This document shows, piece by piece, positions 1-64,000 of a stretch of 64,000 nucleotides of DNA. Origin of the DNA: a virus; IMG/VR virus record IMGVR_UViG_3300009703_001822; one strand, written 5' to 3'. The position numbers were made by a program, and so were the translations under genes. Position 1 is the first letter of the stretch. Each line of letters starts with the position of its first letter. The notes under the pieces are model-generated. The model saw only the letters and a program-made list of their open reading frames with translations, ran no database searches and was not told the origin of the DNA.

Positions 1-1
1 T

Positions 2-166
2 ACCTATTGGGGTAAGAAAAGAAATAATTCTTACTACAATAGACACCGTAACTATATGACACCCGAGGAACATTTTAGACATAATTTTCCTTGTGGTTCA
101 GAGTGGGGTTATGGATGTGGGAAATTAATTGAAAAATTAAAGGACCCAAATTTCAGTTTTAAATAA
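2..166 (+). CDS. 3' end of a hypothetical protein truncated by the window edge
   Basis: Open frame TYWGKKRNN...KDPNFSFK ending TAA at 164-166, followed by the AAGGAG RBS of the next gene. Confidence 0.6.
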   Translation, partial: TYWGKKRNNSYYNRHRNYMTPEEHFRHNFPCGSEWGYGCGKLIEKLKDPNFSFK

Positions 167-174
167 GGAGTGAT

Positions 175-1722
175 GTGAAATTTAATATGAAACGGAAGTA
201 TGTCGTAATACTAGGCATACTTTTTTTATCTTTGATGGCCACGGAAGCAGTAGGAGAAGAGATAGAAGAAATAATAGTAGTAGGAGCTAATGAAACATTT
301 GCTTCATCACAACCAGAGTATGATAATTCAGTACTAGAAGCGGTAAATGTTTTTAGTGTATATCAGGCTGGGGGACGAGGAGGTTTTGCAGCAGTTTCTA
401 GCAATGGAACAGATGTAAAACATACAGCAGTTTATAGAAACGGAATACCAGTAAACGATCCAGGAGGTGGTTGGTTTGATTTTGGAACTGAGCTGCCTAC
501 CTTCCAAGACTTTACTATCATATCAGGATCTAATAGTGTATTGTTCGGCAGTTCAGCAATGGCAGGAACAGTACTTATGGAGGACACATTCTCCCCACAC
601 TTTTTTACTAAAGTAGGCAGTAATAGGTATTTAATATCTGGTGGTAATGAATATGTACAATTATCATCTTACAAAGGTTCCGATGGCTCTGCACGAACAG
701 ACAACAATGAGAAAGATTGGTTTGAAAATACAACACTAAAAACTAATTACCAGGCAGGTGATTGGAAATTTGTATCTGTATATCAGGATTATACTTATGA
801 TTATGACAACTGTTGGTTTGGAGTTGACGGTAATGATTGTGTACAAGAGGGTGAGAAAGTTGATATGTCAATTAGAAATAGTTGGCTCACAGTAGGCTAT
901 GGACAAAATGATATTGAACATAATACAGGTTGGGAAGCTAAAAGCAAAAGATATTTTGTAGATGCTAATGAAGAAATTTTACCTGGATTAATTGTAGGTG
1001 CACAAGCACACAGACAAGAGTATAATGAATATTGGTATCAGCATTATGCTACCTATGTAAATTATTCTACAGAAAACCATAGCATTGGTTGGAGAGTAGA
1101 AAACGACGATCATGTAATTAGATATGGTTATGAGAAAGATCAATTTAGATTTTCAGTAGGTAACAGTATTAGAATGCCTAATCTATATGAAAGGTATGGT
1201 GATGATTGGGTTGCAGCTAATCCAGATATAAAAGCAGAAAAGGGTAAAGGTATTACAATAGGATATGGTTTCTTTTCAGCATTTTATTATGACTTCTCAG
1301 AAAGTATAGATTTTGATATGAACACTTATGGTTATGTCAACTCAGGAGGATATGAATCCAAAGGAATTAGTTTTCAAAGGCATTATCTATATGATGTAGG
1401 TGCTTTTCATATATCAACTTCATATACTGATACAGATCAAATTAGAGCTGCCAAATACCAAACAAAAGTATCTTGGTTCAGTACAATACAAGGCTGGGAC
1501 TATCTGATATCATATGTAGGACAATACGACAGAGGTAATGACTTTGACGGAACACCTATTGATGATGTATCAACCTTTGATTTTAATATAGGATACTATC
1601 CAAAGCCAGGATTGCGTTTTGCAGTCGAGATTAGGGACATTTTGAACAGGAAATTCGAGATTTTACCCTATTATGGCGCTGGTGGAAGGGAAATAAATCT
1701 CACCTTACACCTAAGTTATTGA
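175..1722 (+). CDS. TonB-dependent outer-membrane receptor, BtuB-like
   Basis: Signal peptide, TonB-box-like EEIIVVG, plug motifs HTAVYRNGIPVND and SVLFGSSAMAGTV, aromatic beta-strands, C-terminal GREINLTLHLSY ending in an aromatic residue. Confidence 0.8.
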   Translation: MKFNMKRKYVVILGILFLSLMATEAVGEEIEEIIVVGANETFASSQPEYDNSVLEAVNVFSVYQAGGRGGFAAVSSNGTDVKHTAVYRNGIPVNDPGGGWFDFGTELPTFQDFTIISGSNSVLFGSSAMAGTVLMEDTFSPHFFTKVGSNRYLISGGNEYVQLSSYKGSDGSARTDNNEKDWFENTTLKTNYQAGDWKFVSVYQDYTYDYDNCWFGVDGNDCVQEGEKVDMSIRNSWLTVGYGQNDIEHNTGWEAKSKRYFVDANEEILPGLIVGAQAHRQEYNEYWYQHYATYVNYSTENHSIGWRVENDDHVIRYGYEKDQFRFSVGNSIRMPNLYERYGDDWVAANPDIKAEKGKGITIGYGFFSAFYYDFSESIDFDMNTYGYVNSGGYESKGISFQRHYLYDVGAFHISTSYTDTDQIRAAKYQTKVSWFSTIQGWDYLISYVGQYDRGNDFDGTPIDDVSTFDFNIGYYPKPGLRFAVEIRDILNRKFEILPYYGAGGREINLTLHLSY

Positions 1723-1743
1723 AATAAATAATAAAAAGATTTA

Positions 1744-1820
1744 AAAAAATGCTTGACTCTTGGTTCGCCAGAGTGCATAATGTATGTATATTAAATAAAA
1801 AGTGAGGACTTTATAATATG
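1744..1820 (+). repeat. Promoter+RBS cassette, near-identical to 4356-4433
   Basis: AAAAAATGCTTGACTCTTGGTTCGCCAGAGTGCATAAT...GTATATTAAATAA...AAAGTGAGGACTT(T)ATAATATG occurs at both sites. Confidence 0.9.
1753..1781 (+). promoter_or_regulatory. sigma70-type early promoter
   Basis: TTGACT-17 bp-CATAAT preceded by an A-tract. Confidence 0.85.
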
Positions 1821-4337
1821 CCAAACCAAATAGAAGTAAAATCAGTATTAGCGAAACTACTAGCGACAGAGGATATTGACATTGTTCATGATGCCAAAGC
1901 TCCAACTGCAGCATTTGATGTAAAGAATCGTAAACTGTATTTACCTGTTTGGAAAAACATGTCTAACTCCATGTACGATTTATTCATCGGACATGAAGTA
2001 GGACATGCACATGAAACTCCTGAAGAAGGATGGCATGATGCGGTTATTGATAACCCTTCACTAAAAGCATTCTACAATATTATAGAAGACGCTAGGATTG
2101 AAAGAAAAGTAAAAGAAAGATATCCTGGTCTTGTTAAGTCATTCCACAGAGGTTACCAAGAATTATTCGACAAAGACTTTTTTGGTGTTAAGAATAGAGA
2201 CTTAACTACACTTCCATTCGTTGACAGAGTAAACTTACACTTCAAGATTGGACACTTACTAGGTCTTAAATTTACAGAAACAGAACAAACTTTCCTAGAC
2301 AGAGTTTCTAAAACAGAAACATGGAACGATGTTAAAGAACTAGCACATGAGTTAGCAGACATTTCCAAGAAAGAAGCTGAGGAAAGAGCAGACGAATTAG
2401 AGCCACTCCAACAGATGTTAGATGACTTGATGTCAGATATGGATCAAGCAGAATCCGAGACACCTGATTGGAATAACTACATGCCAGATCATATGAAAGA
2501 AGATGAGGAGTCAGAAGATGACGGAGAAGGCGAAGGTGAAGGCGAAGGTGAAGGTGAAGCTCAAGAAGATGACACCAAAGATGAATACGGAAATCCAAAA
2601 CCAGGAACACCAGGTGGTGGTCAAGGTGAGGATGAAACAGATGAAGACTACACCGAGCGTAAGCAAAAAGAATGGGACGCAGAACAGAAAAAATGGGAAG
2701 AAGATCGTAAGCGTAGACAAGCAGAATACGACGCAGAACAAAAAGCTCGTGAACTGTTTGAAGAAGATGTAGCTAAGAACGAAGAAAAGAAATTAGAATT
2801 ATCAGAAGCTATTGAAGAAGTTGAAAAGATGCATGGCTTCCTAGACGGCGAAGGCCAAAAGTCAATTACAGATGACGCTTTCAGAGATAACGAAAAGTCA
2901 CTTGTTGATACAGACGCTCAAGAAATTGTTTACCTTAAGCAACAGAAGTTGCACAAGGCAAGCGAGTGGATTGTTCCAATGAACGAACTATATAATTGGG
3001 ACGAGTGCATAGAGATACAAGGACATACAGATGATGGTTACTTCGATTACGATAAGCCAATGCCTAAGGACTTGATGATAGCAGAAGGTAAGAAAATGTA
3101 TAAAACATTCTTATCCAACACTCAACCAATCATTAACTCAATGGCACAGACTTTCGAGATGAAGAAGGCAGCACAGGCTAACAAGAAAGCACAGATTGCC
3201 AAGACAGGTAAGTTGAATGAGGACAGACTTTGGGCTTACCAATTGACTGAAGACTTATTCCAAAAGAACATGATTGTTCCTAACGGTAAGAACCATGGTA
3301 TCATAATGTATGTTGATTTATCAGGTAGCATGAACAGACAGATGCCTGGTACACTAGAACAGATGATGAATATGGCATTGTTCTGCAGAAAGGTTAACAT
3401 TCCATTTGATGTATATGGTTTCTCAAATTGCAGATATGGTGAGAGACATCCTACTCCTTGGAGTGAGAACAAAGACATGAACAGAAGTATCTTAGAGGGT
3501 CTTGAAGACGGCGAAATGGTAATTACAGATTCTAACTTTGCTCTTGTCCACATGCTAAGCTCTACTTGTAAGAAGTCAGACTTTGATAACGCAATGGCAT
3601 ACTTATTACTAATGAAGTTAGGTTATGAGAACAGAGGTTACTGGAGTGAAGGATTGTATGGTTACATACAGAACGATTACTTTAGACTAGGTGGTACTCC
3701 ACTTAACTCAGCTCTTATTCTAGCTCCACAGATTGCCAAAGAGTTCCAGAAGACTTACAATGTAGAGAAGTTGACTACGGTATTCCTAACAGACGGTGGC
3801 GCTACAGACTCTATTACATACAGAGACTCAACCAGAGAACACAGAGCAGTAGCTAGTGTATATGGTGAGCCAATAGCTATTAAGCACCAAGGCAGCACTA
3901 CACAGCTCCCTAATAAGAAAGGATACAGCCGTAGAGATGGTGTTACTACATTGACCCTTGTAGAGTTCTACAAGAACATCACAGGCAGTACTCTTATTAA
4001 CTTCCACATAGTAGACGGCAAGCGTGATAACTTCTACAGCGAGTATGTATCCACAGACTGGATGGAAGGCAAAGAGCCAGCTCACTATGTAACAAATGAA
4101 TTCATGGACGGTACTTGGAAAGAAGTACTTAAGAACAAATTTACAGTCGTAGAACCAGCATTTGGATACGACGCTAGGTTCCTACTCAAAGGACAAAAGG
4201 ATCTAGAGATAAAGAACGAAGAATTGGAAGTAAAATCCAACAAAAAAGGCGATTTATTGAGAGGATTCAAGAAGTTTTCTAAAGGAAAAAGCACTTCTAG
4301 AACTTTCCTTAATCAAATCATAGAGTTAGTAGCATAA
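1818..4337 (+). CDS. CobT-like metallopeptidase/VWA-domain protein
   Basis: HEVGH zincin motif, NIIEDARIE, acidic linker with GE repeats, VWA MIDAS DLSGS and FLTDG; adjacent to a CobS-like ATPase as in T4-like phages. Confidence 0.85.
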   Translation: MPNQIEVKSVLAKLLATEDIDIVHDAKAPTAAFDVKNRKLYLPVWKNMSNSMYDLFIGHEVGHAHETPEEGWHDAVIDNPSLKAFYNIIEDARIERKVKERYPGLVKSFHRGYQELFDKDFFGVKNRDLTTLPFVDRVNLHFKIGHLLGLKFTETEQTFLDRVSKTETWNDVKELAHELADISKKEAEERADELEPLQQMLDDLMSDMDQAESETPDWNNYMPDHMKEDEESEDDGEGEGEGEGEGEAQEDDTKDEYGNPKPGTPGGGQGEDETDEDYTERKQKEWDAEQKKWEEDRKRRQAEYDAEQKARELFEEDVAKNEEKKLELSEAIEEVEKMHGFLDGEGQKSITDDAFRDNEKSLVDTDAQEIVYLKQQKLHKASEWIVPMNELYNWDECIEIQGHTDDGYFDYDKPMPKDLMIAEGKKMYKTFLSNTQPIINSMAQTFEMKKAAQANKKAQIAKTGKLNEDRLWAYQLTEDLFQKNMIVPNGKNHGIIMYVDLSGSMNRQMPGTLEQMMNMALFCRKVNIPFDVYGFSNCRYGERHPTPWSENKDMNRSILEGLEDGEMVITDSNFALVHMLSSTCKKSDFDNAMAYLLLMKLGYENRGYWSEGLYGYIQNDYFRLGGTPLNSALILAPQIAKEFQKTYNVEKLTTVFLTDGGATDSITYRDSTREHRAVASVYGEPIAIKHQGSTTQLPNKKGYSRRDGVTTLTLVEFYKNITGSTLINFHIVDGKRDNFYSEYVSTDWMEGKEPAHYVTNEFMDGTWKEVLKNKFTVVEPAFGYDARFLLKGQKDLEIKNEELEVKSNKKGDLLRGFKKFSKGKSTSRTFLNQIIELVA

Positions 4338-4364
4338 AAATGTTGAAATCTTTTGAAAAAATGC

Positions 4365-4393
4365 TTGACTCTTGGTTCGCCAGAGTGCATAAT
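4365..4393 (+). promoter_or_regulatory. sigma70-type early promoter
   Basis: TTGACT-17 bp-CATAAT, identical to 1753-1781. Confidence 0.85.
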
Positions 4394-4430
4394 AACGGTA
4401 TATTAAATAATAAAAGTGAGGACTTATAAT

Positions 4431-5615
4431 ATGAAAGCAATTGATAGAGAAAACTTAATCCAGGCGTTACAGTCACAGGACAACGGCACTGGAGTTTTTA
4501 CCCGTAAACAAATCATTGAAACTGCCAAGTCAATTGGCTTAGGTTTCCCAGCTTGGTTGGTTAACGGAAAACCAGAAGTCAAAGTAGACAGAGGTGTCTA
4601 TAACCTGACTTCAATGTTTGGAGGCCAAGTGGCTAACGCACAACCAATTGAACCAGCAACACAGCAGGTTCCATTGGCGGTTGTTGAAACACAACCTAGA
4701 GAATTGGTACAGGCACAACTAAGAGTTGATGTCGAGAATCTAGTTCCTGAGAAGGACGCTACATTCGTTCCATTTGGCTTTTACAAAGACTTGAAAAAAG
4801 TTTTAAGCTCAAGTATGTTTTACCCAATATTCATTTCAGGCTTATCAGGTAATGGTAAGACCACAATGGTAGAACAGGTTTGTGCTAATCTTAAGCGTGA
4901 AGCTATAAGAGTAAATATTAGTATTGAAACTGATGAGGATGATTTAATCGGTGGCAATACATTAGTTGACGGTAATGTCGTCTACAGAGAAGGGCCCGTC
5001 CTCACCGCGATGAAGCGGGGCGCTGTTCTCATACTTGATGAAGTGGATAGGGGTTCGAACAAGTTGATGTGCTTACAAGCCATCCTTGAGGGGAAGCCTT
5101 ACTTCAACAAGAAGACTGGCGAAACCGTAACTCCTGCTCCTGGATTTAACTTAGTAGCAACAGCTAACACTAAGGGTCGAGGATCAGATGATGGCAAATT
5201 TATTTCAGCCAACATACTCGACGAGGCATTCCTAGAAAGGTTTGCAATCACAGTTGAGCAGGAGTACCCTACATTAGCTACCGAGAAAAAGATAGTGATC
5301 AAGAAGATGGAAAAGGTCAATAACATTGACGAAGACTTCGCGACACACCTTGTTACTTGGAGTGATGTTATTCGTAAAACTTATTACGAGGGTGCAATCG
5401 ACGAACTTATTTCAACAAGAAGGTTGGAGCATATTGTAAATGCGTTTGCCGTGTTTGGTGACAAGCAAAAGGCAGTTCAACTTTGTGTTAATAGGTTCGA
5501 CGAAGACACAAAAGAGGCATTCATAGACTTGTATGCCAAAGTTGATCCTAGTGTAGAACTAGCAGAGTCAACTGAAGAAACTGAACAGGAGATACACGAA
5601 GATGGCGAAAGCTAA
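4431..5615 (+). CDS. cobS: CobS-like MoxR-family AAA+ ATPase
   Basis: Walker A GLSGNGKT, Walker B LILDEVD, ATANTKGRG, LDEAFLERF; ATG 4431 follows the GTGAGG RBS. Confidence 0.9.
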   Translation: MKAIDRENLIQALQSQDNGTGVFTRKQIIETAKSIGLGFPAWLVNGKPEVKVDRGVYNLTSMFGGQVANAQPIEPATQQVPLAVVETQPRELVQAQLRVDVENLVPEKDATFVPFGFYKDLKKVLSSSMFYPIFISGLSGNGKTTMVEQVCANLKREAIRVNISIETDEDDLIGGNTLVDGNVVYREGPVLTAMKRGAVLILDEVDRGSNKLMCLQAILEGKPYFNKKTGETVTPAPGFNLVATANTKGRGSDDGKFISANILDEAFLERFAITVEQEYPTLATEKKIVIKKMEKVNNIDEDFATHLVTWSDVIRKTYYEGAIDELISTRRLEHIVNAFAVFGDKQKAVQLCVNRFDEDTKEAFIDLYAKVDPSVELAESTEETEQEIHEDGES

Positions 5616-5910
5616 AAGTCCTCAGTATAAGTTCAACGAAGGAGCTCTCATAGAAGAGCTCCGTCGTTATATCGACGCCACTTATACAGGACATTATAGT
5701 CGAAACAATTTCCAATCCACAGAATTCATTAGTGATTGTGGCCACGGTATAGGATTTGCAATAGGCAATATTCTAAAGTATGCACAACGATATGGTAGGA
5801 AGGGCAATCCTGAGGACCATAGAAAGGACCTACAAAAGGTTTTGCATTATGCCATTATTGCACTTAATGAACACGACAAGAGTACTACAAAGCACTATCT
5901 AGAAGACTAA
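5602..5910 (+). CDS. DUF3310-like protein (T7 gp1.7-like family)
   Basis: HY...GFAIGNILKYAQRYGRKG...DLQKVLHY signature. Confidence 0.7.
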   Translation: MAKAKSPQYKFNEGALIEELRRYIDATYTGHYSRNNFQSTEFISDCGHGIGFAIGNILKYAQRYGRKGNPEDHRKDLQKVLHYAIIALNEHDKSTTKHYLED

Positions 5911-5921
5911 TAAATACTGGT

Positions 5922-7478
5922 ATGAGAGGAATCATACTAGGATGTCTACAAGCAAATCCAGGCTGGCAAGGACCACTAGGTCTAATGAACCCAGACTGGA
6001 TTAACCTTAAAAGATCAGGAGGCGCACACAAGATTGCAACCTACATGCGTAGCGAAGGATGGGATATTGAAGTCCTGGATTATTGGCTGGCGTTTACTGA
6101 TGAAGAGTTCAAAGAATTTTGCCGTTCAAGAATAACAAATGATACAAAGTTCATAGGTGTTAGTGTAACCTTTGGATATAAAGGAAACATTCTTAAAAGA
6201 GCACAAGATAATCTTACATGGTTAAAACAAACCTATCCAGATATCATGATCGTTGCAGGATCAAAAGCACTGGTTGATACTATGGCCTTACCATGTGATT
6301 ATTACATAACAGGTTATGGAGAGTTTGGTTTAATAAAACTCTTACAGGGAGAGGCAAAAGTAATAGAGTGTATGGGTAAACAGGTTGTATTATCAGACAC
6401 ATATCACCCTTGTTTCCCTAGTAAGGACCTTGTAGTAAACTATGAGGACAGAGACTTTATACAACCCTCAGACAACCTCACATTAGAACTCTCCCGTGGG
6501 TGTAAGTTTAAATGTAAGTTCTGTTCATACAATGCAATAGGTATGAGAGGAGACTTAACTAGGGACATGAGTACATTACATGGAGAGATGTTAGAAAATT
6601 ATGAGAGATGGGGTGTAACGAGTTATCATGTAGCAGACGAAACAACAAATGATAATCAGGAAAAAATAAAACTAGCAGGACAGGAGATACAAAGATTACC
6701 TTTCATGCCTAATCTTACAGGTTTTGTTAGAGCAGATTTAATTGCAAGAAGGCCAGAGGATAAAGTTTATTTAGCTGAGATGGGATTCTGGGCTCACTAC
6801 TATGGCATAGAAACTTTTAATCAAGATGCAGGAAGAGTAGTAGGTAAAGGTATAAATCCTGAAGAACTAAAAGCAGGATTATTAGAAGTAAAAGATTATT
6901 TTAAAAAGCATTGCGGTAGATACAGATCAACGGCAAGTTTAATATTAGGATTGCCATATGAAACAACAGAGAGCCTCTATGATGGTTTAACCTGGTACAG
7001 AAGTAATATGCCTGAGGAGAACTTAATACTTCAACCATTGTTTATTAATAAACATGTTGATCCTAACTTAGGAACATCATCAGAGTTTGCAAGGACATGG
7101 AGAGAAGGTAAACACTTTCATTCCGAAGCTCCCAGAGAAGAATTTACACAAGAAGAATTAGATTTATTTGACGGCAACCCTTTAACATTACAATATTTAA
7201 AAAGATTACATGACGGTCCTCATTGGGTAAACTGGAGTCATGATACATTTACTTGGAAGTCAGCAATATTAGAGTTAGGCAAATTTATATTAAAAGATGG
7301 GTATAACTATAACAATAATAGAATAATGACATGGGATTTATTTAACTTTGTGACGCCTGGAACATATAATTGGGACAATGTTTTGGACCTTACGATTGTT
7401 AATTATGATTGGAAAAAACTAGCATCTGATACAGATGAATACCTCCAAAATTACAAAAATTCCAAATTGGGCTTATAA
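5922..7478 (+). CDS. Cobalamin-binding-type radical SAM enzyme (paralog 1)
   Basis: ELSRGCKFKCKFC CxxxCxxC motif, N-terminal B12-binding-like Rossmann (IGVSVTF...IVAG), VADET, GIETF, ILGLPYET. Confidence 0.85.
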   Translation: MRGIILGCLQANPGWQGPLGLMNPDWINLKRSGGAHKIATYMRSEGWDIEVLDYWLAFTDEEFKEFCRSRITNDTKFIGVSVTFGYKGNILKRAQDNLTWLKQTYPDIMIVAGSKALVDTMALPCDYYITGYGEFGLIKLLQGEAKVIECMGKQVVLSDTYHPCFPSKDLVVNYEDRDFIQPSDNLTLELSRGCKFKCKFCSYNAIGMRGDLTRDMSTLHGEMLENYERWGVTSYHVADETTNDNQEKIKLAGQEIQRLPFMPNLTGFVRADLIARRPEDKVYLAEMGFWAHYYGIETFNQDAGRVVGKGINPEELKAGLLEVKDYFKKHCGRYRSTASLILGLPYETTESLYDGLTWYRSNMPEENLILQPLFINKHVDPNLGTSSEFARTWREGKHFHSEAPREEFTQEELDLFDGNPLTLQYLKRLHDGPHWVNWSHDTFTWKSAILELGKFILKDGYNYNNNRIMTWDLFNFVTPGTYNWDNVLDLTIVNYDWKKLASDTDEYLQNYKNSKLGL

Positions 7479-7490
7479 ATAATATAAATA
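7474..7490 (+). promoter_or_regulatory. Tandem T4-type late promoters
   Basis: TATAAATA at 7474-7481 and 7483-7490. Confidence 0.75.
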
Positions 7491-7513
7491 GTAAACAAGA
7501 TTGGAGAACAATA

Positions 7514-7840
7514 ATGGCATATACAGTAACATGGACACTTACTAGACCTGACGAGTCAACAACTATCCCTACGATAGATAGTGTTTCTGGTACCAACAAA
7601 GCAGCTAGTGATAATATACTAGCTAGTCATGGTGTGTCTAAGACTTATCAAGTCGACGGGTTAACAACTAGAGTAATTTATGAGGCAGCAGATAAGGCAA
7701 CTTACGATACCGCTAAAGCAGAAGTAGATGCTATTTCTGATGAAGCTACAGTTAAATCACAACTAAAGACTCAAATGGAAGCAGCAGGTATAGCTCTTTC
7801 GGTTGTGGATTCTGATGGTACTAACATAGCAAGTTTCTAA
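7514..7840 (+). CDS. Hypothetical late protein
   Basis: GGAG RBS, 108 aa Ala/Thr/Ser-rich, downstream of late promoters. Confidence 0.7.
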   Translation: MAYTVTWTLTRPDESTTIPTIDSVSGTNKAASDNILASHGVSKTYQVDGLTTRVIYEAADKATYDTAKAEVDAISDEATVKSQLKTQMEAAGIALSVVDSDGTNIASF

Positions 7841-7857
7841 AACAACAGGTTTATATT

Positions 7858-8616
7858 ATGAATTTTGGTGAGAGAATAACTTACGAACTAGACAATCATG
7901 TCGCCGTTTTAACGATAAATGGCGTCGGTCCACTCAACTTAATAGACAGACCTTTTTATCAAGGTTACAACGACGCCCTAGTAGAATTCAGAGAAGATGA
8001 TTCTAGAGTTCTACTTATCAAGTCAGGAAATAAACATCACTTTACAGCAGGTTTTGAAGTAGACACAATTATTGATGCTTTGAAAACAGGATACGGCAAT
8101 ACAATTACAGACAATGATATGGTTACATCTAAACCTATTGTATCAGCAGTCAAAGGTTTTTGTATTGGAGAAGGTGTAGGTGTAATGTTAGCAAGTGATT
8201 TTGTATTCGCAGATAAAACATTAAAAATATCTTGTCCTGAAACTAAATTAGGTTTCAATGCAGTTACAATGCAGGTTAAATTCGCTCAAAGAATTGGACA
8301 CAATAGAACAATGGAATTTATGATGGGAGACTTACATGGTGCTGATTGGTTAGATAAAGTAGGATTATGTACAAAGATATGTGATGGAGATGCTGACGAA
8401 CAAGCATTAGCATATGCACATAAGATTGCTAATAACAATGCACCAATTGCAGTTAGAGGAACAAAAGGTGCCATATGGCATACAGTAAACTCTCATAAGG
8501 ACGAAGCAATAGACTTTGCCTTGTGGGCAAAGGACATGACACTAGACTCTAAGGATATAGAGGAAGGCGTTGCAGCATTTTTAGAAAAAAGATCGCCTGA
8601 TTTTAAAGATGAATGA
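7858..8616 (+). CDS. Enoyl-CoA hydratase/isomerase (crotonase) family protein
   Basis: VAVLTIN, FTAGF, KPIVSAVKGFCIGEG, PETKLG, DIEEGVAAFLEKRSPDF. Confidence 0.9.
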   Translation: MNFGERITYELDNHVAVLTINGVGPLNLIDRPFYQGYNDALVEFREDDSRVLLIKSGNKHHFTAGFEVDTIIDALKTGYGNTITDNDMVTSKPIVSAVKGFCIGEGVGVMLASDFVFADKTLKISCPETKLGFNAVTMQVKFAQRIGHNRTMEFMMGDLHGADWLDKVGLCTKICDGDADEQALAYAHKIANNNAPIAVRGTKGAIWHTVNSHKDEAIDFALWAKDMTLDSKDIEEGVAAFLEKRSPDFKDE

Positions 8617-9556
8617 ACAAGATAAAAGTATAAACAGATTAAAATATCAAAAAGGTGTTGTTTCTTATGAAGGTAAATCAGGCGTGCCTTACAAATGGAT
8701 GATGCATGAGAACAAAGGCTGGTTTGAAAACGCAAAAAGAATACAAGGTGATGATTGGTATTGGGGATCTGATAAATCGCCTGAAATAACCTATGTATTA
8801 GATGATTTAGGTTTTAGAAATGATAGGAACATAGAAGAAGTAAGTAAAAATCCTAATTGGTGGTTAATAGATGGAGCATGTCCTTGTTTAGGGCCTGGAA
8901 TAGATAAAGCTCGTACTACACCTGCATTGATAGAACAATATACAGACATAAAGGTTTACGATATAAGTTTATTTGGTGTAAGGCCTGAATTTCAAATAGG
9001 TAATTTATTAGAATTATCTAAAAGATGGATTAATCCTCCTAAAAGAGTATTATTACTTCTTCCTGAAAATCCTACAGGCACTTTCCAATTGACAGACGAC
9101 GACAAAATAATGAATATAGATTATGCAGGTGCAACATTAAGAAATACACCTGAATTTAATTTTTTTAAAGACTTCGAGGAACAGAAAATATCAGAAGGAC
9201 AACATAGGTATTTTATAAAAACCACCATAAAATTATGTGAAGTTTTGAACTTACCTTTAACATGGCTTTTTGTAGGTAAAGTAGCAGATCATTCTCCTGT
9301 ACATTATATGGAGAATCAGGATATTTTATATCATGAACATGCTTCTATTATGCACTCAAATAGCAAAGATACTTATGAAGATAGAATAATGAAGATTAAA
9401 AAAGGTGCTGTTCCTCCTATGAGAAATGGTGTGAAAGCATCTGGTGTGGATATAGACGATGTGGGTAGAGATTTATTTCACCCAGGATTAAAACCACACA
9501 AACTTTTTGCTCAAAAAATATGCAATCATTTTTTAGAGACGAAAAGAAACTTTTAA
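8609..9556 (+). CDS. Hypothetical protein, SGNH-hydrolase-like
   Basis: LGFRND...DGACPCLGPG...RDLFHPG (DxxHP) pattern; usual catalytic Ser not obvious. Confidence 0.45.
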   Translation: MNEQDKSINRLKYQKGVVSYEGKSGVPYKWMMHENKGWFENAKRIQGDDWYWGSDKSPEITYVLDDLGFRNDRNIEEVSKNPNWWLIDGACPCLGPGIDKARTTPALIEQYTDIKVYDISLFGVRPEFQIGNLLELSKRWINPPKRVLLLLPENPTGTFQLTDDDKIMNIDYAGATLRNTPEFNFFKDFEEQKISEGQHRYFIKTTIKLCEVLNLPLTWLFVGKVADHSPVHYMENQDILYHEHASIMHSNSKDTYEDRIMKIKKGAVPPMRNGVKASGVDIDDVGRDLFHPGLKPHKLFAQKICNHFLETKRNF

Positions 9557-9572
9557 ATGGTCCTATAGACCA

Positions 9573-9601
9573 TTGACTTTTAGTATGAAATCACCTATAA
9601 T
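9573..9601 (+). promoter_or_regulatory. sigma70-type promoter for the gp45 operon
   Basis: TTGACT-17 bp-TATAAT, preceded by inverted repeat AATGGTC-N5-GACCATT (9556-9574). Confidence 0.8.
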
Positions 9602-9626
9602 GTATAGGTAAATTTGGAGATATATT

Positions 9627-10283
9627 ATGAAATTAAGCAAACAAGCTCTTGATGTACTCAAGAACTTCGCAACAATTAACACGAACATTCTAGTTCGTGA
9701 GGGTAATACACTTTCTACAATTAGCACAGGTAAAAATATATTTGCTCGTGCTGAGATAACGGAAGCGTTCCCTAAAGAATTTGCAGTCTATGATTTAAAT
9801 AGCCTGCTTTCCCTACTTACTGTGATGGAAGATACTGATATTGACTTTGGAGATGAGAGTCTTACAGTTAGCAAAGGTAATGCTAAGTTTGAATACTTTT
9901 ATGCAGATCCTAATATTATTGTTAGTGCCCCTGATAAAAGTATTGAAGTAGATAACTTCTTTCAGTTTGACTTATCCAAAGATGACATTGACATGATCCT
10001 TAAGGCAGCAGCTATTACAGCAGCGCCTATGTTAAGCGTGATTGGTGATGGATCTGAGGTAGTTATTACAGTAGGTGACCCTGCTACACCTAAGTCTAAT
10101 TCCTTTAGACAAGTTATAGGCACAACAGACAAAACATTCGATGCTAGACTAGCGGTAGAAAACTTTAAGGTTGTTCCTGAGGGTTATACAGTTATCCTAT
10201 CCCAGAAGAAGTTTATGTTCCTGGAGAGTAGCAAAGGTGACTTAAAGTATTGGTTGGCGCTTGAGCGTTCTTCCACAATATAG
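9627..10283 (+). CDS. gp45: Sliding clamp (T4 gp45)
   Basis: MKLS...LKNFATIN...FAVYDLN...YWLALE. Confidence 0.95.
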   Translation: MKLSKQALDVLKNFATINTNILVREGNTLSTISTGKNIFARAEITEAFPKEFAVYDLNSLLSLLTVMEDTDIDFGDESLTVSKGNAKFEYFYADPNIIVSAPDKSIEVDNFFQFDLSKDDIDMILKAAAITAAPMLSVIGDGSEVVITVGDPATPKSNSFRQVIGTTDKTFDARLAVENFKVVPEGYTVILSQKKFMFLESSKGDLKYWLALERSSTI

Positions 10284-10292
10284 GAGACTGGC

Positions 10293-10475
10293 ATGAATGA
10301 AGATATGTTAGAAGTCACAATCCGTGAGGCAACCAATGGATGGATTGTTGAACTTAATAAGGAAGGGGAGACGGTAGAGTATATATTTACACGACCTAAC
10401 CCTGCAATTAATTTGGTTAGAAAAGTAATGAAAGGGGAACTAGATCCTTTCAATTTGGAGGAAGATAATGGCTAG
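10293..10475 (+). CDS. Hypothetical protein
   Basis: AGGAG RBS, 60 aa, IREATNGWIV. Confidence 0.7.
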   Translation: MNEDMLEVTIREATNGWIVELNKEGETVEYIFTRPNPAINLVRKVMKGELDPFNLEEDNG

Positions 10476-11076
10476 TTTAACACCAGTGGTTCCTGACTTT
10501 GAGATAAAGAAACTTTTATTTACAAGTTCAGGAGAAAATAGATGGGTGTCTATGACAAAGGAACAACTATTTACAGACAAGCGTGTCGTTGTATTTGGTT
10601 TGCCTGGTGCGTTTACACCTACATGTTCTACTCAGCAATTGCCTGGGTATGAAGAACTGTATTCTCAATTTAGAGATGCAGGTATTGATGACATTTATTG
10701 CGTTACAGTTAATGATACTTTCGTTTGTAGAGAGTGGACATTAGCTAATGAGATTAGAAATGTCAAAGTTATTCCTGATGGTAGTGCAGAGTTTACTATT
10801 AAGATGGGAATGGATGTTCGTAAGGACAACTTAGGATTTGGAATTCGCTCTTGGAGATATGCAGCTATTGTTGATAATAGTAATGTCATACAAGAATTTG
10901 TTGAAGAAGGTTTCCAAGACAACATGGATGGAGATCCTTATGAGGTTAGTGCACCTGAAAATGTACTAGACAATGTAAAGGCATATGGATGGCCAAGCAA
11001 GTATGAAGGTGACGAAGGTAAGCATATAGAACTAGACTTCTCAGAAACGACAGATGTCAAGGAGAAATTATCCTAG
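10468..11076 (+). CDS. Peroxiredoxin (Prx5/redoxin type)
   Basis: VVVFGLPGAFTPTCS active site, VNDTFV, RSWRYA. Confidence 0.93.
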   Translation: MASLTPVVPDFEIKKLLFTSSGENRWVSMTKEQLFTDKRVVVFGLPGAFTPTCSTQQLPGYEELYSQFRDAGIDDIYCVTVNDTFVCREWTLANEIRNVKVIPDGSAEFTIKMGMDVRKDNLGFGIRSWRYAAIVDNSNVIQEFVEEGFQDNMDGDPYEVSAPENVLDNVKAYGWPSKYEGDEGKHIELDFSETTDVKEKLS

Positions 11077-11149
11077 ACCTTTTTACCCTCGGAAAATATG
11101 GCCGACATTTTGGAGCAAAAAAAGTTCGCCAAATAATTAGGGAGACAGT

Positions 11150-12091
11150 ATGACAACACCACAACAATTTTTATGGGTAGAGAAATATAGACCCACGACA
11201 ATAGGAGATTGTATCTTACCTGAGAGTGTAAAGAAACAGTTCCAACAATTTATAGCAAAGGGAGAAGTTCCTAATCTATTATTAAGTGGAACAGCAGGCA
11301 CAGGTAAAACAACTATTGCACGCGCTTTATGTAATGAACTGAATTGTGATTACATTGTTATTAATGGTAGTGATGAAGGTAGGCAAATAGATACCCTCAG
11401 AACTAAGATTAAGCAGTTTGCGTCAGCAGTATCGTTTGAGGGTAAGACTAAGGTTGTTATACTAGATGAGGCGGACTATATGAACAGAGATAGTGTCCAG
11501 CCGGCCCTCAGAGGGTTCATAGAACACTTTGCTGAGAACTGTAGGTTTATATTTACATGTAACTATTCCAACAGGCTTATAGACCCGTTGCACAGTAGAA
11601 CAACGGTAATAGACTTCAAATTAGCACCCTCAGATCGCCCTGTATTAGCCTCTAAGTTCCTAAAAAGGATGGAGTATATACTTACAAATGAGGGTGTAGA
11701 GTACAATCAGAGGGTGCTCGCTGAGCTCCTAAACAAGCATTTTCCCGATTATAGAAGGGTTATAAACGAGTTACAGCGTTATTCTGTAGGGGGAAATATT
11801 GATGAAGGCATACTATCCAACTTCCAAGAAGTTAATGCTAAGGCCCTTTTAGAGGGTCTGAGAGAGAAGGACTGGCGTAAGATGAGGCAATGGGTAGCAA
11901 ACAATGTAGACACTGACCCTCAGGCTATATTTAGGCAGATATATGATATACTGCTCCCTGAGGTTAAAAGTCCAGCTAGGCTAGTATTGGATATTGCAGA
12001 TTATCAGTACAAAGCAGCTTTCGTAGCAGATCAAGAGATTAACTTGACTGCTTGTTTAACACAGATAATGGTAGATTCGGAGTTTAAGTAA
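11150..12091 (+). CDS. gp44: Clamp loader large subunit (T4 gp44)
   Basis: LWVEKYRP, GTAGTGKTT, ILDEAD, PLHSR. Confidence 0.96.
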   Translation: MTTPQQFLWVEKYRPTTIGDCILPESVKKQFQQFIAKGEVPNLLLSGTAGTGKTTIARALCNELNCDYIVINGSDEGRQIDTLRTKIKQFASAVSFEGKTKVVILDEADYMNRDSVQPALRGFIEHFAENCRFIFTCNYSNRLIDPLHSRTTVIDFKLAPSDRPVLASKFLKRMEYILTNEGVEYNQRVLAELLNKHFPDYRRVINELQRYSVGGNIDEGILSNFQEVNAKALLEGLREKDWRKMRQWVANNVDTDPQAIFRQIYDILLPEVKSPARLVLDIADYQYKAAFVADQEINLTACLTQIMVDSEFK

Positions 12092-12189
12092 TGGCACAAC
12101 CACAACAACAACAAGAACCAAGATACACTCCTCAGGAGTGGGAAATAATTAAAAAACAACAACAAGATCCGAGGCATAATCAAGAATAA
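12091..12189 (+). CDS. Small Gln-rich hypothetical protein (32 aa, not in ORF track)
   Basis: MAQPQQQQEPRYTPQEWEIIKKQQQDPRHNQE; TAATG overlaps at both ends. Confidence 0.5.
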   Translation: MAQPQQQQEPRYTPQEWEIIKKQQQDPRHNQE

Positions 12190-12341
12190 TGGCAAAAGAC
12201 GCTTGGGTACAAATTCGTGTAGAAAAGGCCAAAAGAGAAGAAATTAAACAAGAGGCCAAAAAAAGGAACATTAGCGTTTCTGAGCTAATGTTGGAAGGAT
12301 ATGAAACACTCAAAGAAGGCAAATATATTGACTTTAAGTAG
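12189..12341 (+). CDS. Ribbon-helix-helix (CopG/Arc-like) DNA-binding protein (50 aa, not in ORF track)
   Basis: MAKDAWVQIRVEKAKREEIKQEAKKRNISVSELMLEGYETLKEGKYIDFK: alternating strand, helix, then SVSEL helix. Confidence 0.65.
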   Translation: MAKDAWVQIRVEKAKREEIKQEAKKRNISVSELMLEGYETLKEGKYIDFK

Positions 12342-12492
12342 ATTATGGAGATTGTGGTGTTTATCATTAGGCGACAAAGCAAGTGATGATTCCAATGAAG
12401 CAGATCAGATTGCTATTATGAGGACTATTGTAGTTTTAGTAAATTTTGCTACATGTTTCTTTATTGTAGCAGGTGTATTAAGGCATTGGTAA
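12301..12492 (+). CDS. Small membrane protein
   Basis: WRLWCLSLGDKA...FFIVAGVLRHW with C-terminal TM; true start may be TTG 12328. Confidence 0.65.
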   Translation: MKHSKKANILTLSRLWRLWCLSLGDKASDDSNEADQIAIMRTIVVLVNFATCFFIVAGVLRHW

Positions 12493-12493
12493 T

Positions 12494-12952
12494 ATGACAG
12501 ACGCAATATTAGAAGGATTTGGCGATCCTATTAAAGAAATAGATGAAAGTGAGTTTGAACACAAACTCAAGAAGATATCTCCTTTTGATTATGCTAATAG
12601 TATCTACAATAAAGATAATTTAATGATTGATGAAAGGACAGAAAAAGAATATAATCCGTTTATTGTAAATCGTGCAATGGGCTTTGGTAAAGACACATGC
12701 ATTGCCGCTAATGAAATGAATTCCAGACCACATTTAGATAATAAACTACAATATGACTTTCTTATGGATGTCGTAAGGAAAGGCAAGCGTTATAATAAGT
12801 GGCTAAAAAGTGAAGAAGAAAATATAGAAGCAATACAAAAATTCTTCGGTTATTCGTTTATTAAGGCAAAGGAAACACTAAATCTGTTAAGTGATACACA
12901 GATTGATATCATAAAAGTATATTTGGAGAACTCAAAAGGCGGAAAGGCATAA
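12494..12952 (+). CDS. gp62: Clamp loader small subunit (T4 gp62)
   Basis: YNPFIVNRAM...ANEMN...LQYDFL...KGG. Confidence 0.92.
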   Translation: MTDAILEGFGDPIKEIDESEFEHKLKKISPFDYANSIYNKDNLMIDERTEKEYNPFIVNRAMGFGKDTCIAANEMNSRPHLDNKLQYDFLMDVVRKGKRYNKWLKSEEENIEAIQKFFGYSFIKAKETLNLLSDTQIDIIKVYLENSKGGKA

Positions 12953-13001
12953 ATACCTGTAGTAACTTAATTATTTAAAAACATACAGGCAATTTATTGA
13001 A

Positions 13002-13421
13002 ATGAGTGATCAAGAGAATTACTTTAACATAGACTATCCAGGGTATTCACCCCTAGAAGTTTCCTTAAATGACTCAGAAGATTTTTTGAAAGTCAGGGAA
13101 ACTTTATCTCGGATTGGAGTAGCTTCTAAAAAGGACAAGGTCCTTTATCAGTCATGCCATATTCTACACAAGAAAGGTAGGTACTTTATAACACACTTTA
13201 AAGAACTATTTGCTCTTGATGGCAAGGAAGCAGACTTTCAAGATAACGATTTACAAAGACGAAATACTATTGCTAAACTTTTACAAGATTGGGGTTTAGT
13301 AAGTATTATGACAGAGGTAGAAGATTACGCACCTCTAAGTCAGATTAAGATTATATCGTTTAAAGAGAAAGGTGAGTGGGAGCTAATCCCCAAATACAAC
13401 ATTGGAAAGAAAGTTAAATAA
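13002..13421 (+). CDS. regA: Translational repressor RegA
   Basis: FLKVRETLSRIG...LYQSCHILHKKGRYFITHFKELFALDG. Confidence 0.96.
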   Translation: MSDQENYFNIDYPGYSPLEVSLNDSEDFLKVRETLSRIGVASKKDKVLYQSCHILHKKGRYFITHFKELFALDGKEADFQDNDLQRRNTIAKLLQDWGLVSIMTEVEDYAPLSQIKIISFKEKGEWELIPKYNIGKKVK

Positions 13422-14685
13422 AAACCAGATACAAGCCCTTCAAATCATAAAGGACGAACAGGACAATGTAGGGCCTGGTTTCTGCGTGCTAAAATGGTAT
13501 CATTTAGAAATGCACTTAGGAACAGGCGAAAGTCATTCTTGTTATCATTGCCCCACACAAAAAATTCCACTAGGAGCTGACTTACACAATACACCTCAAA
13601 AAATAGAAAAAAGAGCTGAGATGTTGCAAGGCAACAAACCTTCAGAGTGCTCTTATTGTTGGGAGGTAGAGGATCTTGATTTAATCTCAGATAGACAAAC
13701 TCTTGCAGTACAATTTTTTAAACATAATCGAGATATAGTAAAAGAGGCAACTGATGCTGGCTTAGGTTATGTTTATCCTAAATATTTAGAATTATCTTTC
13801 ACCAATAAATGTCAAATGGCATGCAGTTATTGTGGACCTACATTTAGCACAGCATGGGGAAAAGAAATAGATGAGCATGGACCTTATAATTTATCTAAAC
13901 CTTATAATTTACCTCAAACACCACAACTAGAAAACTCTCCCTATGTATCTAAGTTTTGGAAATGGTTTCCACAAGCATACGAACATTTATTTACTCTTAG
14001 AGTAACAGGAGGTGAACCTTTATTAGATAAGAATACATATAAACTTCTAGAATATGTTAAAGAGCATCCTAGAAAAGGATTAACATTTCATTGTAATTCT
14101 AATCTTATGGTTTCAGCAAATAGAGTACAAAAATATATTGACCTAGTAAAAGATGTGCCTAATACAAAACTTTATGCCAGTGTTGACTCATGGGGAAAAG
14201 AAGCAGAGTATATTAGACATGGTTTAGACATAGATCATTTTGAGGAAAATTTAATTAGATTATTAGCACAAGGAATACATGTAGGTATTATGTGTACATT
14301 TAATTTTTTATCTATTCCTAATCTTAGTGGTTTTATATTTAAGATGGCAGAACTTAAAATACAATTTGGAGATTTAATAACAATTGATATGCCTTATATG
14401 GTTTCTCCAGCACACCTTTCAGCACAAATTTCTGATGATACTCATATAAGTATAATGGAAGAAGGATTAAAAGAAATGCAACTTTATCCTTTTTCTTTAG
14501 GCGAAATAGAAAAATTTAAAAAGACTGTAGGTTGGATAAAGGCAAATAGATTTCAAGATTTAGAACTACTAAAACACAGAAGAGATTTTTGGCATTTTGT
14601 ATATGAACATGATAAAAGAAGAGGCACAAATATTAAAGATGCCTTTCCTGATTTAGGATTTGATAATGATAAACTTCGAGGGTAA
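13402..14685 (+). CDS. Radical SAM protein with N-terminal twitch/SPASM-like Cys cluster
   Basis: CQMACSYC, TGGEPLL; N-terminal FCVLKW...SCYHC...CSYCW. Confidence 0.85.
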   Translation: MERKLNKNQIQALQIIKDEQDNVGPGFCVLKWYHLEMHLGTGESHSCYHCPTQKIPLGADLHNTPQKIEKRAEMLQGNKPSECSYCWEVEDLDLISDRQTLAVQFFKHNRDIVKEATDAGLGYVYPKYLELSFTNKCQMACSYCGPTFSTAWGKEIDEHGPYNLSKPYNLPQTPQLENSPYVSKFWKWFPQAYEHLFTLRVTGGEPLLDKNTYKLLEYVKEHPRKGLTFHCNSNLMVSANRVQKYIDLVKDVPNTKLYASVDSWGKEAEYIRHGLDIDHFEENLIRLLAQGIHVGIMCTFNFLSIPNLSGFIFKMAELKIQFGDLITIDMPYMVSPAHLSAQISDDTHISIMEEGLKEMQLYPFSLGEIEKFKKTVGWIKANRFQDLELLKHRRDFWHFVYEHDKRRGTNIKDAFPDLGFDNDKLRG

Positions 14686-15337
14686 ATACTCAATATATAG
14701 CGCTAACAATCCTTTTATAGCAGTGGTAGATAATTTACTACCTGATGATGTAATAGATGAATTAGCAAAAGATATAGATGAGCAGTGTAATTTTGAAAGA
14801 GCAAAGGTAGTATCAGAAGATGGTGGTTCTAAAGAGCATTATAGTAGGACAAATAAAGTAGCCAATAATTCACTTGACTACAACAAATCTCAAGCAGCAC
14901 AAAACTTTTTAAAAATTGCGAGTATGCTTATTCGCTTACACCCTTCACAGGCAGAACCTTTACAGATAGTCAAATATGATTTAGGTGAACAATACGAACC
15001 TCATAGTGATTGCTTTACACAAGAAACATTAACAAAAAACAAACCAGAAGCAGGACAAAGAATAGCAACAGTATTATTATATTTAAATGATGTTGTAGAG
15101 GGAGGTTATACATCATTCCCTAATATGAATATATCTGTAGAACCTAGAAAAGGTAGAGCTATAGTCTTTACTACAACACATACAGGAACAGAAAAACCTC
15201 TTGATTTAGCCAATCATGGCGCTGAAATGGTTATTAGAGGTGAAAAAACAGCAGTAAATTTATGGTTTAGAACTGGTGTATATAACCAGGAACTCTACCA
15301 AAAAATGGAAGAACAAAGTGCAAACTCTTATAAATAG
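14666..15337 (+). CDS. 2OG-Fe(II) oxygenase, prolyl-4-hydroxylase-like
   Basis: EPLQIVKY, HSD, RIATVLLYLNDVVEGGYTSFP, distal H and K. Confidence 0.9.
   Translation: MINFEGKYSIYSANNPFIAVVDNLLPDDVIDELAKDIDEQCNFERAKVVSEDGGSKEHYSRTNKVANNSLDYNKSQAAQNFLKIASMLIRLHPSQAEPLQIVKYDLGEQYEPHSDCFTQETLTKNKPEAGQRIATVLLYLNDVVEGGYTSFPNMNISVEPRKGRAIVFTTTHTGTEKPLDLANHGAEMVIRGEKTAVNLWFRTGVYNQELYQKMEEQSANSYK
15329..15336 (+). promoter_or_regulatory. T4-type late promoter
   Basis: TATAAATA upstream of the hsp20 leader. Confidence 0.7.
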
Positions 15338-15481
15338 TAATTGGAAAGGAAGGAATACCTTGTTTTTAGATGCCGTCGCTTTCGAGCATAGGATTCTTTT
15401 AACTTGGGCGTCCTTCTGGACCACTAGATGCCGAAAGGGTCTTGGTATATTAACCTTGCTAACTAATAGGAGGAAACTAAA
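15337..15481 (+). promoter_or_regulatory. Structured hsp20 5' UTR with ROSE-like thermometer hairpin
   Basis: CCTTGCT (15454-15460) can pair with SD AGGAGG (15468-15473); upstream UUCG and GAAA tetraloop hairpins. Confidence 0.6.
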
Positions 15482-15928
15482 ATGGTAAGATTAAACACGA
15501 CTAACTGGAACGATTTTGTTTCAGCATTCCCACAAGTAGAAAGTAGATTGATTGGATTTGACAGAGTATTTGATGCTGTTACCAAACTTCACACCGTTGA
15601 AGGCGGACAATCTAATTCTTTCCCACCTTATAATATTAAAAAACTAGACGCTGAGAATTATGAAATTCAAATTGCTCTTGCAGGCTTTAGTAAGTCTGAA
15701 TTAGATATTGTTGTGGAAGACGGCAACCTTGTCGTTAAAGGTGAACAAGAGAAATCAGAAGATGAATTCTTGCACAAAGGAATTGCAGAACGCAATTTCA
15801 CTAGAACATGGGCATTAGCAGATGATGTTAAAGTTACAAGTTCTAAATTGAAAGATGGAGTATTATCTATTTCTTTGGTACATGAAATACCTGAGGAAAA
15901 GAAACCTACTTCGATAGAAATTAAATAA
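15482..15928 (+). CDS. hsp20: Small heat-shock protein Hsp20 (IbpA-like)
   Basis: FPPYNI, IALAGF, FLHKGIAERNF, LKDGVLSI, IEI. Confidence 0.95.
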   Translation: MVRLNTTNWNDFVSAFPQVESRLIGFDRVFDAVTKLHTVEGGQSNSFPPYNIKKLDAENYEIQIALAGFSKSELDIVVEDGNLVVKGEQEKSEDEFLHKGIAERNFTRTWALADDVKVTSSKLKDGVLSISLVHEIPEEKKPTSIEIK

Positions 15929-15947
15929 TTAATAGGAGAGAAGGAGC

Positions 15948-16298
15948 ATGTCAAACATTCAAATCGTTAAACTTACAACAGGCGAGGATTTAATAGGTGA
16001 TGTTACTGAATCTGAAATAGACGGAAGAGGTTTTCTAGTTATAGATAAACCTGCAATTATCATGATGATGCCTAAACCTGGAAGTGATACTGATTTTGGC
16101 GTGGGACTTGCTCCTTACGCTCCCTTCAGTAAAGATCACAAAGTACCAATTTTTCCAACTCATGTAGTGTCTATATATGATCCCGGTAAAGAAATGCTAA
16201 ACTCATACAATTCCAAATATGGATCAGGACTTGTTCAGCCAGACTTTATAAATAAAAAGGTGTTGAACGAGGCGAAAGCCAATCCTAAAGGAAAGTAA
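15948..16298 (+). CDS. T4-like conserved hypothetical protein
   Basis: IVKLTTGEDLIG...YNSKYGSGL pattern typical of the gene after hsp20. Confidence 0.7.
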   Translation: MSNIQIVKLTTGEDLIGDVTESEIDGRGFLVIDKPAIIMMMPKPGSDTDFGVGLAPYAPFSKDHKVPIFPTHVVSIYDPGKEMLNSYNSKYGSGLVQPDFINKKVLNEAKANPKGK

Positions 16299-16700
16299 AT
16301 GTATGAATACAGAATAAATATTGCTAAAATAATAGACGGAGATACAGTAGATGTGGACATTGACCTCGGTTTCGGTGTCTGGCTCAAGAAGCAGAGAATA
16401 CGATTGTATGGGATTGATACTCCCGAAAGTAGAACCCGTGACCTCGACGAAAAAAGATATGGACTCATGGCGAAGAAGTTCCTTACGGAACAAATCAAAG
16501 ATGGAGCTATACTCAAAACAAGGCTCGATAAAAAAGGAAAATACGGTAGGATACTTGGTGAATTTATTAGTTTAGATGGTAATACAAATATCAATGAACT
16601 AATGATACACAAACATCATGCTGTTTCTTATCATGGCGCAAGTAAAGCAGATATAGCAGAAGGCCACTTGCGTAATAGGACCAGAGTTAAAGAAATCTAA
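16299..16700 (+). CDS. Thermonuclease (SNase) family nuclease
   Basis: IIDGDTVDV, RIRLYGIDTPE, GKYGRILG; late promoter TATAAATA at 16247-16254. Confidence 0.9.
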   Translation: MYEYRINIAKIIDGDTVDVDIDLGFGVWLKKQRIRLYGIDTPESRTRDLDEKRYGLMAKKFLTEQIKDGAILKTRLDKKGKYGRILGEFISLDGNTNINELMIHKHHAVSYHGASKADIAEGHLRNRTRVKEI

Positions 16701-16729
16701 TTGACTCTAGGTTCGAAAGAGCCTATAAT
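16701..16729 (+). promoter_or_regulatory. sigma70-type promoter for gp43
   Basis: TTGACT-17 bp-TATAAT. Confidence 0.85.
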
Positions 16730-16755
16730 GTGTATATTATGATTAAGGTGTTGTT

Positions 16756-19257
16756 ATGAACTTTTATACTTATGCTAGACATTACGGGGACAAAATATTG
16801 TTCCGAGGTGTCGACTCAGATGGTAGTAGAGTAACTGCCAGACGAGATTTTAGACCTACATTATTTGTTAAGTCTGACAAACCCTCTAAATACAGATCTA
16901 TATATGGCGAACAAGTGTCGCCTATTAGCTTCGACAATAATAAGGAGGCAACTGCCTTCTTTGACAGATACAAAGATGTGGAAAACTATCCTATCTTTGG
17001 ACAAAACTATTACGCATACCAATACATCACCGAGAAATATCCTGGTGTTGTAGCATGGGATGCTAAGCACATAGCCATTTACTCTATTGATATTGAAACA
17101 ACGAGTGAAGGTGGCTTCCCGAATGTGGACTCTCCTAGCGAGAAGGTGTTAGTTATAACTCTACAAAACAACAACACCAAGAAGATAACAACCTTTGGTC
17201 TGGGAGAGTTCACTCCAACTGAAACTACAAGTCATTTAGATATAGATTATATCAAGTGTGAAACTGAGGCAGAATTATTAGAATCTTTCCTCTCATGGTG
17301 GGAGGATAATTGTCCTGATATTATTACAGGTTGGAATAGTAATTTGTTTGACATGCCTTATCTTATTACAAGAACAGTTAGGGTACTAGGTGAGAACGAA
17401 CACAAAAGATTCTCTCCTTTTAAGTTAATTAACAAACGCCCTATTAGGTTTGCAGCAGGTAGGGAGATGACAGCATTTGAAATTACAGGTGTTGCACAAT
17501 TAGATTATTTAGACTTATATAAGAAGTTTACTTATGTGACTCGAGAGTCTTATAAACTAGACTTTATTGCAGAGACAGAACTAGGTAAAAGAAAACTAGA
17601 GTCAGGCTTTGACACATTTAAAGAGTTCTATGAGAAAGATTGGAATAGGTTTGTAGAATATAATATTATAGATACAGTTCTTGTTGATGAGTTAGAAGAT
17701 AAAATGAAACTTATTGAACTTGCTATTACAATGGCATATGATGCCAAGTGTAATTATAATGATGTATTCTCAGCAGTTAGAACCTGGGATAGTTTACTCT
17801 ACAATCATTTGTGGGAGAAGGACATTGTTATACACCAAGGTGGTGGTAGAAAAGATAGACAAATAGAAGGTGCTTTTGTACAAGAACCTGTCCCTGGAGG
17901 TTATGATTGGGTGGCAAGTTTCGATGCTACAAGTCTATATCCTTCTATCCTTATGCAACATAACATGAGTCCTGAAACTATTGTTCCTGGATTTAAATAT
18001 GATGTAACAGTAGACGATCAACTAGATAGATATCAGTTAGATAAACTTAAGGAAAAGAACTATACTATGGCAGGCAATGGTTCCTGTTATACAAGGGACA
18101 AGCGAGGTTTGTTTCCTGAGATTGTACAAAAGTTCTTTGATGACAGATTAAGATACAAGAAACTAATGCAGAAGGCACAAGCAGACTTTCAAGAAACAGG
18201 TGCCTTACATCACAAGAATGAGATATCTAAATACAACAATTTCCAGATGGCTAGAAAGATTCAACTAAACAGCTTATATGGTGCCCTTGCTAATCAGTAT
18301 TTTAGATTCTATGATGATAGAATAGCAGAAGGCATTACAATGTCAGGACAATTAATTATTCGAGATACTGCTAAGGCTCTCGATGCCTATATGAACAAAG
18401 TATGTGGCACAGATGACAAAGTATATTCTTTTTATAGTGATACTGACTCTTGCTATGTAACTTGTAAGAACATGGTAGATAACTTCTTCCCTGACAAGGA
18501 TACTTCTAAAATTACAGAACTCCTAGATAAGATAGGAACAGATAAGATAGAGCCTGCTATAGATCAGGCAATGATTAAACTTGCTAATTACACTAATGCC
18601 TTTGAAAAGAAAATATTCTTCAAGCGTGAGGTTATCGCAGACAAAGGTGTGTTTGTGGCAAAGAAAAGATATGCCTTGAATGTATTAGATGATGAAGGAC
18701 TAAGACTAAAAGATCCTAAACTAAAGGTTATGGGTTTAGAAATTGTAAGGTCCTCGACACCAGGTCCTGTTCGAGATAGTTTGAAAGAGGCAGTTCGTCT
18801 TGTACTTACTTCTGAGGAAGAGGAGTTACATGATTATATCGAGAAAACAAAAGCAGAGTTCAACGCCCTGGCAGCTGAGGATATTGCCTTTCCTAGAGGT
18901 TGTAATAATTTGCGGAAGTACTATTCTTCCTCAGATATTTACACAAAAGGCACACCTATACATGTCCGAGGCAGTTTACTCTACAACAATCTAATTAAGA
19001 AAAATAATTTGTTTGTTAAGTATGAACAGATACAAGAAGGTGATAAGATTAAATTCTTATACTTGAAGGAACCTAACAATATAGGCGAGAATACTATTGC
19101 CTTTGTTACAAAACTACCTTCAGAGTTTGATGTTCATAAGTATGTAGACTATGATTTAATATTTGAAAAAGCATTTGTGGAACCTTTAAAGAACATTCTC
19201 AATCCTATAGGCTGGAATACAGAACCACAAGCAACATTGGAGGACTTGTTTAGATGA
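16756..19257 (+). CDS. gp43: Family B DNA polymerase (T4 gp43)
   Basis: DIET exonuclease, SFDATSLYPS, KIQLNSLYG, YSDTDS, KKRYAL, C-terminal clamp-binding TLEDLF. Confidence 0.98.
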   Translation: MNFYTYARHYGDKILFRGVDSDGSRVTARRDFRPTLFVKSDKPSKYRSIYGEQVSPISFDNNKEATAFFDRYKDVENYPIFGQNYYAYQYITEKYPGVVAWDAKHIAIYSIDIETTSEGGFPNVDSPSEKVLVITLQNNNTKKITTFGLGEFTPTETTSHLDIDYIKCETEAELLESFLSWWEDNCPDIITGWNSNLFDMPYLITRTVRVLGENEHKRFSPFKLINKRPIRFAAGREMTAFEITGVAQLDYLDLYKKFTYVTRESYKLDFIAETELGKRKLESGFDTFKEFYEKDWNRFVEYNIIDTVLVDELEDKMKLIELAITMAYDAKCNYNDVFSAVRTWDSLLYNHLWEKDIVIHQGGGRKDRQIEGAFVQEPVPGGYDWVASFDATSLYPSILMQHNMSPETIVPGFKYDVTVDDQLDRYQLDKLKEKNYTMAGNGSCYTRDKRGLFPEIVQKFFDDRLRYKKLMQKAQADFQETGALHHKNEISKYNNFQMARKIQLNSLYGALANQYFRFYDDRIAEGITMSGQLIIRDTAKALDAYMNKVCGTDDKVYSFYSDTDSCYVTCKNMVDNFFPDKDTSKITELLDKIGTDKIEPAIDQAMIKLANYTNAFEKKIFFKREVIADKGVFVAKKRYALNVLDDEGLRLKDPKLKVMGLEIVRSSTPGPVRDSLKEAVRLVLTSEEEELHDYIEKTKAEFNALAAEDIAFPRGCNNLRKYYSSSDIYTKGTPIHVRGSLLYNNLIKKNNLFVKYEQIQEGDKIKFLYLKEPNNIGENTIAFVTKLPSEFDVHKYVDYDLIFEKAFVEPLKNILNPIGWNTEPQATLEDLFR

Positions 19258-19832
19258 TTAAAAGTTTTTGGCCTAATGAGTGGCCGTTTGAACAAATTGT
19301 AAGTCAGTTACCTGATAAAGGTAATCTAATTGAAATAGGAACTTATTTAGGTAAATCTGCTATAGCATGGGCTGATGAGTTTAACAAAGCAGATAAAGAT
19401 TGGAATATTCATACTATTGATTCCTTTAGTGGTATTCCTAATGTTTGGAGTGAAGACAATCCTAACATAGAATTTTTCAAGAGCTTAGTAATAAGTGGAG
19501 AGGAACAATTAAAACAGTTTAAGGAAAATATAGAAGGTAAAGATAACATTACATGGGAAAAAATATTTTGGACACCAGATTACAAAACAGATGAATGGTA
19601 TGATGTTTTATTTTATGATGGCGCTCACGGATATGGAAACTGTAAACAAGCATTAGAATATTGGGTAGACAGAACAGAATGTATGGTTATAGATGATTAC
19701 GATACAAAGCATCCAGGTACAATGGAGGCAGTAGATGAAGTATATGCTTCTATGAGAGATCCTAAAGAGTTTGAACAAATTTGTGTTGAAGGAAAACAAA
19801 TAGCAGTAATTTGGAGTATAAAAATACCATGA
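19254..19832 (+). CDS. Class I SAM-dependent methyltransferase (Methyltransf_24-like), paralog A
   Basis: LIEIGTYLGKS, IHTIDSF, FYDGAH, IDDY. Confidence 0.85.
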   Translation: MIKSFWPNEWPFEQIVSQLPDKGNLIEIGTYLGKSAIAWADEFNKADKDWNIHTIDSFSGIPNVWSEDNPNIEFFKSLVISGEEQLKQFKENIEGKDNITWEKIFWTPDYKTDEWYDVLFYDGAHGYGNCKQALEYWVDRTECMVIDDYDTKHPGTMEAVDEVYASMRDPKEFEQICVEGKQIAVIWSIKIP

Positions 19833-19999
19833 AAAATAAAGACGAAAGAGATAGCCACTTCATATATAGCATATGGAAAAGTGGTTTTAGAGTAGGCGGT
19901 TGTGTGATACCATTTGTATTCATGGAACCATGGGCATGGCAAGTATTTTTAGGAGCATTTTTTGTTGCTGAAATACTAGGAATTATTGAGGAGATATAA
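19829..19999 (+). CDS. Small membrane protein
   Basis: HFIYSIWKSGFR...AEILGIIEE, two hydrophobic segments. Confidence 0.65.
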   Translation: MKNKDERDSHFIYSIWKSGFRVGGCVIPFVFMEPWAWQVFLGAFFVAEILGIIEEI

Positions 20000-20181
20000 T
20001 GGGAACAAGAGCGTGGTATAAAAAAGGCATAAATGCTAGAAGGGAGGGTGCTTTAGAAAGACTTAGAGCATCTAAATTTACACCAAAAATTGTAAAAGGA
20101 AAAGAACGCAATGAAAAGAACTGGACAAAGAAGAAAGAGGAACAAATTGAAACTCTTGAATCCAGAACTAGAATCTCATAA
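19999..20181 (+). CDS. Small basic hypothetical protein
   Basis: GAGGAG RBS, TAATG coupling. Confidence 0.65.
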   Translation: MGTRAWYKKGINARREGALERLRASKFTPKIVKGKERNEKNWTKKKEEQIETLESRTRIS

Positions 20182-20235
20182 GATTAAATTTCAGGATAAG
20201 TGTCTTAAAGATCAACAAAGTGAGATAGATAAACA

Positions 20236-21033
20236 ATGGAAGGAAATACAAAAAAAGTTGCAATCATCGGATACGGATTTGTAGGTAAAGCTACAGAGTT
20301 TTTATTGGATGAGTTCTTTCCTGGAACTGAAATCCTAATACATGATCCTGAACAAGGTGAGGAAATAGAAAATTGGAAAGGTATCCAATATGCTTTTATT
20401 TGTGTTCCAACTAACCTAAAGGACGGAAAATTAGACGACTCTATTATAGATAAAGTATTAAATGATTTAACTAAAAGATCATGTGCAGATACAGTATTAC
20501 CTGTAATACGAAGTACAATAGGTCCTGATCAGGCAACAATTTTTGTTAGAAAATATGGTGCAATAATTATGCCAGAATTTTTGAGAGAGAAACATTGGAA
20601 GGAGGATGTTTTAGATAATAAGATACCTCTTCTTATAGGTGCCATACCTAATACACACCAAGATTTCTTATTGTGGATGGGGAGTAGTTTTACAGCTGGA
20701 ACTTTAAAACAAAGATTTATTACATCTCCAGGCGTAGCATCTACAATAAAAATATACAGGAATGCTTTTCTTGCAGTTAATGTAGGATTAGCAAATGATA
20801 TAAAAGGAGTCTGCGATATATACGATCTAGATTATCGTGATGTCAAAGAATTCTTTATGTCAGATAAAACATTGGGCAATCATTGGCAAGTTCCTGGACC
20901 AGATGGAAAGTCAGGTTTTGGGGGAACTTGTTTACCAAAAGATTTGACCCATGCTTCTTCATTATGCTATAATGAGAACAATATTATGAAAACGGCCTTA
21001 GAGGCCAACAAAAGTAGGAGAGATGATGAGTAA
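20236..21033 (+). CDS. UDP-glucose/GDP-mannose dehydrogenase family protein (short form)
   Basis: IIGYGFVG, ICVPT, IRST, PEFLRE, GFGGTCLPKD. Confidence 0.9.
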   Translation: MEGNTKKVAIIGYGFVGKATEFLLDEFFPGTEILIHDPEQGEEIENWKGIQYAFICVPTNLKDGKLDDSIIDKVLNDLTKRSCADTVLPVIRSTIGPDQATIFVRKYGAIIMPEFLREKHWKEDVLDNKIPLLIGAIPNTHQDFLLWMGSSFTAGTLKQRFITSPGVASTIKIYRNAFLAVNVGLANDIKGVCDIYDLDYRDVKEFFMSDKTLGNHWQVPGPDGKSGFGGTCLPKDLTHASSLCYNENNIMKTALEANKSRRDDE

Positions 21034-22096
21034 ATTACTTGATAGAATAAAGCAAAATTCTACTATTCGTGAAACAGATATCCTTACTGAATCTAAATTC
21101 TTTAATGAAAAAGATTTGATACAGACATCTGTTCCAGCAGTGAATGTTGCTTTGAGTGGTAAGTTAGACGGTGGTCTAACACCAGGTCTAACAGTATTTG
21201 CCGGTCCTAGTAAACACTTTAAAACAGCGTTTGCTATGTTATTGGCAAAAGCATATTTAGACAAATATGACGATGGTGTCGTATTATTTTATGATAGTGA
21301 GTTTGGAGCTCCTCAGTCTTATTTTGAAACATTTGATATAGATACAAAAAGAGTGGTACATAGTCCTATCTCAGATATTGAACAGTTGAAACATGATGTA
21401 ATGCAACAGTTAAATAACTTTGAAAGAGACGATCATGTCATGATTATTGTAGACTCTGTAGGTAACTTAGCTTCTAAGAAAGAAGTAGAAGATGCCTTAG
21501 AAGGTAAGAGTGTTGCTGATATGACAAGAGCTAAACAAATGAAGTCACTGTTTAGAATGATTACACCTCATTTAACAATTAAAGATATACCTGCAATCGT
21601 AGTTAATCACACATATAAAGAGATAGGATTGTTTCCTAAAGATGTGGTTAGTGGTGGTACAGGTATTTACTATTCTGCAGATAATATTTTTATTATTGGT
21701 AGGAGACAACAAAAGACAGGAACAGAAGTTACAGGTTATGAATTTGTAATTAATGTTGAAAAGTCCAGGTTTGTTAGAGAGAAATCTAAAATTCCTGTAG
21801 AAGTTACATGGGAAGATGGTATTAGTAGATGGTCTGGATTATTAGACATGGCACTAGCATCTGGTTATGTAATTAAACCTAGTAATGGTTGGTATCAGAG
21901 AGTTGATATGGAAACAGGTGAGGCAGTAGATCCTAAAGTAAGAGCTAAGGACTTAGGTAAAGACTTTTGGATACCTATATTATCAGACAAGAAGTTTGGT
22001 CAATGGGTACAGAAACAATATACAGTCGGTTCTGTAGAAATGATGGCAGACGACTTGAGTGAGGAAGATGTCCAAGCAGAATACGATAAAGTGTGA
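21023..22096 (+). CDS. uvsX: RecA-like recombinase UvsX
   Basis: AGPSKHFKT, FYDSEFG, DSVGNLASKKE, VEKSRFVREKS. Confidence 0.96.
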   Translation: MMSKLLDRIKQNSTIRETDILTESKFFNEKDLIQTSVPAVNVALSGKLDGGLTPGLTVFAGPSKHFKTAFAMLLAKAYLDKYDDGVVLFYDSEFGAPQSYFETFDIDTKRVVHSPISDIEQLKHDVMQQLNNFERDDHVMIIVDSVGNLASKKEVEDALEGKSVADMTRAKQMKSLFRMITPHLTIKDIPAIVVNHTYKEIGLFPKDVVSGGTGIYYSADNIFIIGRRQQKTGTEVTGYEFVINVEKSRFVREKSKIPVEVTWEDGISRWSGLLDMALASGYVIKPSNGWYQRVDMETGEAVDPKVRAKDLGKDFWIPILSDKKFGQWVQKQYTVGSVEMMADDLSEEDVQAEYDKV

Positions 22097-22220
22097 TAGG
22101 TGTGAAAAACCTATAGAAGAAAAAGATAAGGCTTACTGTTTTCACAATGAAGAAGGAGAGGTGTATATTTGTGCACCTTGTGTTGTAGAAGTTTATAATG
22201 AGTACAAGGAAGAAGTTTAA
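22068..22220 (+). CDS. Small C4 zinc-finger protein (50 aa, not in ORF track)
   Basis: MSKQNTIKCDRCEKPIEEKDKAYCFHNEEGEVYICAPCVVEVYNEYKEEV; GAGG RBS; stop overlaps gp41 ATG. Confidence 0.7.
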   Translation: MSKQNTIKCDRCEKPIEEKDKAYCFHNEEGEVYICAPCVVEVYNEYKEEV

Positions 22221-23575
22221 TGCTTGATACTGTAATTCTAGTTAATCTAGTTAAAAACGAAAAGTATGTTAGGAAAGTATTGCCTTTTATAAAGGCTGAA
22301 TATTTTTCTGACGCAGATCATAAGTATGCGTTTGAACAGATTAAAAATTATATAGAACAATATAATAATCCTCCTACAATAGAGGCAATGTCTGTTGCAT
22401 TTGATAGAGCTACAGAAGAACAAAGAGGTTTACTAAAAACAGTATTTGAATATGAACAAGAACCTCAGGAATTACAATGGCTCGTAGATCAAACAGAAAA
22501 GTTCTGTAAAGATAAAGCAGTATTTAATGCAGTATTAGAAGGCATACAAATTATTGATGGTAAGAGTAAGGATAAGACTCCTGATGCTTTACCTGAGATG
22601 TTGACTGAGGCATTACAAGTAGGGTTTGATACTAATGTAGGACACGACTTTATAGAAGATGCTGATAAACGATATGATTTCTACAATAGACTAGAAGAAA
22701 AAGTTCCTTTTGACTTAGATTTGTTTAATAAAATTACAGAAGGTGGTTTATCTAACAAGACATTAAACATAGCATTAGCAGGCACAGGTGTAGGTAAATC
22801 CCTGTTTATGTGTCATATGGCGTCTGCTAACATTGCAGCAGGCAAGAGTGTACTCTATATTACATTAGAAATGGCAGAAGAGAGAATAGCAGAAAGAATA
22901 GATGCTAATCTTATGAATATTCCTATTATGGATTTGAAAGACTTATCTAAACCTATGTACCAGGATAGAATACAAACATTAAAAGACAAGTATGAAGGTA
23001 GATTAATTGTTAAAGAATATCCTACAGCATCTGCACATAGTGGACATTTTAAAGCATTATTAAATGAACTTAAACTAAAAAGAAACTTTCATCCAGATAT
23101 TATTTTTATAGACTACTTAAACATATGCACAAGTTCTCGATTTAGGCCTGGTAGTAGTGCTAATTCATATACAATTATTAAGAGTATTGCAGAAGAACTT
23201 AGAGGACTAGCAGTAGAACAGGATGTTCCTATTTTTAGTGCTACACAAACAACAAGAGGTGGTTATAACAGCAGTGATGTAGATTTGACAGACACCTCAG
23301 AAAGTTTTGGTTTGCCTGCTACAGCAGACTTAATGTTTGCTATTATTAGTACAGAAGAACTAGAACAATTAGGGCAGTTTATGATTAAACAGTTAAAAAA
23401 CAGATATGCTGATCCTACAAGAAATAAAAGATTTATGATAGGTGTTGATAGAGCTAAGATGAAATTATATGATTTAGAAGACTCAGCACAACAGGCTATA
23501 ACAGATTCTAATATAGATGTACCAGTATTCGATAGAGGACAATCTGGAGATAAATATGACGACATTAAATTTTAA
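22220..23575 (+). CDS. gp41: Replicative helicase (T4 gp41)
   Basis: LAGTGVGKS, TLEMAEE, IDYLNI, ATQTTR, SESFGLPATAD, QLKNRY. Confidence 0.97.
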   Translation: MLDTVILVNLVKNEKYVRKVLPFIKAEYFSDADHKYAFEQIKNYIEQYNNPPTIEAMSVAFDRATEEQRGLLKTVFEYEQEPQELQWLVDQTEKFCKDKAVFNAVLEGIQIIDGKSKDKTPDALPEMLTEALQVGFDTNVGHDFIEDADKRYDFYNRLEEKVPFDLDLFNKITEGGLSNKTLNIALAGTGVGKSLFMCHMASANIAAGKSVLYITLEMAEERIAERIDANLMNIPIMDLKDLSKPMYQDRIQTLKDKYEGRLIVKEYPTASAHSGHFKALLNELKLKRNFHPDIIFIDYLNICTSSRFRPGSSANSYTIIKSIAEELRGLAVEQDVPIFSATQTTRGGYNSSDVDLTDTSESFGLPATADLMFAIISTEELEQLGQFMIKQLKNRYADPTRNKRFMIGVDRAKMKLYDLEDSAQQAITDSNIDVPVFDRGQSGDKYDDIKF

Positions 23576-24326
23576 TGATATTGAGTTCGAGGTATTAGAT
23601 ACCTTGGTGGCAAAAAGATTTGCTAAATTTTTAGATGAGAATATCCATGAGAGTAGAGAGTTTTACTTTATGGGAGAACAAAAGGAAGAAATAAAATCTG
23701 AGATAGATAAAATTGTTTACATGTTAGGCAAAGAACCTACAAATGATTTGAATGCCTTGCATGAATATTTTGCAGATAATGAGGATGATCCTGAGATGTC
23801 AAGGTTAAATAATCTTATTCATTATTATGAATTAGTAGACAAAGGGTATCCACCTAGATGGGGATATATGGCAGGAAATACTACAATGCAACTATTTTCT
23901 CCAGACTTTGATAGTTTTACATTGACTAGATTGCCTGGTTATTTGTATATAAATTATCCTCATGTAGGAAAGCATTTTGCAGAGATTGCTTTTTCTGAGG
24001 ACTATGACATTAAAAAAGAACAGTATGTACCACAGGATATATGCAGACCTAGTTTCTTTTGCTGGTTAGGAGAAGAAGTATCTCCTAATAATGCAGTTTG
24101 GGAGAAAATTGAGGAAGCACATATAAGATTAAAAGATAAACTAGAATTACCTAATTTATTAGAAAGCAATATGCTACCTACTAAAATTAATCCAGAGATG
24201 AGATTAGGGTATATTCCGTTTGCCAGGCTCTCAGGTGATATAAATACTAATGAACTTACAAATCATTTATTGAAGTGTAAGCGAAAAAGTAAAAATCAAT
24301 GGGAGTTATTTACAAATGGCAGATAG
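23556..24326 (+). CDS. Hypothetical protein
   Basis: Long ORF, GGAGA RBS before ATG 23556, LYINYPHVGKH motif. Confidence 0.75.
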   Translation: MTTLNFNDIEFEVLDTLVAKRFAKFLDENIHESREFYFMGEQKEEIKSEIDKIVYMLGKEPTNDLNALHEYFADNEDDPEMSRLNNLIHYYELVDKGYPPRWGYMAGNTTMQLFSPDFDSFTLTRLPGYLYINYPHVGKHFAEIAFSEDYDIKKEQYVPQDICRPSFFCWLGEEVSPNNAVWEKIEEAHIRLKDKLELPNLLESNMLPTKINPEMRLGYIPFARLSGDINTNELTNHLLKCKRKSKNQWELFTNGR

Positions 24327-24666
24327 AAATTCAGATGTAAATTTAAGTTTAGAAGAATACGAAGCACTAAAAGCACAGATACCTGGAGACGAACCAGAAG
24401 CACCAGCAGCAAAACCTTGGTGGAGTGCACCTGACGATAGAGGTTGGATTTGGATTGCACCAGAGTATTTTAGTAGATGGAGATTATTTCCTCGTGCATT
24501 TATTAGCATGTATATCTACTTATTATATGAAGTAACAAACTGGTTCATGGCATTACCATCACCAGGAGCAGAACAAGCAGGGCTTGTTAGTGTGGTTGTA
24601 GGAGCAGGGGCTGCTTGGTTTGGATTGTATGTAAACAGTACAAGTACAGACCACAGTAAAAATTAA
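24316..24666 (+). CDS. Two-TM membrane protein, holin-like candidate
   Basis: WRLFPR followed by two hydrophobic helices; late promoter TATAAATA at 24239-24246. Confidence 0.55.
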   Translation: MADRNSDVNLSLEEYEALKAQIPGDEPEAPAAKPWWSAPDDRGWIWIAPEYFSRWRLFPRAFISMYIYLLYEVTNWFMALPSPGAEQAGLVSVVVGAGAAWFGLYVNSTSTDHSKN

Positions 24667-25079
24667 TGCCCACAATCGAACTAAGCGCATACTATATAGA
24701 GTTTATAGGTTTCCTACTAACTCTTATAGTCGGGTTATCTATACGGGACGCAGCATCATCTTTTGTTAAAGGTGCTAAGTTCCGTTTTAACCCTGCCTTT
24801 AAAGAAGGCGACAAGGTAATATTAGATGGTAGTCCTGCCTTGATAGTAAAAATAGGATTATCAGAAACAGTATTTGGTGTATATGGAGACGATGGTTATA
24901 CCTGGAGATATGTCCCTAACACCCGTATAGAATTTTTGAAGTTAGAGAAGATAGTTGATCCTGACTTACACAGAGACACAGATCAAGAGAGGGCACAAAA
25001 ATTAGTTGACGCTATGCAAGATGCCAAGATTAAAACTAACGGAGAGGAGATTAGCAAACTAAAAAATGGAGAAAAGTGA
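24666..25079 (+). CDS. Truncated MscS-like mechanosensitive-channel domain protein
   Basis: TM helix then FKEGDKVILDG...VKIGLSET...YVPN beta-domain pattern. Confidence 0.6.
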   Translation: MPTIELSAYYIEFIGFLLTLIVGLSIRDAASSFVKGAKFRFNPAFKEGDKVILDGSPALIVKIGLSETVFGVYGDDGYTWRYVPNTRIEFLKLEKIVDPDLHRDTDQERAQKLVDAMQDAKIKTNGEEISKLKNGEK

Positions 25080-25312
25080 TGCCCGCAAAATTCAAACCCA
25101 GCGAGAAAGAATATATTAAGAATAAAGACGGAAGAAATACAAACAGGTGGAGATGGAAACATCACTACTGCAAAAACACCTCAACCGAGGAACTTATAAA
25201 AGCCATAAACACTGGCAAACCGAAGCATAAAAACAAATTTATCAATGAATTGACCCGTAGAGGGGTGAAATTAGTGTGGAAAACACCAAAAGAAATCGAA
25301 GAAAAAGCCTAA
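25076..25312 (+). CDS. Basic hypothetical protein
   Basis: GGAG RBS; PAKFKPS...NELTRRG. Confidence 0.7.
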   Translation: MMPAKFKPSEKEYIKNKDGRNTNRWRWKHHYCKNTSTEELIKAINTGKPKHKNKFINELTRRGVKLVWKTPKEIEEKA

Positions 25313-25350
25313 GTTACTGATATAACAGCGAAAAAGAGTTGAAAAAAAGG

Positions 25351-25379
25351 TTGACTTTTGGTTCCTCAGAGTGCATAAT
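25351..25379 (+). promoter_or_regulatory. sigma70-type early promoter
   Basis: TTGACT-17 bp-CATAAT with GGTTC...AGAGTG spacer. Confidence 0.85.
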
Positions 25380-25410
25380 AGTACTATAAACTAAAAAAGT
25401 GAGGAAAAAT

Positions 25411-25773
25411 ATGTTAATAGTTGAAACAAAATCAAAAATCGAAGTTAATGAAGTATGTGAATTATCACAAGATTCTTATTACACTAGAAATCCTGAAGAT
25501 TCAGCAGTTACTGGTGATATTGGACCTAACAGTCCAGAGTCGATTTTTGTTAAATCCATTGAAATTATCAAATATGAAGATAAAGCAGATGGAGATGTTT
25601 GGTACCACGCTAAAGTAGAACATGATGGTATTTGGGAAATCTACACAGATACAGCAGTAGGCCCATTTATTGATCTAAAACTACAAAATGCAGGTCACAA
25701 CTTTAGCAGTGTAGATTTTTCAGAACAAGGTATGCAACAAAACGGTTTAGCAGACCTTGATTTAGTAGCTTAA
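25411..25773 (+). CDS. Early hypothetical protein
   Basis: GTGAGG RBS; WEIYTD...FSEQGMQ. Confidence 0.75.
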   Translation: MLIVETKSKIEVNEVCELSQDSYYTRNPEDSAVTGDIGPNSPESIFVKSIEIIKYEDKADGDVWYHAKVEHDGIWEIYTDTAVGPFIDLKLQNAGHNFSSVDFSEQGMQQNGLADLDLVA

Positions 25774-25791
25774 TTAGTTTAGGAGAACTTT

Positions 25792-26178
25792 ATGAGAACT
25801 TGGGAAGAATTATCAGAAAAAGAACAGTTACTGACTTATATCAGTGATGTCCATAAGGACGCTAGGGGTTTTAGGCCTCGTGGTATGTACAATGATCTTT
25901 CAGTCCCAGAGCTTGAAAAAGTTCTTGACGATCTCTCTGAGGAGTCTCATCAAGAGGCTCTTCGTATGGAGAGAATGCAAACTGAGAACTGGAAGGAGCT
26001 TAAAGAGCACCTTGCAGGTCTTGTGGATATAGGCGCAAAAGATTTCAGGCAAGCCCTTGCTTGGGATATTCAAGCCGAGGATTGTAAACATGAAGGCTGG
26101 ACAGATTATGGCTTTTATTGTTACAAAAAAGGTATTGCGTATCGTAAGGAAAGGGTGCTAACTAGATTAGCAGCTTGA
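25792..26178 (+). CDS. Early hypothetical protein
   Basis: AGGAG RBS; YISDVHKDARGFRPR. Confidence 0.75.
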   Translation: MRTWEELSEKEQLLTYISDVHKDARGFRPRGMYNDLSVPELEKVLDDLSEESHQEALRMERMQTENWKELKEHLAGLVDIGAKDFRQALAWDIQAEDCKHEGWTDYGFYCYKKGIAYRKERVLTRLAA

Positions 26179-26199
26179 TGCTTTTGGTCCTATTAAAGG

Positions 26200-26228
26200 T
26201 TGACTCTTGGTTAACAAGAGTCTATAAT
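26200..26228 (+). promoter_or_regulatory. sigma70-type promoter with perfect internal palindrome
   Basis: TTGACT-17 bp-TATAAT; GACTCTTG-GTTAA-CAAGAGTC. Confidence 0.85.
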
Positions 26229-26262
26229 ATGGTTATATTTAAAAAAATGGAGAAACGCTGTT

Positions 26263-26592
26263 ATGACTGATCAACTATTTAAATATGCAGGCTATTCTGT
26301 TACTGAAACAGGCCAAACAAAGGCTAGGTTCGGTAACGATATGGTATCTCGCATTAAGAAACTTACGGCCAAAGGCAACCAAGATACTTGGTTCGCTGAA
26401 TTGCCGGAAGCTATGACCAAGAAGGATGCTTCTACTTTTCTTCTCGAAAGAGAGGACATCAAGACTAATTTTGATGTTAGAGACGCACTCCAGAAGGTCG
26501 TATATCGGAATGTACCTAAGGGAACGACTCGCATCGTGAACGAAGGTGCAAACTTAAACGGCAATGGTGCCGACAACAATATGGAGAGCTAA
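26263..26592 (+). CDS. Hypothetical protein
   Basis: GGAG RBS; FKYAGYS...KARFGND...ELPEAMTK. Confidence 0.75.
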   Translation: MTDQLFKYAGYSVTETGQTKARFGNDMVSRIKKLTAKGNQDTWFAELPEAMTKKDASTFLLEREDIKTNFDVRDALQKVVYRNVPKGTTRIVNEGANLNGNGADNNMES

Positions 26593-26593
26593 T

Positions 26594-26845
26594 ATGGCAA
26601 CTCGTAAAGTGAGCCAAACTCAAAAGGTTTTAAACTTTTTGAATAAAGGCAATAGCTTAAGCAATGCAGTAGCAACGCACAAGCTAAAAGTAAATAGACT
26701 TCCTGCTAAGATTCATGTTCTTAGAGGACAGGGATATCCTATTTACACCAATACCAATTCTCAAGGTAATCCTACCTACAGAATGGGTACTCCTAGCAGA
26801 GCGATGATAGCAGCAGCTTTTAAAGCTGGCGTATCATTTAGCTAG
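26594..26845 (+). CDS. Winged helix-turn-helix DNA-binding protein
   Basis: SQTQKVLNFL...LPAKIHVLRGQGYPIYTN...YRMGTPSR. Confidence 0.7.
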   Translation: MATRKVSQTQKVLNFLNKGNSLSNAVATHKLKVNRLPAKIHVLRGQGYPIYTNTNSQGNPTYRMGTPSRAMIAAAFKAGVSFS

Positions 26846-26855
26846 GCTAAGTGTT

Positions 26856-27075
26856 ATGGAGCACTATAAGTCGGGAACTAGCGCATGTGCTCCATATTTT
26901 TAGGTCATATAATAATTCAAACAGACCTAACAGAGAGGTTTGGTACACCGAGGTCGTCAGAGGCCAAAAGACCAACTATAAATAAAAGGAGAGAGGGAAG
27001 GACCTCGTTAAAAACCTGGAACATAAAACATATATCTGTCCTGGGTACGACAGATGAAATAAAAGACCCAACTAA
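26856..27075 (+). ncRNA. Candidate structured intergenic RNA (hairpins and H-type pseudoknot)
   Basis: Complementary pairs TATGGAGCAC/GTGCTCCATA, TTAGGTC/GACCTAA, CGAGGTC/GACCTCG, ATCTGTC/GACAGAT with loop TGGGT matching downstream ACCCA. Confidence 0.45.
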
Positions 27076-27093
27076 TTTAAAGGACAAGAGTCA

Positions 27094-27339
27094 ATGGCAA
27101 ATACACAAATAGGTAAAGAACTTATAGAAGCACTGGAACAACAATACAGAGGCAACATAGCCTCAGCAAAAGCCAATGTTAGGGTATATTTAGAAAACCC
27201 TGCAGGTATAGGCGAGCATCCAGATGTAGTACAAGCCCTTGATACACAAATTGCTATTATAGCAGAGAACCAGGAGAAACTGGACATACTTAATAGCAGA
27301 AGGTTCAACTTTGCAGGAAATAAGTACCCTGTAGAATGA
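27094..27339 (+). CDS. T4-like conserved hypothetical protein
   Basis: ANVRVYLENPAGIGEHPD motif. Confidence 0.8.
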   Translation: MANTQIGKELIEALEQQYRGNIASAKANVRVYLENPAGIGEHPDVVQALDTQIAIIAENQEKLDILNSRRFNFAGNKYPVE

Positions 27340-27560
27340 TTACTACCTTCGGAGATAACGAATTCAAAGCCACCGTAGAATATAAAGGTGGCACGCGGGA
27401 AACGCACATGCACGAGGTTATATATTATGATAACCTTGCGCCTGACAAGAAACCATTTACAAACTATGTCTTTAATGAAGACAAGCAAAAGGGTGAAAAT
27501 GATGCTATTGAAATGGCACAGGAATTTGTTAGATCGAGGGAAGTAAAATATGGCAAATAA
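27336..27560 (+). CDS. Hypothetical protein
   Basis: ATGA overlap with upstream stop. Confidence 0.65.
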   Translation: MITTFGDNEFKATVEYKGGTRETHMHEVIYYDNLAPDKKPFTNYVFNEDKQKGENDAIEMAQEFVRSREVKYGK

Positions 27561-28035
27561 TGTATATTCAACAATTAAATTTGTTAAAGGTGATCATGAA
27601 TCTGAGAGAGAATTCATTAGGATTTTCGAGTTCATAGAAACTTATGAAGAAAGGTCTTTAGAATTTTCAGACTTCTTTAGAACTAATCAAGAAATTGTAG
27701 ACCAAGAATTTATGGAAACATGGGTTGGTCCTCGTAAGGCACATATTACAAAGTTTATGGGGACAGAAGTAGAAGTGAAATCCGCCTGGATATCTCCTCA
27801 GGTCTTCCTATTCAATCTTATAGAACATTTAAGAGACTTTGATCCTGACATAAAAATTAGCATGTCCTATGAAGATGAGTTTCTAAACTTTGCAGGTGTT
27901 TATGTTAATGAAAAGAATCAAGAAGAGTCAGGTGGTTGGTTTAAAGAACAATTTGATGAAAGAGCCATTGAAGATGACTTTCTAGGCTTCGTTGAAGAAG
28001 TCGTAGAAATGTGGGAAGAGGAATTATGCGATTAG
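27550..28035 (+). CDS. Acidic hypothetical protein
   Basis: MANNV...SAW.SP...YEDEFLNFAG. Confidence 0.75.
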   Translation: MANNVYSTIKFVKGDHESEREFIRIFEFIETYEERSLEFSDFFRTNQEIVDQEFMETWVGPRKAHITKFMGTEVEVKSAWISPQVFLFNLIEHLRDFDPDIKISMSYEDEFLNFAGVYVNEKNQEESGGWFKEQFDERAIEDDFLGFVEEVVEMWEEELCD

Positions 28036-28484
28036 ATTATAAAAACTGTGGCGACATAGGTATAACTTGTTCTACATTTGATTTACTACATGCAGGACAT
28101 GTTGTAATGTTAGAAGAAGCTAAGCGCCATTGTGATTATCTAATAGCAGCTTTACAGGTTGATCCTAACATAGATCGTCCTGAAAAGAACAAACCAATAC
28201 AGACTATTGTAGAGAGGCAAATACAGTTAGCAGCAGTTAAATTTGTTGACGAGATTGTGATGTATTCTACAGAGCCTGAACTGGAAGATCTATTTCTTAC
28301 CTTACCTTTAAATGTTAGAGTGTTAGGTGATGAATATAGAAACAAGGAGTTTACGGCAAAGCAAATATGCTTAGATCGTAAAATTAAAATCGTTTACAAC
28401 AAGAGAGATCATACTTTTTCTAGTACATCTCTAAGAAATCGTATAGGAGTATATAATGAGAAACAAGACAACAGCAATTCGTAG
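28026..28484 (+). CDS. Cytidylyltransferase (TagD/RfaE-like HIGH family)
   Basis: TFDLLHAGH, ERQIQL, RDHTFSSTSLR. Confidence 0.9.
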   Translation: MRLDYKNCGDIGITCSTFDLLHAGHVVMLEEAKRHCDYLIAALQVDPNIDRPEKNKPIQTIVERQIQLAAVKFVDEIVMYSTEPELEDLFLTLPLNVRVLGDEYRNKEFTAKQICLDRKIKIVYNKRDHTFSSTSLRNRIGVYNEKQDNSNS

Positions 28485-28653
28485 AGTGGTTAACTGTCTT
28501 AATGCCGAGAAAAGAGCATTACATGGAGAGTTCAAAGCCTATTGGAAACATACAGCACAAAAAATTGCCTCTGATAATGATATAGATATTAGCAGAGTAA
28601 AAGACAATTTGGAGTTATACAATGCAAAGCCTCAAAATAGTAGCATCCACTAG
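28456..28653 (+). CDS. Hypothetical protein
   Basis: AGGAG RBS, overlaps both neighbours. Confidence 0.65.
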   Translation: MRNKTTAIRRVVNCLNAEKRALHGEFKAYWKHTAQKIASDNDIDISRVKDNLELYNAKPQNSSIH

Positions 28654-28972
28654 AATCTGGGAATCTAAAAACCCAGACAATGCGGATTTTCCTATGTGGC
28701 ATCCTGTAGGCAGTAATGAATATATTATTGGTTACATGGATATACCTGATGACGAGAAACCTCAGCTAGATCAAATAGCAGAATTCGTAAAAGAGTTCCA
28801 CCACATGCTACAGGGACAAACAAAACCTAATACTGTAGAAATATTCTCAGGTTATGAAGTTTATTTTAAAGACAGCTTAACACATAATGAAGCCTTTCAA
28901 TTACAAAACGGAGATACTATTGACTTCCCAGCAGAAGACGCAACTGTACTCGCGAAGCAAGGAGAATCATAG
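28622..28972 (+). CDS. Hypothetical protein
   Basis: GGAG RBS, 116 aa. Confidence 0.7.
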   Translation: MQSLKIVASTRIWESKNPDNADFPMWHPVGSNEYIIGYMDIPDDEKPQLDQIAEFVKEFHHMLQGQTKPNTVEIFSGYEVYFKDSLTHNEAFQLQNGDTIDFPAEDATVLAKQGES

Positions 28973-29699
28973 ATTAACTGTTGGTTATACCTACTTCGAA
29001 GAGCCAGATAGATTAAAACAACAGATTAAAATCTGGCAGCGTTGGCCTGCAAATGTTGATATATTTTTAGTAGATGATGGCTCAGAAATATTTCCTGCCA
29101 AGGATATAATAGATAGTCATTTACAGTTAGAAGATTGGCAACCTACATTTCAACTCTGGAAATGTACAAGAAATCTCGGATTTAATTCTCACGGTTGTAG
29201 AAATTTAATAGCAAAATACGCACAAACAGATATCATACAGTTTTTAGATATGGATATGTTTATGTATGAAGGTGATATTGCTAGACTTAAAAAAATTAAA
29301 TGGGAGTCTGATTATATTGCACATCATAGGGCATACAAATCATTTGATCAATTAGTATCTAATCACCCTGGACATTTTAATTGTTTTGCTACACATAAAG
29401 ATCTTTTTTGGAAAGCTGGTGGTTATGATGAGTCTTTTACAGGACATCATTATGGAGATAGAGAGTTTATAAACAGAATATATGCACAGGAACATAAAAA
29501 AGTTAAGACAGAAATAATAATTACATTAGATAGAAAGGGAAAACATGGCTCTGTAGACCATAGTGTAGACAAAACAGTATATGATTTAGGAGACGAGCTT
29601 TATTTTAAAACTCCTTTAAAAACTTCTGAAGTCAAAAAACTACGAGGTACAATAAAACAAAGGATAAACTTTCCTTTTATTAAATTAAAGGACTTATAA
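28920..29699 (+). CDS. GT-A fold glycosyltransferase (GT2/GT7-like)
   Basis: FLVDDGS, CRN, FLDMD, GGYDESF.GHHYGD; probable TTG start after GGAGA. Confidence 0.85.
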   Translation: MTSQQKTQLYSRSKENHRLTVGYTYFEEPDRLKQQIKIWQRWPANVDIFLVDDGSEIFPAKDIIDSHLQLEDWQPTFQLWKCTRNLGFNSHGCRNLIAKYAQTDIIQFLDMDMFMYEGDIARLKKIKWESDYIAHHRAYKSFDQLVSNHPGHFNCFATHKDLFWKAGGYDESFTGHHYGDREFINRIYAQEHKKVKTEIIITLDRKGKHGSVDHSVDKTVYDLGDELYFKTPLKTSEVKKLRGTIKQRINFPFIKLKDL

Positions 29700-29702
29700 A
29701 TA
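29695..29702 (+). promoter_or_regulatory. Late promoter 5 nt before ATG
   Basis: TATAAATA-CTGAT-ATG. Confidence 0.75.
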
Positions 29703-29707
29703 CTGAT

Positions 29708-30871
29708 ATGAGATTCAAGAACTTTTTAACAGAACAAGCAGCAGAAGAAGACAAGCTCAAGCACCTTGAACATGTCGAGGATCATGTTATTCACGCTGGT
29801 AAAGAAGGTTTTGGACATGCGTTTCATACATTAAATGATGTGCATAATGGATTACAAGGTAAGGGTTCTGGACAGACACAGACTACAATTAAATATGATG
29901 GCAGTCCTGCTGTAGTATTTGGTAAACACCCAGAAAATGGCAAGTTTTTTGTAGCGTCCAAATCAGCATTCAATAAAGATCCTAAGATTAATCATACACA
30001 CGAAGATATAGAGGCTAATCATGGACATGCACCTGGACTTGTTAAAAAGTTAAAAGGAGCATTAGACCACGCACATAAAATAGAGCCTGATGGTATATAT
30101 CAAGCAGATATAATGCACACAGAAGGTGATGTACAAAAGAAAGGTAATAGAGTAGAGTTTACACCTAATACTCTTACATATCATGCACCACATGACTCAG
30201 ATCATGGTAAAGCAGCTGCTAATTCTAAATTAGGACTAGCAGTACATACAAAATACGAAGGTAAGACTTTTGAAGGCTTGAAAGCTGTACATGGTGCTGT
30301 GGACCACAGTAACTTTAAAAAGCATAAAGATGTACACATGATGGACGCTAATCACGATACAAGCACTCATAGATACTCTATGGAGGACAGAAAACAAGTA
30401 GACCACCACTTACAACAAGCAGTAGGACACTTTAAAAATACCCCTGATGAGCACCACGAAACAATGCAGAAACACGCTGTGGCTAAGAAAGTATATATTA
30501 ACCACACTATAAGAACAGGCGAACAATACTCACATGAGGGTTTCGTAGCACATGCTAGTGCTAAACACCAGAAGAAGATAGATGGTGTTAAAACAGATGC
30601 AGCTAAAGCTAAGCATCAAACTACTAAAGATAACACTATAGGACATATAAATAAGAATAAAGAACACTTTGAAGGCCCTATGAATATGCACAAACATCTT
30701 CAAGCGGCAAAGAATATTATTACAAAGACGATGTCTCAGAAGTCCCAATGGGGACATGAAATAGCTGGGGCACCTAGTAAACCAGAAGGTTTTGTTGCCA
30801 TACGAAATGGCAGGCCTTCTAAATTTGTAGACAGGAGTGAATTTAGCGCTGCTAATTTCAACAAAGACTAA
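29708..30871 (+). CDS. His-rich ligase-like nucleotidyltransferase (DUF6267-like) with capsid-targeting-like N-terminus
   Basis: MRFKNFLTE; motif I-like KYDG, motif IV-like EGFV, motif V-like KFVDR. Confidence 0.65.
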   Translation: MRFKNFLTEQAAEEDKLKHLEHVEDHVIHAGKEGFGHAFHTLNDVHNGLQGKGSGQTQTTIKYDGSPAVVFGKHPENGKFFVASKSAFNKDPKINHTHEDIEANHGHAPGLVKKLKGALDHAHKIEPDGIYQADIMHTEGDVQKKGNRVEFTPNTLTYHAPHDSDHGKAAANSKLGLAVHTKYEGKTFEGLKAVHGAVDHSNFKKHKDVHMMDANHDTSTHRYSMEDRKQVDHHLQQAVGHFKNTPDEHHETMQKHAVAKKVYINHTIRTGEQYSHEGFVAHASAKHQKKIDGVKTDAAKAKHQTTKDNTIGHINKNKEHFEGPMNMHKHLQAAKNIITKTMSQKSQWGHEIAGAPSKPEGFVAIRNGRPSKFVDRSEFSAANFNKD

Positions 30872-30882
30872 GGAGAAAAGAC

Positions 30883-30936
30883 ATGCAAAGTAAATGTAAA
30901 TGCTGTAAATGTTGTACTTGCACTTGTTGTGGATAA
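30883..30936 (+). CDS. 17-aa Cys-rich peptide (not in ORF track)
   Basis: AAGGAG RBS, MQSKCKCCKCCTCTCCG, TAA directly followed by the nfuA ATG. Confidence 0.7.
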   Translation: MQSKCKCCKCCTCTCCG

Positions 30937-31542
30937 ATGAATATTACAGTAACAGACACAGCGATAACTTTTTTAAAGAATCTGGTTGAATCTCAGAATC
31001 TTCAAGATCCTAAAGGTGACAGGACGAATATTCTATTACAAGTAGATAATCCTGGCACACCTCAGGCAGAAGTAACGCTATCTTATTTGAAAGAGTCTGA
31101 GAAAGGTGATAGAAATATTATAAACTATGATGGTTTTGATTTATATGTAGAACCTAAACATGAAAAATATTTAGACGAGTGTATTCTTAATCATTCAGAG
31201 GATACATATGGTGGCTCACTAACTATTAAAGCACCCAATTCTAAAGTATCTAAATTAGATGAAAATTCTACTTTAGAAGAAAAAGTTAATTATTATCTTA
31301 CTAATGATATAAATCCTATGTTAGCAATGCACGGCGGACAAGTTCAACTTTATGAGATAACAAAAGAAAAACAAGCAGTATTACAATTTGGCGGAGGTTG
31401 CCAAGGTTGTAGCGCAGTAGATATGACATTAACTCAAGGAATAGAAGAAGTATTACTAGGGAAAGTTCCTGAAATAACAGGAATATTAGATATGACAGAT
31501 CATAGTTTGGGACAAAATCCCTATTACCAGGGAGCATATTAA
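30937..31542 (+). CDS. nfuA: Fe-S biogenesis protein NfuA
   Basis: ITVTDTA, NPGTPQAE, LTIKAPNSK, INPMLAMHGG, FGGGCQGC, DMTDHS.GQNPYY. Confidence 0.92.
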   Translation: MNITVTDTAITFLKNLVESQNLQDPKGDRTNILLQVDNPGTPQAEVTLSYLKESEKGDRNIINYDGFDLYVEPKHEKYLDECILNHSEDTYGGSLTIKAPNSKVSKLDENSTLEEKVNYYLTNDINPMLAMHGGQVQLYEITKEKQAVLQFGGGCQGCSAVDMTLTQGIEEVLLGKVPEITGILDMTDHSLGQNPYYQGAY

Positions 31543-32402
31543 TGGCAGAAGATAAGCACATAGTATTTTCATATGGTAGGATGAATCCTCCTACTGCTGG
31601 CCACTCTAAAGTCGTGGACAAAGTAAAGTCTCACGCGGATAAGATTGGTGCAAATCATGCTGTGGTTGTTAGTCATTCACAAAACAATAAAACAGATCCT
31701 TTACATCACGAGCACAAAAAAGAGTATTTAAGACATGTTCATCCTGATGTAAACTTTGAACATTCTACAAAAGAACACCCACATTTCTTAGCACAACTTA
31801 AGAAATTTAATCATGAAGGCCATACACACGCAACAATGGTTGTAGGTAGTGATAGAGTAAAACAGTTTAAGTCATTAGCTCATAAATATAATGGCAAAGA
31901 GTATAATTATAAAAAGATACATATCTTGTCAGCAGGACAGAGAGATCCTGATGCTGAGGGAGTTGCAGGTATAAGTGGAACAAAGATGAGAGCACATGCT
32001 AGTGGCAATGACTTTAAATCTTTTAAATCGGGATTACACCCAAATCATAGTGATGATCATGCCAAAAAACTATACAAAGCAACACGACAAGGTATGAACT
32101 TACAGAAGGAAGAAGTAGGCATGTTAGATTTTCATAAGTTTTTATTAAAAGAAGACATGGAAGGAATGTCTCAGAAATCTGGAGACAAAAGAAGTACAGA
32201 AAGTGGTGCTGGTATGACGGCTCAAGGAGTAGCCAAGTATAATAGACGAACAGGTGGTAATCTAAAAACAGCAGTAACTACACCACCAAGTAAACTTAAA
32301 AAAGGCAGTAAAGCAGCAGGAAGGCGTAAGTCTTTTTGTGCTAGGTCCAAAGGTTGGACAGGCGAGAGAGGCAAAGCTGCTAGGCGGAGGTGGAATTGTT
32401 AA
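31542..32402 (+). CDS. HIGH-family nucleotidyltransferase fused to a basic C-terminal module
   Basis: YGRMNPPTAGH, VVGSDR, SAGQRDPD, SGTKMR; C-terminal RRKSFCARS...RRRWNC. Confidence 0.8.
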   Translation: MAEDKHIVFSYGRMNPPTAGHSKVVDKVKSHADKIGANHAVVVSHSQNNKTDPLHHEHKKEYLRHVHPDVNFEHSTKEHPHFLAQLKKFNHEGHTHATMVVGSDRVKQFKSLAHKYNGKEYNYKKIHILSAGQRDPDAEGVAGISGTKMRAHASGNDFKSFKSGLHPNHSDDHAKKLYKATRQGMNLQKEEVGMLDFHKFLLKEDMEGMSQKSGDKRSTESGAGMTAQGVAKYNRRTGGNLKTAVTTPPSKLKKGSKAAGRRKSFCARSKGWTGERGKAARRRWNC

Positions 32403-32665
32403 TTCTAGTAAAATTAGGTATAGCATGTGTAACAGCAGTATTTGGAAACGCATTTAGTAAGTGGTTTCTTAACACAAAAGCAGGCGCATGGTTCCAAAAG
32501 AAATTAGATTCTGTTTTGGAATTCCTACAAAAAAGATATGATATAGAAATTGCTAAGAAAGAAGTAAAGTGGAGAAGAGATTATCCACTACTAGCAAAAA
32601 GAATAGATAAACTTGAGGCTAAAATAGAAGGCTATGAAGAATGGAAGAAGGCTTTAGATGAGTAA
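32390..32665 (+). CDS. Hypothetical membrane-anchored protein
   Basis: N-terminal hydrophobic helix; WRRDYPLLAKRIDKLE. Confidence 0.65.
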   Translation: MELLILVKLGIACVTAVFGNAFSKWFLNTKAGAWFQKKLDSVLEFLQKRYDIEIAKKEVKWRRDYPLLAKRIDKLEAKIEGYEEWKKALDE

Positions 32666-33029
32666 AATATTAATAGGCATTATTGTAGCAATGGTCCTTG
32701 CCTTTGGTGGGTATTATTGGCTGACAGAAAAAAGACTTTCTACTCTAACTGAGAATAATGCTAAATTAACTATTGCGGCAAGAACAAACCAGGATACAAT
32801 AGACAAACTTACACAAGATTACGAACAACAACAAGAGCTAAATTCAGAACTTAAAGTAAAACTTACAGCAGCAGAAGCTTATGGTGATGAATTAGCAAAG
32901 AAATTTAGAGAACATGATTTAACATTATTAACCTTAAGAAAGCCAGGGTTAATTGAACGGAGAGTGAATAGTGCAACACAAAAGATTCTTGACGATCTCG
33001 AGTCTAGTACTGCTACTAGCATTGACTAG
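32658..33029 (+). CDS. Inner-membrane spanin (Rz-like)
   Basis: N-terminal TM plus coiled coil, KPGLIERRVN, overlaps a lipoprotein gene. Confidence 0.75.
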   Translation: MSKILIGIIVAMVLAFGGYYWLTEKRLSTLTENNAKLTIAARTNQDTIDKLTQDYEQQQELNSELKVKLTAAEAYGDELAKKFREHDLTLLTLRKPGLIERRVNSATQKILDDLESSTATSID

Positions 33030-33369
33030 TGGTTGTAGTCTTATACCTAAACAGGTAGAAGTACAAACTAAATTCGTAGAAAAGCAAATACCAATACAAG
33101 GGCATCCTAAAGGATTAAATTTATTTCCTTTACAGTTTTATGCTGTTACTGAGGAAAATTTTGAAGAATTTAAAGCTAATTTTGAGAAAGAAAACGGTGG
33201 TAGATTAGTTTATTTTGCTATGAGTGTACCTGATTATGAGAATTTATCCCTTAATATAGGCGAATTAAAGCGATATATAGAACAACAGAAGACTATTATA
33301 GTATATTACGAACAGTCTATTACAGGTATTAAAGCAGAAGTTTCAATAGAAGAGAAAGTAAAAGATTAA
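32971..33369 (+). CDS. Outer-membrane lipoprotein spanin (Rz1-like)
   Basis: Lipobox LTSGC, Pro-containing segment, overlaps the i-spanin gene. Confidence 0.75.
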   Translation: MQHKRFLTISSLVLLLALTSGCSLIPKQVEVQTKFVEKQIPIQGHPKGLNLFPLQFYAVTEENFEEFKANFEKENGGRLVYFAMSVPDYENLSLNIGELKRYIEQQKTIIVYYEQSITGIKAEVSIEEKVKD

Positions 33370-33374
33370 ATCCT

Positions 33375-33382
33375 TATAAATA
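33375..33382 (+). promoter_or_regulatory. Late promoter 5 nt before ATG
   Basis: TATAAATA-AGAAT-ATG. Confidence 0.75.
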
Positions 33383-33387
33383 AGAAT

Positions 33388-34872
33388 ATGAAGACTTTTA
33401 ATACATTTCGAGAAGACTTAGCATCCGGCAGACCTGCCAAAAAACCAGTATCTAGTAATCTATTAAAACAAAGAGCTAGAGACAACGAAAAGGCTATGAA
33501 GTCAGGTTTTATGAAAATGCCTGATTATGTTAAAAAGAAGTTTAATGAGGAAGAAGAATACGAACCTCATTACATGTATAAGGGTGATAAAAAGGTTCAC
33601 GCTAAGAAAAAAGAAGATCACGATAAATTAAAAGCACAAGGTTACGATCACGACGACCCTAAAACTAAAAAAGTAGAAGAATCAACAAGAGATAAATACA
33701 ATCCTAAAATATCAGATTTAAGGAACAAAGAAAAAATGAAAAAAGTAGGTTTACCAGCAGGTAAAGGTCCTTTAGTAAGTGAAGACGAAAATATATTAGA
33801 AGTATCAGATCATCTTAAAACAAGATATATTCATAAGTCTATGAGAGATATAGACACTAAAGAAAGAGCTTCACAATTAGCAGACAAACAAGGCGCACCT
33901 GCTAGTGTAGGTAAATCATTAAGTAAGTCTACAGGCAAAAGGCGTAAAGGTATTGCACGAGCAAGAAAAGATTTAATAAAACCTGCTACAAATAGAGCAG
34001 GCAACAGCGCTGTTCAAGAGGCTAAGAAACCTGTAGTACATAGTGATAAACCAGATAGTCTTAAAATGGTTAAAATTAAATACAATAAACCTATTAAAAC
34101 AAAAGTAACAGATATAGGACCTGGCGGAAAAGAAGTAGTTAGAAAAAACTTTGATGAAGAAAAACAAAAAGGTATCGACGGCAAAGTATGTTGGGACGGT
34201 TACAAAAGAATGGGCACCAAAAAGAAAGGTGGCAAGACTGTAGATAATTGTGTTAAGGCAGAAGACTATGTAATAGACGCTATTGAGAACTATTACTTAA
34301 CAGAACTATCTCCTAAAACAATTAGTTCTTATCAGAAGAAAGCAGGTAAGGAATACAGCGATCTTAAAAAGTCTACAATGTCAGCAACTTCAAGAGAAGG
34401 CGGTTACCACAAAGGTTACATCTCACAAAAAGAATACGACTCACAACATGATATGGCTGCTAAGAAAAGACAGCGAGGTAAAGGCCTAGCAATGTCTAAA
34501 GGTAAAGGCGTACAGAAAGAAGGCGCAATGAAAAGAATGGCAACTGATAAAGAGGAAAGTGAAAGACTAAGCGCTTCTAAAGGAACATTCCCAGGTAATG
34601 ATTTAGCAACATTTAAAAAGAAAACTAAGTCAGTACACAATGCTAATAAAGCACTCACTAGAGAAGAACAAATACAGTTAATGACTAACTTAGATTTAGA
34701 TGAGAGTATCGGTAATCTAGTTAGACGAGGTGTAGGTAAAGTTCAAGATGCTATTAAACAAGCAGAAAAGAAACATGGACCTGTAGATCCTTCAAAAAGA
34801 AATATTCCTAATCCTGTGTCAGGCGATAATATAGCCAAAAGACTCTACGGAAAATCTCAAAAAAAAAGATAG
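33388..34872 (+). CDS. Lys-rich modular internal head protein (N-terminal part)
   Basis: MKTFNTFRE resembles the T4 IP capsid-targeting sequence; repeated Glu-ending boundaries; CWDGYKRMGTKKKGGKTVDNCV module. Confidence 0.65.
   Translation: MKTFNTFREDLASGRPAKKPVSSNLLKQRARDNEKAMKSGFMKMPDYVKKKFNEEEEYEPHYMYKGDKKVHAKKKEDHDKLKAQGYDHDDPKTKKVEESTRDKYNPKISDLRNKEKMKKVGLPAGKGPLVSEDENILEVSDHLKTRYIHKSMRDIDTKERASQLADKQGAPASVGKSLSKSTGKRRKGIARARKDLIKPATNRAGNSAVQEAKKPVVHSDKPDSLKMVKIKYNKPIKTKVTDIGPGGKEVVRKNFDEEKQKGIDGKVCWDGYKRMGTKKKGGKTVDNCVKAEDYVIDAIENYYLTELSPKTISSYQKKAGKEYSDLKKSTMSATSREGGYHKGYISQKEYDSQHDMAAKKRQRGKGLAMSKGKGVQKEGAMKRMATDKEESERLSASKGTFPGNDLATFKKKTKSVHNANKALTREEQIQLMTNLDLDESIGNLVRRGVGKVQDAIKQAEKKHGPVDPSKRNIPNPVSGDNIAKRLYGKSQKKR
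34860..34866 (+). other. A AAA AAA -1 slippery heptamer within an A9 run
   Basis: In frame one codon before the TAG; the -1 frame is open into ORF 34908. Confidence 0.55.
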
Positions 34873-34907
34873 ATGAAGTAGCACCACCTTCTGCCAAGGC
34901 AGAAAGG

Positions 34908-36491
34908 ATGGTTAAACACATCAAGAAAAACTACGCCAAAGACGGCAAACTAACAGACAACGAAAAATCTATAGCATACGCTACTGCCTGGAAGCATCAT
35001 AACGAAGAAACAGAACATACTACTCATGCTAAAGATGTAGTAAAAGTAGGTAAGGATACAATTAAAATACCTAAGTCTGCAAAGAAAGATCTAGACAAAA
35101 TATCCAAAGCAAAAGATAAAAATTGGTGGAAAGATCAAGACAAAGCAGGTTATGTGGGAGAAGGCCTATTAAAACAGTTTGAGCCTGAATATTCAGAAGC
35201 TAAAAGACGAGTAGGAAATAAAATTAGAGGCAAGTTAGGAATTAAAAAGAAACCTGATTTGGATTGGAAAAAAGACAGAGGCATAAAAGAAGACGCAAGA
35301 TATAAAGCAGCAATGGGTCCTGGTTCTATGGAATGGGGAACAGATGTAGGTGATAAGTATTTTAGAAGTCTTACACCAGGACAATCTCCTGATAATAGAA
35401 AGTCATTAGTTAAACCTTTACCCATAAAAGCAAGAAAACCTGAAGATGAGAAGGGTGTTAAGATAACAGAAGGAGTTATTGGTGGTGCAGTAGGAGGTGT
35501 TATAGGTGCTAAAGTAGGCGGAATACCTGGTATGGTAAAAGGTGCCAAAATAGGCTCAGCAGTAGGTGACGCAGCAACAGTTGCAGCAGCAGGATATGGT
35601 GCATACAAAGCAGGCAAAGGTGTATATAAAGCAGGTAAAGCTGTAGGCAAAGGTGTTAAGAAAGTAAAAGATAAAGTCACGGGTAAAAAAGAAGTTAAAG
35701 AGGATATGTCTCCTGCAGAAAAATCCAAACATGAATATCCTATTAATAACGAAATAGAAACATTTGATAAGGGAGATAAAGATCACTGGCTTACAGGTAA
35801 AGATGGTGATTGGTATATAGAACAAATAGATGTTATAGAGTTAGAAAGAGAAATAGAAAACTATACATTTGATAATGCTGTTGACGACGGATTGTATGAT
35901 GAAGACGAACTTACAATGGATGATTTCGACAATACTCCTGGATTTGAAAATGAAATACAAATAACTGAGGCATTATCTGTACAGGGTAGATTAAAAAGAC
36001 GATTTAATGCTAGGCGTAATAAACAAAAATTAAAAGTAGCAAGGCGTATAGCATTACGAAGAGGATCTACTCCTGATAGATTAAAAAGGAGAGCAACCAG
36101 AGGTGCAAGGCTTATGGTTTACAAACGACTCCTTAGAGGTAGAGACAGGGCTGGATTACCACCAGCAGAGAAGGCTCGTTTGGAAAGAATGATACAAAGA
36201 TTCCAACCACTTGTTAGTCGTATATCTGTTAAACTACTTCCTCAGATGAGAAAGAACGAAATCAAACGACTTGTTGGTAGAGGTAGAATAAAAGCTAAAT
36301 CTAGTAAAAAGTTTAAAGCAGCTAAAGCAGTTAAGAGTGCTTCACAAAAGAGAACGAAGAAGTTTAAAATACCTAAGAAAGGTTATAAGGCACCTAAAAG
36401 GAAAGTAGCTAAACCTAAATATGCATCTGGTGGTCCTACACTTAAAAGGAAATCGAAAGCCTACAAAGCCTTTTCATATTCAGTCGGATAA
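34908..36491 (+). CDS. Lys/Arg-rich modular internal head protein (C-terminal part)
   Basis: IAYATAWK module, glycine-zipper segment, basic C-terminus; frame is open back to the A-run. Confidence 0.65.
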   Translation: MVKHIKKNYAKDGKLTDNEKSIAYATAWKHHNEETEHTTHAKDVVKVGKDTIKIPKSAKKDLDKISKAKDKNWWKDQDKAGYVGEGLLKQFEPEYSEAKRRVGNKIRGKLGIKKKPDLDWKKDRGIKEDARYKAAMGPGSMEWGTDVGDKYFRSLTPGQSPDNRKSLVKPLPIKARKPEDEKGVKITEGVIGGAVGGVIGAKVGGIPGMVKGAKIGSAVGDAATVAAAGYGAYKAGKGVYKAGKAVGKGVKKVKDKVTGKKEVKEDMSPAEKSKHEYPINNEIETFDKGDKDHWLTGKDGDWYIEQIDVIELEREIENYTFDNAVDDGLYDEDELTMDDFDNTPGFENEIQITEALSVQGRLKRRFNARRNKQKLKVARRIALRRGSTPDRLKRRATRGARLMVYKRLLRGRDRAGLPPAEKARLERMIQRFQPLVSRISVKLLPQMRKNEIKRLVGRGRIKAKSSKKFKAAKAVKSASQKRTKKFKIPKKGYKAPKRKVAKPKYASGGPTLKRKSKAYKAFSYSVG

Positions 36492-36511
36492 TAACTTACA
36501 TAAATACAAAT

Positions 36512-38083
36512 ATGAACCACGGTATTATATTAGGTGGTGTGGTTGACTATTATTATGACTCCATAAAAAGAGCGCCTGGCGCACATAAAATAGCAACACA
36601 TCTTCGTAGGGAAGGCTGGAATGTTGAAGTTCTAGATTTTGTTCAGTCTTGGACATTAGAAGAACTACAAGAATTTGCTAGACAAAGAGTAACAAACAAA
36701 ACAAAATTCCTAGGCCTTTCTGCTACATTCTCCATTAGATTTAAAAATTTATTTGAATTTGTAAGATGGTTCAAAAAAGAATATCCTGATGTTATAATAG
36801 TAGGTGGTTCTCAAGCATTTCATAATACACAAGGATTACCCTTAGACTATATGGTACATGGTTACGGAGAATTAGCTATGAGTGCTATTCTTAAGGGTGA
36901 TGTAAAATATACAGAACATAAATGGCTCAACGGACATACATTTAGACGAGTAGATGCTACACATAATTATATGGCAGCTCGTATGAAGAACTTATCTACG
37001 CATTACGAGGAAAGGGACTATATAGCACCACAGGAGGTCCTTACAGTAGAGTTTGGTCGTGGGTGTATATTTAATTGCCACTTCTGTACACTAACATATA
37101 GGAACATTAAAGACGATCACAGCAGGTCTGAGGACAACTTATACACAGAATTATTAGAAAACTATGAGAAGTGGGGTACTACAAACTACTCTATATCAGA
37201 TGAAACAGTAAATGATTATACAGAAAAACTAGAAAGATTTGCTGGTTCTATTAGAAAGTTACCATTTAAACCTAATTGTGCAGGTTATATTCGTGGAGAC
37301 TTATTAGTACATAAACAAAAAGACTGGCAAGCAATCGAGGACATAGGATTGAATACACAATTTTATGGTATAGAATCCTTTAATACACCTTCAGCAAAGT
37401 CTGTAGGTAAAGGTATGCAGTCAGGTAAACTACAAGATGGTTTACTAGAATATAAAGAACACATGAAAAGTAAAGGACACTTTCAAGCACATTTAAGTCT
37501 AATAGCAGGACTACCACATGAAACTTTAGATACATTAAGAGAAACAAAAGCCTGGATAGAAGAAAATTGGGTAGGACAATCTTCTCAAATTATGCCTTTA
37601 TGGATACCTGATCAACACAGACCTTATGAAGAACAAAGTAGATTTGCAATGGACCCTGGTAAATATGGATATACAAAAACAACAATGGCAGAGTCTAGTA
37701 ATGGACATTGGGAGGACGGACCTCAAGGTAGATTCGGAAACTTATATAGAGGTATAAAACATAGAGAAGATAACCAAGAAGGCAAAGTAATATACAATAC
37801 AGAAGAGAGTACATTTCAAGAGGAAATGTCCTTTATGAACTGGAAAAGTGATACTCTTAACCTATATCAAATATTAGAGTACTTAGAACATGAATGGTAT
37901 ATAGACAGTAAACAACTAAAAAGCGAACCTCCTTTGCCATTCTCATATCACAATTGGTTAATAGATTCTAAATACAAATGGGAAGATATGAAAACACCTA
38001 AAGATGAATTAGATTTGCCTAAGGAATTAGCAGCTAACTTTATAACTGATTATAAAAAGAAAAAATTAGGATTGACTTCTTAA
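36512..38083 (+). CDS. Cobalamin-binding-type radical SAM enzyme (paralog 2)
   Basis: EFGRGCIFNCHFC, IIVGG, ISDET, GIESF, IAGLPHET; CATAAATA-N5-ATG. Confidence 0.85.
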   Translation: MNHGIILGGVVDYYYDSIKRAPGAHKIATHLRREGWNVEVLDFVQSWTLEELQEFARQRVTNKTKFLGLSATFSIRFKNLFEFVRWFKKEYPDVIIVGGSQAFHNTQGLPLDYMVHGYGELAMSAILKGDVKYTEHKWLNGHTFRRVDATHNYMAARMKNLSTHYEERDYIAPQEVLTVEFGRGCIFNCHFCTLTYRNIKDDHSRSEDNLYTELLENYEKWGTTNYSISDETVNDYTEKLERFAGSIRKLPFKPNCAGYIRGDLLVHKQKDWQAIEDIGLNTQFYGIESFNTPSAKSVGKGMQSGKLQDGLLEYKEHMKSKGHFQAHLSLIAGLPHETLDTLRETKAWIEENWVGQSSQIMPLWIPDQHRPYEEQSRFAMDPGKYGYTKTTMAESSNGHWEDGPQGRFGNLYRGIKHREDNQEGKVIYNTEESTFQEEMSFMNWKSDTLNLYQILEYLEHEWYIDSKQLKSEPPLPFSYHNWLIDSKYKWEDMKTPKDELDLPKELAANFITDYKKKKLGLTS

Positions 38084-38087
38084 TTTG

Positions 38088-38095
38088 TATAAATA
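38088..38095 (+). promoter_or_regulatory. T4-type late promoter
   Basis: TATAAATA. Confidence 0.75.
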
Positions 38096-38121
38096 CCAGT
38101 GTAACTTAAAAGAAGTGTAAT

Positions 38122-39777
38122 ATGGCATACGATCAAAAAAGACTAGACACTCTAATTAGACAAGGCATGATGCCTGCTAAACAACTTCCTATTCTTAAAA
38201 GAGCATTAGAGAAGTTAAAAGGTGGACAGATTCCTAATCCTTATGAAAGAGAAGCTATATCTAAGTTATTAGATAAAACTCTAGGATTCCAATTTGGAGA
38301 TGATGTTACATATAATAGAGCTAGATTACACACACAAAGAACCAGATATCAAACCGAGGAGAAAGAAATGGCGAAAGATAAAGAAGGCGAAGATGTAGTC
38401 GTATATGATGGCTCCGAGGATGAGGCTGAAGCCAAAAGAGACAAGAAGGTCAAAAAGAATGGCAAGTCTAAGATCCTCAAGTCAAAAAATGGCGACGACA
38501 AAAAGCCTGATGAGGAAGTTAAGGAAGATGTAAAAGCAGAATTAGCTTCTATAGCAAAAGACAAAAAAGTCCAAGCAACTAAAGCAGCAGCTAGACCAGC
38601 AGATCAAGGACAAGAAGAAGGCGACAAAGAATCACCTAAACAAGGTGGCTCTCAAGTGCCAGAAGTAGGCGAACTATGTGATGGTCAAGACACTAAACCT
38701 TCAATTAAAGAAGGCTTAGTAGCAGATTTAGATTCAGAAGGATTAAGAACAAGAGCTACAAGATTGGCAAGACGAAAAGGCAAAGTCTCAAAAGAGAAAA
38801 TGGCTAAAGACTTACCAGCAGCTCTTAGAAAGGAAAAACAAAAAGCAGGCCTTTCAGAAGATCTTGTTAAGTTTAATGAACTTTACAACGAAAATTTACA
38901 AAGAGCATTGGCTAATAATAAAGTAGACAATGTTAGAGATATTCCAGAGAAAATTAAAGCAGACCTTTTCAAACATGTTGAAGAAGCAACATACTCTAAT
39001 AAGCAACTTAAAATGGCTAAGGGTATAGCTTTTGATAAGCGACATAAAGGTGGCGACATGACAGGCGCTTATAAGAAAATGGAAAAAATTAAAAAAGGTT
39101 TAGGAGATACTCCTCAAGCGAGTAAGGCTCTTAGACAAGCCAACGAATCAGTAAAAGTTGGTTCTCCTACAGACGAAACTGGAAATAAGAAACCAGTTGG
39201 TAAACTTGTTGTAGGAAAACCAAAAATGGCTAAGAAAGATCACGATGGTGATGGCAAAATAGAATCTGGTAAAGATGAATATTTTGGCTCCATAGACAAA
39301 AATATTAAAAAGTCTATGAAGAAAAAAGGCATTGCAGAAGCAGCCTTAGATGTAATGTTAGGCAAATCAATTGATGTTTCAGATGAACCTTTAGTAACAG
39401 ATCCTTCAATGGAACTGAACAGAGGAACAGGCAATCATTTTGATGAAGGCGCCAGAGAAGACGCCATGAGGGATATATCTAGAGATAAAGATCTAGCTAA
39501 ACCTAAAAAGCCTAGCGAGCCTAAGCCAGGTAAATCTAAACATGATGGTTCAGAGAACAAAGGACCTGCACACATAGTAGCGCAGTTACGAGGAGTTCTT
39601 GACCAAGGTGATAAACATGGTGGAGTTAAATTCAGAGATGGAAATACCCACAAAGTATCTACTGGAGATGCACATAAATATTTAAACAAGTATATGAAAG
39701 GCAAACCAGCAGATAAATTAAAGATGCAAGACCACGGACATGCATCACACGATAACTTTAAAAAACATTTAGACTAA
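38122..39777 (+). CDS. Charged modular protein, probable internal head protein
   Basis: Late promoter; K/E-rich with Glu-ending boundaries; DHDGDGKIES motif. Confidence 0.6.
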   Translation: MAYDQKRLDTLIRQGMMPAKQLPILKRALEKLKGGQIPNPYEREAISKLLDKTLGFQFGDDVTYNRARLHTQRTRYQTEEKEMAKDKEGEDVVVYDGSEDEAEAKRDKKVKKNGKSKILKSKNGDDKKPDEEVKEDVKAELASIAKDKKVQATKAAARPADQGQEEGDKESPKQGGSQVPEVGELCDGQDTKPSIKEGLVADLDSEGLRTRATRLARRKGKVSKEKMAKDLPAALRKEKQKAGLSEDLVKFNELYNENLQRALANNKVDNVRDIPEKIKADLFKHVEEATYSNKQLKMAKGIAFDKRHKGGDMTGAYKKMEKIKKGLGDTPQASKALRQANESVKVGSPTDETGNKKPVGKLVVGKPKMAKKDHDGDGKIESGKDEYFGSIDKNIKKSMKKKGIAEAALDVMLGKSIDVSDEPLVTDPSMELNRGTGNHFDEGAREDAMRDISRDKDLAKPKKPSEPKPGKSKHDGSENKGPAHIVAQLRGVLDQGDKHGGVKFRDGNTHKVSTGDAHKYLNKYMKGKPADKLKMQDHGHASHDNFKKHLD

Positions 39778-39787
39778 GGAGAATAAA

Positions 39788-40378
39788 ATGGCAGGATGGG
39801 GAGCAACAGACTCAGACGAAAGTAAACCTAAGTGGCTTACTGCAGATCAAAAAGAAGATGTATTCGCCAACGCTTCTGGTTGGGTAGTTAAAGGCGGGTC
39901 TACAATGACGGGTAATGGTAACACAAGTGCCACTCCTGAAGTTTTAGTAGCACTTGGATCTTTGGCAACTTCACTAGGACAAGCAACAGTAGATGCAGTT
40001 GATTTTGTAAGCACAGCGTTTGATGTTTCTGACGGAGGCACAATTTCAGCAGAAGTCAGTTACAACGAACAAGTAACCGTAGCAACAGCAGCACCATTGT
40101 TAGTTTTAACAAACTCACAAGCAGGTGGTGGTTCAGCAGCTAGTATTACACTAACAATGGATGGAACTTTACCAGTAACTTCTGATAAACTTACATTTGG
40201 TGTTACAATAGGCGCTGGTGGAACAACAATAGTTGCAAACGATGTACTTTCGATTGGAGCACAATCAATTAACCTTAACGGTGGCACAATAGTTGACACA
40301 GTTGGTGGCGGTAATGCAGAGAGAGCAATCTCAGCAGCACAAGGCACAGCTGGTGGCACACTAACAGCTACAGCGTAA
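39788..40378 (+). CDS. Virion structural protein
   Basis: MAGWGATDSDESKPKWL...PEVLVA; Gly/Thr/Ala-rich beta-type composition. Confidence 0.65.
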   Translation: MAGWGATDSDESKPKWLTADQKEDVFANASGWVVKGGSTMTGNGNTSATPEVLVALGSLATSLGQATVDAVDFVSTAFDVSDGGTISAEVSYNEQVTVATAAPLLVLTNSQAGGGSAASITLTMDGTLPVTSDKLTFGVTIGAGGTTIVANDVLSIGAQSINLNGGTIVDTVGGGNAERAISAAQGTAGGTLTATA

Positions 40379-40388
40379 GGAGTAAAAA

Positions 40389-40835
40389 ATGGCAGACAGT
40401 AAACTATCTGAATTGACAGCTGCTACAACAGCAGCTGCAGCAGATTCAACATATTTGGTACAGAGTTCAACTTCTAAACAAATAACAGTAGCGAATCTAT
40501 TTGGAGCTATTGCTACACCAGCAAGGTTTACTGATGCTATTTGTATTCAGGATCATGATACTATAACATCAGTGGGTGCTATTGCAGTAACCTCTAATGT
40601 TACATATATCTCAGATCCTTCAGGCGGTGGTACTTGTTCTATAGGCACAGGTACCGACGGCCAAATTAAAATTGTTATAATGACTTCCAACAGTGGTAGC
40701 CACACAATCCAATTATCCGGATCAAATGTAGCTAATACAATAAGTTTTGACGCAGCAGGGGAGAGCGCAACTTTATTATATGATACAGGATTATCGAAGT
40801 GGTACTTTATTGGAGGAAGCGCAACGGTATCCTAA
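40389..40835 (+). CDS. Virion fibre/decoration-like protein
   Basis: MADSKLSELTAAT N-terminus, GTDGQIKIV, W.FIGG. Confidence 0.6.
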   Translation: MADSKLSELTAATTAAAADSTYLVQSSTSKQITVANLFGAIATPARFTDAICIQDHDTITSVGAIAVTSNVTYISDPSGGGTCSIGTGTDGQIKIVIMTSNSGSHTIQLSGSNVANTISFDAAGESATLLYDTGLSKWYFIGGSATVS

Positions 40836-40839
40836 AGTA

Positions 40840-41226
40840 ATGACTGAACTAAATGATGATAACTTTTTGATCTTCGCTATTAAAAATTACCAAAATCCCT
40901 CATGTACAGGGATGGCGGAATTAGAAGATGATATAAAAAGATTTAAATATTTAAAACGCTTGTTTAATCGTTATGAGAAAACAGGTGAACCAAATGAGAG
41001 ATTAATAATAAATCATTTAATATTATTATATAATGTATTTGGTAAGGCAACGACAGAAATGTTGTTCTTTAAATTAGAAGAAAATTATTGGACTAATTTA
41101 AAGACTTATTTAGTTTATTTAAATAGGATGCCCCTGGAAGAGGTATATTCACAAGGCATAAAAGTCAATAAAGGTGTTAATGTAGCTCTTAATGAAGAAT
41201 TAATTAAAATACTAAGGAAACTATAA
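40840..41226 (+). CDS. T4-like conserved hypothetical protein
   Basis: ELNDDNF..FAIKNY.NP.C...RFKYLKRL...LIINHLI.LYNVFG. Confidence 0.8.
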   Translation: MTELNDDNFLIFAIKNYQNPSCTGMAELEDDIKRFKYLKRLFNRYEKTGEPNERLIINHLILLYNVFGKATTEMLFFKLEENYWTNLKTYLVYLNRMPLEEVYSQGIKVNKGVNVALNEELIKILRKL

Positions 41227-41747
41227 TGAGTAGAGCGTTAGATGCAGTCGTAGGAATTAGGTTACTAAAATTACTTAGTACTCCTATCAATAAATCGAAA
41301 GCATTCCAAATGGGCATAATAGACAACGATGGAAACAAAGTAAAAGATCCTTCTAATTCTAATGAACGAAATGCCTACACATTATTAAATAGATTTGTAT
41401 TTAAAGTGCAAAGAGCCTTAACTAGGTCTTCAGACAGAAACGCTAGAAGGTTACTAACATTTGCAGCAGCAATGGCCTTGTTGCGAGAATATAAAGATGA
41501 CGATGATGATTTAGATGTAGCAGTATTGTTAGAACATTATATGGAGGACGAAAAGGTACAGCAGCAGGCTAGACTTTTAGAATCAAATGTGCTATCATTT
41601 AAAAACTATATGAGTGAGATGAACGGAGTAGCTGGAGGAGCAATTGCTGGAATAGGAGTTGGTCCACAAGGAGAACCTGGAGTAGATCCTAGGCTAATGC
41701 CAATGGCTCGCAGGAAGAAGAAAAAGAAAGATGCCAACACAAAGTAA
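41226..41747 (+). CDS. T4-like conserved late hypothetical protein
   Basis: RLLKLL.TP...AFQMGIID..G; C-terminal GPQGEPGV. Confidence 0.75.
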   Translation: MSRALDAVVGIRLLKLLSTPINKSKAFQMGIIDNDGNKVKDPSNSNERNAYTLLNRFVFKVQRALTRSSDRNARRLLTFAAAMALLREYKDDDDDLDVAVLLEHYMEDEKVQQQARLLESNVLSFKNYMSEMNGVAGGAIAGIGVGPQGEPGVDPRLMPMARRKKKKKDANTK

Positions 41748-42207
41748 ATACGATAGAGAAATGGCTACCATAAAAGCAGATGTTGCCGCTATGGGAAGTT
41801 TATGGAACAAACTAGATGATGCTATCGAAAAAATTGGCACAGCAAGCGCTAACATAAGTTCAATTCTCGCAGTTCATGAAGAACGAATCGATATGACGGA
41901 AAAATTAGTAACAGAGAGAAGGCGAGAATCCTCAGATGCCGTTAAGGAATTACATAGCCGTATCTCTACAGCGTCGAGAGAACGAATGGAAGAGCACAAA
42001 GCCGTACAACAAGACATGAAACAGTCGGAAGAAAAAATATTGCAAGCCATCAATGAACTGAGAAAAGATGTTAATAGAGAACAGGAACATCTTGAAGATA
42101 GAATTACTAAACTAGAACAATGGAGATGGATACTCATAGGAGTATTAATTGCAGTTTCTGCAGTAGTACCTAATATGGGTAAGATTGTTTCCATGCTAGC
42201 ATCCTAG
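41731..42207 (+). CDS. Coiled-coil protein with C-terminal TM helix
   Basis: ILAVHEERI, LHSRI, RITKLEQWRW plus hydrophobic tail. Confidence 0.75.
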   Translation: MPTQSKYDREMATIKADVAAMGSLWNKLDDAIEKIGTASANISSILAVHEERIDMTEKLVTERRRESSDAVKELHSRISTASRERMEEHKAVQQDMKQSEEKILQAINELRKDVNREQEHLEDRITKLEQWRWILIGVLIAVSAVVPNMGKIVSMLAS

Positions 42208-42231
42208 AGTACCAAACGGTACAATAACCAC

Positions 42232-42260
42232 TAGACATTTACTTTACATGGTCGTATAAT
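42232..42260 (+). promoter_or_regulatory. sigma70-type promoter for primase
   Basis: TAGACA-17 bp-TATAAT. Confidence 0.65.
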
Positions 42261-42261
42261 A

Positions 42262-43278
42262 ATGACTATGTTACATATTGATTTGAAATACATCATGATG
42301 ATTTCCCATCGTTTTGATAGATTCAAACGGAAGGACGACTATCTATTTAATTTCCGTTGCCCTATCTGTGGCGACAGTAGTTCCAAAAAGAATAAGGCTC
42401 GAGGGTACTTATATAAGAAAAAGAACGATATGTTCTATAAATGCCATAACTGTGGTGCTGGCAAAACTTTTGGCGGATTATTAAAAGATACAGATCCTAT
42501 GCTACATAAAGACTATGTACTAGAAAGATATAAAGCAGGTGTAACAGCCCCTCGAGCCAACACTACACCCGACTTCAGTGGACAATTTTCTAAACCAGAG
42601 TTTGGCACTAATGAAAGATTGATTGATACTCTCATGGATAGAGTAGACACATTAGATCCTAATCATATGGCACCAACCTATTGTAAGGAAAGATTGATAC
42701 CTCAAGAGAAATGGGATAGGCTATATCATATAGAAGACATCTCAAAGATACATCAGTTAGCTCCTAAGTATAAAGATAGGATTACAACTACAGAGCCTCG
42801 TCTTGCTATCCCATTTTTCAATGAGGAAGGTGTCTTAACAGGACTTACACTAAGACATTATGGTAATAATCCTTTAAGGTATATAATGGTAAAAATAAAT
42901 GAGGATGCACCCACAATTTTTGGTCTAGATCGTATAAGTAAAGAGACACCCGTAAAAATTGTTGAAGGTCCGTTGGACAGTCTGTTCTTGGACAACTGTA
43001 TTGCAGCAGCAGGATCTTCATTTAACAAAATAAAAGATTTAGGTTTAGACAATCCTGTAATTATTGTTGATAACGAGCCTAGAAATGAGGCAATTTGTAA
43101 GGTGCTACACAAAAATATACAAGAAGGACATCGTGTTGTTATATGGCCTGATAGTGTAACGGAAAAAGATATTAACGATATGGTAATAGCAAATCTAGAT
43201 GTTCAGGAAATTATAAATTATAATACATTCCAAAATTTAGAGGCAGAATTAAAGTTTAGAACTTGGAGGAAATATTGA
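42262..43278 (+). CDS. gp61: DNA primase (T4 gp61)
   Basis: NFRCPICGDS, KCHNCG zinc ribbon, VEGPLDS, DNEPRN, KDINDM; start may be ATG 42268. Confidence 0.96.
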   Translation: MTMLHIDLKYIMMISHRFDRFKRKDDYLFNFRCPICGDSSSKKNKARGYLYKKKNDMFYKCHNCGAGKTFGGLLKDTDPMLHKDYVLERYKAGVTAPRANTTPDFSGQFSKPEFGTNERLIDTLMDRVDTLDPNHMAPTYCKERLIPQEKWDRLYHIEDISKIHQLAPKYKDRITTTEPRLAIPFFNEEGVLTGLTLRHYGNNPLRYIMVKINEDAPTIFGLDRISKETPVKIVEGPLDSLFLDNCIAAAGSSFNKIKDLGLDNPVIIVDNEPRNEAICKVLHKNIQEGHRVVIWPDSVTEKDINDMVIANLDVQEIINYNTFQNLEAELKFRTWRKY

Positions 43279-43279
43279 T

Positions 43280-43453
43280 ATGAGTATCCATGACCCTGTT
43301 AGTGAGAGAGATATACACCAAAGAAATATACATGATTTACAGAAACAATTACAAGAAGCTTATGTAAGAATAAATGCCTTGAGTGCAGAGGTAACAGAAC
43401 TAAAACAAAGGATTAAAGATGGCAAAGGCAGTACACCACGGGATAACAGTTGA
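43280..43453 (+). CDS. Small coiled-coil protein (57 aa, not in ORF track)
   Basis: GGAGG RBS; MSIHDPVSERDIHQRNIHDLQKQLQEAYVRINAL... Confidence 0.65.
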   Translation: MSIHDPVSERDIHQRNIHDLQKQLQEAYVRINALSAEVTELKQRIKDGKGSTPRDNS

Positions 43454-45215
43454 CTTAGATAGGGATCAACTGTTTGACACATTAGGATTACAACGACTAA
43501 AAGAATCATACATGAAAGATGAAGAGGACTCTCCACAGGAGAGATTTGCCTTTGTATCTAAAACATTTGCGTCTAATGAAGAACACGCACAAAGATTATA
43601 CGAGTATAGTAGTAAGCATTGGCTGTCCTATTCTACTCCTATACTATCTTTTGGAAGGTCCAAAAGAGGCATGCCTATATCATGCTTTCTAAATTATATA
43701 GATGACACAGCGGAGGGATTAGTTGAAAACTTATCAGAGACTAACTGGCTCAGCATGCTTGGCGGTGGTGTCGGTATTGGGTTTGGTATTAGATCAAGCG
43801 ACGATAAGTCTACTGGCGTTATGCCTCATCTTAAGACTTACGATGCCTCGTGCCTCGCGTACCGTCAAGGGCGTACTAGACGGGGTAGCTATGCTACTTA
43901 CCTTGATATTAGCCATCCAGATGTTCTAATGTTCCTCGAGATGAGGAAACCAACAGGCGATCCTAATATGAGATGCCTCAATCTACATCACGGCATAAAC
44001 ATTACAGATAACTTTATGCAAGTCATTGAAAGATGTATGACAGATCCAGATGCAGATGATGGCTGGAACTTAGTAGATCCTAACTCAGGGCTAATTAAGG
44101 ATACAGTATCAGCTAAAGAACTATGGCAAAAGATATTAGAACTTAGAATGGAAACAGGCGAGCCTTATATTCATTATATTGATACATCTAATAATGAAAT
44201 GAAAGACTTTCAGAAAAAGAAAGGATTGAAAATAAATCAATCTAATCTTTGTTCTGAGATTATATTACCAACAAACGAACAACGAACAGCGGTGTGTTGT
44301 TTATCTTCAGTCAATTTAGAATACTATGACGCTTGGAGTAGACAACCACTATTTTTAAAAGATGTAGCAGAAATGCTAGATAATGTGCTTACATTCTTTA
44401 TTGATAATGCACCAGATGAAGTGAGTAGAGCTAAATTCTCTGCCACACAAGAAAGGAGTATAGGAGTAGGAGCTTTAGGATTCCATGCCTATCTTCAGAA
44501 GAACAAACTTGCCTGGGAGAGTAATGAGGCAAAGGGTGCTAACCTTAGAATGTTCAGGCACATAAGGAGTAAACTAGATGAAGCAAATACTTCACTTGGA
44601 AAGGAACGAGGAGAGGCTCCAGATGCTGAAGGGACGGGCTACCGTTTTTCTCATCTTATGGCTATTGCTCCTAACGCTTCCAGTAGTATTATTATGGGTA
44701 ACACTTCTCCTAGTATTGAGCCTTGGCGAGCTAATGCTTACCGTCAGGATACCTTATCTGGAGCCTATCTTAACAAGAATAAGTACTTGGATTCAATCAT
44801 TACAGAATATTGTGAGAAACATCCTAGAACGAGTTATGACGAGGTTTGGTCCTCGATAATAGGTAACGATGGCTCTGTACAACATTTAACACAATTAACA
44901 GATGAACAAAAGTCTATATTTAAAACATCTATGGAAATAGATCAGAGGTGGTTAATTGAACACGCAGCAGATAGACAGATATATGTAGATCAAGCACAGA
45001 GCTTAAATTTATTTTTTAGGCCTGATGTAAATATAGCATATCTACATGCTGTTCACTTTCTAGCATGGAAGTCAGGTGTTAAGACATTGTACTATTGTCG
45101 TTCAGAGAAGTTAGGTAAGGCAGATAAAGTTAGTAAGCGTATAGAACGAGAGATTATACAAGAGCTTGATATGACTGCAATTGCAGATGGTGAGTGTTTA
45201 GCATGCGAAGGTTAA
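43419..45215 (+). CDS. nrdA: Ribonucleotide reductase class Ia alpha subunit (no ATP cone)
   Basis: PISCFL, SNLCSEI, VCCLSS, APNASSS, KTLYY, C-terminal CLACEG. Confidence 0.97.
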   Translation: MAKAVHHGITVDLDRDQLFDTLGLQRLKESYMKDEEDSPQERFAFVSKTFASNEEHAQRLYEYSSKHWLSYSTPILSFGRSKRGMPISCFLNYIDDTAEGLVENLSETNWLSMLGGGVGIGFGIRSSDDKSTGVMPHLKTYDASCLAYRQGRTRRGSYATYLDISHPDVLMFLEMRKPTGDPNMRCLNLHHGINITDNFMQVIERCMTDPDADDGWNLVDPNSGLIKDTVSAKELWQKILELRMETGEPYIHYIDTSNNEMKDFQKKKGLKINQSNLCSEIILPTNEQRTAVCCLSSVNLEYYDAWSRQPLFLKDVAEMLDNVLTFFIDNAPDEVSRAKFSATQERSIGVGALGFHAYLQKNKLAWESNEAKGANLRMFRHIRSKLDEANTSLGKERGEAPDAEGTGYRFSHLMAIAPNASSSIIMGNTSPSIEPWRANAYRQDTLSGAYLNKNKYLDSIITEYCEKHPRTSYDEVWSSIIGNDGSVQHLTQLTDEQKSIFKTSMEIDQRWLIEHAADRQIYVDQAQSLNLFFRPDVNIAYLHAVHFLAWKSGVKTLYYCRSEKLGKADKVSKRIEREIIQELDMTAIADGECLACEG

Positions 45216-45775
45216 GCAAGGATATACAAAGTTTTTATCCGTTTGACTGGCCTTTTGAAGAGATAGTAGCAGAACTTCCTGATAAAGGAAACTTAATAGA
45301 AGTAGGTCCTTACCTAGGTAAGTCTACGGTTACATGGGCTGAATGTTTTGAACGAGCAGGTAAAGAGTGGAATATACATACAATTGATCTGTTCATAGGT
45401 ATTAGTAAAATAGGAAGACCTGACAATGCTTCTGAAGAACTAACAAAACATTTAGACTCTTTATTAATTAGTGAAGAGCTACATGAACAAACATTTAAAG
45501 AAAATATACAAGGATGGAATAATATAAGTTATGAAAAAGGATTTTTTAACAAGGATTATCAACTACATGGAAAAGAGTATAATGTATTATGGTATGATGG
45601 ATTACATGACTACGATCATGTTATTGAGGCTCTCAGATTCTGGGAAGACAAAGTCCAACACATGATTGTAGATTGTTACGATGATATACACCCAGGGACA
45701 AAGAAAGCAGTAAGCAATTACATACCTAAGAAAATACTTAGACCTGCAGAAGGCAAAGGTATAGCATGGTTATAA
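45203..45775 (+). CDS. Class I SAM methyltransferase, paralog B
   Basis: LIEVGPYLGKS, IHTIDLF, YDGLH; close to 19254-19832. Confidence 0.85.
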   Translation: MRRLSKDIQSFYPFDWPFEEIVAELPDKGNLIEVGPYLGKSTVTWAECFERAGKEWNIHTIDLFIGISKIGRPDNASEELTKHLDSLLISEELHEQTFKENIQGWNNISYEKGFFNKDYQLHGKEYNVLWYDGLHDYDHVIEALRFWEDKVQHMIVDCYDDIHPGTKKAVSNYIPKKILRPAEGKGIAWL

Positions 45776-46431
45776 ATCCAGAAGGTGTTCCTAAAGATGG
45801 AACGATAGGTGTTGTAGTATCAGGAGGTTTTGATAGTTCTATTCTTTGGCATATAGTTTATGGTATATGTTTAGAAAGAGGACAAAAGTGTGTTCCTTTT
45901 ACTGTACCTAAAAATGATGGAGCATTAAGTTATGCCAATAGAATGCTTGATTGGAGTTGGCAACATTATGGTGGTAAAAGAAAACATCCTGTTGTAATCA
46001 ATGCTAATGGTGTTGACTGGAGTAGGAAAGACTATCAAGGTAACGAGGTAGCAGAACAGTTATTGGGAGGCCTAAGAGATATAACAGATAATAATATGGC
46101 AGATTATATATTTACAGGCGTTAATGAATATCCTCCTAATCATGAAACATTATGTTCTTATCATGTGCCCGGTCCTAGGAAATTGGCAAGGGAGACTGAT
46201 ACAGAATACAAAGGTAGGAAGATAAAGAGTTTTATATTTCAACCTTTTGCAGACTTTACTAAGGCAGATTTAGTTTCGTTTGCATTTGATTTAGGTATAT
46301 TACATGATATATCAGAGTTCTCACATAGTTGCGTCGAGAATATTAGAGGCAGATGTGGAGAATGTTTTTGGTGTAAAGAAAGAGAATGGGGCTTTGAACA
46401 AGCTGGCCATGTAGACATAGGTTCTAACTAA
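45766..46431 (+). CDS. QueC-like PP-loop ATPase
   Basis: VSGGFDS PP-loop, PF..TK, SHSC...RCGECFWCKER Zn site. Confidence 0.75.
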   Translation: MVINPEGVPKDGTIGVVVSGGFDSSILWHIVYGICLERGQKCVPFTVPKNDGALSYANRMLDWSWQHYGGKRKHPVVINANGVDWSRKDYQGNEVAEQLLGGLRDITDNNMADYIFTGVNEYPPNHETLCSYHVPGPRKLARETDTEYKGRKIKSFIFQPFADFTKADLVSFAFDLGILHDISEFSHSCVENIRGRCGECFWCKEREWGFEQAGHVDIGSN

Positions 46432-47072
46432 TGAGAAAGAGTAGTCAAGATATCAATGGCCTACCTCAACCTGTAGCAATGTATAATGATGTACAGAATT
46501 GGCCTGATGAAGGACTATTATTAGAAATAGGAACATTACATGGTAAATCTGCTGTATCATTTGCTGAGGCATTTGAAAAATATAATAAGACTTGGAATAT
46601 ACATACAATAGATTTTTATAAGGGTAGCAAATGGACAGCTAATGTTGGCATGACGGAGGAAGAATATATATCATGGCGTAAGGAAAATGGCATACACACA
46701 TCAGGAGAGGAACAGCGAAGAATTGTATTAGAAAATTTAGAAGGTTGGGATAATATTAAAGCAGAAAATGCTAACTTCTTTCCAGGCTATGTTATAAATA
46801 TCCAGCCCACAGCACTTTTTTATGACGGCAATCACGATTATGAACCTTGCAAGTGGGCTCTAGATAAATTCAAAGATCTAGATCTCCTTTATGTTGATGA
46901 CTATTGTAATAGACAATTTCCTGGAACAGTCCAGGCCTGTCATGAACACGCAGAAGAACAAAATAAAGATATGAAAGTATATCTAAGGGGAGGCGATATA
47001 GTAAAAGATCCTAATGCCTCAGAAACATATTTACAAGGTGGCGTTGCAGTCATCACAACTAAAGAGGAATAA
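46431..47072 (+). CDS. Class I SAM methyltransferase, paralog C
   Basis: LLEIGTLHGKS, IHTIDF, FYDGNHDY, VDDY, FPGT. Confidence 0.85.
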   Translation: MRKSSQDINGLPQPVAMYNDVQNWPDEGLLLEIGTLHGKSAVSFAEAFEKYNKTWNIHTIDFYKGSKWTANVGMTEEEYISWRKENGIHTSGEEQRRIVLENLEGWDNIKAENANFFPGYVINIQPTALFYDGNHDYEPCKWALDKFKDLDLLYVDDYCNRQFPGTVQACHEHAEEQNKDMKVYLRGGDIVKDPNASETYLQGGVAVITTKEE

Positions 47073-47073
47073 A

Positions 47074-48066
47074 ATGGTGGCAAAACTTAAACTGACAGAC
47101 GAAAGGAATTATTTCAAACCGTTCTCATATCCATGGGCGTATGAGGCATGGTTAAAACACGAACAATCTCATTGGTTACATACAGAAGTACCTATGGCAG
47201 ATGATGTAAAGGACTGGAAAGATAAACTCTCAGACCCTGAGAAAGCGTTTCTAACAAACATATTTAGATTCTTTGTACAAGGAGACATAGATGTAGCTGG
47301 AGGGTATGTAAACAACTATCTACCCTACTTTCCACAACCAGAAGTTCGTATGATGTTATCAGGATTTGCTGCTAGAGAGGCATTACATGTCGCTGCCTAT
47401 GCACATTTAATAGAGACTTTAGGTATGCCTGAGTCCACATACAAAGAGTTCCTAGAGTATCAGTCTATGGTAGAAAAACATGAGTACTTTATGGAACAGT
47501 CTAATGCTAATGGTACACCAGAGTCTGTCGCTACAAATATAGCAGCATTCTCAGCATTTACAGAAGGCATGCAGTTATTCTCATCTTTTATTATGCTATT
47601 GAACTTTCCTCGTCATGGCAAGATGAAAGGCATGGGACAGATTATTACATGGTCTATCGTTGATGAAACTATGCACGCAGAGTCTATGATAAAACTATTT
47701 AAAACTTATGTAAGAGAGAACAGGAGACTGTGGAATGATAAGTTAAAGAAAGATATTTACGATATAGCAGAGAAAATGGTAGACTTAGAAGAGAAGTTTA
47801 TTGATGTATGTTTTGCTATGGGAGATATGGAGAACCTTACACCTGAACAAGTTAAGAAGTATATTAGATATATTGCTGATAGAAGGCTTATAAGTATGGG
47901 AATGAAAGGTATTTTTAAAGTGAAAAGAAATCCATTATTGTGGGTAGAAGAGATGATTAATGCTCCTACTCATACAAACTTTTTTGAGAACAGAGCTACA
48001 GACTATGCTCGAGGAGCTTTAAAAGGAGACTGGGGTGATGTCTGGGGAGAGGCTAATAGTGCCTAG
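47074..48066 (+). CDS. nrdB: Ribonucleotide reductase class Ia beta subunit
   Basis: FRFFVQGD, EALHVAAY, EGMQLFSSF, DETMH, NFFENRATDY. Confidence 0.97.
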   Translation: MVAKLKLTDERNYFKPFSYPWAYEAWLKHEQSHWLHTEVPMADDVKDWKDKLSDPEKAFLTNIFRFFVQGDIDVAGGYVNNYLPYFPQPEVRMMLSGFAAREALHVAAYAHLIETLGMPESTYKEFLEYQSMVEKHEYFMEQSNANGTPESVATNIAAFSAFTEGMQLFSSFIMLLNFPRHGKMKGMGQIITWSIVDETMHAESMIKLFKTYVRENRRLWNDKLKKDIYDIAEKMVDLEEKFIDVCFAMGDMENLTPEQVKKYIRYIADRRLISMGMKGIFKVKRNPLLWVEEMINAPTHTNFFENRATDYARGALKGDWGDVWGEANSA

Positions 48067-48235
48067 AAAATATATAGAATGCGTGAAATGTGAAGGGACT
48101 GCTCATATAGAACACGAGCAAGATCATTCATTTTATAATATTAAATATTGTCCCTTCTGTGGTGAAGAACTAGAACTAGAAGAGGAGTTTAAAATAGATG
48201 AAGACTTCGAACAAGAGTACCAAGCTAACAATTAA
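48059..48235 (+). CDS. Small zinc-ribbon protein
   Basis: CVKC...YCPFCG. Confidence 0.7.
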   Translation: MPRKYIECVKCEGTAHIEHEQDHSFYNIKYCPFCGEELELEEEFKIDEDFEQEYQANN

Positions 48236-48548
48236 AGATATTGGAGGCTATACTGCCAAAGAGGATGATAGATATACTGTAAAAGATAATCCTCATTTAA
48301 AAGGGCTGGTCCTAAGTAGTACATTTCTATTTGCTGGTAAGGAAACATCTGGACATACACATGATGGACAGGAAGAAATATATTTCTTTATAAAAGGCAA
48401 AGGTGAAATGACACTAGATGATGAAAGATTTCCTGTAGAAGAGGGAGATGTAATACTCATAGAAGATGGTGTATTTCATAAAGTACATAACACAGGACAC
48501 CTTGGTTTGTATTTTGTATGCGTGTTTGATGGAAAAAGAAGCCATTAA
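48198..48548 (+). CDS. Cupin domain protein
   Basis: GHTHDGQEEIYFFIKGKG...GDVILI..GVFHKV.N. Confidence 0.9.
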   Translation: MKTSNKSTKLTIKDIGGYTAKEDDRYTVKDNPHLKGLVLSSTFLFAGKETSGHTHDGQEEIYFFIKGKGEMTLDDERFPVEEGDVILIEDGVFHKVHNTGHLGLYFVCVFDGKRSH

Positions 48549-48566
48549 CACCATATAAATACGATT

Positions 48567-48896
48567 ATGGCAAGGAAAAAGAAAGAACCGAAGAAGCATA
48601 GAGTATATTGTACATATTTTCCTGATGGAAGATATTACATAGGTTATTCATGCAAAACGGATAAACAGTTCGAGAAGTACTTTGGTAGCTCAACCATAGT
48701 TAAGGAGTCAATAGACGAATTAAGAAAGGAAGTTATAGCAGAGTACAAAACTAGAGCACCTGCAAAGATGCAGGAGTTTTTATTACAATGGCAACAACGA
48801 CACGACGATGCCTGTGTAAATGATATGTTACATGTAAGAATTAGATCTAGTTTCCTAAAAGATTTCGAACCTATAGATTGGAGGCCAAATGTTTAG
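48567..48896 (+). CDS. Small GIY-YIG-like nuclease
   Basis: VYCT...RYYIGYS, YFGSS, conserved E and N; TATAAATA-N5-ATG. Confidence 0.6.
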   Translation: MARKKKEPKKHRVYCTYFPDGRYYIGYSCKTDKQFEKYFGSSTIVKESIDELRKEVIAEYKTRAPAKMQEFLLQWQQRHDDACVNDMLHVRIRSSFLKDFEPIDWRPNV

Positions 48897-50310
48897 ACAG
48901 AGTAATTTATCATTTATTGTAATGACGCTATTCTCAGCGTTAGCGGTATCAGTAGTAGCTGCATACTTTTCTATTGTAGGACTTATAGCAATATTTTCTG
49001 CTCTGCCTATGGCCATACTTGCAATGGGTGTGGTATTAGAAATAGCAAAACTTGTAACAGCATCATGGGTATATCAGTATTGGGAACGAATACAGTTCAT
49101 GATGAAAGCCTATATGATATTAGCAGTAGTCGTTCTATCCTTAATCACATCTATAGGTATATTTGGATTCCTAAGTAAAGCACACATGGACCAAGCAGCA
49201 AGTGCTGGAGATGCTGGTGCACAAGTAACGAGATTAGATCAACTTATAGCAAGAGAACAAGGTAAAATAACTGCACTAGAAGAAAGAATACAAAGGATAG
49301 ATGATGGCGGTACTTTAGATGTTACTGATTCTATTAGACAGCAGGAAGAGATTAGAGATACAGCATGGGATAGAATTCAAGGCGATATAACATACGCCGA
49401 GGAACAAATTGATAAGATTAGAACCTCTTTAGACTCAGATTTGGCGATAGAACAGTCAAAACTTGACGGTTTAGACGCTATAGTAGCATCTTATACTACC
49501 CAAGGCACTACTGGAAATGCCTTTAGTCGTACAGATAATGTGGCAAAAGGTTTAGAAGTTAGGGAAGAACAAAAGGCAGAGCGAGATGCAATAGATCTTA
49601 AGATGAAAGAGTTACGAGATTATGCTGAAGGACAAATAGCAGGCTATCGTAACCAAATATCTCAATACAGAGCAGACACGCAGGCTACAATAGATAATGC
49701 CAACGAGGAAATAAACAGATTAAGAGACAACGAAAGTAATGCACAAGTAGGCAGAGACGGACAAATAGATGGCCTACAAGCACAGATAGATGATGTGTAC
49801 ATAACAATAGAAGGACTGAATGAGGACCTATTTGAAAAGAGAGCAATTGTAAGAGAGTTAGACAATGAAGTAGGACCAGTTAAATATATAGCACAACTAT
49901 TATATGGCCAGTCTGGTACAGCAGCGGTTGATTCTGCGGTACAGATTGTTATAATGTTACTAATATTTGTATTTGATCCTTTAGCAATTATATTGGTTAT
50001 AGCAGCTAATTTAAGTTTTAAGGAAAGACGAGGAGGAAGGATTACAGCAATGGCAGCACCAGATGTAGATGTTGTAATAGATGATGATATATCTCCTGTT
50101 GAACAATCACTTGAACAACAAGCTGATATGAGATCAAGAGCTAATGCTAAAGATGATGTACATATAGAAATGACTACCTCAGAACCATTTGTAGATAAAA
50201 TGGGAAATGATTGGGTAGCCGATAAATATGGTGATGAGTCTGCGATGGACCCTAAAAAGGAAGTAGACTTACAATGGTTAATAGATAAAAAGAGGAAGAA
50301 AGATGCCTAA
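48889..50310 (+). CDS. Multi-TM membrane protein with long coiled coil
   Basis: AAYFSIVGL, LEIAKLV, TSIGIFGFLSKAH, EVGPVKYIA, IFVFDPLA. Confidence 0.8.
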   Translation: MFRQSNLSFIVMTLFSALAVSVVAAYFSIVGLIAIFSALPMAILAMGVVLEIAKLVTASWVYQYWERIQFMMKAYMILAVVVLSLITSIGIFGFLSKAHMDQAASAGDAGAQVTRLDQLIAREQGKITALEERIQRIDDGGTLDVTDSIRQQEEIRDTAWDRIQGDITYAEEQIDKIRTSLDSDLAIEQSKLDGLDAIVASYTTQGTTGNAFSRTDNVAKGLEVREEQKAERDAIDLKMKELRDYAEGQIAGYRNQISQYRADTQATIDNANEEINRLRDNESNAQVGRDGQIDGLQAQIDDVYITIEGLNEDLFEKRAIVRELDNEVGPVKYIAQLLYGQSGTAAVDSAVQIVIMLLIFVFDPLAIILVIAANLSFKERRGGRITAMAAPDVDVVIDDDISPVEQSLEQQADMRSRANAKDDVHIEMTTSEPFVDKMGNDWVADKYGDESAMDPKKEVDLQWLIDKKRKKDA

Positions 50311-50638
50311 TGTAGATGAAATAAATTACCACCCAGAACGAAACGATGATGAGTGGAGACAAAGAGTAGAAGGACTACTTAAAACAGGTAATGGTAAGTT
50401 CCATTTCCAAAAAGTAAATGGACAACTAAGGGATATGTTTTGCACATTAAATCCTGTTGTCTTACCTAAAGAATATAACACAGAACTAGCCAGTCAATCT
50501 AAACCTGGTACCCTAACTGTATGGGATATTGAAGTTAATGGTTGGCGTTCTATGAGATATGATAGTATCATACAATTTAAATTCTTAGGTAATTTGGATA
50601 AAGATGCAGAACACGAGTCCAATTTTACAAGAAGATAG
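50303..50638 (+). CDS. WYL_2/SH3-like beta-barrel protein
   Basis: FQKVNGQLRDMFCTL...VWDIEVNGWRS. Confidence 0.75.
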   Translation: MPNVDEINYHPERNDDEWRQRVEGLLKTGNGKFHFQKVNGQLRDMFCTLNPVVLPKEYNTELASQSKPGTLTVWDIEVNGWRSMRYDSIIQFKFLGNLDKDAEHESNFTRR

Positions 50639-50659
50639 ACCTTTTGGTCCTATTGCTTC

Positions 50660-50688
50660 TTGACCTTTACTTAACACGGTCTTATAAT
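50660..50688 (+). promoter_or_regulatory. sigma70-type promoter
   Basis: TTGACC-17 bp-TATAAT. Confidence 0.75.
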
Positions 50689-50721
50689 TAGTACTATGAA
50701 ACTAATGGAGAAAGACCTATC

Positions 50722-51840
50722 ATGGCAAAACCTAAAAAACGCAGTCAGTATTTTCTTACTGAACCAAACTGGGCAGAGTTCAGCCTAGCAGAGACAGCGG
50801 AACAAAAGCAAGAGGCTTGGAAGAAGTCTCAATACTTTATTCACGCTGAGATTCCTAATAAAGAATGTTATAAGGCATTCCGTAATTGGGTAACAAAACA
50901 TTCCAAGTGGGATAAGAAGATGAAGAAGCAGGTGTTAGAAGCGCCTGACTATGCTTTCCTATCCATATCAGAATATACTTGGTTCCATGCTAAAACAGGC
51001 TGGATGTTAGATAAACAAGAAGAATATATCTATAACAAGGAACAATATTTCTTAGATACAGCAGCTAAAAAGAATGCTGAGAGAGCACACGCAGCAGCAG
51101 AGCGTAAAACTAAAGTTACACCTATTAGGCGTGAACTAGATGTTATGATCAATGCTGTTGATAATGTAATAGATAACTTTTTTGAAGGCAAGAAGGTTTC
51201 TAGTGTAGAAGGACTTACAAGCTCTTGCAAGTTAAACAAAGAGGAGTCTAATGCTGTTTATGAGGAGTATGCTAACTCTTTAGATGAGTTTAAGGAAGTA
51301 CAAAGAGTCCGTAAAATTAGAAATAGATCTGAATGGGACGAACAGCTTGTAGAAGGTTATAGTCATATCAATAAGCCTGGTATGGACAAACTTATTATAT
51401 GGTTAGATGAGTTCTTACAAGTTATGATTGCACAACAACAGCGCAAGTCTCCTGTAAGGCGTAAGAAACCTCAAGATCCTCGTAAGATAGTAGCACGATT
51501 AAGACACTTACAAGCAGATAAGGACTTAAACATAGCATCTGTGAACCCTGTAAACATCTTAGGTAGTAGTGAGGTGTGGGTATATGACACAAAGCGCCGT
51601 AGACTAGGGCTATATAAGTCTAAGCAGGATGGTGGCTTACATGTTAAAGGCACATCTATTACAGGATATGATGAGGGACTATCATATGAAAAGACATTAC
51701 GAAAGCCTGAGGAACAGCTAAAGTTAATAATGTCTAAATCTAAAAAGGCAATACATGATGTGGTTGGCAAAATACGAGGCAAGCAAATGAAAGTTAAGAC
51801 TCGTATCAATGCTAATATGTTATTGTTAAAGGTACAGTAA
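50722..51840 (+). CDS. T4-like conserved hypothetical protein
   Basis: QLVEGYS, WVYDTKRRRL, VKGTSI, KTLRKPEE. Confidence 0.8.
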   Translation: MAKPKKRSQYFLTEPNWAEFSLAETAEQKQEAWKKSQYFIHAEIPNKECYKAFRNWVTKHSKWDKKMKKQVLEAPDYAFLSISEYTWFHAKTGWMLDKQEEYIYNKEQYFLDTAAKKNAERAHAAAERKTKVTPIRRELDVMINAVDNVIDNFFEGKKVSSVEGLTSSCKLNKEESNAVYEEYANSLDEFKEVQRVRKIRNRSEWDEQLVEGYSHINKPGMDKLIIWLDEFLQVMIAQQQRKSPVRRKKPQDPRKIVARLRHLQADKDLNIASVNPVNILGSSEVWVYDTKRRRLGLYKSKQDGGLHVKGTSITGYDEGLSYEKTLRKPEEQLKLIMSKSKKAIHDVVGKIRGKQMKVKTRINANMLLLKVQ

Positions 51841-52541
51841 TGTCTGAATTTATATTTGATGTTGATGGTACATTGACACCATCAAGAGGAACAATTGATC
51901 CTGAGTTTAAAGAGTTCTTTCTAAACTTCTGTGATGAGAATAATGTTTATCTAGTTACAGGTAGTGATAAGCCTAAGACAATAGAACAAATAGGATTAGA
52001 TGCATATAATATGTGTAAACGAGTATATAATTGCAGTGGTAATGATGTTTACGAAGGCGATAATAATATATCTCATAGTAAATGGATACTACCTGAGCCA
52101 CCACATGAATGGCTAACTACACAAATAACCGAGAGTCCTTGGGATATACTAACAGGGAAACACTTTGAACATAGGACAGGTATGTGCAACTTTAGTGTGG
52201 TAGGTCGTAATGCTAATACAGAACAAAGAAAAGCATACTATGAATATGATTGTCAGTATGAGGAAAGAGAGATGATAGCAGAAACATTTAATCACATCTT
52301 TCCTGATCTAAATGCTGATGTAGGTGGCGAGACAGGTATAGATATATTTCCTAGAGGCAAGAACAAAGCACAAATATTAAATCATTTCATTAAAGATGAT
52401 ATAAAATTCTTTGGAGATAGATGTGAAGAAGGTGGTAACGACCATCCTATTGCTCGTGAACTATATCCTTATCAAGTCCACAAAGTTAATAGCTGGAGAG
52501 ATACTTGGAGGTTATTAAAACCTGCAGGGAGACTAAAATGA
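51840..52541 (+). CDS. HAD-IIB hydrolase, phosphomannomutase-like
   Basis: FDVDGTLT, VTGSD, GGETGIDI, FFGDR..GGND. Confidence 0.9.
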   Translation: MSEFIFDVDGTLTPSRGTIDPEFKEFFLNFCDENNVYLVTGSDKPKTIEQIGLDAYNMCKRVYNCSGNDVYEGDNNISHSKWILPEPPHEWLTTQITESPWDILTGKHFEHRTGMCNFSVVGRNANTEQRKAYYEYDCQYEEREMIAETFNHIFPDLNADVGGETGIDIFPRGKNKAQILNHFIKDDIKFFGDRCEEGGNDHPIARELYPYQVHKVNSWRDTWRLLKPAGRLK

Positions 52542-52993
52542 AAATAGAAAATTTATTAGAACCTACTAATGTATTAGAAACTTGGAAACCTATCAAACAA
52601 GTTCCTAGTTTAAAACTAAATGTTGAGAATGGCAGCAGGAACGAGGATAGGTGGATTGAATTGCTTAGACACCACAGACTATTACAAAATGATACCAGGA
52701 AAAAGATATCTCCTGATACACATTGGCAAGTTTCTGGATATAAAATACCTATAAGAGTAGAGATTAAAAGTAGTAAGGATAAAACTGCTTTTATAATGGG
52801 CGGTGGTGAAGGCGATCATTATCATTATGGCATAGATCAATTTGAATTTATGGCTATAACATTTGATAGAGATAGTGAGAACCCTAAGTTCTGTGTAATA
52901 CCATGGAAACTAATACATGGGAAAAAGAATGTATCTTATGAACAAGTAAAAACATGGGAAAACAATTTTAATCTCGAAGGGTATGTGGTATGA
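52538..52993 (+). CDS. Putative PD-(D/E)XK nuclease
   Basis: PD...RVEIKSS motif. Confidence 0.5.
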   Translation: MKIENLLEPTNVLETWKPIKQVPSLKLNVENGSRNEDRWIELLRHHRLLQNDTRKKISPDTHWQVSGYKIPIRVEIKSSKDKTAFIMGGGEGDHYHYGIDQFEFMAITFDRDSENPKFCVIPWKLIHGKKNVSYEQVKTWENNFNLEGYVV

Positions 52994-53880
52994 TAGTAGT
53001 AGATTATAATCAAACAGCAATTGGTTCCTTTATGGCTGAGGCTCGAGGCAGAGCTGATGTAGAGCCTAACTTACCACTGCTTAGACATATGATTGTTAAT
53101 ACTATAAGATCATATAAAAAGCGCTGGGGAGATGAGTTTGGCGATCTAGTTATTGCATGTGATAACAGATATTATTGGAGACGAAAGTTCTATCCTTATT
53201 ACAAAGCAAGTAGGAGAGCTACAAGAGAGGCTAGTAGTATGGATTGGAGTCTTATATTTGAGTCTCTTAATATGGTTAGAGATGAACTAGCAGAAGTATT
53301 TCCTTATCCTGTTATTGATATCGACGGTGCAGAGGCAGACGATGTTATAGGAACATTAGCAGAGTATAGTCAGACAATAGGAGAGCCCGGTCCTTTATTT
53401 GAAGATGAGATTATACCAGAGCCGTTCCTAATTGTATCAGGAGATCATGACTTTAAACAATTACAGAAGTATTCTAATGTAAAGCAATGGGCACCAGCAC
53501 AAAAGAAATGGGTTAAACTAAAAGAAACAGCAGAACAATATCTCATGGAACATATTATTACAGGAGATAAGGGAGACGGCATACCTAATATGCTATCACC
53601 AGATGATGTATTTGTTAGTGGACAAAGACAAAAGCCTATTCGTAAGGTATTGTTAGCAGAATGGAAACTACAAAAGCCTGAGGAATTTGTTACAAGTGAG
53701 ATGGCAGAAGGATGGAACCGTAATCGTATGCTAATTGATCTAACCAAAACACCAGAAGACATCAAAGAAGGTATTATACATAGTTATACATCACAAACAA
53801 ATAAGGAGAAACAATCCTTATATGATTACTTTGTGAAGCACAACATGAGAACAATGATTGAGAATATAGAGGATTTTTAA
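52990..53880 (+). CDS. rnh: T4 RNase H / 5'-3' exonuclease
   Basis: YWRR..YP.YK..R, EADDVIG, SGDHDFKQL, GDKGDGIPN. Confidence 0.95.
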   Translation: MIVVDYNQTAIGSFMAEARGRADVEPNLPLLRHMIVNTIRSYKKRWGDEFGDLVIACDNRYYWRRKFYPYYKASRRATREASSMDWSLIFESLNMVRDELAEVFPYPVIDIDGAEADDVIGTLAEYSQTIGEPGPLFEDEIIPEPFLIVSGDHDFKQLQKYSNVKQWAPAQKKWVKLKETAEQYLMEHIITGDKGDGIPNMLSPDDVFVSGQRQKPIRKVLLAEWKLQKPEEFVTSEMAEGWNRNRMLIDLTKTPEDIKEGIIHSYTSQTNKEKQSLYDYFVKHNMRTMIENIEDF

Positions 53881-54371
53881 TGGAACCTACAAAATTTAGA
53901 CAAGTAAATGAAGCCCTTGACTGGGTATTTGAAGCACCCAAGAAGGAACAAGTAGATAGGCTTAAGACTATTGCAAAGAAGAACCAGACTATTGTGCCTT
54001 TTGTTAGGTGGGGTGTTGGAGCTGAGAAGATAGAATGGGGACTGCCTGAAGGTATGCCTGAAACTACAAAGATCAAAGATGATATTCCAGATGATATGGG
54101 AGAGTCTACTCTTACTATTGAATTTAGAAGGATTAAGTCTTTTACAGATCCTGCATCTAATATGCACAACCTTCCAGACTGGAAGCGTGAGATGAATTGG
54201 ATGTCTATTCTAGAAGGCGTACATCATAAGGAAGCAGAGCTTATTACACATATTAAAGATGGTAAACTTCTAAAACTATATCCTAAACTAGAAGCTATAT
54301 TGCCTGATCTAGGCATTGATGATTGGAATAAATCTAAAAAGAGAGCTACTCGGAAGAAGGTAAAGAAGTAG
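53880..54371 (+). CDS. T4-like conserved hypothetical protein (DUF6433-like)
   Basis: LPEG.P...KRE.NWM.ILEG.H..EAEL...IKD. Confidence 0.7.
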   Translation: MEPTKFRQVNEALDWVFEAPKKEQVDRLKTIAKKNQTIVPFVRWGVGAEKIEWGLPEGMPETTKIKDDIPDDMGESTLTIEFRRIKSFTDPASNMHNLPDWKREMNWMSILEGVHHKEAELITHIKDGKLLKLYPKLEAILPDLGIDDWNKSKKRATRKKVKK

Positions 54372-54885
54372 TATCAGGTTTATACTTATCATAGAATCTA
54401 CCCCACTGATATCCTTCAGGTAACGGTTCAGTTACAGGTATTGTGGTAGTCACTCCCTCAGGAGATACACACCAACGACGCTTAACCTTAAAGTTAGAAG
54501 CATAAGACATTTTTATACGAGTGTCTTTGCTATGTTGCCTACCATACATAGGATTGTTCTCACCACCTCTTGTACCTGTCATTGTTTTAGATACCTTCTC
54601 TCTAAACTCAGGTCCTCTACCATTCTTAACAGCAGGATGATTGTCACCTAGTTTTGCTTGTCTTATTCTTTCTAGTCCTTCAGGTGTGTGGTGTTTAGTT
54701 CTTTCTCGAGCTGTGTCGTTAGCAACAGGCAAACCTAGATGTAGTGCATGCTCTCTTATTTGTTCAATAGTAGAGAACCTTCTAATCAGTTCACGAGGCT
54801 TAGGAACATCTTGTACATGATTATTGTCTACGATATATAGACTGTCTTTGTGATTAAATAGAAAGAATAACGAAGCCTTGGACAT
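54346..54885 (-). CDS. NUMOD3-repeat DNA-binding protein, homing-endonuclease related
   Basis: HTPEGLERIR..KLG..HP; GENNPMYGRQHSKDTRIKMS; PEGYQWGR. Confidence 0.7.
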   Translation of the reverse strand: MSKASLFFLFNHKDSLYIVDNNHVQDVPKPRELIRRFSTIEQIREHALHLGLPVANDTARERTKHHTPEGLERIRQAKLGDNHPAVKNGRGPEFREKVSKTMTGTRGGENNPMYGRQHSKDTRIKMSYASNFKVKRRWCVSPEGVTTTIPVTEPLPEGYQWGRFYDKYKPDTTSLPSSE

Positions 54886-56372
54886 TAGTAATCTAACTCT
54901 ACACCTACTAGACGAGATGTTTCTTTTTGGTTTTCAATAACAGATCTAAAATATATTCTTTTGCCTTCAGGTTTTTGTTCTGTCTCTACCTTTACACGAA
55001 TTTGTAATATGGGTAATGCAGTAGTGTTAGGTCCTTCGTGCATGTTAATTACATGTCTAGGTACTTGTGCTTCACCTGATTCTGAATAATAGTTCTTATC
55101 ATCTATACTGAAATAATCATATTCCATTATAGCTGATTCTAATAAATTATAATCTTTATATGTAGGCTTACCAGAGTCTAGTAACATTAACTGTGGTACC
55201 TCACCAGCTTCCTTTTGTGCATGAAACTTAACAGCAGCAGCAAATCGTTTCTTTTGTTCATCGTCCCACTTAACAATATTGCCTTTGCCCCATTTGTTAT
55301 ATCCTTGTTCATATGCTAGTAACAATGCCTCACCTATCTTTTGTGGTTGTCCAGGCTTATTGTTAATTAATTGTCTATATTTACGCTCTATTTGAGCAAG
55401 TTTAACACCATAAAATTCTTTCATTAAATCTCTTAATGTGGAGAACTTATTGCCTCCTCTCTGTCCAAACTGTCCAACACCTCCTGCCTTTACAGATATC
55501 TCCATGGATACTTTTTTATCTTTGCCATCAAAATCTGTGAAGGATACATCTATATCTTTCTTTGTGCCTTTTTGATCCTCGAGTCCTTGTGCTGCTACAG
55601 TTATTATATCTCGTCTGCCATTCTCATAAAAGATTCTATCCCAATCTTTTACAACCGATGAATTAGCATAATTAACAGCAGAAGTATATAAGCCATCCAT
55701 CTTTGTATATCTAACTCTAGTATCTAGGAATGCCTTCATGTCTGCTGACTTTAATCCTACTTTGTATATTATTTGATCTGGATCTAATGCTGTACCATCG
55801 CCTGCTGGTGCATTAGGAGATGTAAATGAGTCTATTGTAAACTCATTAACATTTTTATACTTGCCTAATTTCTTTATAACATTCTCTACATCGTTCCTTG
55901 TTACTGTCATATCAGGTTTCGCTTTCATAAACCTAGCAACAAGCGCTGCACTTTGTATTCCTTCTGCTACATCTCCACGGTTATATTCTGTCTTGCCGTC
56001 TTTAAACTCTGCTGACTTATACAATCTTTTGATATTTAATTTGTCTGGATTGTTCTTTTCTATTCCTGTTTTGCCTTCATACTTATCCCACTTAGCCTGT
56101 AAAGTAGCACCCATTGCTAATTTTATATGTATTCTAGTACCACCTGTTTGGAGTTTATTTAATAGAGCTACATCTGTGGTGTCAGGTATTTTAGTGAATG
56201 TAGCTTTAGCAGTAGTGGAAGATGATATACAAAACTCACTAATGGTTGCTTTACCATCAACAGCTTTACCATTAAAAGATATATCAAACTCTTCTTGTGC
56301 TAGATATTTGTGATAAAATACAACCTGTCTTGAGTCATATTTTAATATCTCCGCTGCTGTTAAATGTGCCAT
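54885..56372 (-). CDS. Large hypothetical protein, possible PD-(D/E)XK nuclease
   Basis: GDVAEG...TKKDIDV...EISVKA spacing; GGAG RBS. Confidence 0.55.
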   Translation of the reverse strand: MAHLTAAEILKYDSRQVVFYHKYLAQEEFDISFNGKAVDGKATISEFCISSSTTAKATFTKIPDTTDVALLNKLQTGGTRIHIKLAMGATLQAKWDKYEGKTGIEKNNPDKLNIKRLYKSAEFKDGKTEYNRGDVAEGIQSAALVARFMKAKPDMTVTRNDVENVIKKLGKYKNVNEFTIDSFTSPNAPAGDGTALDPDQIIYKVGLKSADMKAFLDTRVRYTKMDGLYTSAVNYANSSVVKDWDRIFYENGRRDIITVAAQGLEDQKGTKKDIDVSFTDFDGKDKKVSMEISVKAGGVGQFGQRGGNKFSTLRDLMKEFYGVKLAQIERKYRQLINNKPGQPQKIGEALLLAYEQGYNKWGKGNIVKWDDEQKKRFAAAVKFHAQKEAGEVPQLMLLDSGKPTYKDYNLLESAIMEYDYFSIDDKNYYSESGEAQVPRHVINMHEGPNTTALPILQIRVKVETEQKPEGKRIYFRSVIENQKETSRLVGVELDY

Positions 56373-56393
56373 ATAATACTCCTATTTGTTCTT

Positions 56394-56422
56394 AGTATGA
56401 TATCTGGTTAAGTAAATGTCAA
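56394..56422 (-). promoter_or_regulatory. Leftward sigma70-type promoter
   Basis: TTGACA-17 bp-CATACT on the - strand. Confidence 0.65.
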
Positions 56423-56435
56423 CCTAAATATAAAG

Positions 56436-56447
56436 TATTTATAAATA
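56436..56447. promoter_or_regulatory. Bidirectional overlapping late promoters
   Basis: Palindrome TATTTATAAATA gives TATAAATA on both strands between divergent genes. Confidence 0.7.
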
Positions 56448-56476
56448 AGAATAGGACTTATATTAAAGGAGAGAGC

Positions 56477-56977
56477 ATGAGTAAGTTTAACAAATTGCTA
56501 GACGCTAAGTTTACACCCCCTAAAAGGTGGCAACTTGACTCTAGTTTAATCTTTGATAGTGATAAACTGTCCGAGAACGATAAAAAGGTCCTTAAGAAAG
56601 TTAAGGCAAGAGTAACCAAAGCAGGTAAAATAACAGCATTCAAAGGCTTTAAGACAGATTTAGCGTCAGTCCCTAGAATAGCATGGAGTTTTATTGCACC
56701 ATTTGATATTGCCAGATCTGCAGTAATCCACGATGCATTATACTCAGCAATTAGAGAGTATCGTGAGGAAAATGGCTATCATGTAGGTTCAGGCGGTTCA
56801 TCAGAAACAAAAGAATCTAAACAGGTATCTTCAAAGGCTAAGAAGGTAGCTGACAAAGTATTTCTAGAGGCAATGTTGGAGTCAGATCCACCTATTGCCA
56901 AATGGAAAGCGTATGCTTCATATTATTCTGTCGTATTATTTGGCAGATGGAGCATCATACCTCGGGAAACCGATTAA
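56477..56977 (+). CDS. DUF1353 family protein
   Basis: GFKTDLASVPR...AVIHDALY...ADKVFLEAM. Confidence 0.85.
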   Translation: MSKFNKLLDAKFTPPKRWQLDSSLIFDSDKLSENDKKVLKKVKARVTKAGKITAFKGFKTDLASVPRIAWSFIAPFDIARSAVIHDALYSAIREYREENGYHVGSGGSSETKESKQVSSKAKKVADKVFLEAMLESDPPIAKWKAYASYYSVVLFGRWSIIPRETD

Positions 56978-56996
56978 TAACATATAGGAGGCAAAC

Positions 56997-57164
56997 ATGT
57001 TAGATTATATTAAAGATCGCATTAGCGAGAGGACATCATGGGATGGTATTACAATCATCGGTGTTTCATTATTAATCCTCGTGGCAGCACCCATTGTTAA
57101 ATTACTAGCTTGGCCAGCATTGGCCTATGGTATTTGGACTTTGGTAAAACCAGAATCCGAATAG
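56997..57164 (+). CDS. Small two-TM protein, holin-like (55 aa, not in ORF track)
   Basis: GGAGG RBS; MLDYIKDRISERTSWDGITIIGVSLLILVAAPIVKLLAWPALAYGIWTLVKPESE. Confidence 0.7.
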   Translation: MLDYIKDRISERTSWDGITIIGVSLLILVAAPIVKLLAWPALAYGIWTLVKPESE

Positions 57165-57209
57165 GCTAGGATAGTAAGCAGGATGGTCCACAAATAGGAC
57201 CATTTCTGC

Positions 57210-57238
57210 TTGACTTATGGTTCCTGAGAGTGCATAAT
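57210..57238 (+). promoter_or_regulatory. sigma70-type early promoter preceded by a hairpin
   Basis: TTGACT-17 bp-CATAAT; AAGCAG.ATGGTCC/GGACCAT..CTGCTT inverted repeat at 57176-57211. Confidence 0.85.
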
Positions 57239-57265
57239 GTATGTTATATAAGTAAGTGAGGTAAT

Positions 57266-57553
57266 ATGACACAATATATGGAACGAGTACAACTACAAAG
57301 TCTTAAATTAGAAGCAGAGGAATGGGCTAATACCCCTAAGTCTCTACATTCACATCAATTAAAATCTATGTGGTATGATGACAGGCCACACGATACTGAT
57401 GATGGTCCTGTATGTGATGTCCAATTCAACGACGGTCGTATAGAAAGGACGATCCTTAAGACAGGTGAAAAAGTAACATTTGGAGAATCAATAACAGGTG
57501 AGGAACTGGTATATGAATATCAAAGAAATGGTAGCCCGAACAGCAAGTCCTAA
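57266..57553 (+). CDS. Early hypothetical protein
   Basis: GTGAGG RBS; SMWYDDRP.D. Confidence 0.75.
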   Translation: MTQYMERVQLQSLKLEAEEWANTPKSLHSHQLKSMWYDDRPHDTDDGPVCDVQFNDGRIERTILKTGEKVTFGESITGEELVYEYQRNGSPNSKS

Positions 57554-57695
57554 AGAAATAGCAGAGTCTATTCGTAGGCTAGATGCTAAGAAACTAGCAA
57601 AGCTGGTTGAGGTATTGTGTGATGATAACATGGGGCAGAAGTTACAAACAGCTCTTAGTTATGAGAACATAGACAGAGACTTTAGAAAGGATTAG
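57528..57695 (+). CDS. Hypothetical protein
   Basis: Fills the gap between neighbours. Confidence 0.6.
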   Translation: MVARTASPKEIAESIRRLDAKKLAKLVEVLCDDNMGQKLQTALSYENIDRDFRKD

Positions 57696-57696
57696 T

Positions 57697-58158
57697 ATGC
57701 TGGCAACCAACTGTATAGAAGTTGCAGGAGGTTTTCAAGGACAGAGGAATAGAGTTGAATCTGTCGCTACCTTTTGTGTTGATCAATTACTTCCTAAACA
57801 TAGAACACTAGAACTAGATTTTCATCTAGGCAATTACGAAAAAACAGAAAACATTATGGGCTCATGCCTACATGTATATAATAATGAGTTTCAAATAGCA
57901 ATAGACAACAAGCAGAAGTTATACGATCTTATTCTAACTGTCTGCCATGAAATGGTACATGTAAAGCAATATGCTAGACGAGAACTTAAAGAGGATTATC
58001 CTAATACTTGGTGGAAAGGTATGACATACACAGATGCCAGGTGTTATCCATGGGAGCTAGAAGCGTGGAAAATGCAGAAGATATTAGCTCACAACTACAT
58101 AAAAACACACATTTCTAGTCCTATTAAGGACATAAAAGTGCTTGACAGGAGGTCCTAA
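57697..58158 (+). CDS. Zincin metallopeptidase-like protein
   Basis: HEMVHVKQY, YPWELEA. Confidence 0.8.
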   Translation: MLATNCIEVAGGFQGQRNRVESVATFCVDQLLPKHRTLELDFHLGNYEKTENIMGSCLHVYNNEFQIAIDNKQKLYDLILTVCHEMVHVKQYARRELKEDYPNTWWKGMTYTDARCYPWELEAWKMQKILAHNYIKTHISSPIKDIKVLDRRS

Positions 58159-58170
58159 AGAGTGCATAAT
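58142..58170 (+). promoter_or_regulatory. sigma70-type promoter 6 nt before ATG
   Basis: TTGACA-17 bp-CATAAT, ATG at 58177. Confidence 0.8.
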
Positions 58171-58176
58171 ATACAT

Positions 58177-58815
58177 ATGATTAACAAAAATAAGATAATT
58201 TTAACTGATTGCGATGGTGTATGTCTAGACTGGGAGTTCGCATTCCACACTTGGATGGGAACAAACGGACATACTCTTACAAACGGTAATACATACAGCG
58301 TCTGTAATCAATATTCGATAACAAAAGAACAAGCAGATAGATTAGTTGCACAGTTCAATAGCTCAGCACACATGGGCTTTTTACCACCCTTAAGGGACGC
58401 ACAATATTATATCAAATTGTTAGCAGAGAGACTAGGCTATAGATTTGTAGCAGTTACAAGTCTAAGTGCAGATGTATATGCTCAGCAACTTAGAACATGT
58501 AATCTCAAGAAACTATTTGGTGAGAGTACATTTGTTGAATACCATTACTTGCCTTGTGGTGCTGATAAAGACGATATACTCATAGAGCTTGCTAATAAAT
58601 ATGAAGGTAGTCTATGGGTAGAGGATAAATATGTAAATGCAGAGGCAGGTGCCGATGCAGGATTTGATAGTTTACTCATAGAACATGGCCATAATCTAAA
58701 TTACGATGGTGATGACAGAGTTAGAATAGTTAGGAATTGGGAAGAGATATACAAATATGTTGAAAGAAAAGAAAATGAGAGAGATCTCAAAAGAAGAACT
58801 AGAAAATTCAACTAG
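58177..58815 (+). CDS. HAD-family 5'(3')-deoxyribonucleotidase-like phosphatase
   Basis: ILTDCDGVCLDW, VTS, KD, WVED. Confidence 0.85.
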   Translation: MINKNKIILTDCDGVCLDWEFAFHTWMGTNGHTLTNGNTYSVCNQYSITKEQADRLVAQFNSSAHMGFLPPLRDAQYYIKLLAERLGYRFVAVTSLSADVYAQQLRTCNLKKLFGESTFVEYHYLPCGADKDDILIELANKYEGSLWVEDKYVNAEAGADAGFDSLLIEHGHNLNYDGDDRVRIVRNWEEIYKYVERKENERDLKRRTRKFN

Positions 58816-59065
58816 AATTCAGAAGTCTGCTACTCCTAAATATACCATTGACTGGTATGTTAAATGGGTAGCTTCAACATTTATTCTAGCTGCTATGTCC
58901 ATGAGAGGTGTGGCAGGCTTAGAGTTAACAGATTTAATTCTGTCAGCTTGTGGTGTAGCACTGTGGCTCTGGGTGTCTATCATCTGGAAAGACAGAGCGT
59001 TAGTTCTACTCAACGGTGTAGGACTATTATTTTTATTAAGAAACTTGTTTGAGAGGTTAATGTAA
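58775..59065 (+). CDS. Small multi-TM membrane protein
   Basis: DWYVKWVAS...W.DRAL..LN. Confidence 0.75.
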   Translation: MREISKEELENSTRIQKSATPKYTIDWYVKWVASTFILAAMSMRGVAGLELTDLILSACGVALWLWVSIIWKDRALVLLNGVGLLFLLRNLFERLM

Positions 59066-59412
59066 TGGCTATTATGAATATGGGTGGCTCCCTACGCTAT
59101 GATATGCACGGTAGGAAAAGAAAGAACTACAAGAAGAATAATCTTACTAAAAAGATTAATACTTCTAGAGCAGGAATACCTGCAGTCACTAGGCCTGTAA
59201 CTAATGAAACATTAGAACAGCACAAAGAACATTTAAGAAAATATCCTTCTATGCCTATGGGTAAGAGTAAAGCAGATGGCAAAGGCACAAAGAACATGTC
59301 ATGGGATAAGGAAAGACAAGAAATAAGCAAAGGCTATACAGTTGCACCAGCATATAACAAAGGTGCTTATCAGGTTATAGGCAAGAACAATATAAAGGAT
59401 ATAGGTAAATAA
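59065..59412 (+). CDS. T4-like conserved basic protein
   Basis: VAPAYNKGAYQVI...KDIG. Confidence 0.8.
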   Translation: MAIMNMGGSLRYDMHGRKRKNYKKNNLTKKINTSRAGIPAVTRPVTNETLEQHKEHLRKYPSMPMGKSKADGKGTKNMSWDKERQEISKGYTVAPAYNKGAYQVIGKNNIKDIGK

Positions 59413-59666
59413 TGGAAGAGTTTGGTTGGCAAATATTATTCCTTGGTGTCCTGATAGGAGGCATGTACTCCTCATACAAAATAGGACATAAAGAAGGTTC
59501 AGGTGCCATGATAGATTTTTGTAAGTCAAAGCGCAATAAGCAAGGGTTGACGCTTATTCATTTCTTCGGACAAAATATAGAATTCTTAGATCCTCTATCC
59601 TATAATAAGGCTATGCTAGATTCAATAGCAAAAGCTCTAGAGGAAGAGGATGAACACAGCTCCTGA
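59412..59666 (+). CDS. Membrane-anchored hypothetical protein
   Basis: N-terminal TM, SYKIG..EG. Confidence 0.7.
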   Translation: MEEFGWQILFLGVLIGGMYSSYKIGHKEGSGAMIDFCKSKRNKQGLTLIHFFGQNIEFLDPLSYNKAMLDSIAKALEEEDEHSS

Positions 59667-60207
59667 AAGATATAACGAAGTAGAAGTATTATCCACATAC
59701 CTCGAGACTAAGAACATAACAATATACAGTCATGGTCCTATAGGTACACGACCCTTTGAGCCATTCATGAAAGCATTAGGCACACGCACAATGCTAGCCT
59801 ATGTCAAGCCACACCATTGGATGAACATTACAAAAGAATATACAAATCACACGCACATATTAATATTACGAGATCCTGTAGAACAACACAACCACGCCAC
59901 ATTCCTACATGCCATGTCATTGAGAGATGTGGTACTGAAAAGAGACAACATGTTCTACTCTACACATTTACGACCACATCTAGGAACAATAGCACAAGCA
60001 GAGTTTGATTTCTATATTAACTATCAAGACTTGAATAAATACTTATTAGAATGGCAAAACCCTTATCCGCCTGTAGCAGAGACAGGCAAGTTTTTTAATC
60101 TCGATGAAGAGGTTGCAGCGTTTGAATTTATCAAACGAAACAAGATGATATTAGAAGTGCCACAATGGAGGGAATTGTTGTTACACGGACAATTGAATGA
60201 AATATAA
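59650..60207 (+). CDS. Hypothetical protein, weakly sulfotransferase-like
   Basis: HGPIGTR and LILRDP resemble PAPS-binding motifs. Confidence 0.4.
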   Translation: MNTAPERYNEVEVLSTYLETKNITIYSHGPIGTRPFEPFMKALGTRTMLAYVKPHHWMNITKEYTNHTHILILRDPVEQHNHATFLHAMSLRDVVLKRDNMFYSTHLRPHLGTIAQAEFDFYINYQDLNKYLLEWQNPYPPVAETGKFFNLDEEVAAFEFIKRNKMILEVPQWRELLLHGQLNEI

Positions 60208-61870
60208 AGGAATAATACTCGGCGGAGCGATAGAAAGAGCAGACACATCGGAAACCAGGAATCAAGCTCCTGGTTTGTCTACTCCAGAGCCACCTGAAAC
60301 CTGGCATAGTATTAAAAGATCTGCAGGTGCACACAGAATAGCCACACATTTACGAGAAGAAGGCTGGGACATAGAAGTGGTAGACTTCTGGCCTGCTTGG
60401 ACTCGTGATGAATTATTAGATCTAATGGAAAAGAGAGTAGACGAAAATACTAAGTTCATAGGCATTTCATCTATGTTTCCTTTACAAGGACCTAGCGGTG
60501 GCACTATGGTGCAAACTATGAACGAAACAGTTCAAGAAATTAAGAAAAGACACCCACATTTAATCATTATAGGAGGTTCTCAGAATGTAGGAGCATCTTT
60601 ACAATGGTGGTGTGATTATTATATTGCTGGCTTTGCAGAAGTAGGAATAATAGAACTATTAAAATATATTACAGGCGATGGCCCTGAACCTTCAGGAATG
60701 GTAACTAAGGAAGTCTGGGGTATGGAGAGAAAATGGATAAACTGTAGACATCATTATCCTGCTTTCCCATGGCCTGATGCTAAGGTTAAATATGAAGACA
60801 GAGACTTTATGAGATCTGATGAAGTGCCAACGGTAGAATTCAGTCGTGGGTGCAAGTTTAAATGTAGATTCTGTTCCTTCTCTGTACTAGGAGTTAAAGG
60901 AGATTATAGTAGAGATGAAGATAGTCTTTACGAAGAACTATTAGATAATTATGAGAGATGGGGCATAACAACCTATTCAGTATCTGATGAAACTATCAAC
61001 GACTCAGAAGAGAAACTAGCAAAACTAGCACGAATAGCAAAACGATTACCTTTCCAACCATCATTCCAAGGATTTATGAGAGCAGATTTATTAGCATCCA
61101 AACCTGATACTTGGCAGGATGTATGGGACTCAGGTGTTAGATCACATCTTTATGGTGTGGAAACTCTCAATCATGAGGCAGGCAAATTTGTAGGCAAAGG
61201 CATGAATCCTGATAGATTAAAAGAAGGCCTTTTACGAGTTCAAGACTATTTCGGCAATAAAGGATTCTTCCGCTGTACAATATCAACGATTATAGGTTTA
61301 CCAGGAGAAACAGAAGAGACATTCCTAGCAGGTAGAGACTGGATATTGAATAACTTCAAAGGTCATGCTTTCTCGTTTTTCCCTCTCTTTATAGGACAAA
61401 ATGAGACATTTACAATGATGACAAACCCTAGTGTTCTAGAGCGAGAGTGGGCAGACAAGACTACAAAAGTATTATGGGAAACTAATGCAGAAGAGATGGG
61501 TGTTGATTATGAAGAACTACATCCTAGAATGAGACAGACAGCTAAATTTTATATGGAAGCTCCTGGTGTGGCAAAGTGGGCTAATAAAGACATGAATGTG
61601 TGGCAAGCATTTAAAATATTTAACAGAGTAGCAAGCGAGGCATTACTACCTACACAATTAGCTCCTGGTATATTCTTTTACCATAGATATCTCACAGGCA
61701 CAGATCATACAGTTCAGGACATGCAACAGACATTTTTAAGCGAGAATAAGCTACAATTAAATCGCCAATTGACGATGGATGATTACAATATAGATCCTTC
61801 ATTGACAACAATATATCCTAAACAGTACGAGATTATAGAAGAGTACAAGAGAAAAAAACTTGCAGTATGA
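60197..61870 (+). CDS. Cobalamin-binding-type radical SAM enzyme (paralog 3)
   Basis: EFSRGCKFKCRFC, IIIGG, VSDET, GVETL, IIGLPGET. Confidence 0.85.
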   Translation: MKYKGIILGGAIERADTSETRNQAPGLSTPEPPETWHSIKRSAGAHRIATHLREEGWDIEVVDFWPAWTRDELLDLMEKRVDENTKFIGISSMFPLQGPSGGTMVQTMNETVQEIKKRHPHLIIIGGSQNVGASLQWWCDYYIAGFAEVGIIELLKYITGDGPEPSGMVTKEVWGMERKWINCRHHYPAFPWPDAKVKYEDRDFMRSDEVPTVEFSRGCKFKCRFCSFSVLGVKGDYSRDEDSLYEELLDNYERWGITTYSVSDETINDSEEKLAKLARIAKRLPFQPSFQGFMRADLLASKPDTWQDVWDSGVRSHLYGVETLNHEAGKFVGKGMNPDRLKEGLLRVQDYFGNKGFFRCTISTIIGLPGETEETFLAGRDWILNNFKGHAFSFFPLFIGQNETFTMMTNPSVLEREWADKTTKVLWETNAEEMGVDYEELHPRMRQTAKFYMEAPGVAKWANKDMNVWQAFKIFNRVASEALLPTQLAPGIFFYHRYLTGTDHTVQDMQQTFLSENKLQLNRQLTMDDYNIDPSLTTIYPKQYEIIEEYKRKKLAV

Positions 61871-62073
61871 ACCCAACAAAAGAGCAACTAAAGATATATA
61901 GCGAGTATGAGGAAAGCCCTTGTGTATTCATATGCACATTAGTAGACAATGGCCAAGAGGATATGTGCGTAGGATGTGGACGAACAGATACAGAGATAGC
62001 AGAATGGTTAACCTATACTAACGAACAGAAAAAGGTAATCAAGGCAAAAGCTCTTAACCGTTTACAAGACTAA
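61867..62073 (+). CDS. DUF1289 family Cys-rich protein
   Basis: SPCVFIC...CVGCGRT..EIAEW. Confidence 0.85.
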   Translation: MNPTKEQLKIYSEYEESPCVFICTLVDNGQEDMCVGCGRTDTEIAEWLTYTNEQKKVIKAKALNRLQD

Positions 62074-62167
62074 TAGAAAACTATAGATATAAATAAAACT
62101 AAACAATATAGAATATACTCTAATCAACAGACAGTATATCAATAAGTATTACGGAGTAAGCACGCGG

Positions 62168-62389
62168 ATGAAACACACTAAAAACAGCAGAGAGATAGGC
62201 AAAGTCCTTGGAGAATATCACACTTATATACGAGACAATCGTAAAGCCATAGTCCTAAGAAATGCTATGGGATTCTATGTAGAATTATATGATGGTGGTG
62301 AGTTAATGGAGACACGAGAACTATATAAACATGCTGAAATATATGCAGAGAATTGTGCAGAGAACTGGGTTGATATGGTAATAGCATGA
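62168..62389 (+). CDS. Hypothetical protein
   Basis: YAENCAENWV motif; TATAAATA at 62088-62095. Confidence 0.7.
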   Translation: MKHTKNSREIGKVLGEYHTYIRDNRKAIVLRNAMGFYVELYDGGELMETRELYKHAEIYAENCAENWVDMVIA

Positions 62390-62730
62390 GAAAAGTAACT
62401 CTTACCTTTGTACTTGACGGACCAATACCTGCTGTGACTAACCAAGATATAGCAGAACAATGCGCTGAGAAATTAAAAAACATGGAGTTTATAGTATCAG
62501 TTGAAGCTGAGAAAGAAGAAGCCATTGATATACACAACGAGTTAGTGAGTGGAGTTATTAGTGCAGTAAACGAAGAGCCTATTAGTCATACATTAGAGAC
62601 ATTCGGAGACATTGATAATGCCATTACAGAAGCTGATAAGAGAAAACACCTGGGGCGTCCTAGTACGGAACAAGGCGGTAATCGTATTAAATCCTCATAT
62701 AATACAGACCGTGATCCTTTCAATGAGTAA
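62386..62730 (+). CDS. Hypothetical protein
   Basis: ATGA overlap, 114 aa. Confidence 0.65.
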   Translation: MRKVTLTFVLDGPIPAVTNQDIAEQCAEKLKNMEFIVSVEAEKEEAIDIHNELVSGVISAVNEEPISHTLETFGDIDNAITEADKRKHLGRPSTEQGGNRIKSSYNTDRDPFNE

Positions 62731-63013
62731 AGGCCACCACTAAGCGCGTACTCCACCACACCCCCTCTAACCACCACTACCCACCCCTAAAACAATCTAT
62801 ACTTGAATAGGTATTGTAGGAATCTACCTTTATTAGGGAGATCTAACCAGACGGCCTACGAATGTCAAGCCCTCAGAGTACCAAAGGAATTTACCCAAAA
62901 GATATGGCGAGGGCTTAGCACATCTCGAACCACTTGTCAACCCCCCTGGATTGGACCTGCACCACCCTCCCAGGATACCACTTCTACCCCCCTTCCCCCT
63001 TATCGTAGGCGCG

Positions 63014-63118
63014 TAGAAAACCTTTACAACCCTCATTCCCTAAGGGCGGTAAAGTTGGTGCGGAATAAACCTTTACAAGTGCTCTAGATTAACGGCTCTA
63101 GAAAACCTTTACAACCCT
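63014..63118. repeat. 20-bp direct repeat TAGAAAACCTTTACAACCCT
   Basis: Exact copies at 63014-63033 and 63099-63118; partial AAACCTTTACAA at 63067-63078. Confidence 0.85.
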
Positions 63119-63314
63119 ATCCTGCTGGACCCGGGCGCTCCATCAACTCCTGGAACACTATGTCTATCGCTGCGTCCCTCATGCTATCCTCATTTTCGGA
63201 TGGGTGGAAGTAGAAGGAGTTGGCTTTTAGAAGGCTGGCTACTTGGCTGATTGGCATGTTGGCTACATGGTCAATGGCGTTGTCGGCTATTATGTCTTTA
63301 CTAAAATGGCTCAT
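63117..63314 (-). CDS. Early hypothetical protein
   Basis: AAGGAG RBS; promoter TTGACA-17 bp-TATCAT at 63343-63371 (-). Confidence 0.7.
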   Translation of the reverse strand: MSHFSKDIIADNAIDHVANMPISQVASLLKANSFYFHPSENEDSMRDAAIDIVFQELMERPGPAG

Positions 63315-63390
63315 ATCTTAATCACTCCTTTATTATGTCTATATGATAGCATCTTTAGGACCATTTGTCAACCTTTTTATTAGGCGTGTG

Positions 63391-63503
63391 AGCGACGATA
63401 ATTGTCGCTAGGGTCTGCTATAATAGTAGTATGTTAAGTAATAAAACAAATACAAATAAAACAACTGTTAGCGACAGTAATTGTCGCTTGTGTTTGTTAT
63501 AAT
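63391..63503 (+). promoter_or_regulatory. Tandem extended -10 promoters each carrying the palindrome AGCGAC-N7-GTCGCT
   Basis: Palindromes at 63391-63409 and 63470-63488, each ending 9 nt before TATAAT (TGnTATAAT). Confidence 0.75.
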
Positions 63504-63536
63504 ACTTGTATGTTAAATAATAAAAAAGGAAAAACT

Positions 63537-63815
63537 ATGTTATTAGAAGAAAAAGTGGAATTGTTAGTTAGAGGATATGTTGAATATACAGCAGATGGGA
63601 AATATAGTGTAGGGATTAAAGATAAAGAAGATCCTTTATATAAAGAGTTTACACTAGACGAGGGTTACTATATGTTTGGCTATGACGAAGAAGGGAATAT
63701 ATTGGAGGCAGAGAAAACAGACAATATGGACTTAACTGGATATGAGGTGGAATTAGAGTATGGCGATATTGAGTGTTGGTTTAAAGACGATAGAGGTGTT
63801 TTAATAATAAGATAG
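63537..63815 (+). CDS. Acidic early hypothetical protein
   Basis: AAAGGA RBS before ATG 63537. Confidence 0.7.
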   Translation: MLLEEKVELLVRGYVEYTADGKYSVGIKDKEDPLYKEFTLDEGYYMFGYDEEGNILEAEKTDNMDLTGYEVELEYGDIECWFKDDRGVLIIR

Positions 63816-63929
63816 TTATAACAAAAAGTTATATAAGGCATGGCGACTATATAACAAATGATTATTTTACATTTAGTTATTAGTTTAGTATAATGTGTAT
63901 ATAAATTAATAAAACAAGTGAGAAAGTAT

Positions 63930-64000
63930 ATGTTAAAAATTACAAAAGGTGGAGAAACAATTAACGAGAACAACGAAAAGGTTGCGAGTGTTACACTTGA
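63930..64000 (+). CDS. 5' end of a hypothetical protein truncated by the window edge
   Basis: Promoter TTTACA-17 bp-TATAAT at 63866-63894, GTGAG RBS, MLKITKGGET... Confidence 0.55.
   Translation, partial: MLKITKGGETINENNEKVASVTL

Follow-up and report, generated by a model that had tools for sequence, protein, structure and literature searches.

Class B radical SAM enzymes work by a mechanism established for the class, which combines base-off cobalamin, methylation of the cobalt and a 5'-deoxyadenosyl radical. Known from antibiotic, lipid and archaeal protein chemistry, cobalamin radical SAM enzymes form carbon-carbon bonds at unreactive positions. In TokK, Trp215 lies between cobalamin and the cluster, and cobalamin-free members with a B12-like domain, such as AprD4 and ArsL, have also been named (PMC12931638). 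Among viruses, cobS and dioxygenase arrays have been described in cyanophages and tailoring-enzyme arrays in T4-like marine phages (PMC3037559, PMC2938197). In the literature searched, in which subscription journals were thinly covered, we found no paper on a phage BtuB or a phage B12 radical SAM enzyme, and neither was found described for phage enzyme arrays.

The window analysed here, the whole 64,000-nucleotide stretch of DNA, derives from an uncultured, marine, T4-like phage and resembles the cyanophage arrays in its cobS-like gene and tailoring enzymes. Genome comparison relied on the relatives G003, G006, G085 and G089 as stand-ins for the window phage. Every open reading frame coordinate given in the sequence-only reading was borne out, from 175-1722 (515 aa) through 61867-62073 (68 aa); all features located below lie on the + strand. 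Our main reading, to which we assign a probability of about 0.4, is that of an optional B12 importer feeding late tailoring enzymes whose likeliest targets are virion glycans or proteins.

The candidate importer (175-1722, 515 aa) is a compact BtuB-type TonB-dependent receptor with a signal peptide, a TonB box conserved across its family, a plug, 22 short strands and a C-terminal Tyr. Its profile matched E. coli BtuB at E 1e-25 to 3e-26, with other receptors at 1e-3 or weaker; BtuB entries occupied Foldseek ranks 1-14 for the receptor model, and TIGR01779 matched 40 of the 45 family members. By itself, the window receptor matched no NCBIfam family and, in a single-sequence search, no PDB sequence, the matches coming only with the profile. 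Residues E179, D181 and D211 are invariant in 45 receptor sequences and were paired by eye with BtuB D193, D195 and D230, the acidic calcium-cage residues of loops 2-3. Profile, fold and calcium-site residues together back the earlier assignment to the BtuB type rather than to siderophore receptors or others for iron, haem or copper, and the protein likely carries a cobamide. It shares with E. coli BtuB (PDB 1NQE-1NQH, 2GSK; TM 0.79) the TonB box, plug, 22-strand barrel, C-terminal signature and acidic calcium-site equivalents, whereas it is shorter (about 515 versus 614 aa, with shorter strands and loops), contains an invariant Cys pair and is phage-encoded, without a riboswitch or BtuFCD alongside. 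It sits among ClpP, deformylase and cobT-like genes, with no btuFCD nearby, and no cobalamin riboswitch was found at the receptor loci, where Rfam matched only tRNAs (five loci); riboswitch and btuFCD are the usual context of btuB, not a property of the BtuB protein. Within the window, no inner-membrane B12 carrier was seen, and no late box precedes the receptor gene.

The three class B-type radical SAM paralogs are dispersed: paralog 1 at site 1, after the cobS-like gene and a DUF3310 gene (5922-7478, 518 aa), paralog 2 at site 2 (36512-38083, 523 aa; model pLDDT 90) and paralog 3 at site 3 (60197-61870, 557 aa). They are 32-40% identical in pairs (E 1e-95 to 1e-105) and are old members of a radical SAM family that is mostly carried by phages and has a cobalamin-dependent (class B) fold; recent duplication was rejected as their origin, and each probably has a different target. 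The motifs listed in the sequence-only reading recur in the paralogs, except that the paralog 1 C-terminus reads YKNSKL and not YK.KKL. Radical_SAM (PF04055) scored above the Pfam cut-off in all three, and the CxxxCxxC cysteines of the barrel are invariant in 115 sequences. Cobalamin-dependent enzymes (CysS, TsrM, OxsB, MgmA and TokK) fill the first 15 Foldseek ranks for the enzyme model, and to them the model, including its N-terminal Rossmann cobalamin-binding fold, matches over the whole chain, so that profile and structure prediction uphold the class B fold claimed at the outset. The paralogs do not resemble methylthiotransferases of the MiaB or RimO kind, since their N-terminal domain lacks conserved Cys for a second cluster.

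Like these solved enzymes, the phage paralogs combine a Rossmann domain with a CxxxCxxC barrel (Z about 20 over 350-420 residues), and in the family alignment 247 of 259 members have F, Y or W at the position equivalent to TokK Trp215; in the window paralogs this residue is Tyr, Leu and Phe, hydrophobic in every case. Of the 259 members, 205 retain a GEGE-like motif (GxGE or GxAE), and a near-invariant Phe73 follows strand 3, a candidate for the hydrophobic lower-axial residue represented by Trp76 in TokK. The phage family differs in being only 12-17% identical to the solved enzymes and far under every NCBIfam cut-off, in being mostly phage-borne with several dispersed paralogs per genome, and in having late-type promoters without a biosynthetic cluster or recognised substrate. 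The N-terminal domain probably binds cobalamin.

The sequence-only reading had joined receptor and enzymes in one system, and comparison with relatives sustained this in one direction. Each of the eight receptor-bearing relatives that were traced far enough encodes one paralog or more, at shifting sites and in about four separate lineages, which are few and not fully independent; in contrast, half of the six near-complete genomes that encode the enzymes are without a TonB receptor, and an obligatory system is not supported. G001, G005 and G085 (93-100% complete) encode one to three paralogs and no TonB plug, and G085 is the sister of the receptor-bearing G089. The link therefore runs one way and the receptor is optional. 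Two receptor-bearing jumbo contigs carry another B12 radical SAM, that of G094 being KedN5-like and adjoining an NDP-sugar dehydratase, and in three contigs an enzyme gene lies directly 3' of the receptor. Five relatives chosen by their helicase and spanning the slots lack receptor and paralogs alike. No paralog is seen in 45 of 50 receptor contigs, all of which are 4-49% fragments. Fisher tests of receptor against enzyme gave p of about 0.01, a value on which we do not rely because the genomes share ancestry, are incomplete and were in part selected.

The receptor-free genomes would also be expected if receptor and enzymes were unlinked, with the receptor lifting B12 for the host methionine synthase/SAM cycle or changing the surface against rival phages, and the enzymes drawing on the existing host B12 pool. 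Consistent with this, the receptor slot is fixed while paralog 1 is absent from 13 receptor-chosen loci, and in jumbo phages MetK, an MtnN-like phosphorylase and a phosphoribosyltransferase occur close to the receptor (15-18 of 46 loci), although SAM-cycle genes would serve radical SAM enzymes too. Among the receptor-bearing genomes followed far enough, however, none was without a B12-type enzyme; the enzyme forecast for a receptor-bearing 166-kb contig was found at site 2, and the intact TonB box speaks for an active transporter rather than a decoy. We consider an unlinked receptor unlikely and somewhat favour its being kept for the B12-type enzymes.

ATAAATA is common in the window (28 sites), yet its placement is beyond chance, because in five ORFs, paralogs 1 and 2 among them, the gap between box and ATG is exactly 5 nt, against 0.09 expected. 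The T4-type late-promoter box before paralog 1 (5910-5916) is present in 12/12 distinct orthologs, and that before paralog 2 (36500-36506) in every distinct ortholog seen; paralog 3 has no late box of its own. In G003, nine ORFs show the same fixed gap against 0.28 expected, among them a baseplate wedge gene. Position and conservation thus agree with the late-promoter-like sites proposed ahead of two paralogs, and paralogs 1 and 2 appear to be turned on late during infection. The accompanying claim that one paralog lies inside the head-protein block did not survive: paralog 2 sits among lysine-rich genes adjoining spanins, not in the gp20-23 block. Upstream of site 2 are two such genes (33388-36491; 17-18% Lys) and downstream a third (38122-39777), all encoding putative internal proteins, the upstream pair putatively of the head; a late box precedes the gene at 33388, whose product has an N-terminus resembling the T4 capsid-targeting sequence. 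No capsid gene was found within the window, and the portal, protease and major head genes of G003 are found ~20-25 kb upstream of its receptor gene, separated from paralog 2 by 55-60 kb.

That the substrate is a virion glycan or protein stands at slightly less than even odds. The window also encodes a glycosyltransferase, an NDP-sugar dehydrogenase, cytidylyltransferases and TylF-like methyltransferases, and no substrate gene travelling with any paralog was found in the loci compared. B12-dependent enzymes might instead act on replicated DNA bases, host lipid or envelope, or a small metabolite: relatives carry 7-deazaguanine and carbamoyltransferase-like genes, some paralog copies adjoin UvsW or gp32, and Bdellovibrionales cellular kin adjoin desaturase, acyl carrier protein and ketosynthase genes. 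A phage carbamoyltransferase is known to modify cytosine, but radical SAM and B12 are absent from the main text of that paper (PMC8670742). The late box suits assembly better than nucleotide supply, the nearest folds work on small molecules, sugars or peptides, and the crotonase adjoining paralog 1 comes and goes independently and was also rejected as a member of the system; such substrates are in our view improbable. A use of B12 in ribonucleotide reduction was rejected, since the window encodes class Ia NrdAB.

Least probable is an N-terminal domain that only resembles a B12 domain and takes no cobalamin, like those of AprD4 and ArsL, in enzymes that would be radical dehydratases or alkyl transferases with sugars or small molecules as substrates: the overall architecture is shared, AprD4 ties with the B12 enzymes in structure comparison (Z 20.0 versus 19.7-20.4), B12-binding (PF02310) passes the Pfam cut-off in paralog 2 only (32.7 versus 32.1 bits; 27.1 and 18.8 in the other two), Ser often replaces the second Gly of the GG motif and GEGE appears as GYGE or GFGE, but the best solved relatives by sequence profile are TokK, 9ccb (MgmA) and CysS, AprD4 and ArsL give no match to the family profile in the PDB search, NCBIfam ranks B12 families for the three paralogs with AprD4 weaker or unlisted, the aromatic at the Trp215 position is retained, and the receptor pattern would be left unexplained.

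Other neighbours proved less tightly bound to the enzymes. The fourth radical SAM proposed at 13402 was confirmed (13402-14685, 427 aa) as a twitch-domain type (NF033640 above cut-off) with no B12 domain match, an Fe-S client and not a B12 client. NfuA (30937-31542, 201 aa) was correctly identified, its A-type domain fused to a CxxC-bearing NifU domain (PF01521 and PF01106 exceed their cut-offs; TIGR03341, at E 4e-64, stays under the equivalog cut-off). The protein is of the gammaproteobacterial type, matching Cellvibrionales proteins at about 50%, and a scan of viral contigs found no close relatives. Its fixed membership failed, as it occurs in 0/4 near-complete genomes and 3/33 records and is absent from a relative with all three paralog orthologs; this sporadic accessory gene thus differs from the IscA-type carriers, which are the common form in related phages and not specific to B12 enzymes. 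Nor is an Fe-S carrier dedicated to the three paralogs, the load reaching up to 15 radical SAMs. The DUF1289 gene (61867-62073, 68 aa) does directly follow paralog 3 but is not an obligate partner of the enzymes. A 315-aa gene was rejected as a system member, as was the cobS/cobT-like pair; cobS, between receptor and paralog 1, is not part of the system because relatives that lack receptor and enzyme alike also have it.

Under the main reading, an optional importer feeding late tailoring enzymes, the compact phage BtuB would enter the host outer membrane, draw on host TonB and raise cobamide uptake as an optional aid to B12 supply. The class B enzymes would be produced late in infection, and IscA, IscU and sometimes NfuA would support all phage radical SAMs. 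Following the class mechanism, the Rossmann domain would hold cobalamin base-off, one SAM would methylate cobalt, a second would yield the 5'-deoxyadenosyl radical, and the methyl would pass to an unactivated carbon. Their likeliest targets would be virion-associated glycans or proteins, as part of a larger phage tailoring kit. A fuller version, in which several marine phage lineages install a shortened B12 importer that fuels cobalamin radical enzymes and virion glycans or proteins are C-methylated during assembly, is more tentative.

B12 is scarce in the sea, and its import is necessary for many marine bacteria. A phage with its own importer would, if the reading is true, be a B12 sink. Paralog 2 and the receptor gave zero tblastn matches among 50,697 cultured phage records, and a BtuB-type importer would be a class of auxiliary gene absent from the cultured records searched. 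In its compactness the receptor represents a naturally occurring minimal TonB-dependent transporter, the large, diverged viral enzyme family is a ready supply of new substrates, and the receptor and enzyme genes together offer a concrete and testable approach to the enzyme arrays, as yet unexplained, that large marine phages carry.

The source of the window is an uncultured T4-like marine phage with T4-like replication genes (clamp loader, RegA, DNA polymerase, UvsX, gp41 helicase and primase) and a class Ia NrdAB. Its helicase is ~61% identical to those of phage Melnitz and cyanomyoviruses, and a gammaproteobacterial host is suggested because its NfuA (30937..31542, +) is ~50% identical to Cellvibrionales proteins. 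The 170-kb relative G003 (99% complete) holds orthologs of the three class B-type radical SAM ORFs, paralogs 1, 2 and 3, found in the window at sites 1 (5922-7478), 2 (36512-38083) and 3 (60197-61870).

The sequence-only reading described these ORFs as related B12-type enzymes; their motifs were confirmed, with pairwise identities of 32–40%. Foldseek with the predicted structure of paralog 2 (pLDDT 90, pTM 0.91) placed cobalamin-dependent CysS, TsrM, OxsB, MgmA and TokK in the top 15 rows, and VIA-align scored TsrM, AprD4, MgmA, CysS and OxsB equally (Z 19.7–20.4). AprD4 does not bind cobalamin (PMC12931638), so this fold match is not proof of cobalamin use. The sequence evidence nevertheless tilts towards a cobalamin-type enzyme: the family profile first matches TokK, 9ccb (MgmA) and CysS, an aromatic residue occupies the TokK Trp215 position in 247 of 259 members, and the N-terminal domain has no conserved cysteines. 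Viruses carry most members of this large family, which has 102 viral loci and Atlas clusters that are 100% viral; cultured phage records gave no match. Since the window copies form three separate clades, each bound to its own site, their phylogeny indicates an old origin for the paralogs, which have probably specialised. Cellular kin (27–30% identity) lie in Bdellovibrionales islands with desaturase, acyl carrier protein, sulfotransferase-like and hydroxylase genes. A phage-type member also occurs in a marine Pseudomonadales MAG (L253, 3495-5018), downstream of mutY and yggX-like genes; its nesting among jumbo phage copies suggests phage-to-host transfer.

The compact TonB-dependent receptor (175..1722, +; 515 aa) is predicted to form 22 barrel strands despite its length, has a conserved TonB box and is common in phages (295 stretches). 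A profile of 45 relatives matched E. coli BtuB at E 1e-25 or better, versus 3e-3 or weaker for haem, colicin and copper receptors; NCBIfam B12-receptor models matched 40 of the 45 family members, and BtuB held Foldseek ranks 1–14. The receptor thus groups with BtuB, as had been proposed, rather than with siderophore receptors. Invariant E179, D181 and D211 were matched by eye to the calcium-binding aspartates that form the calcium cage of BtuB. A small exported protein, whose end lies at 2-166 (and at 3778-4245 in L001), stands before the receptor at most of the clade's loci and is a possible partner. Immediately 3' of the receptor (1818-5615) lie cobT-like vWA and cobS-like AAA genes; the pair was rejected as part of the system, and its 'cobalamin' name is misleading here, because relatives lacking both receptor and enzyme keep it. 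In jumbo phage loci L144, L157, L164 and L420, genes near the receptor include MetK, a phosphorylase resembling MtnN and a phosphoribosyltransferase, together a set for supplying and salvaging SAM. In L333 and L418, folE, queD and queE-like genes lie upstream of the receptor; such genes, also present at 94-101 kb in G003, suggest 7-deazaguanine DNA modification in this clade.

Among near-complete genomes, the receptor accompanies three enzymes in G003 and two each in G006 and G089; G001 (three enzymes), G005 (one) and G085 (two) lack it, so the enzymes do not require the receptor. A paralog was found in every testable receptor bearer (G003, G006/8, G010, G011, G012/55, G089/92/97, G102 and a 166-kb ENA contig), at sites differing between relatives; neither site 1 nor NfuA is present in the ENA contig, where walking revealed a site 2 enzyme. 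On the helicase tree, bearers of both genes fall into roughly four positions, and in three contigs an enzyme immediately follows the receptor. In two jumbo fragments the receptor is accompanied by another kind of B12 radical SAM, which in G094 is KedN5-like. Five helicase-chosen relatives covering the slots have neither gene. Counting against the link, no paralog was seen in 45 of 50 receptor contigs, but all of these are fragmentary. This nested pattern, in a small sample, is the one expected of an optional supply gene.

NfuA occurs in 3 of 33 records and in none of four near-complete genomes; A-type carriers occur in four of five genomes, and IscA and IscU lie beside the receptor in G006/8. 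With up to 15 radical SAMs per genome in relatives, gene counts indicate that such carriers would serve the general radical SAM load. NfuA of G025 and G019 (L171, L172) has one in-frame TAA and is therefore split or broken. A 107-aa ferredoxin-like gene immediately 5' of paralog 1 in L005, L015 and L016 is a candidate reductant.

ATAAATA, the T4-type late box, occurs 28 times in the window, so its mere presence is uninformative. Exactly 5 nt 5' of ATG, however, it precedes five ORFs in the window (0.09 expected) and nine in G003 (0.28 expected), one a baseplate wedge gene; the short gap implies almost leaderless late transcripts. All 12 distinct site-1 orthologs and every site-2 ortholog keep the box, and site-3 orthologs lack it. 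The only minus-strand case in the window is at 56436-56447, where late boxes on both strands overlap between divergent genes, one ending at 56372 and the other starting at 56477. At 7514-9556, a 108-aa gene after a doubled late box is followed by a crotonase and a 315-aa gene; the first is constant across loci, and the other two were rejected as partners of paralog 1, being gained and lost independently of it.

Virion glycans or proteins are the substrates suggested by late timing, by the window's sugar-tailoring genes and by arrays in relatives that combine dioxygenases with carbamoyltransferase-like genes and twitch radical SAMs; DNA bases, lipids or a metabolite may be modified instead. A proposal similar to the virion reading exists for bacterial dioxygenase–sulfotransferase operons with tail-collar proteins (PMC2938197). 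The supposed location of paralog 2 inside the head-protein block was not borne out: site 2 lies far from gp20-23, adjoining spanins and flanked by lysine-rich genes, one of which has an N-terminus resembling the capsid-targeting sequence of T4. Other family subclades or unrelated genes occupy this slot in relatives; rather than pointing to the substrate, it may be a place where genes insert for late expression. Three paralogous proteins of one cluster are encoded at 19254-19832, 45194-45775 and 46431-47072, the first a Methyltransf_24/TylF-like methyltransferase. In G001, a jumbo phage with 15 radical SAMs, most of these lie in a 40-kb array (L357-L358, 238-278 kb) together with numerous dioxygenase-like genes, one QueC-like and one carbamoyltransferase-like gene.

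Of the dispersed cobalamin/Fe-S system originally envisaged, the genes and the association of a BtuB-type receptor with class B-type enzymes stand, whereas dedicated roles for NfuA and for DUF1289 (61867..62073, +; adjoining paralog 3) do not. The proposal holds in a looser form, in which the predicted BtuB-type importer would optionally assist a mostly viral, undescribed family of class B-type radical SAM enzymes.

Follow-up and report, generated by a model that had tools for sequence, protein, structure and literature searches.

The DNA analysed here, a stretch of 64,000 nucleotides referred to below as the window, carries between a DUF6267 gene and nfuA a frame of only 17 codons, nearly half of which specify cysteine. 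Is this frame a gene and, if it is, does it act through its peptide or through the effect of its translation on the gene that follows? The features of the locus that bear on this question are, in order:

29695–29702, plus strand: TATAAATA, a motif resembling a T4-type late promoter, just 5' of the DUF6267 gene.
29708–30871, plus strand: the upstream DUF6267 gene (Pfam PF19782, E 6.5e-95).
30870–30875, plus strand: AAGGAG, the Shine-Dalgarno sequence of the micro-gene, with a 7 nt spacer to the ATG.
30883–30936, plus strand: the micro-gene, with its ATG at 30883, 17 codons and a TAA, encoding the peptide MQSKCKCCKCCTCTCCG with eight cysteines.
30934–30939, plus strand: the TAA-ATG junction, where the micro-gene TAA (30934–30936) abuts the nfuA ATG (30937).
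30937–31542, plus strand: nfuA, an Fe-S cluster carrier with A-type and Nfu domains (Pfam PF01521, Fe-S_biosyn, and PF01106, NifU).
31542–32402, plus strand: a HIGH-motif nucleotidyltransferase- or cytidylyltransferase-like gene, hereafter CTase (Pfam PF01467 and a C-terminal DUF6321, PF19846).

The preliminary description of a 17-residue frame with eight cysteines, placed behind AAGGAG and ending in a TAA that abuts the ATG of an nfuA gene lacking a Shine-Dalgarno sequence, could be read directly in the letters, and no Shine-Dalgarno match of at least 4 nt was found within 20 nt before the nfuA ATG. The AAGGAG of the micro-gene overlaps the TAA (30869–30871) of the DUF6267 gene, and the CTase ATG overlaps the nfuA stop (TAATG). 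The cysteines of MQSKCKCCKCCTCTCCG are spaced as CxCCxCCxCxCC, with three CC pairs. Among all ORFs of the window of at most 45 codons, only the micro-gene had more than five cysteines, and the other cysteine-containing small ORFs were all located on the non-coding strand; the long plus-strand frames of the window contained on average 0.92% cysteine. No sigma-70-like or terminator signal stood out around the micro-gene. As expected, standard gene callers miss it, the micro-gene being skipped in every contig table of the relatives that were fetched. To the eye, the tract looks repetitive (AAA TGT / AAA TGC TGT / ACT TGC / ACT TGT TGT).

The window is part of a T4-like marine myophage, encoding a family B DNA polymerase, a clamp loader, UvsX, a gp41-type helicase and NrdAB, and its DNA is only weakly similar to Pelagibacter phage HTVC008M and to cyanomyoviruses. 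Many matches to TATAAATA were located just before gene starts when their coordinates were read against the list of ORFs, and transcription of the unit containing the micro-gene may start from the one at 29695–29702. This promoter role is put forward as putative only, because the total count of the motif in the window (15 matches, 14 of them on the plus strand) is not above chance (shuffle mean of 10.7). The two enzymes predicted from the genes around the micro-gene and nfuA are rich in histidine, at 10.6% for the DUF6267 protein, which contains a KYDG ligase/nucleotidyltransferase-like motif, and 8.0% for the CTase protein, of which 18 histidines are invariant across nine homologues, compared with 2.5% for the window. 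Neither protein had a sequence match in the PDB. The phage NfuA was 41–54% identical to gammaproteobacterial NfuA proteins.

Conservation of the micro-gene was analyzed among relatives. A locus found through NfuA alone (L025, NfuA 86% identical) shows AAGGAG, then MSKCKCCECCSCTCCG, then TAA-ATG, with the same junction as in the window, from which it differs by an in-frame 3-nt indel, three synonymous swaps of cysteine codons, two other synonymous changes and two conservative replacements. Cysteine-rich micro-ORFs, which the preliminary description proposed to look for before nfuA in related phages, were thus found (L025 and L064). A single-protein search of viral_contigs with NfuA gave no match. 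The exact window-type DNA pattern, with its lysine and threonine codons fixed, had no matches, and relaxing the codons between the cysteines revealed the family. Matches to this relaxed degenerate pattern came from 15 viral and 25 metagenome contigs, all of 34–37% GC; the 43 instances collected represent at least 24 different ORF DNAs, encoding 14 variants of the peptide, and CxCCxCCxCxCC is kept in all. The phage variants follow M-x(1-4)-C-K-C-C-[EKS]-C-C-[STNE]-C-[TAE]-C-C-G-stop, are 16–18 residues long and contain 47–50% cysteine; between the cysteines, only K, E, S, T, N, A or D occur, and no aromatic or hydrophobic residue. With a fully relaxed cysteine pattern, (TGY)n simple repeats dominated the matches in viral contigs as well as in a sample of 400 genomes of one bacterial class, and only three phage variants were added. 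The micro-gene was absent from the regions fetched of the isolates HTVC008M, P-SSM4 and HTVC100P.

Because the degenerate pattern fixes the cysteine codons, so that only the flank-anchored subset is unbiased, we also assembled a sample of 36 loci anchored on the downstream CTase protein (at least 75% identity). The eight-cysteine micro-ORF was found in 13 of these loci, a six-cysteine peptide, MCKCESCKCDPCTCSN, in three, and neither in 20. No frameshifted or decayed copy of the micro-gene was seen in any of the 36 loci, in which it was either intact or wholly absent; MCKCESCKCDPCTCSN is a second, different peptide that occupies the same slot in other relatives. For nine distinct cores retrieved through flanking proteins only, pN/pS was 0.093, no cysteine codon was replaced and synonymous differences in cysteine codons were saturated, every cysteine third position being variable. 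The frame is conserved far beyond chance, since it is kept in relatives with in-frame indels and synonymous swaps of cysteine codons, and the alternative foreseen at the outset, a TG-rich tract drifting out of frame, is incompatible with this pN/pS, with the indels being in frame and with the lack of frameshifted copies. The 17-codon, half-cysteine frame is thus a real, selected gene, whose translation is predicted from its sequence.

The micro-gene was found in at least five gene contexts:

Architecture A (the window, L025 and L064): DUF6267 gene, peptide, nfuA, CTase gene.
Architecture B (the commonest): DUF6267 gene, peptide, CTase gene, without nfuA.
Architecture C: nfuA, peptide, CTase gene, the peptide being downstream of nfuA.
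Architecture D: small basic proteins in a podovirus-like block that precedes a large terminase gene.
Architecture E: one further phage type.

Single variants adjoin a PhoH-like gene or a ribonucleotide reductase gene. The downstream gene is nfuA in three contexts, CTase-like in most and a gene for small basic proteins in others, the CTase gene being the most constant downstream neighbor of the micro-gene among the relatives. Because the same peptide recurs in at least five contexts, a cis-acting element tied to one particular gene would not be expected.

A Shine-Dalgarno sequence of at least 5 nt was located 6–10 nt before the micro-gene in 21 of the 26 distinct contexts. Wherever a downstream ATG is visible, it follows the micro-gene stop by 0–6 nt and belongs to a gene without a Shine-Dalgarno sequence, and the 0-nt TAA-ATG junction, which ties the micro-gene stop to the nfuA start as initially described, was also seen in L025 and L064. 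As the next gene has no Shine-Dalgarno sequence, ribosomes that finish the peptide would reinitiate on it. In relatives without the peptide, the flanking genes are coupled directly through TAATG. Termination-reinitiation coupling is thus probably the default of this operon.

We then considered how the peptide and nfuA are related. Besides the loci carrying both, nfuA was found without the peptide in four distinct relatives, namely L001 (NfuA 96% identical), L002–L004 (87%), L026 and L027, in all of which the DUF6267 gene ends on or directly before the nfuA start codon. Near-identical phages carry, at one and the same junction, the peptide and nfuA (the window and L064), nfuA only (L001) or the peptide only (L061). 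L001 differs from the window by a clean 66-nt difference, and the flanks of L061 are 97–98% identical to those of the window. On the CTase gene tree, the sister of the window is the peptide-only L061, and the presence of the peptide requires at least eight changes and that of nfuA six. Other insertions into this slot are a small basic ORF and a coiled-coil ORF. From the three junction states and the changes on the CTase tree, it follows that one insertion hotspot has taken up the peptide and nfuA as cassettes independent of each other; the idea that they had been inserted as a unit is not supported. With the peptide alone, nfuA alone or both at a single junction of near-identical phages, the locus constitutes a clean natural experiment.

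The family extends to bacteria. A strict phage-type pattern (lysine after the first cysteine and glycine at the end) had no true match when each of 185,579 bacterial and archaeal species was represented by one genome. A 400-genome sample, drawn from the class of an NfuA-bearing genome, gave one match, in a 1.3-Mb genome, and within the gammaproteobacterial order to which this genome belongs CxCCxCCxCxCC was matched exactly once per genome in 19 of 61 genomes, with no matches to control patterns. The genomes of this order are 0.9–1.8 Mb in size, and the loci that were fetched have a GC content of 30–37%. Bacterial peptides, such as MCDCCDCCECTCCSK, are 15–19 residues long, and a Lys-type variant, MCKCCKCCKCSCCAK, agrees with the core of the window peptide at 10 of 13 positions. 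Bacterial and phage copies have the identical spacing CxCCxCCxCxCC and similar lengths, but the bacterial copies start directly with M-C and end with [S/A/T]-K, whereas the phage copies have an N-terminal extension of 2–4 residues and usually end with glycine. Where phage copies have a Shine-Dalgarno sequence, bacterial copies have none and instead show TATAAT 5–7 nt before the ATG, so that they look leaderless; most are followed by a spacer of 65–140 nt, in contrast to the stop-start coupling of the phage copies to their next gene. The bacterial neighbors vary from genome to genome, and one homologous neighbor precedes the micro-gene in two loci and follows it in another two. An acidic bacterial-type pattern had no match in viral_contigs, and no cysteine-rich micro-ORF was found upstream of the one bacterial nfuA locus inspected (L289–L291). 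The window peptide thus belongs to a CxCCxCCxCxCC family of 15–19 codons found in phages and in one gammaproteobacterial order.

This family is carried by many ocean phages and by one group of small marine bacteria. The gene has gone unseen by standard annotation even though it is present in abundant ocean phages and widespread streamlined marine bacteria, and we found no published description of it in the literature on phage metallothioneins, cysteine-rich small phage proteins and phage nfuA. The peptide-bearing order was also considered as a source of the host of the window phage, but its NfuA proteins are only 41–50% identical to the phage protein, no closer than Cellvibrionales-type ones (49–54%), and therefore no host was called.

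Several observations favor the peptide itself as the functional product: the number and spacing of its cysteines are conserved across myophage, podovirus-like and bacterial settings, the residues between the cysteines are exclusively hydrophilic while the downstream genes vary, and a Shine-Dalgarno sequence, or in bacteria a promoter, is present. Its surroundings suggest a metal flavor, with His-rich flanking enzymes, MCKCESCKCDPCTCSN in the same slot and a lineage rich in radical SAM genes. Together with the metallothionein-like composition of the peptide, these points lead us to see an about even chance that it is a free-standing, metallothionein-like metal-thiolate micro-protein, whose gene also passes ribosomes on to the next one. 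In such a scheme, ribosomes would load at the strong Shine-Dalgarno sequence of the micro-gene and, having finished the peptide, reinitiate on the next gene, nfuA in the window and CTase in most relatives. The peptide, as a minimal metallothionein-like molecule, would wrap a small metal-thiolate cluster (Zn, Cu(I), or iron/Fe-S) and would buffer the metal or hand it on during late infection.

The suggestion of a minimal metallothionein made in the preliminary description holds as regards composition, with eight cysteines in 16–18 residues, and the peptide has the traits of the class (low mass, a high proportion of cysteine in CC and CxC, no aromatic residues); metal binding is its predicted part. 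CC and CxC also abound in the alpha domain of vertebrate metallothionein. The shortest metallothioneins are the Cu(I)-thioneins of Neurospora crassa and Agaricus bisporus, of about 25 residues with seven cysteines, and we know of no described metallothionein as short as 16–18 residues, so that the peptide, if it binds metal, would be the shortest metallothionein-like molecule known to us. Like these Cu(I)-thioneins, it is very small, consists of one-third to one-half cysteine in CxC and CC, and is free of aromatics, its other residues being Lys, Ser, Thr, Gly or acidic. Unlike them, it belongs to a family of phages and one bacterial order, has no sequence homology to them, and its metal binding is predicted. 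Lerch 1980 is among the works that PMC3033865 cites.

Against the metallothionein-like reading, two natural read-throughs of 30 residues that contain the peptide had no match in Pfam, including its metallothionein families, at E values up to 10, and phmmer with a 30-residue read-through gave no match among 1.8 billion representatives. Moreover, the tight stop-start coupling fits a regulatory or coupling role equally well, and eight cysteines with adjacent CC pairs are not a canonical Fe-S ligand pattern. If the peptide binds metal, this would suggest metal or thiol management as a target of phage auxiliary genes, beside nfuA and the many radical SAM genes of this lineage.

The explanation that survives best after this one, unlikely though still credible to us, is that of a cysteine-sensing leader. 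Its eight cysteine codons would make ribosome transit depend on charged tRNA-Cys, so that translation of the next gene, nfuA or CTase, would track the cysteine supply, the peptide itself being irrelevant. The stop-start distance of 0–6 nt to a gene without a Shine-Dalgarno sequence, in all contexts with a visible ATG, and the strong Shine-Dalgarno sequence of the micro-gene itself are what such a leader would show, and a link to nfuA would make sense as Fe-S assembly consumes cysteine. There is also a precedent in the mycobacterial polycysteine leaderless short ORFs, cysteine-responsive attenuators termed the 'Cys ribulon' and defined by two or more consecutive cysteine codons in a short ORF (Canestrari et al., bioRxiv 10.1101/834739). 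The phage micro-gene resembles them in being a short ORF packed with cysteine codons, including consecutive ones, upstream of other genes, and its bacterial relatives, with TATAAT 5–7 nt before the ATG, look leaderless as the mycobacterial examples are. In contrast to the latter, however, the phage copies are led by a Shine-Dalgarno sequence inside an operon, behind DUF6267, no RNA duplex sequesters a ribosome binding site, the downstream gene being devoid of any, and the genes downstream are not those of cysteine metabolism.

Other data also speak against a leader. In most cases a gene other than nfuA, with no known link to sulfur metabolism, comes next, the peptide follows nfuA in one architecture, and bacterial copies have varying neighbors on either side. 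In peptide-less relatives the same genes are coupled directly by TAATG, so that no leader is needed. Folded and compared with shuffled sequences, 30855–30975 was no more structured than expected by chance (z = 0.29), leaving a stalled ribosome nothing to remodel. From phages to bacteria, the cysteines keep their exact number and spacing, and the residues between them stay restricted, which neither codon sensing nor the mycobacterial mechanism requires. The more specific proposal of a cysteine-sensing leader dedicated to NfuA is not supported, on the same grounds: most copies precede CTase without nfuA, several are downstream of nfuA and others are in unrelated phages, the closest NfuA relatives have no peptide, and the RNA is unstructured by the above measure.

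More doubtful is a partnership with NfuA, in which the peptide would be a minimal holder of iron/sulfide or of an Fe-S cluster, exchanging clusters with NfuA for the radical SAM enzymes. The four radical SAM genes of the window include two with B12-binding domains, and nine matches were found in a near-complete 170-kb relative, so that the lineage has 4–9 such genes; the peptide adjoins nfuA in both orders, before and after it. Among distinct CTase-anchored loci, it was present in six of six with nfuA compared with four of 21 without (Fisher p = 7e-4, uncorrected for relatedness), but it yields only three phylogenetically independent contrasts, which are not significant, and the nfuA-anchored set contradicts it, with the four distinct nfuA-bearing relatives that lack the peptide. 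Many peptide-bearing phages, and the other contexts as well, moreover lack an adjacent nfuA, and a shared insertion hotspot alone would create adjacency. The link to nfuA first drawn from the locus therefore stands for the stop-start junction and does not extend to the family as a whole, most members of which precede CTase without nfuA. The fuller proposal, that the peptide and the phage NfuA would mature the radical SAM enzymes, the coupling making the output of the late operon track the cysteine and Fe-S status of the cell, seems to us improbable to a similar degree. If this were true, a virus would encode a component of Fe-S trafficking only 16 residues long. As a chemical proposal, an Fe-S partner is a special case of a thiolate-cluster peptide.

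It is very unlikely that the peptide is a RiPP precursor, cross-linked or methylated by a phage radical SAM enzyme into a thioether-type or other product, as had also been suggested. Cysteine-rich precursors are typical of sactipeptides and ranthipeptides, and the peptide resembles those precursors (e.g., SCIFF) in being short, cysteine-rich and encoded in a genome with radical SAM genes: the four in the window, two with B12-binding domains, and up to nine matches in relatives. However, because only 1–4 residues precede the first cysteine in all copies, there is no leader for recognition by an enzyme, and, unlike these precursors, the peptide has neither an adjacent SPASM-type maturase nor an acceptor-residue motif. 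The distance to the closest radical SAM gene is 5.6 kb, and in none of the architectures does one adjoin the peptide; the contigs of the other phage contexts, fragments of 2–20% completeness, are uninformative as to radical SAM genes. Relatives carry such genes whether or not they have the peptide, three matches being found in G405, which lacks it, and the bacterial copies are located among varying neighbors.

The last explanation, that of a non-functional by-product of a slippage-prone, TG-rich tract that is open by chance, draws on the repetitive look of the tract but has a negligible probability, as it is already contradicted by the conservation data, namely the pN/pS of 0.09, the retention of all eight cysteines in independent retrievals, the in-frame indels, the conserved Shine-Dalgarno sequence and the occurrence of the peptide in unrelated phages and in bacteria.

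The junction between the DUF6267 gene and the cytidylyltransferase-like gene, at which the eight-Cys micro-gene and nfuA lie in the window, is an insertion hotspot for micro-genes. Two other kinds of occupant were found at this position in relatives:

2449-2499 in L234, L236 and L237: micro-ORF MCKCESCKCDPCTCSN, immediately 5' of the cytidylyltransferase-like gene
about 2390-2500 in L239, L240 and L243: basic ORF MGKGQNRERGNKNKKKPS..., at the junction

The first of these is a distinct Cys-rich micro-ORF, with six Cys residues and CxC spacing, that occupies the same slot as the micro-gene and is preceded by an additional 66-residue coiled-coil ORF. The second is small and strongly basic, and no Cys peptide was present at the junction in these three loci.

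Both genes flanking the junction are rich in His (10.6% for 29708-30871 and 8.0% for 31542-32402 vs 2.5% window-wide), and 18 His residues are invariant among nine homologues of the cytidylyltransferase-like protein. These features suggest that the neighbours of the micro-gene bind multiple metals. Neither His-rich protein had a sequence match in the PDB.

In a further phage type, the gene for a 148-residue protein either overlaps the micro-gene or comes after it. This protein carries its own Cys-Asp cluster at its start (CPFCDCDPCDCDWG), and no Pfam match was obtained for it:

2430-2876 (oriented) in L056
4901-5350 in L067

Micro-genes with the CxCCxCCxCxCC spacing were carried, in single copy, by 19 of the 61 genomes of one order of small gammaproteobacteria (e.g., L323, 1498-1545). 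At loci L313-L324, TATAAT was located 5-7 nt 5' of the ATG and no Shine-Dalgarno sequence was detected before the micro-genes, which look leaderless.

A separate group of marine phages (L005-L024) also encodes NfuA (66-67% identity), in a fixed order comprising a large radical SAM protein, ClpP, an IscA/ErpA-like protein, two unknown proteins, and NfuA (e.g., L005, 1-3603). This cluster, in which no Cys micro-ORF was found, looks like an Fe-S maturation module. In a bacterium with a 5.3-Mb genome (L289-L291, 171-3004), whose NfuA is among the closest cellular homologues (54% identity), nfuA adjoins copB/pcoB and a multicopper oxidase gene.

The radical SAM gene content of the window's phage lineage is unusually high. 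Four such genes lie in the window, two of them with B12-binding domains:

5922-7478
13402-14685
36512-38083
60197-61870

Nine PF04055 matches, eight above the curated cut-off, were found in a 170-kb, 99% complete relative (L210/G402, IMGVR_UViG_3300020472_001862).

Finally, an ORF at 175-1722 of the window gave a match to PF07715, the Plug domain of TonB-dependent receptors (E 2.8e-7), which is unusual in a phage gene.
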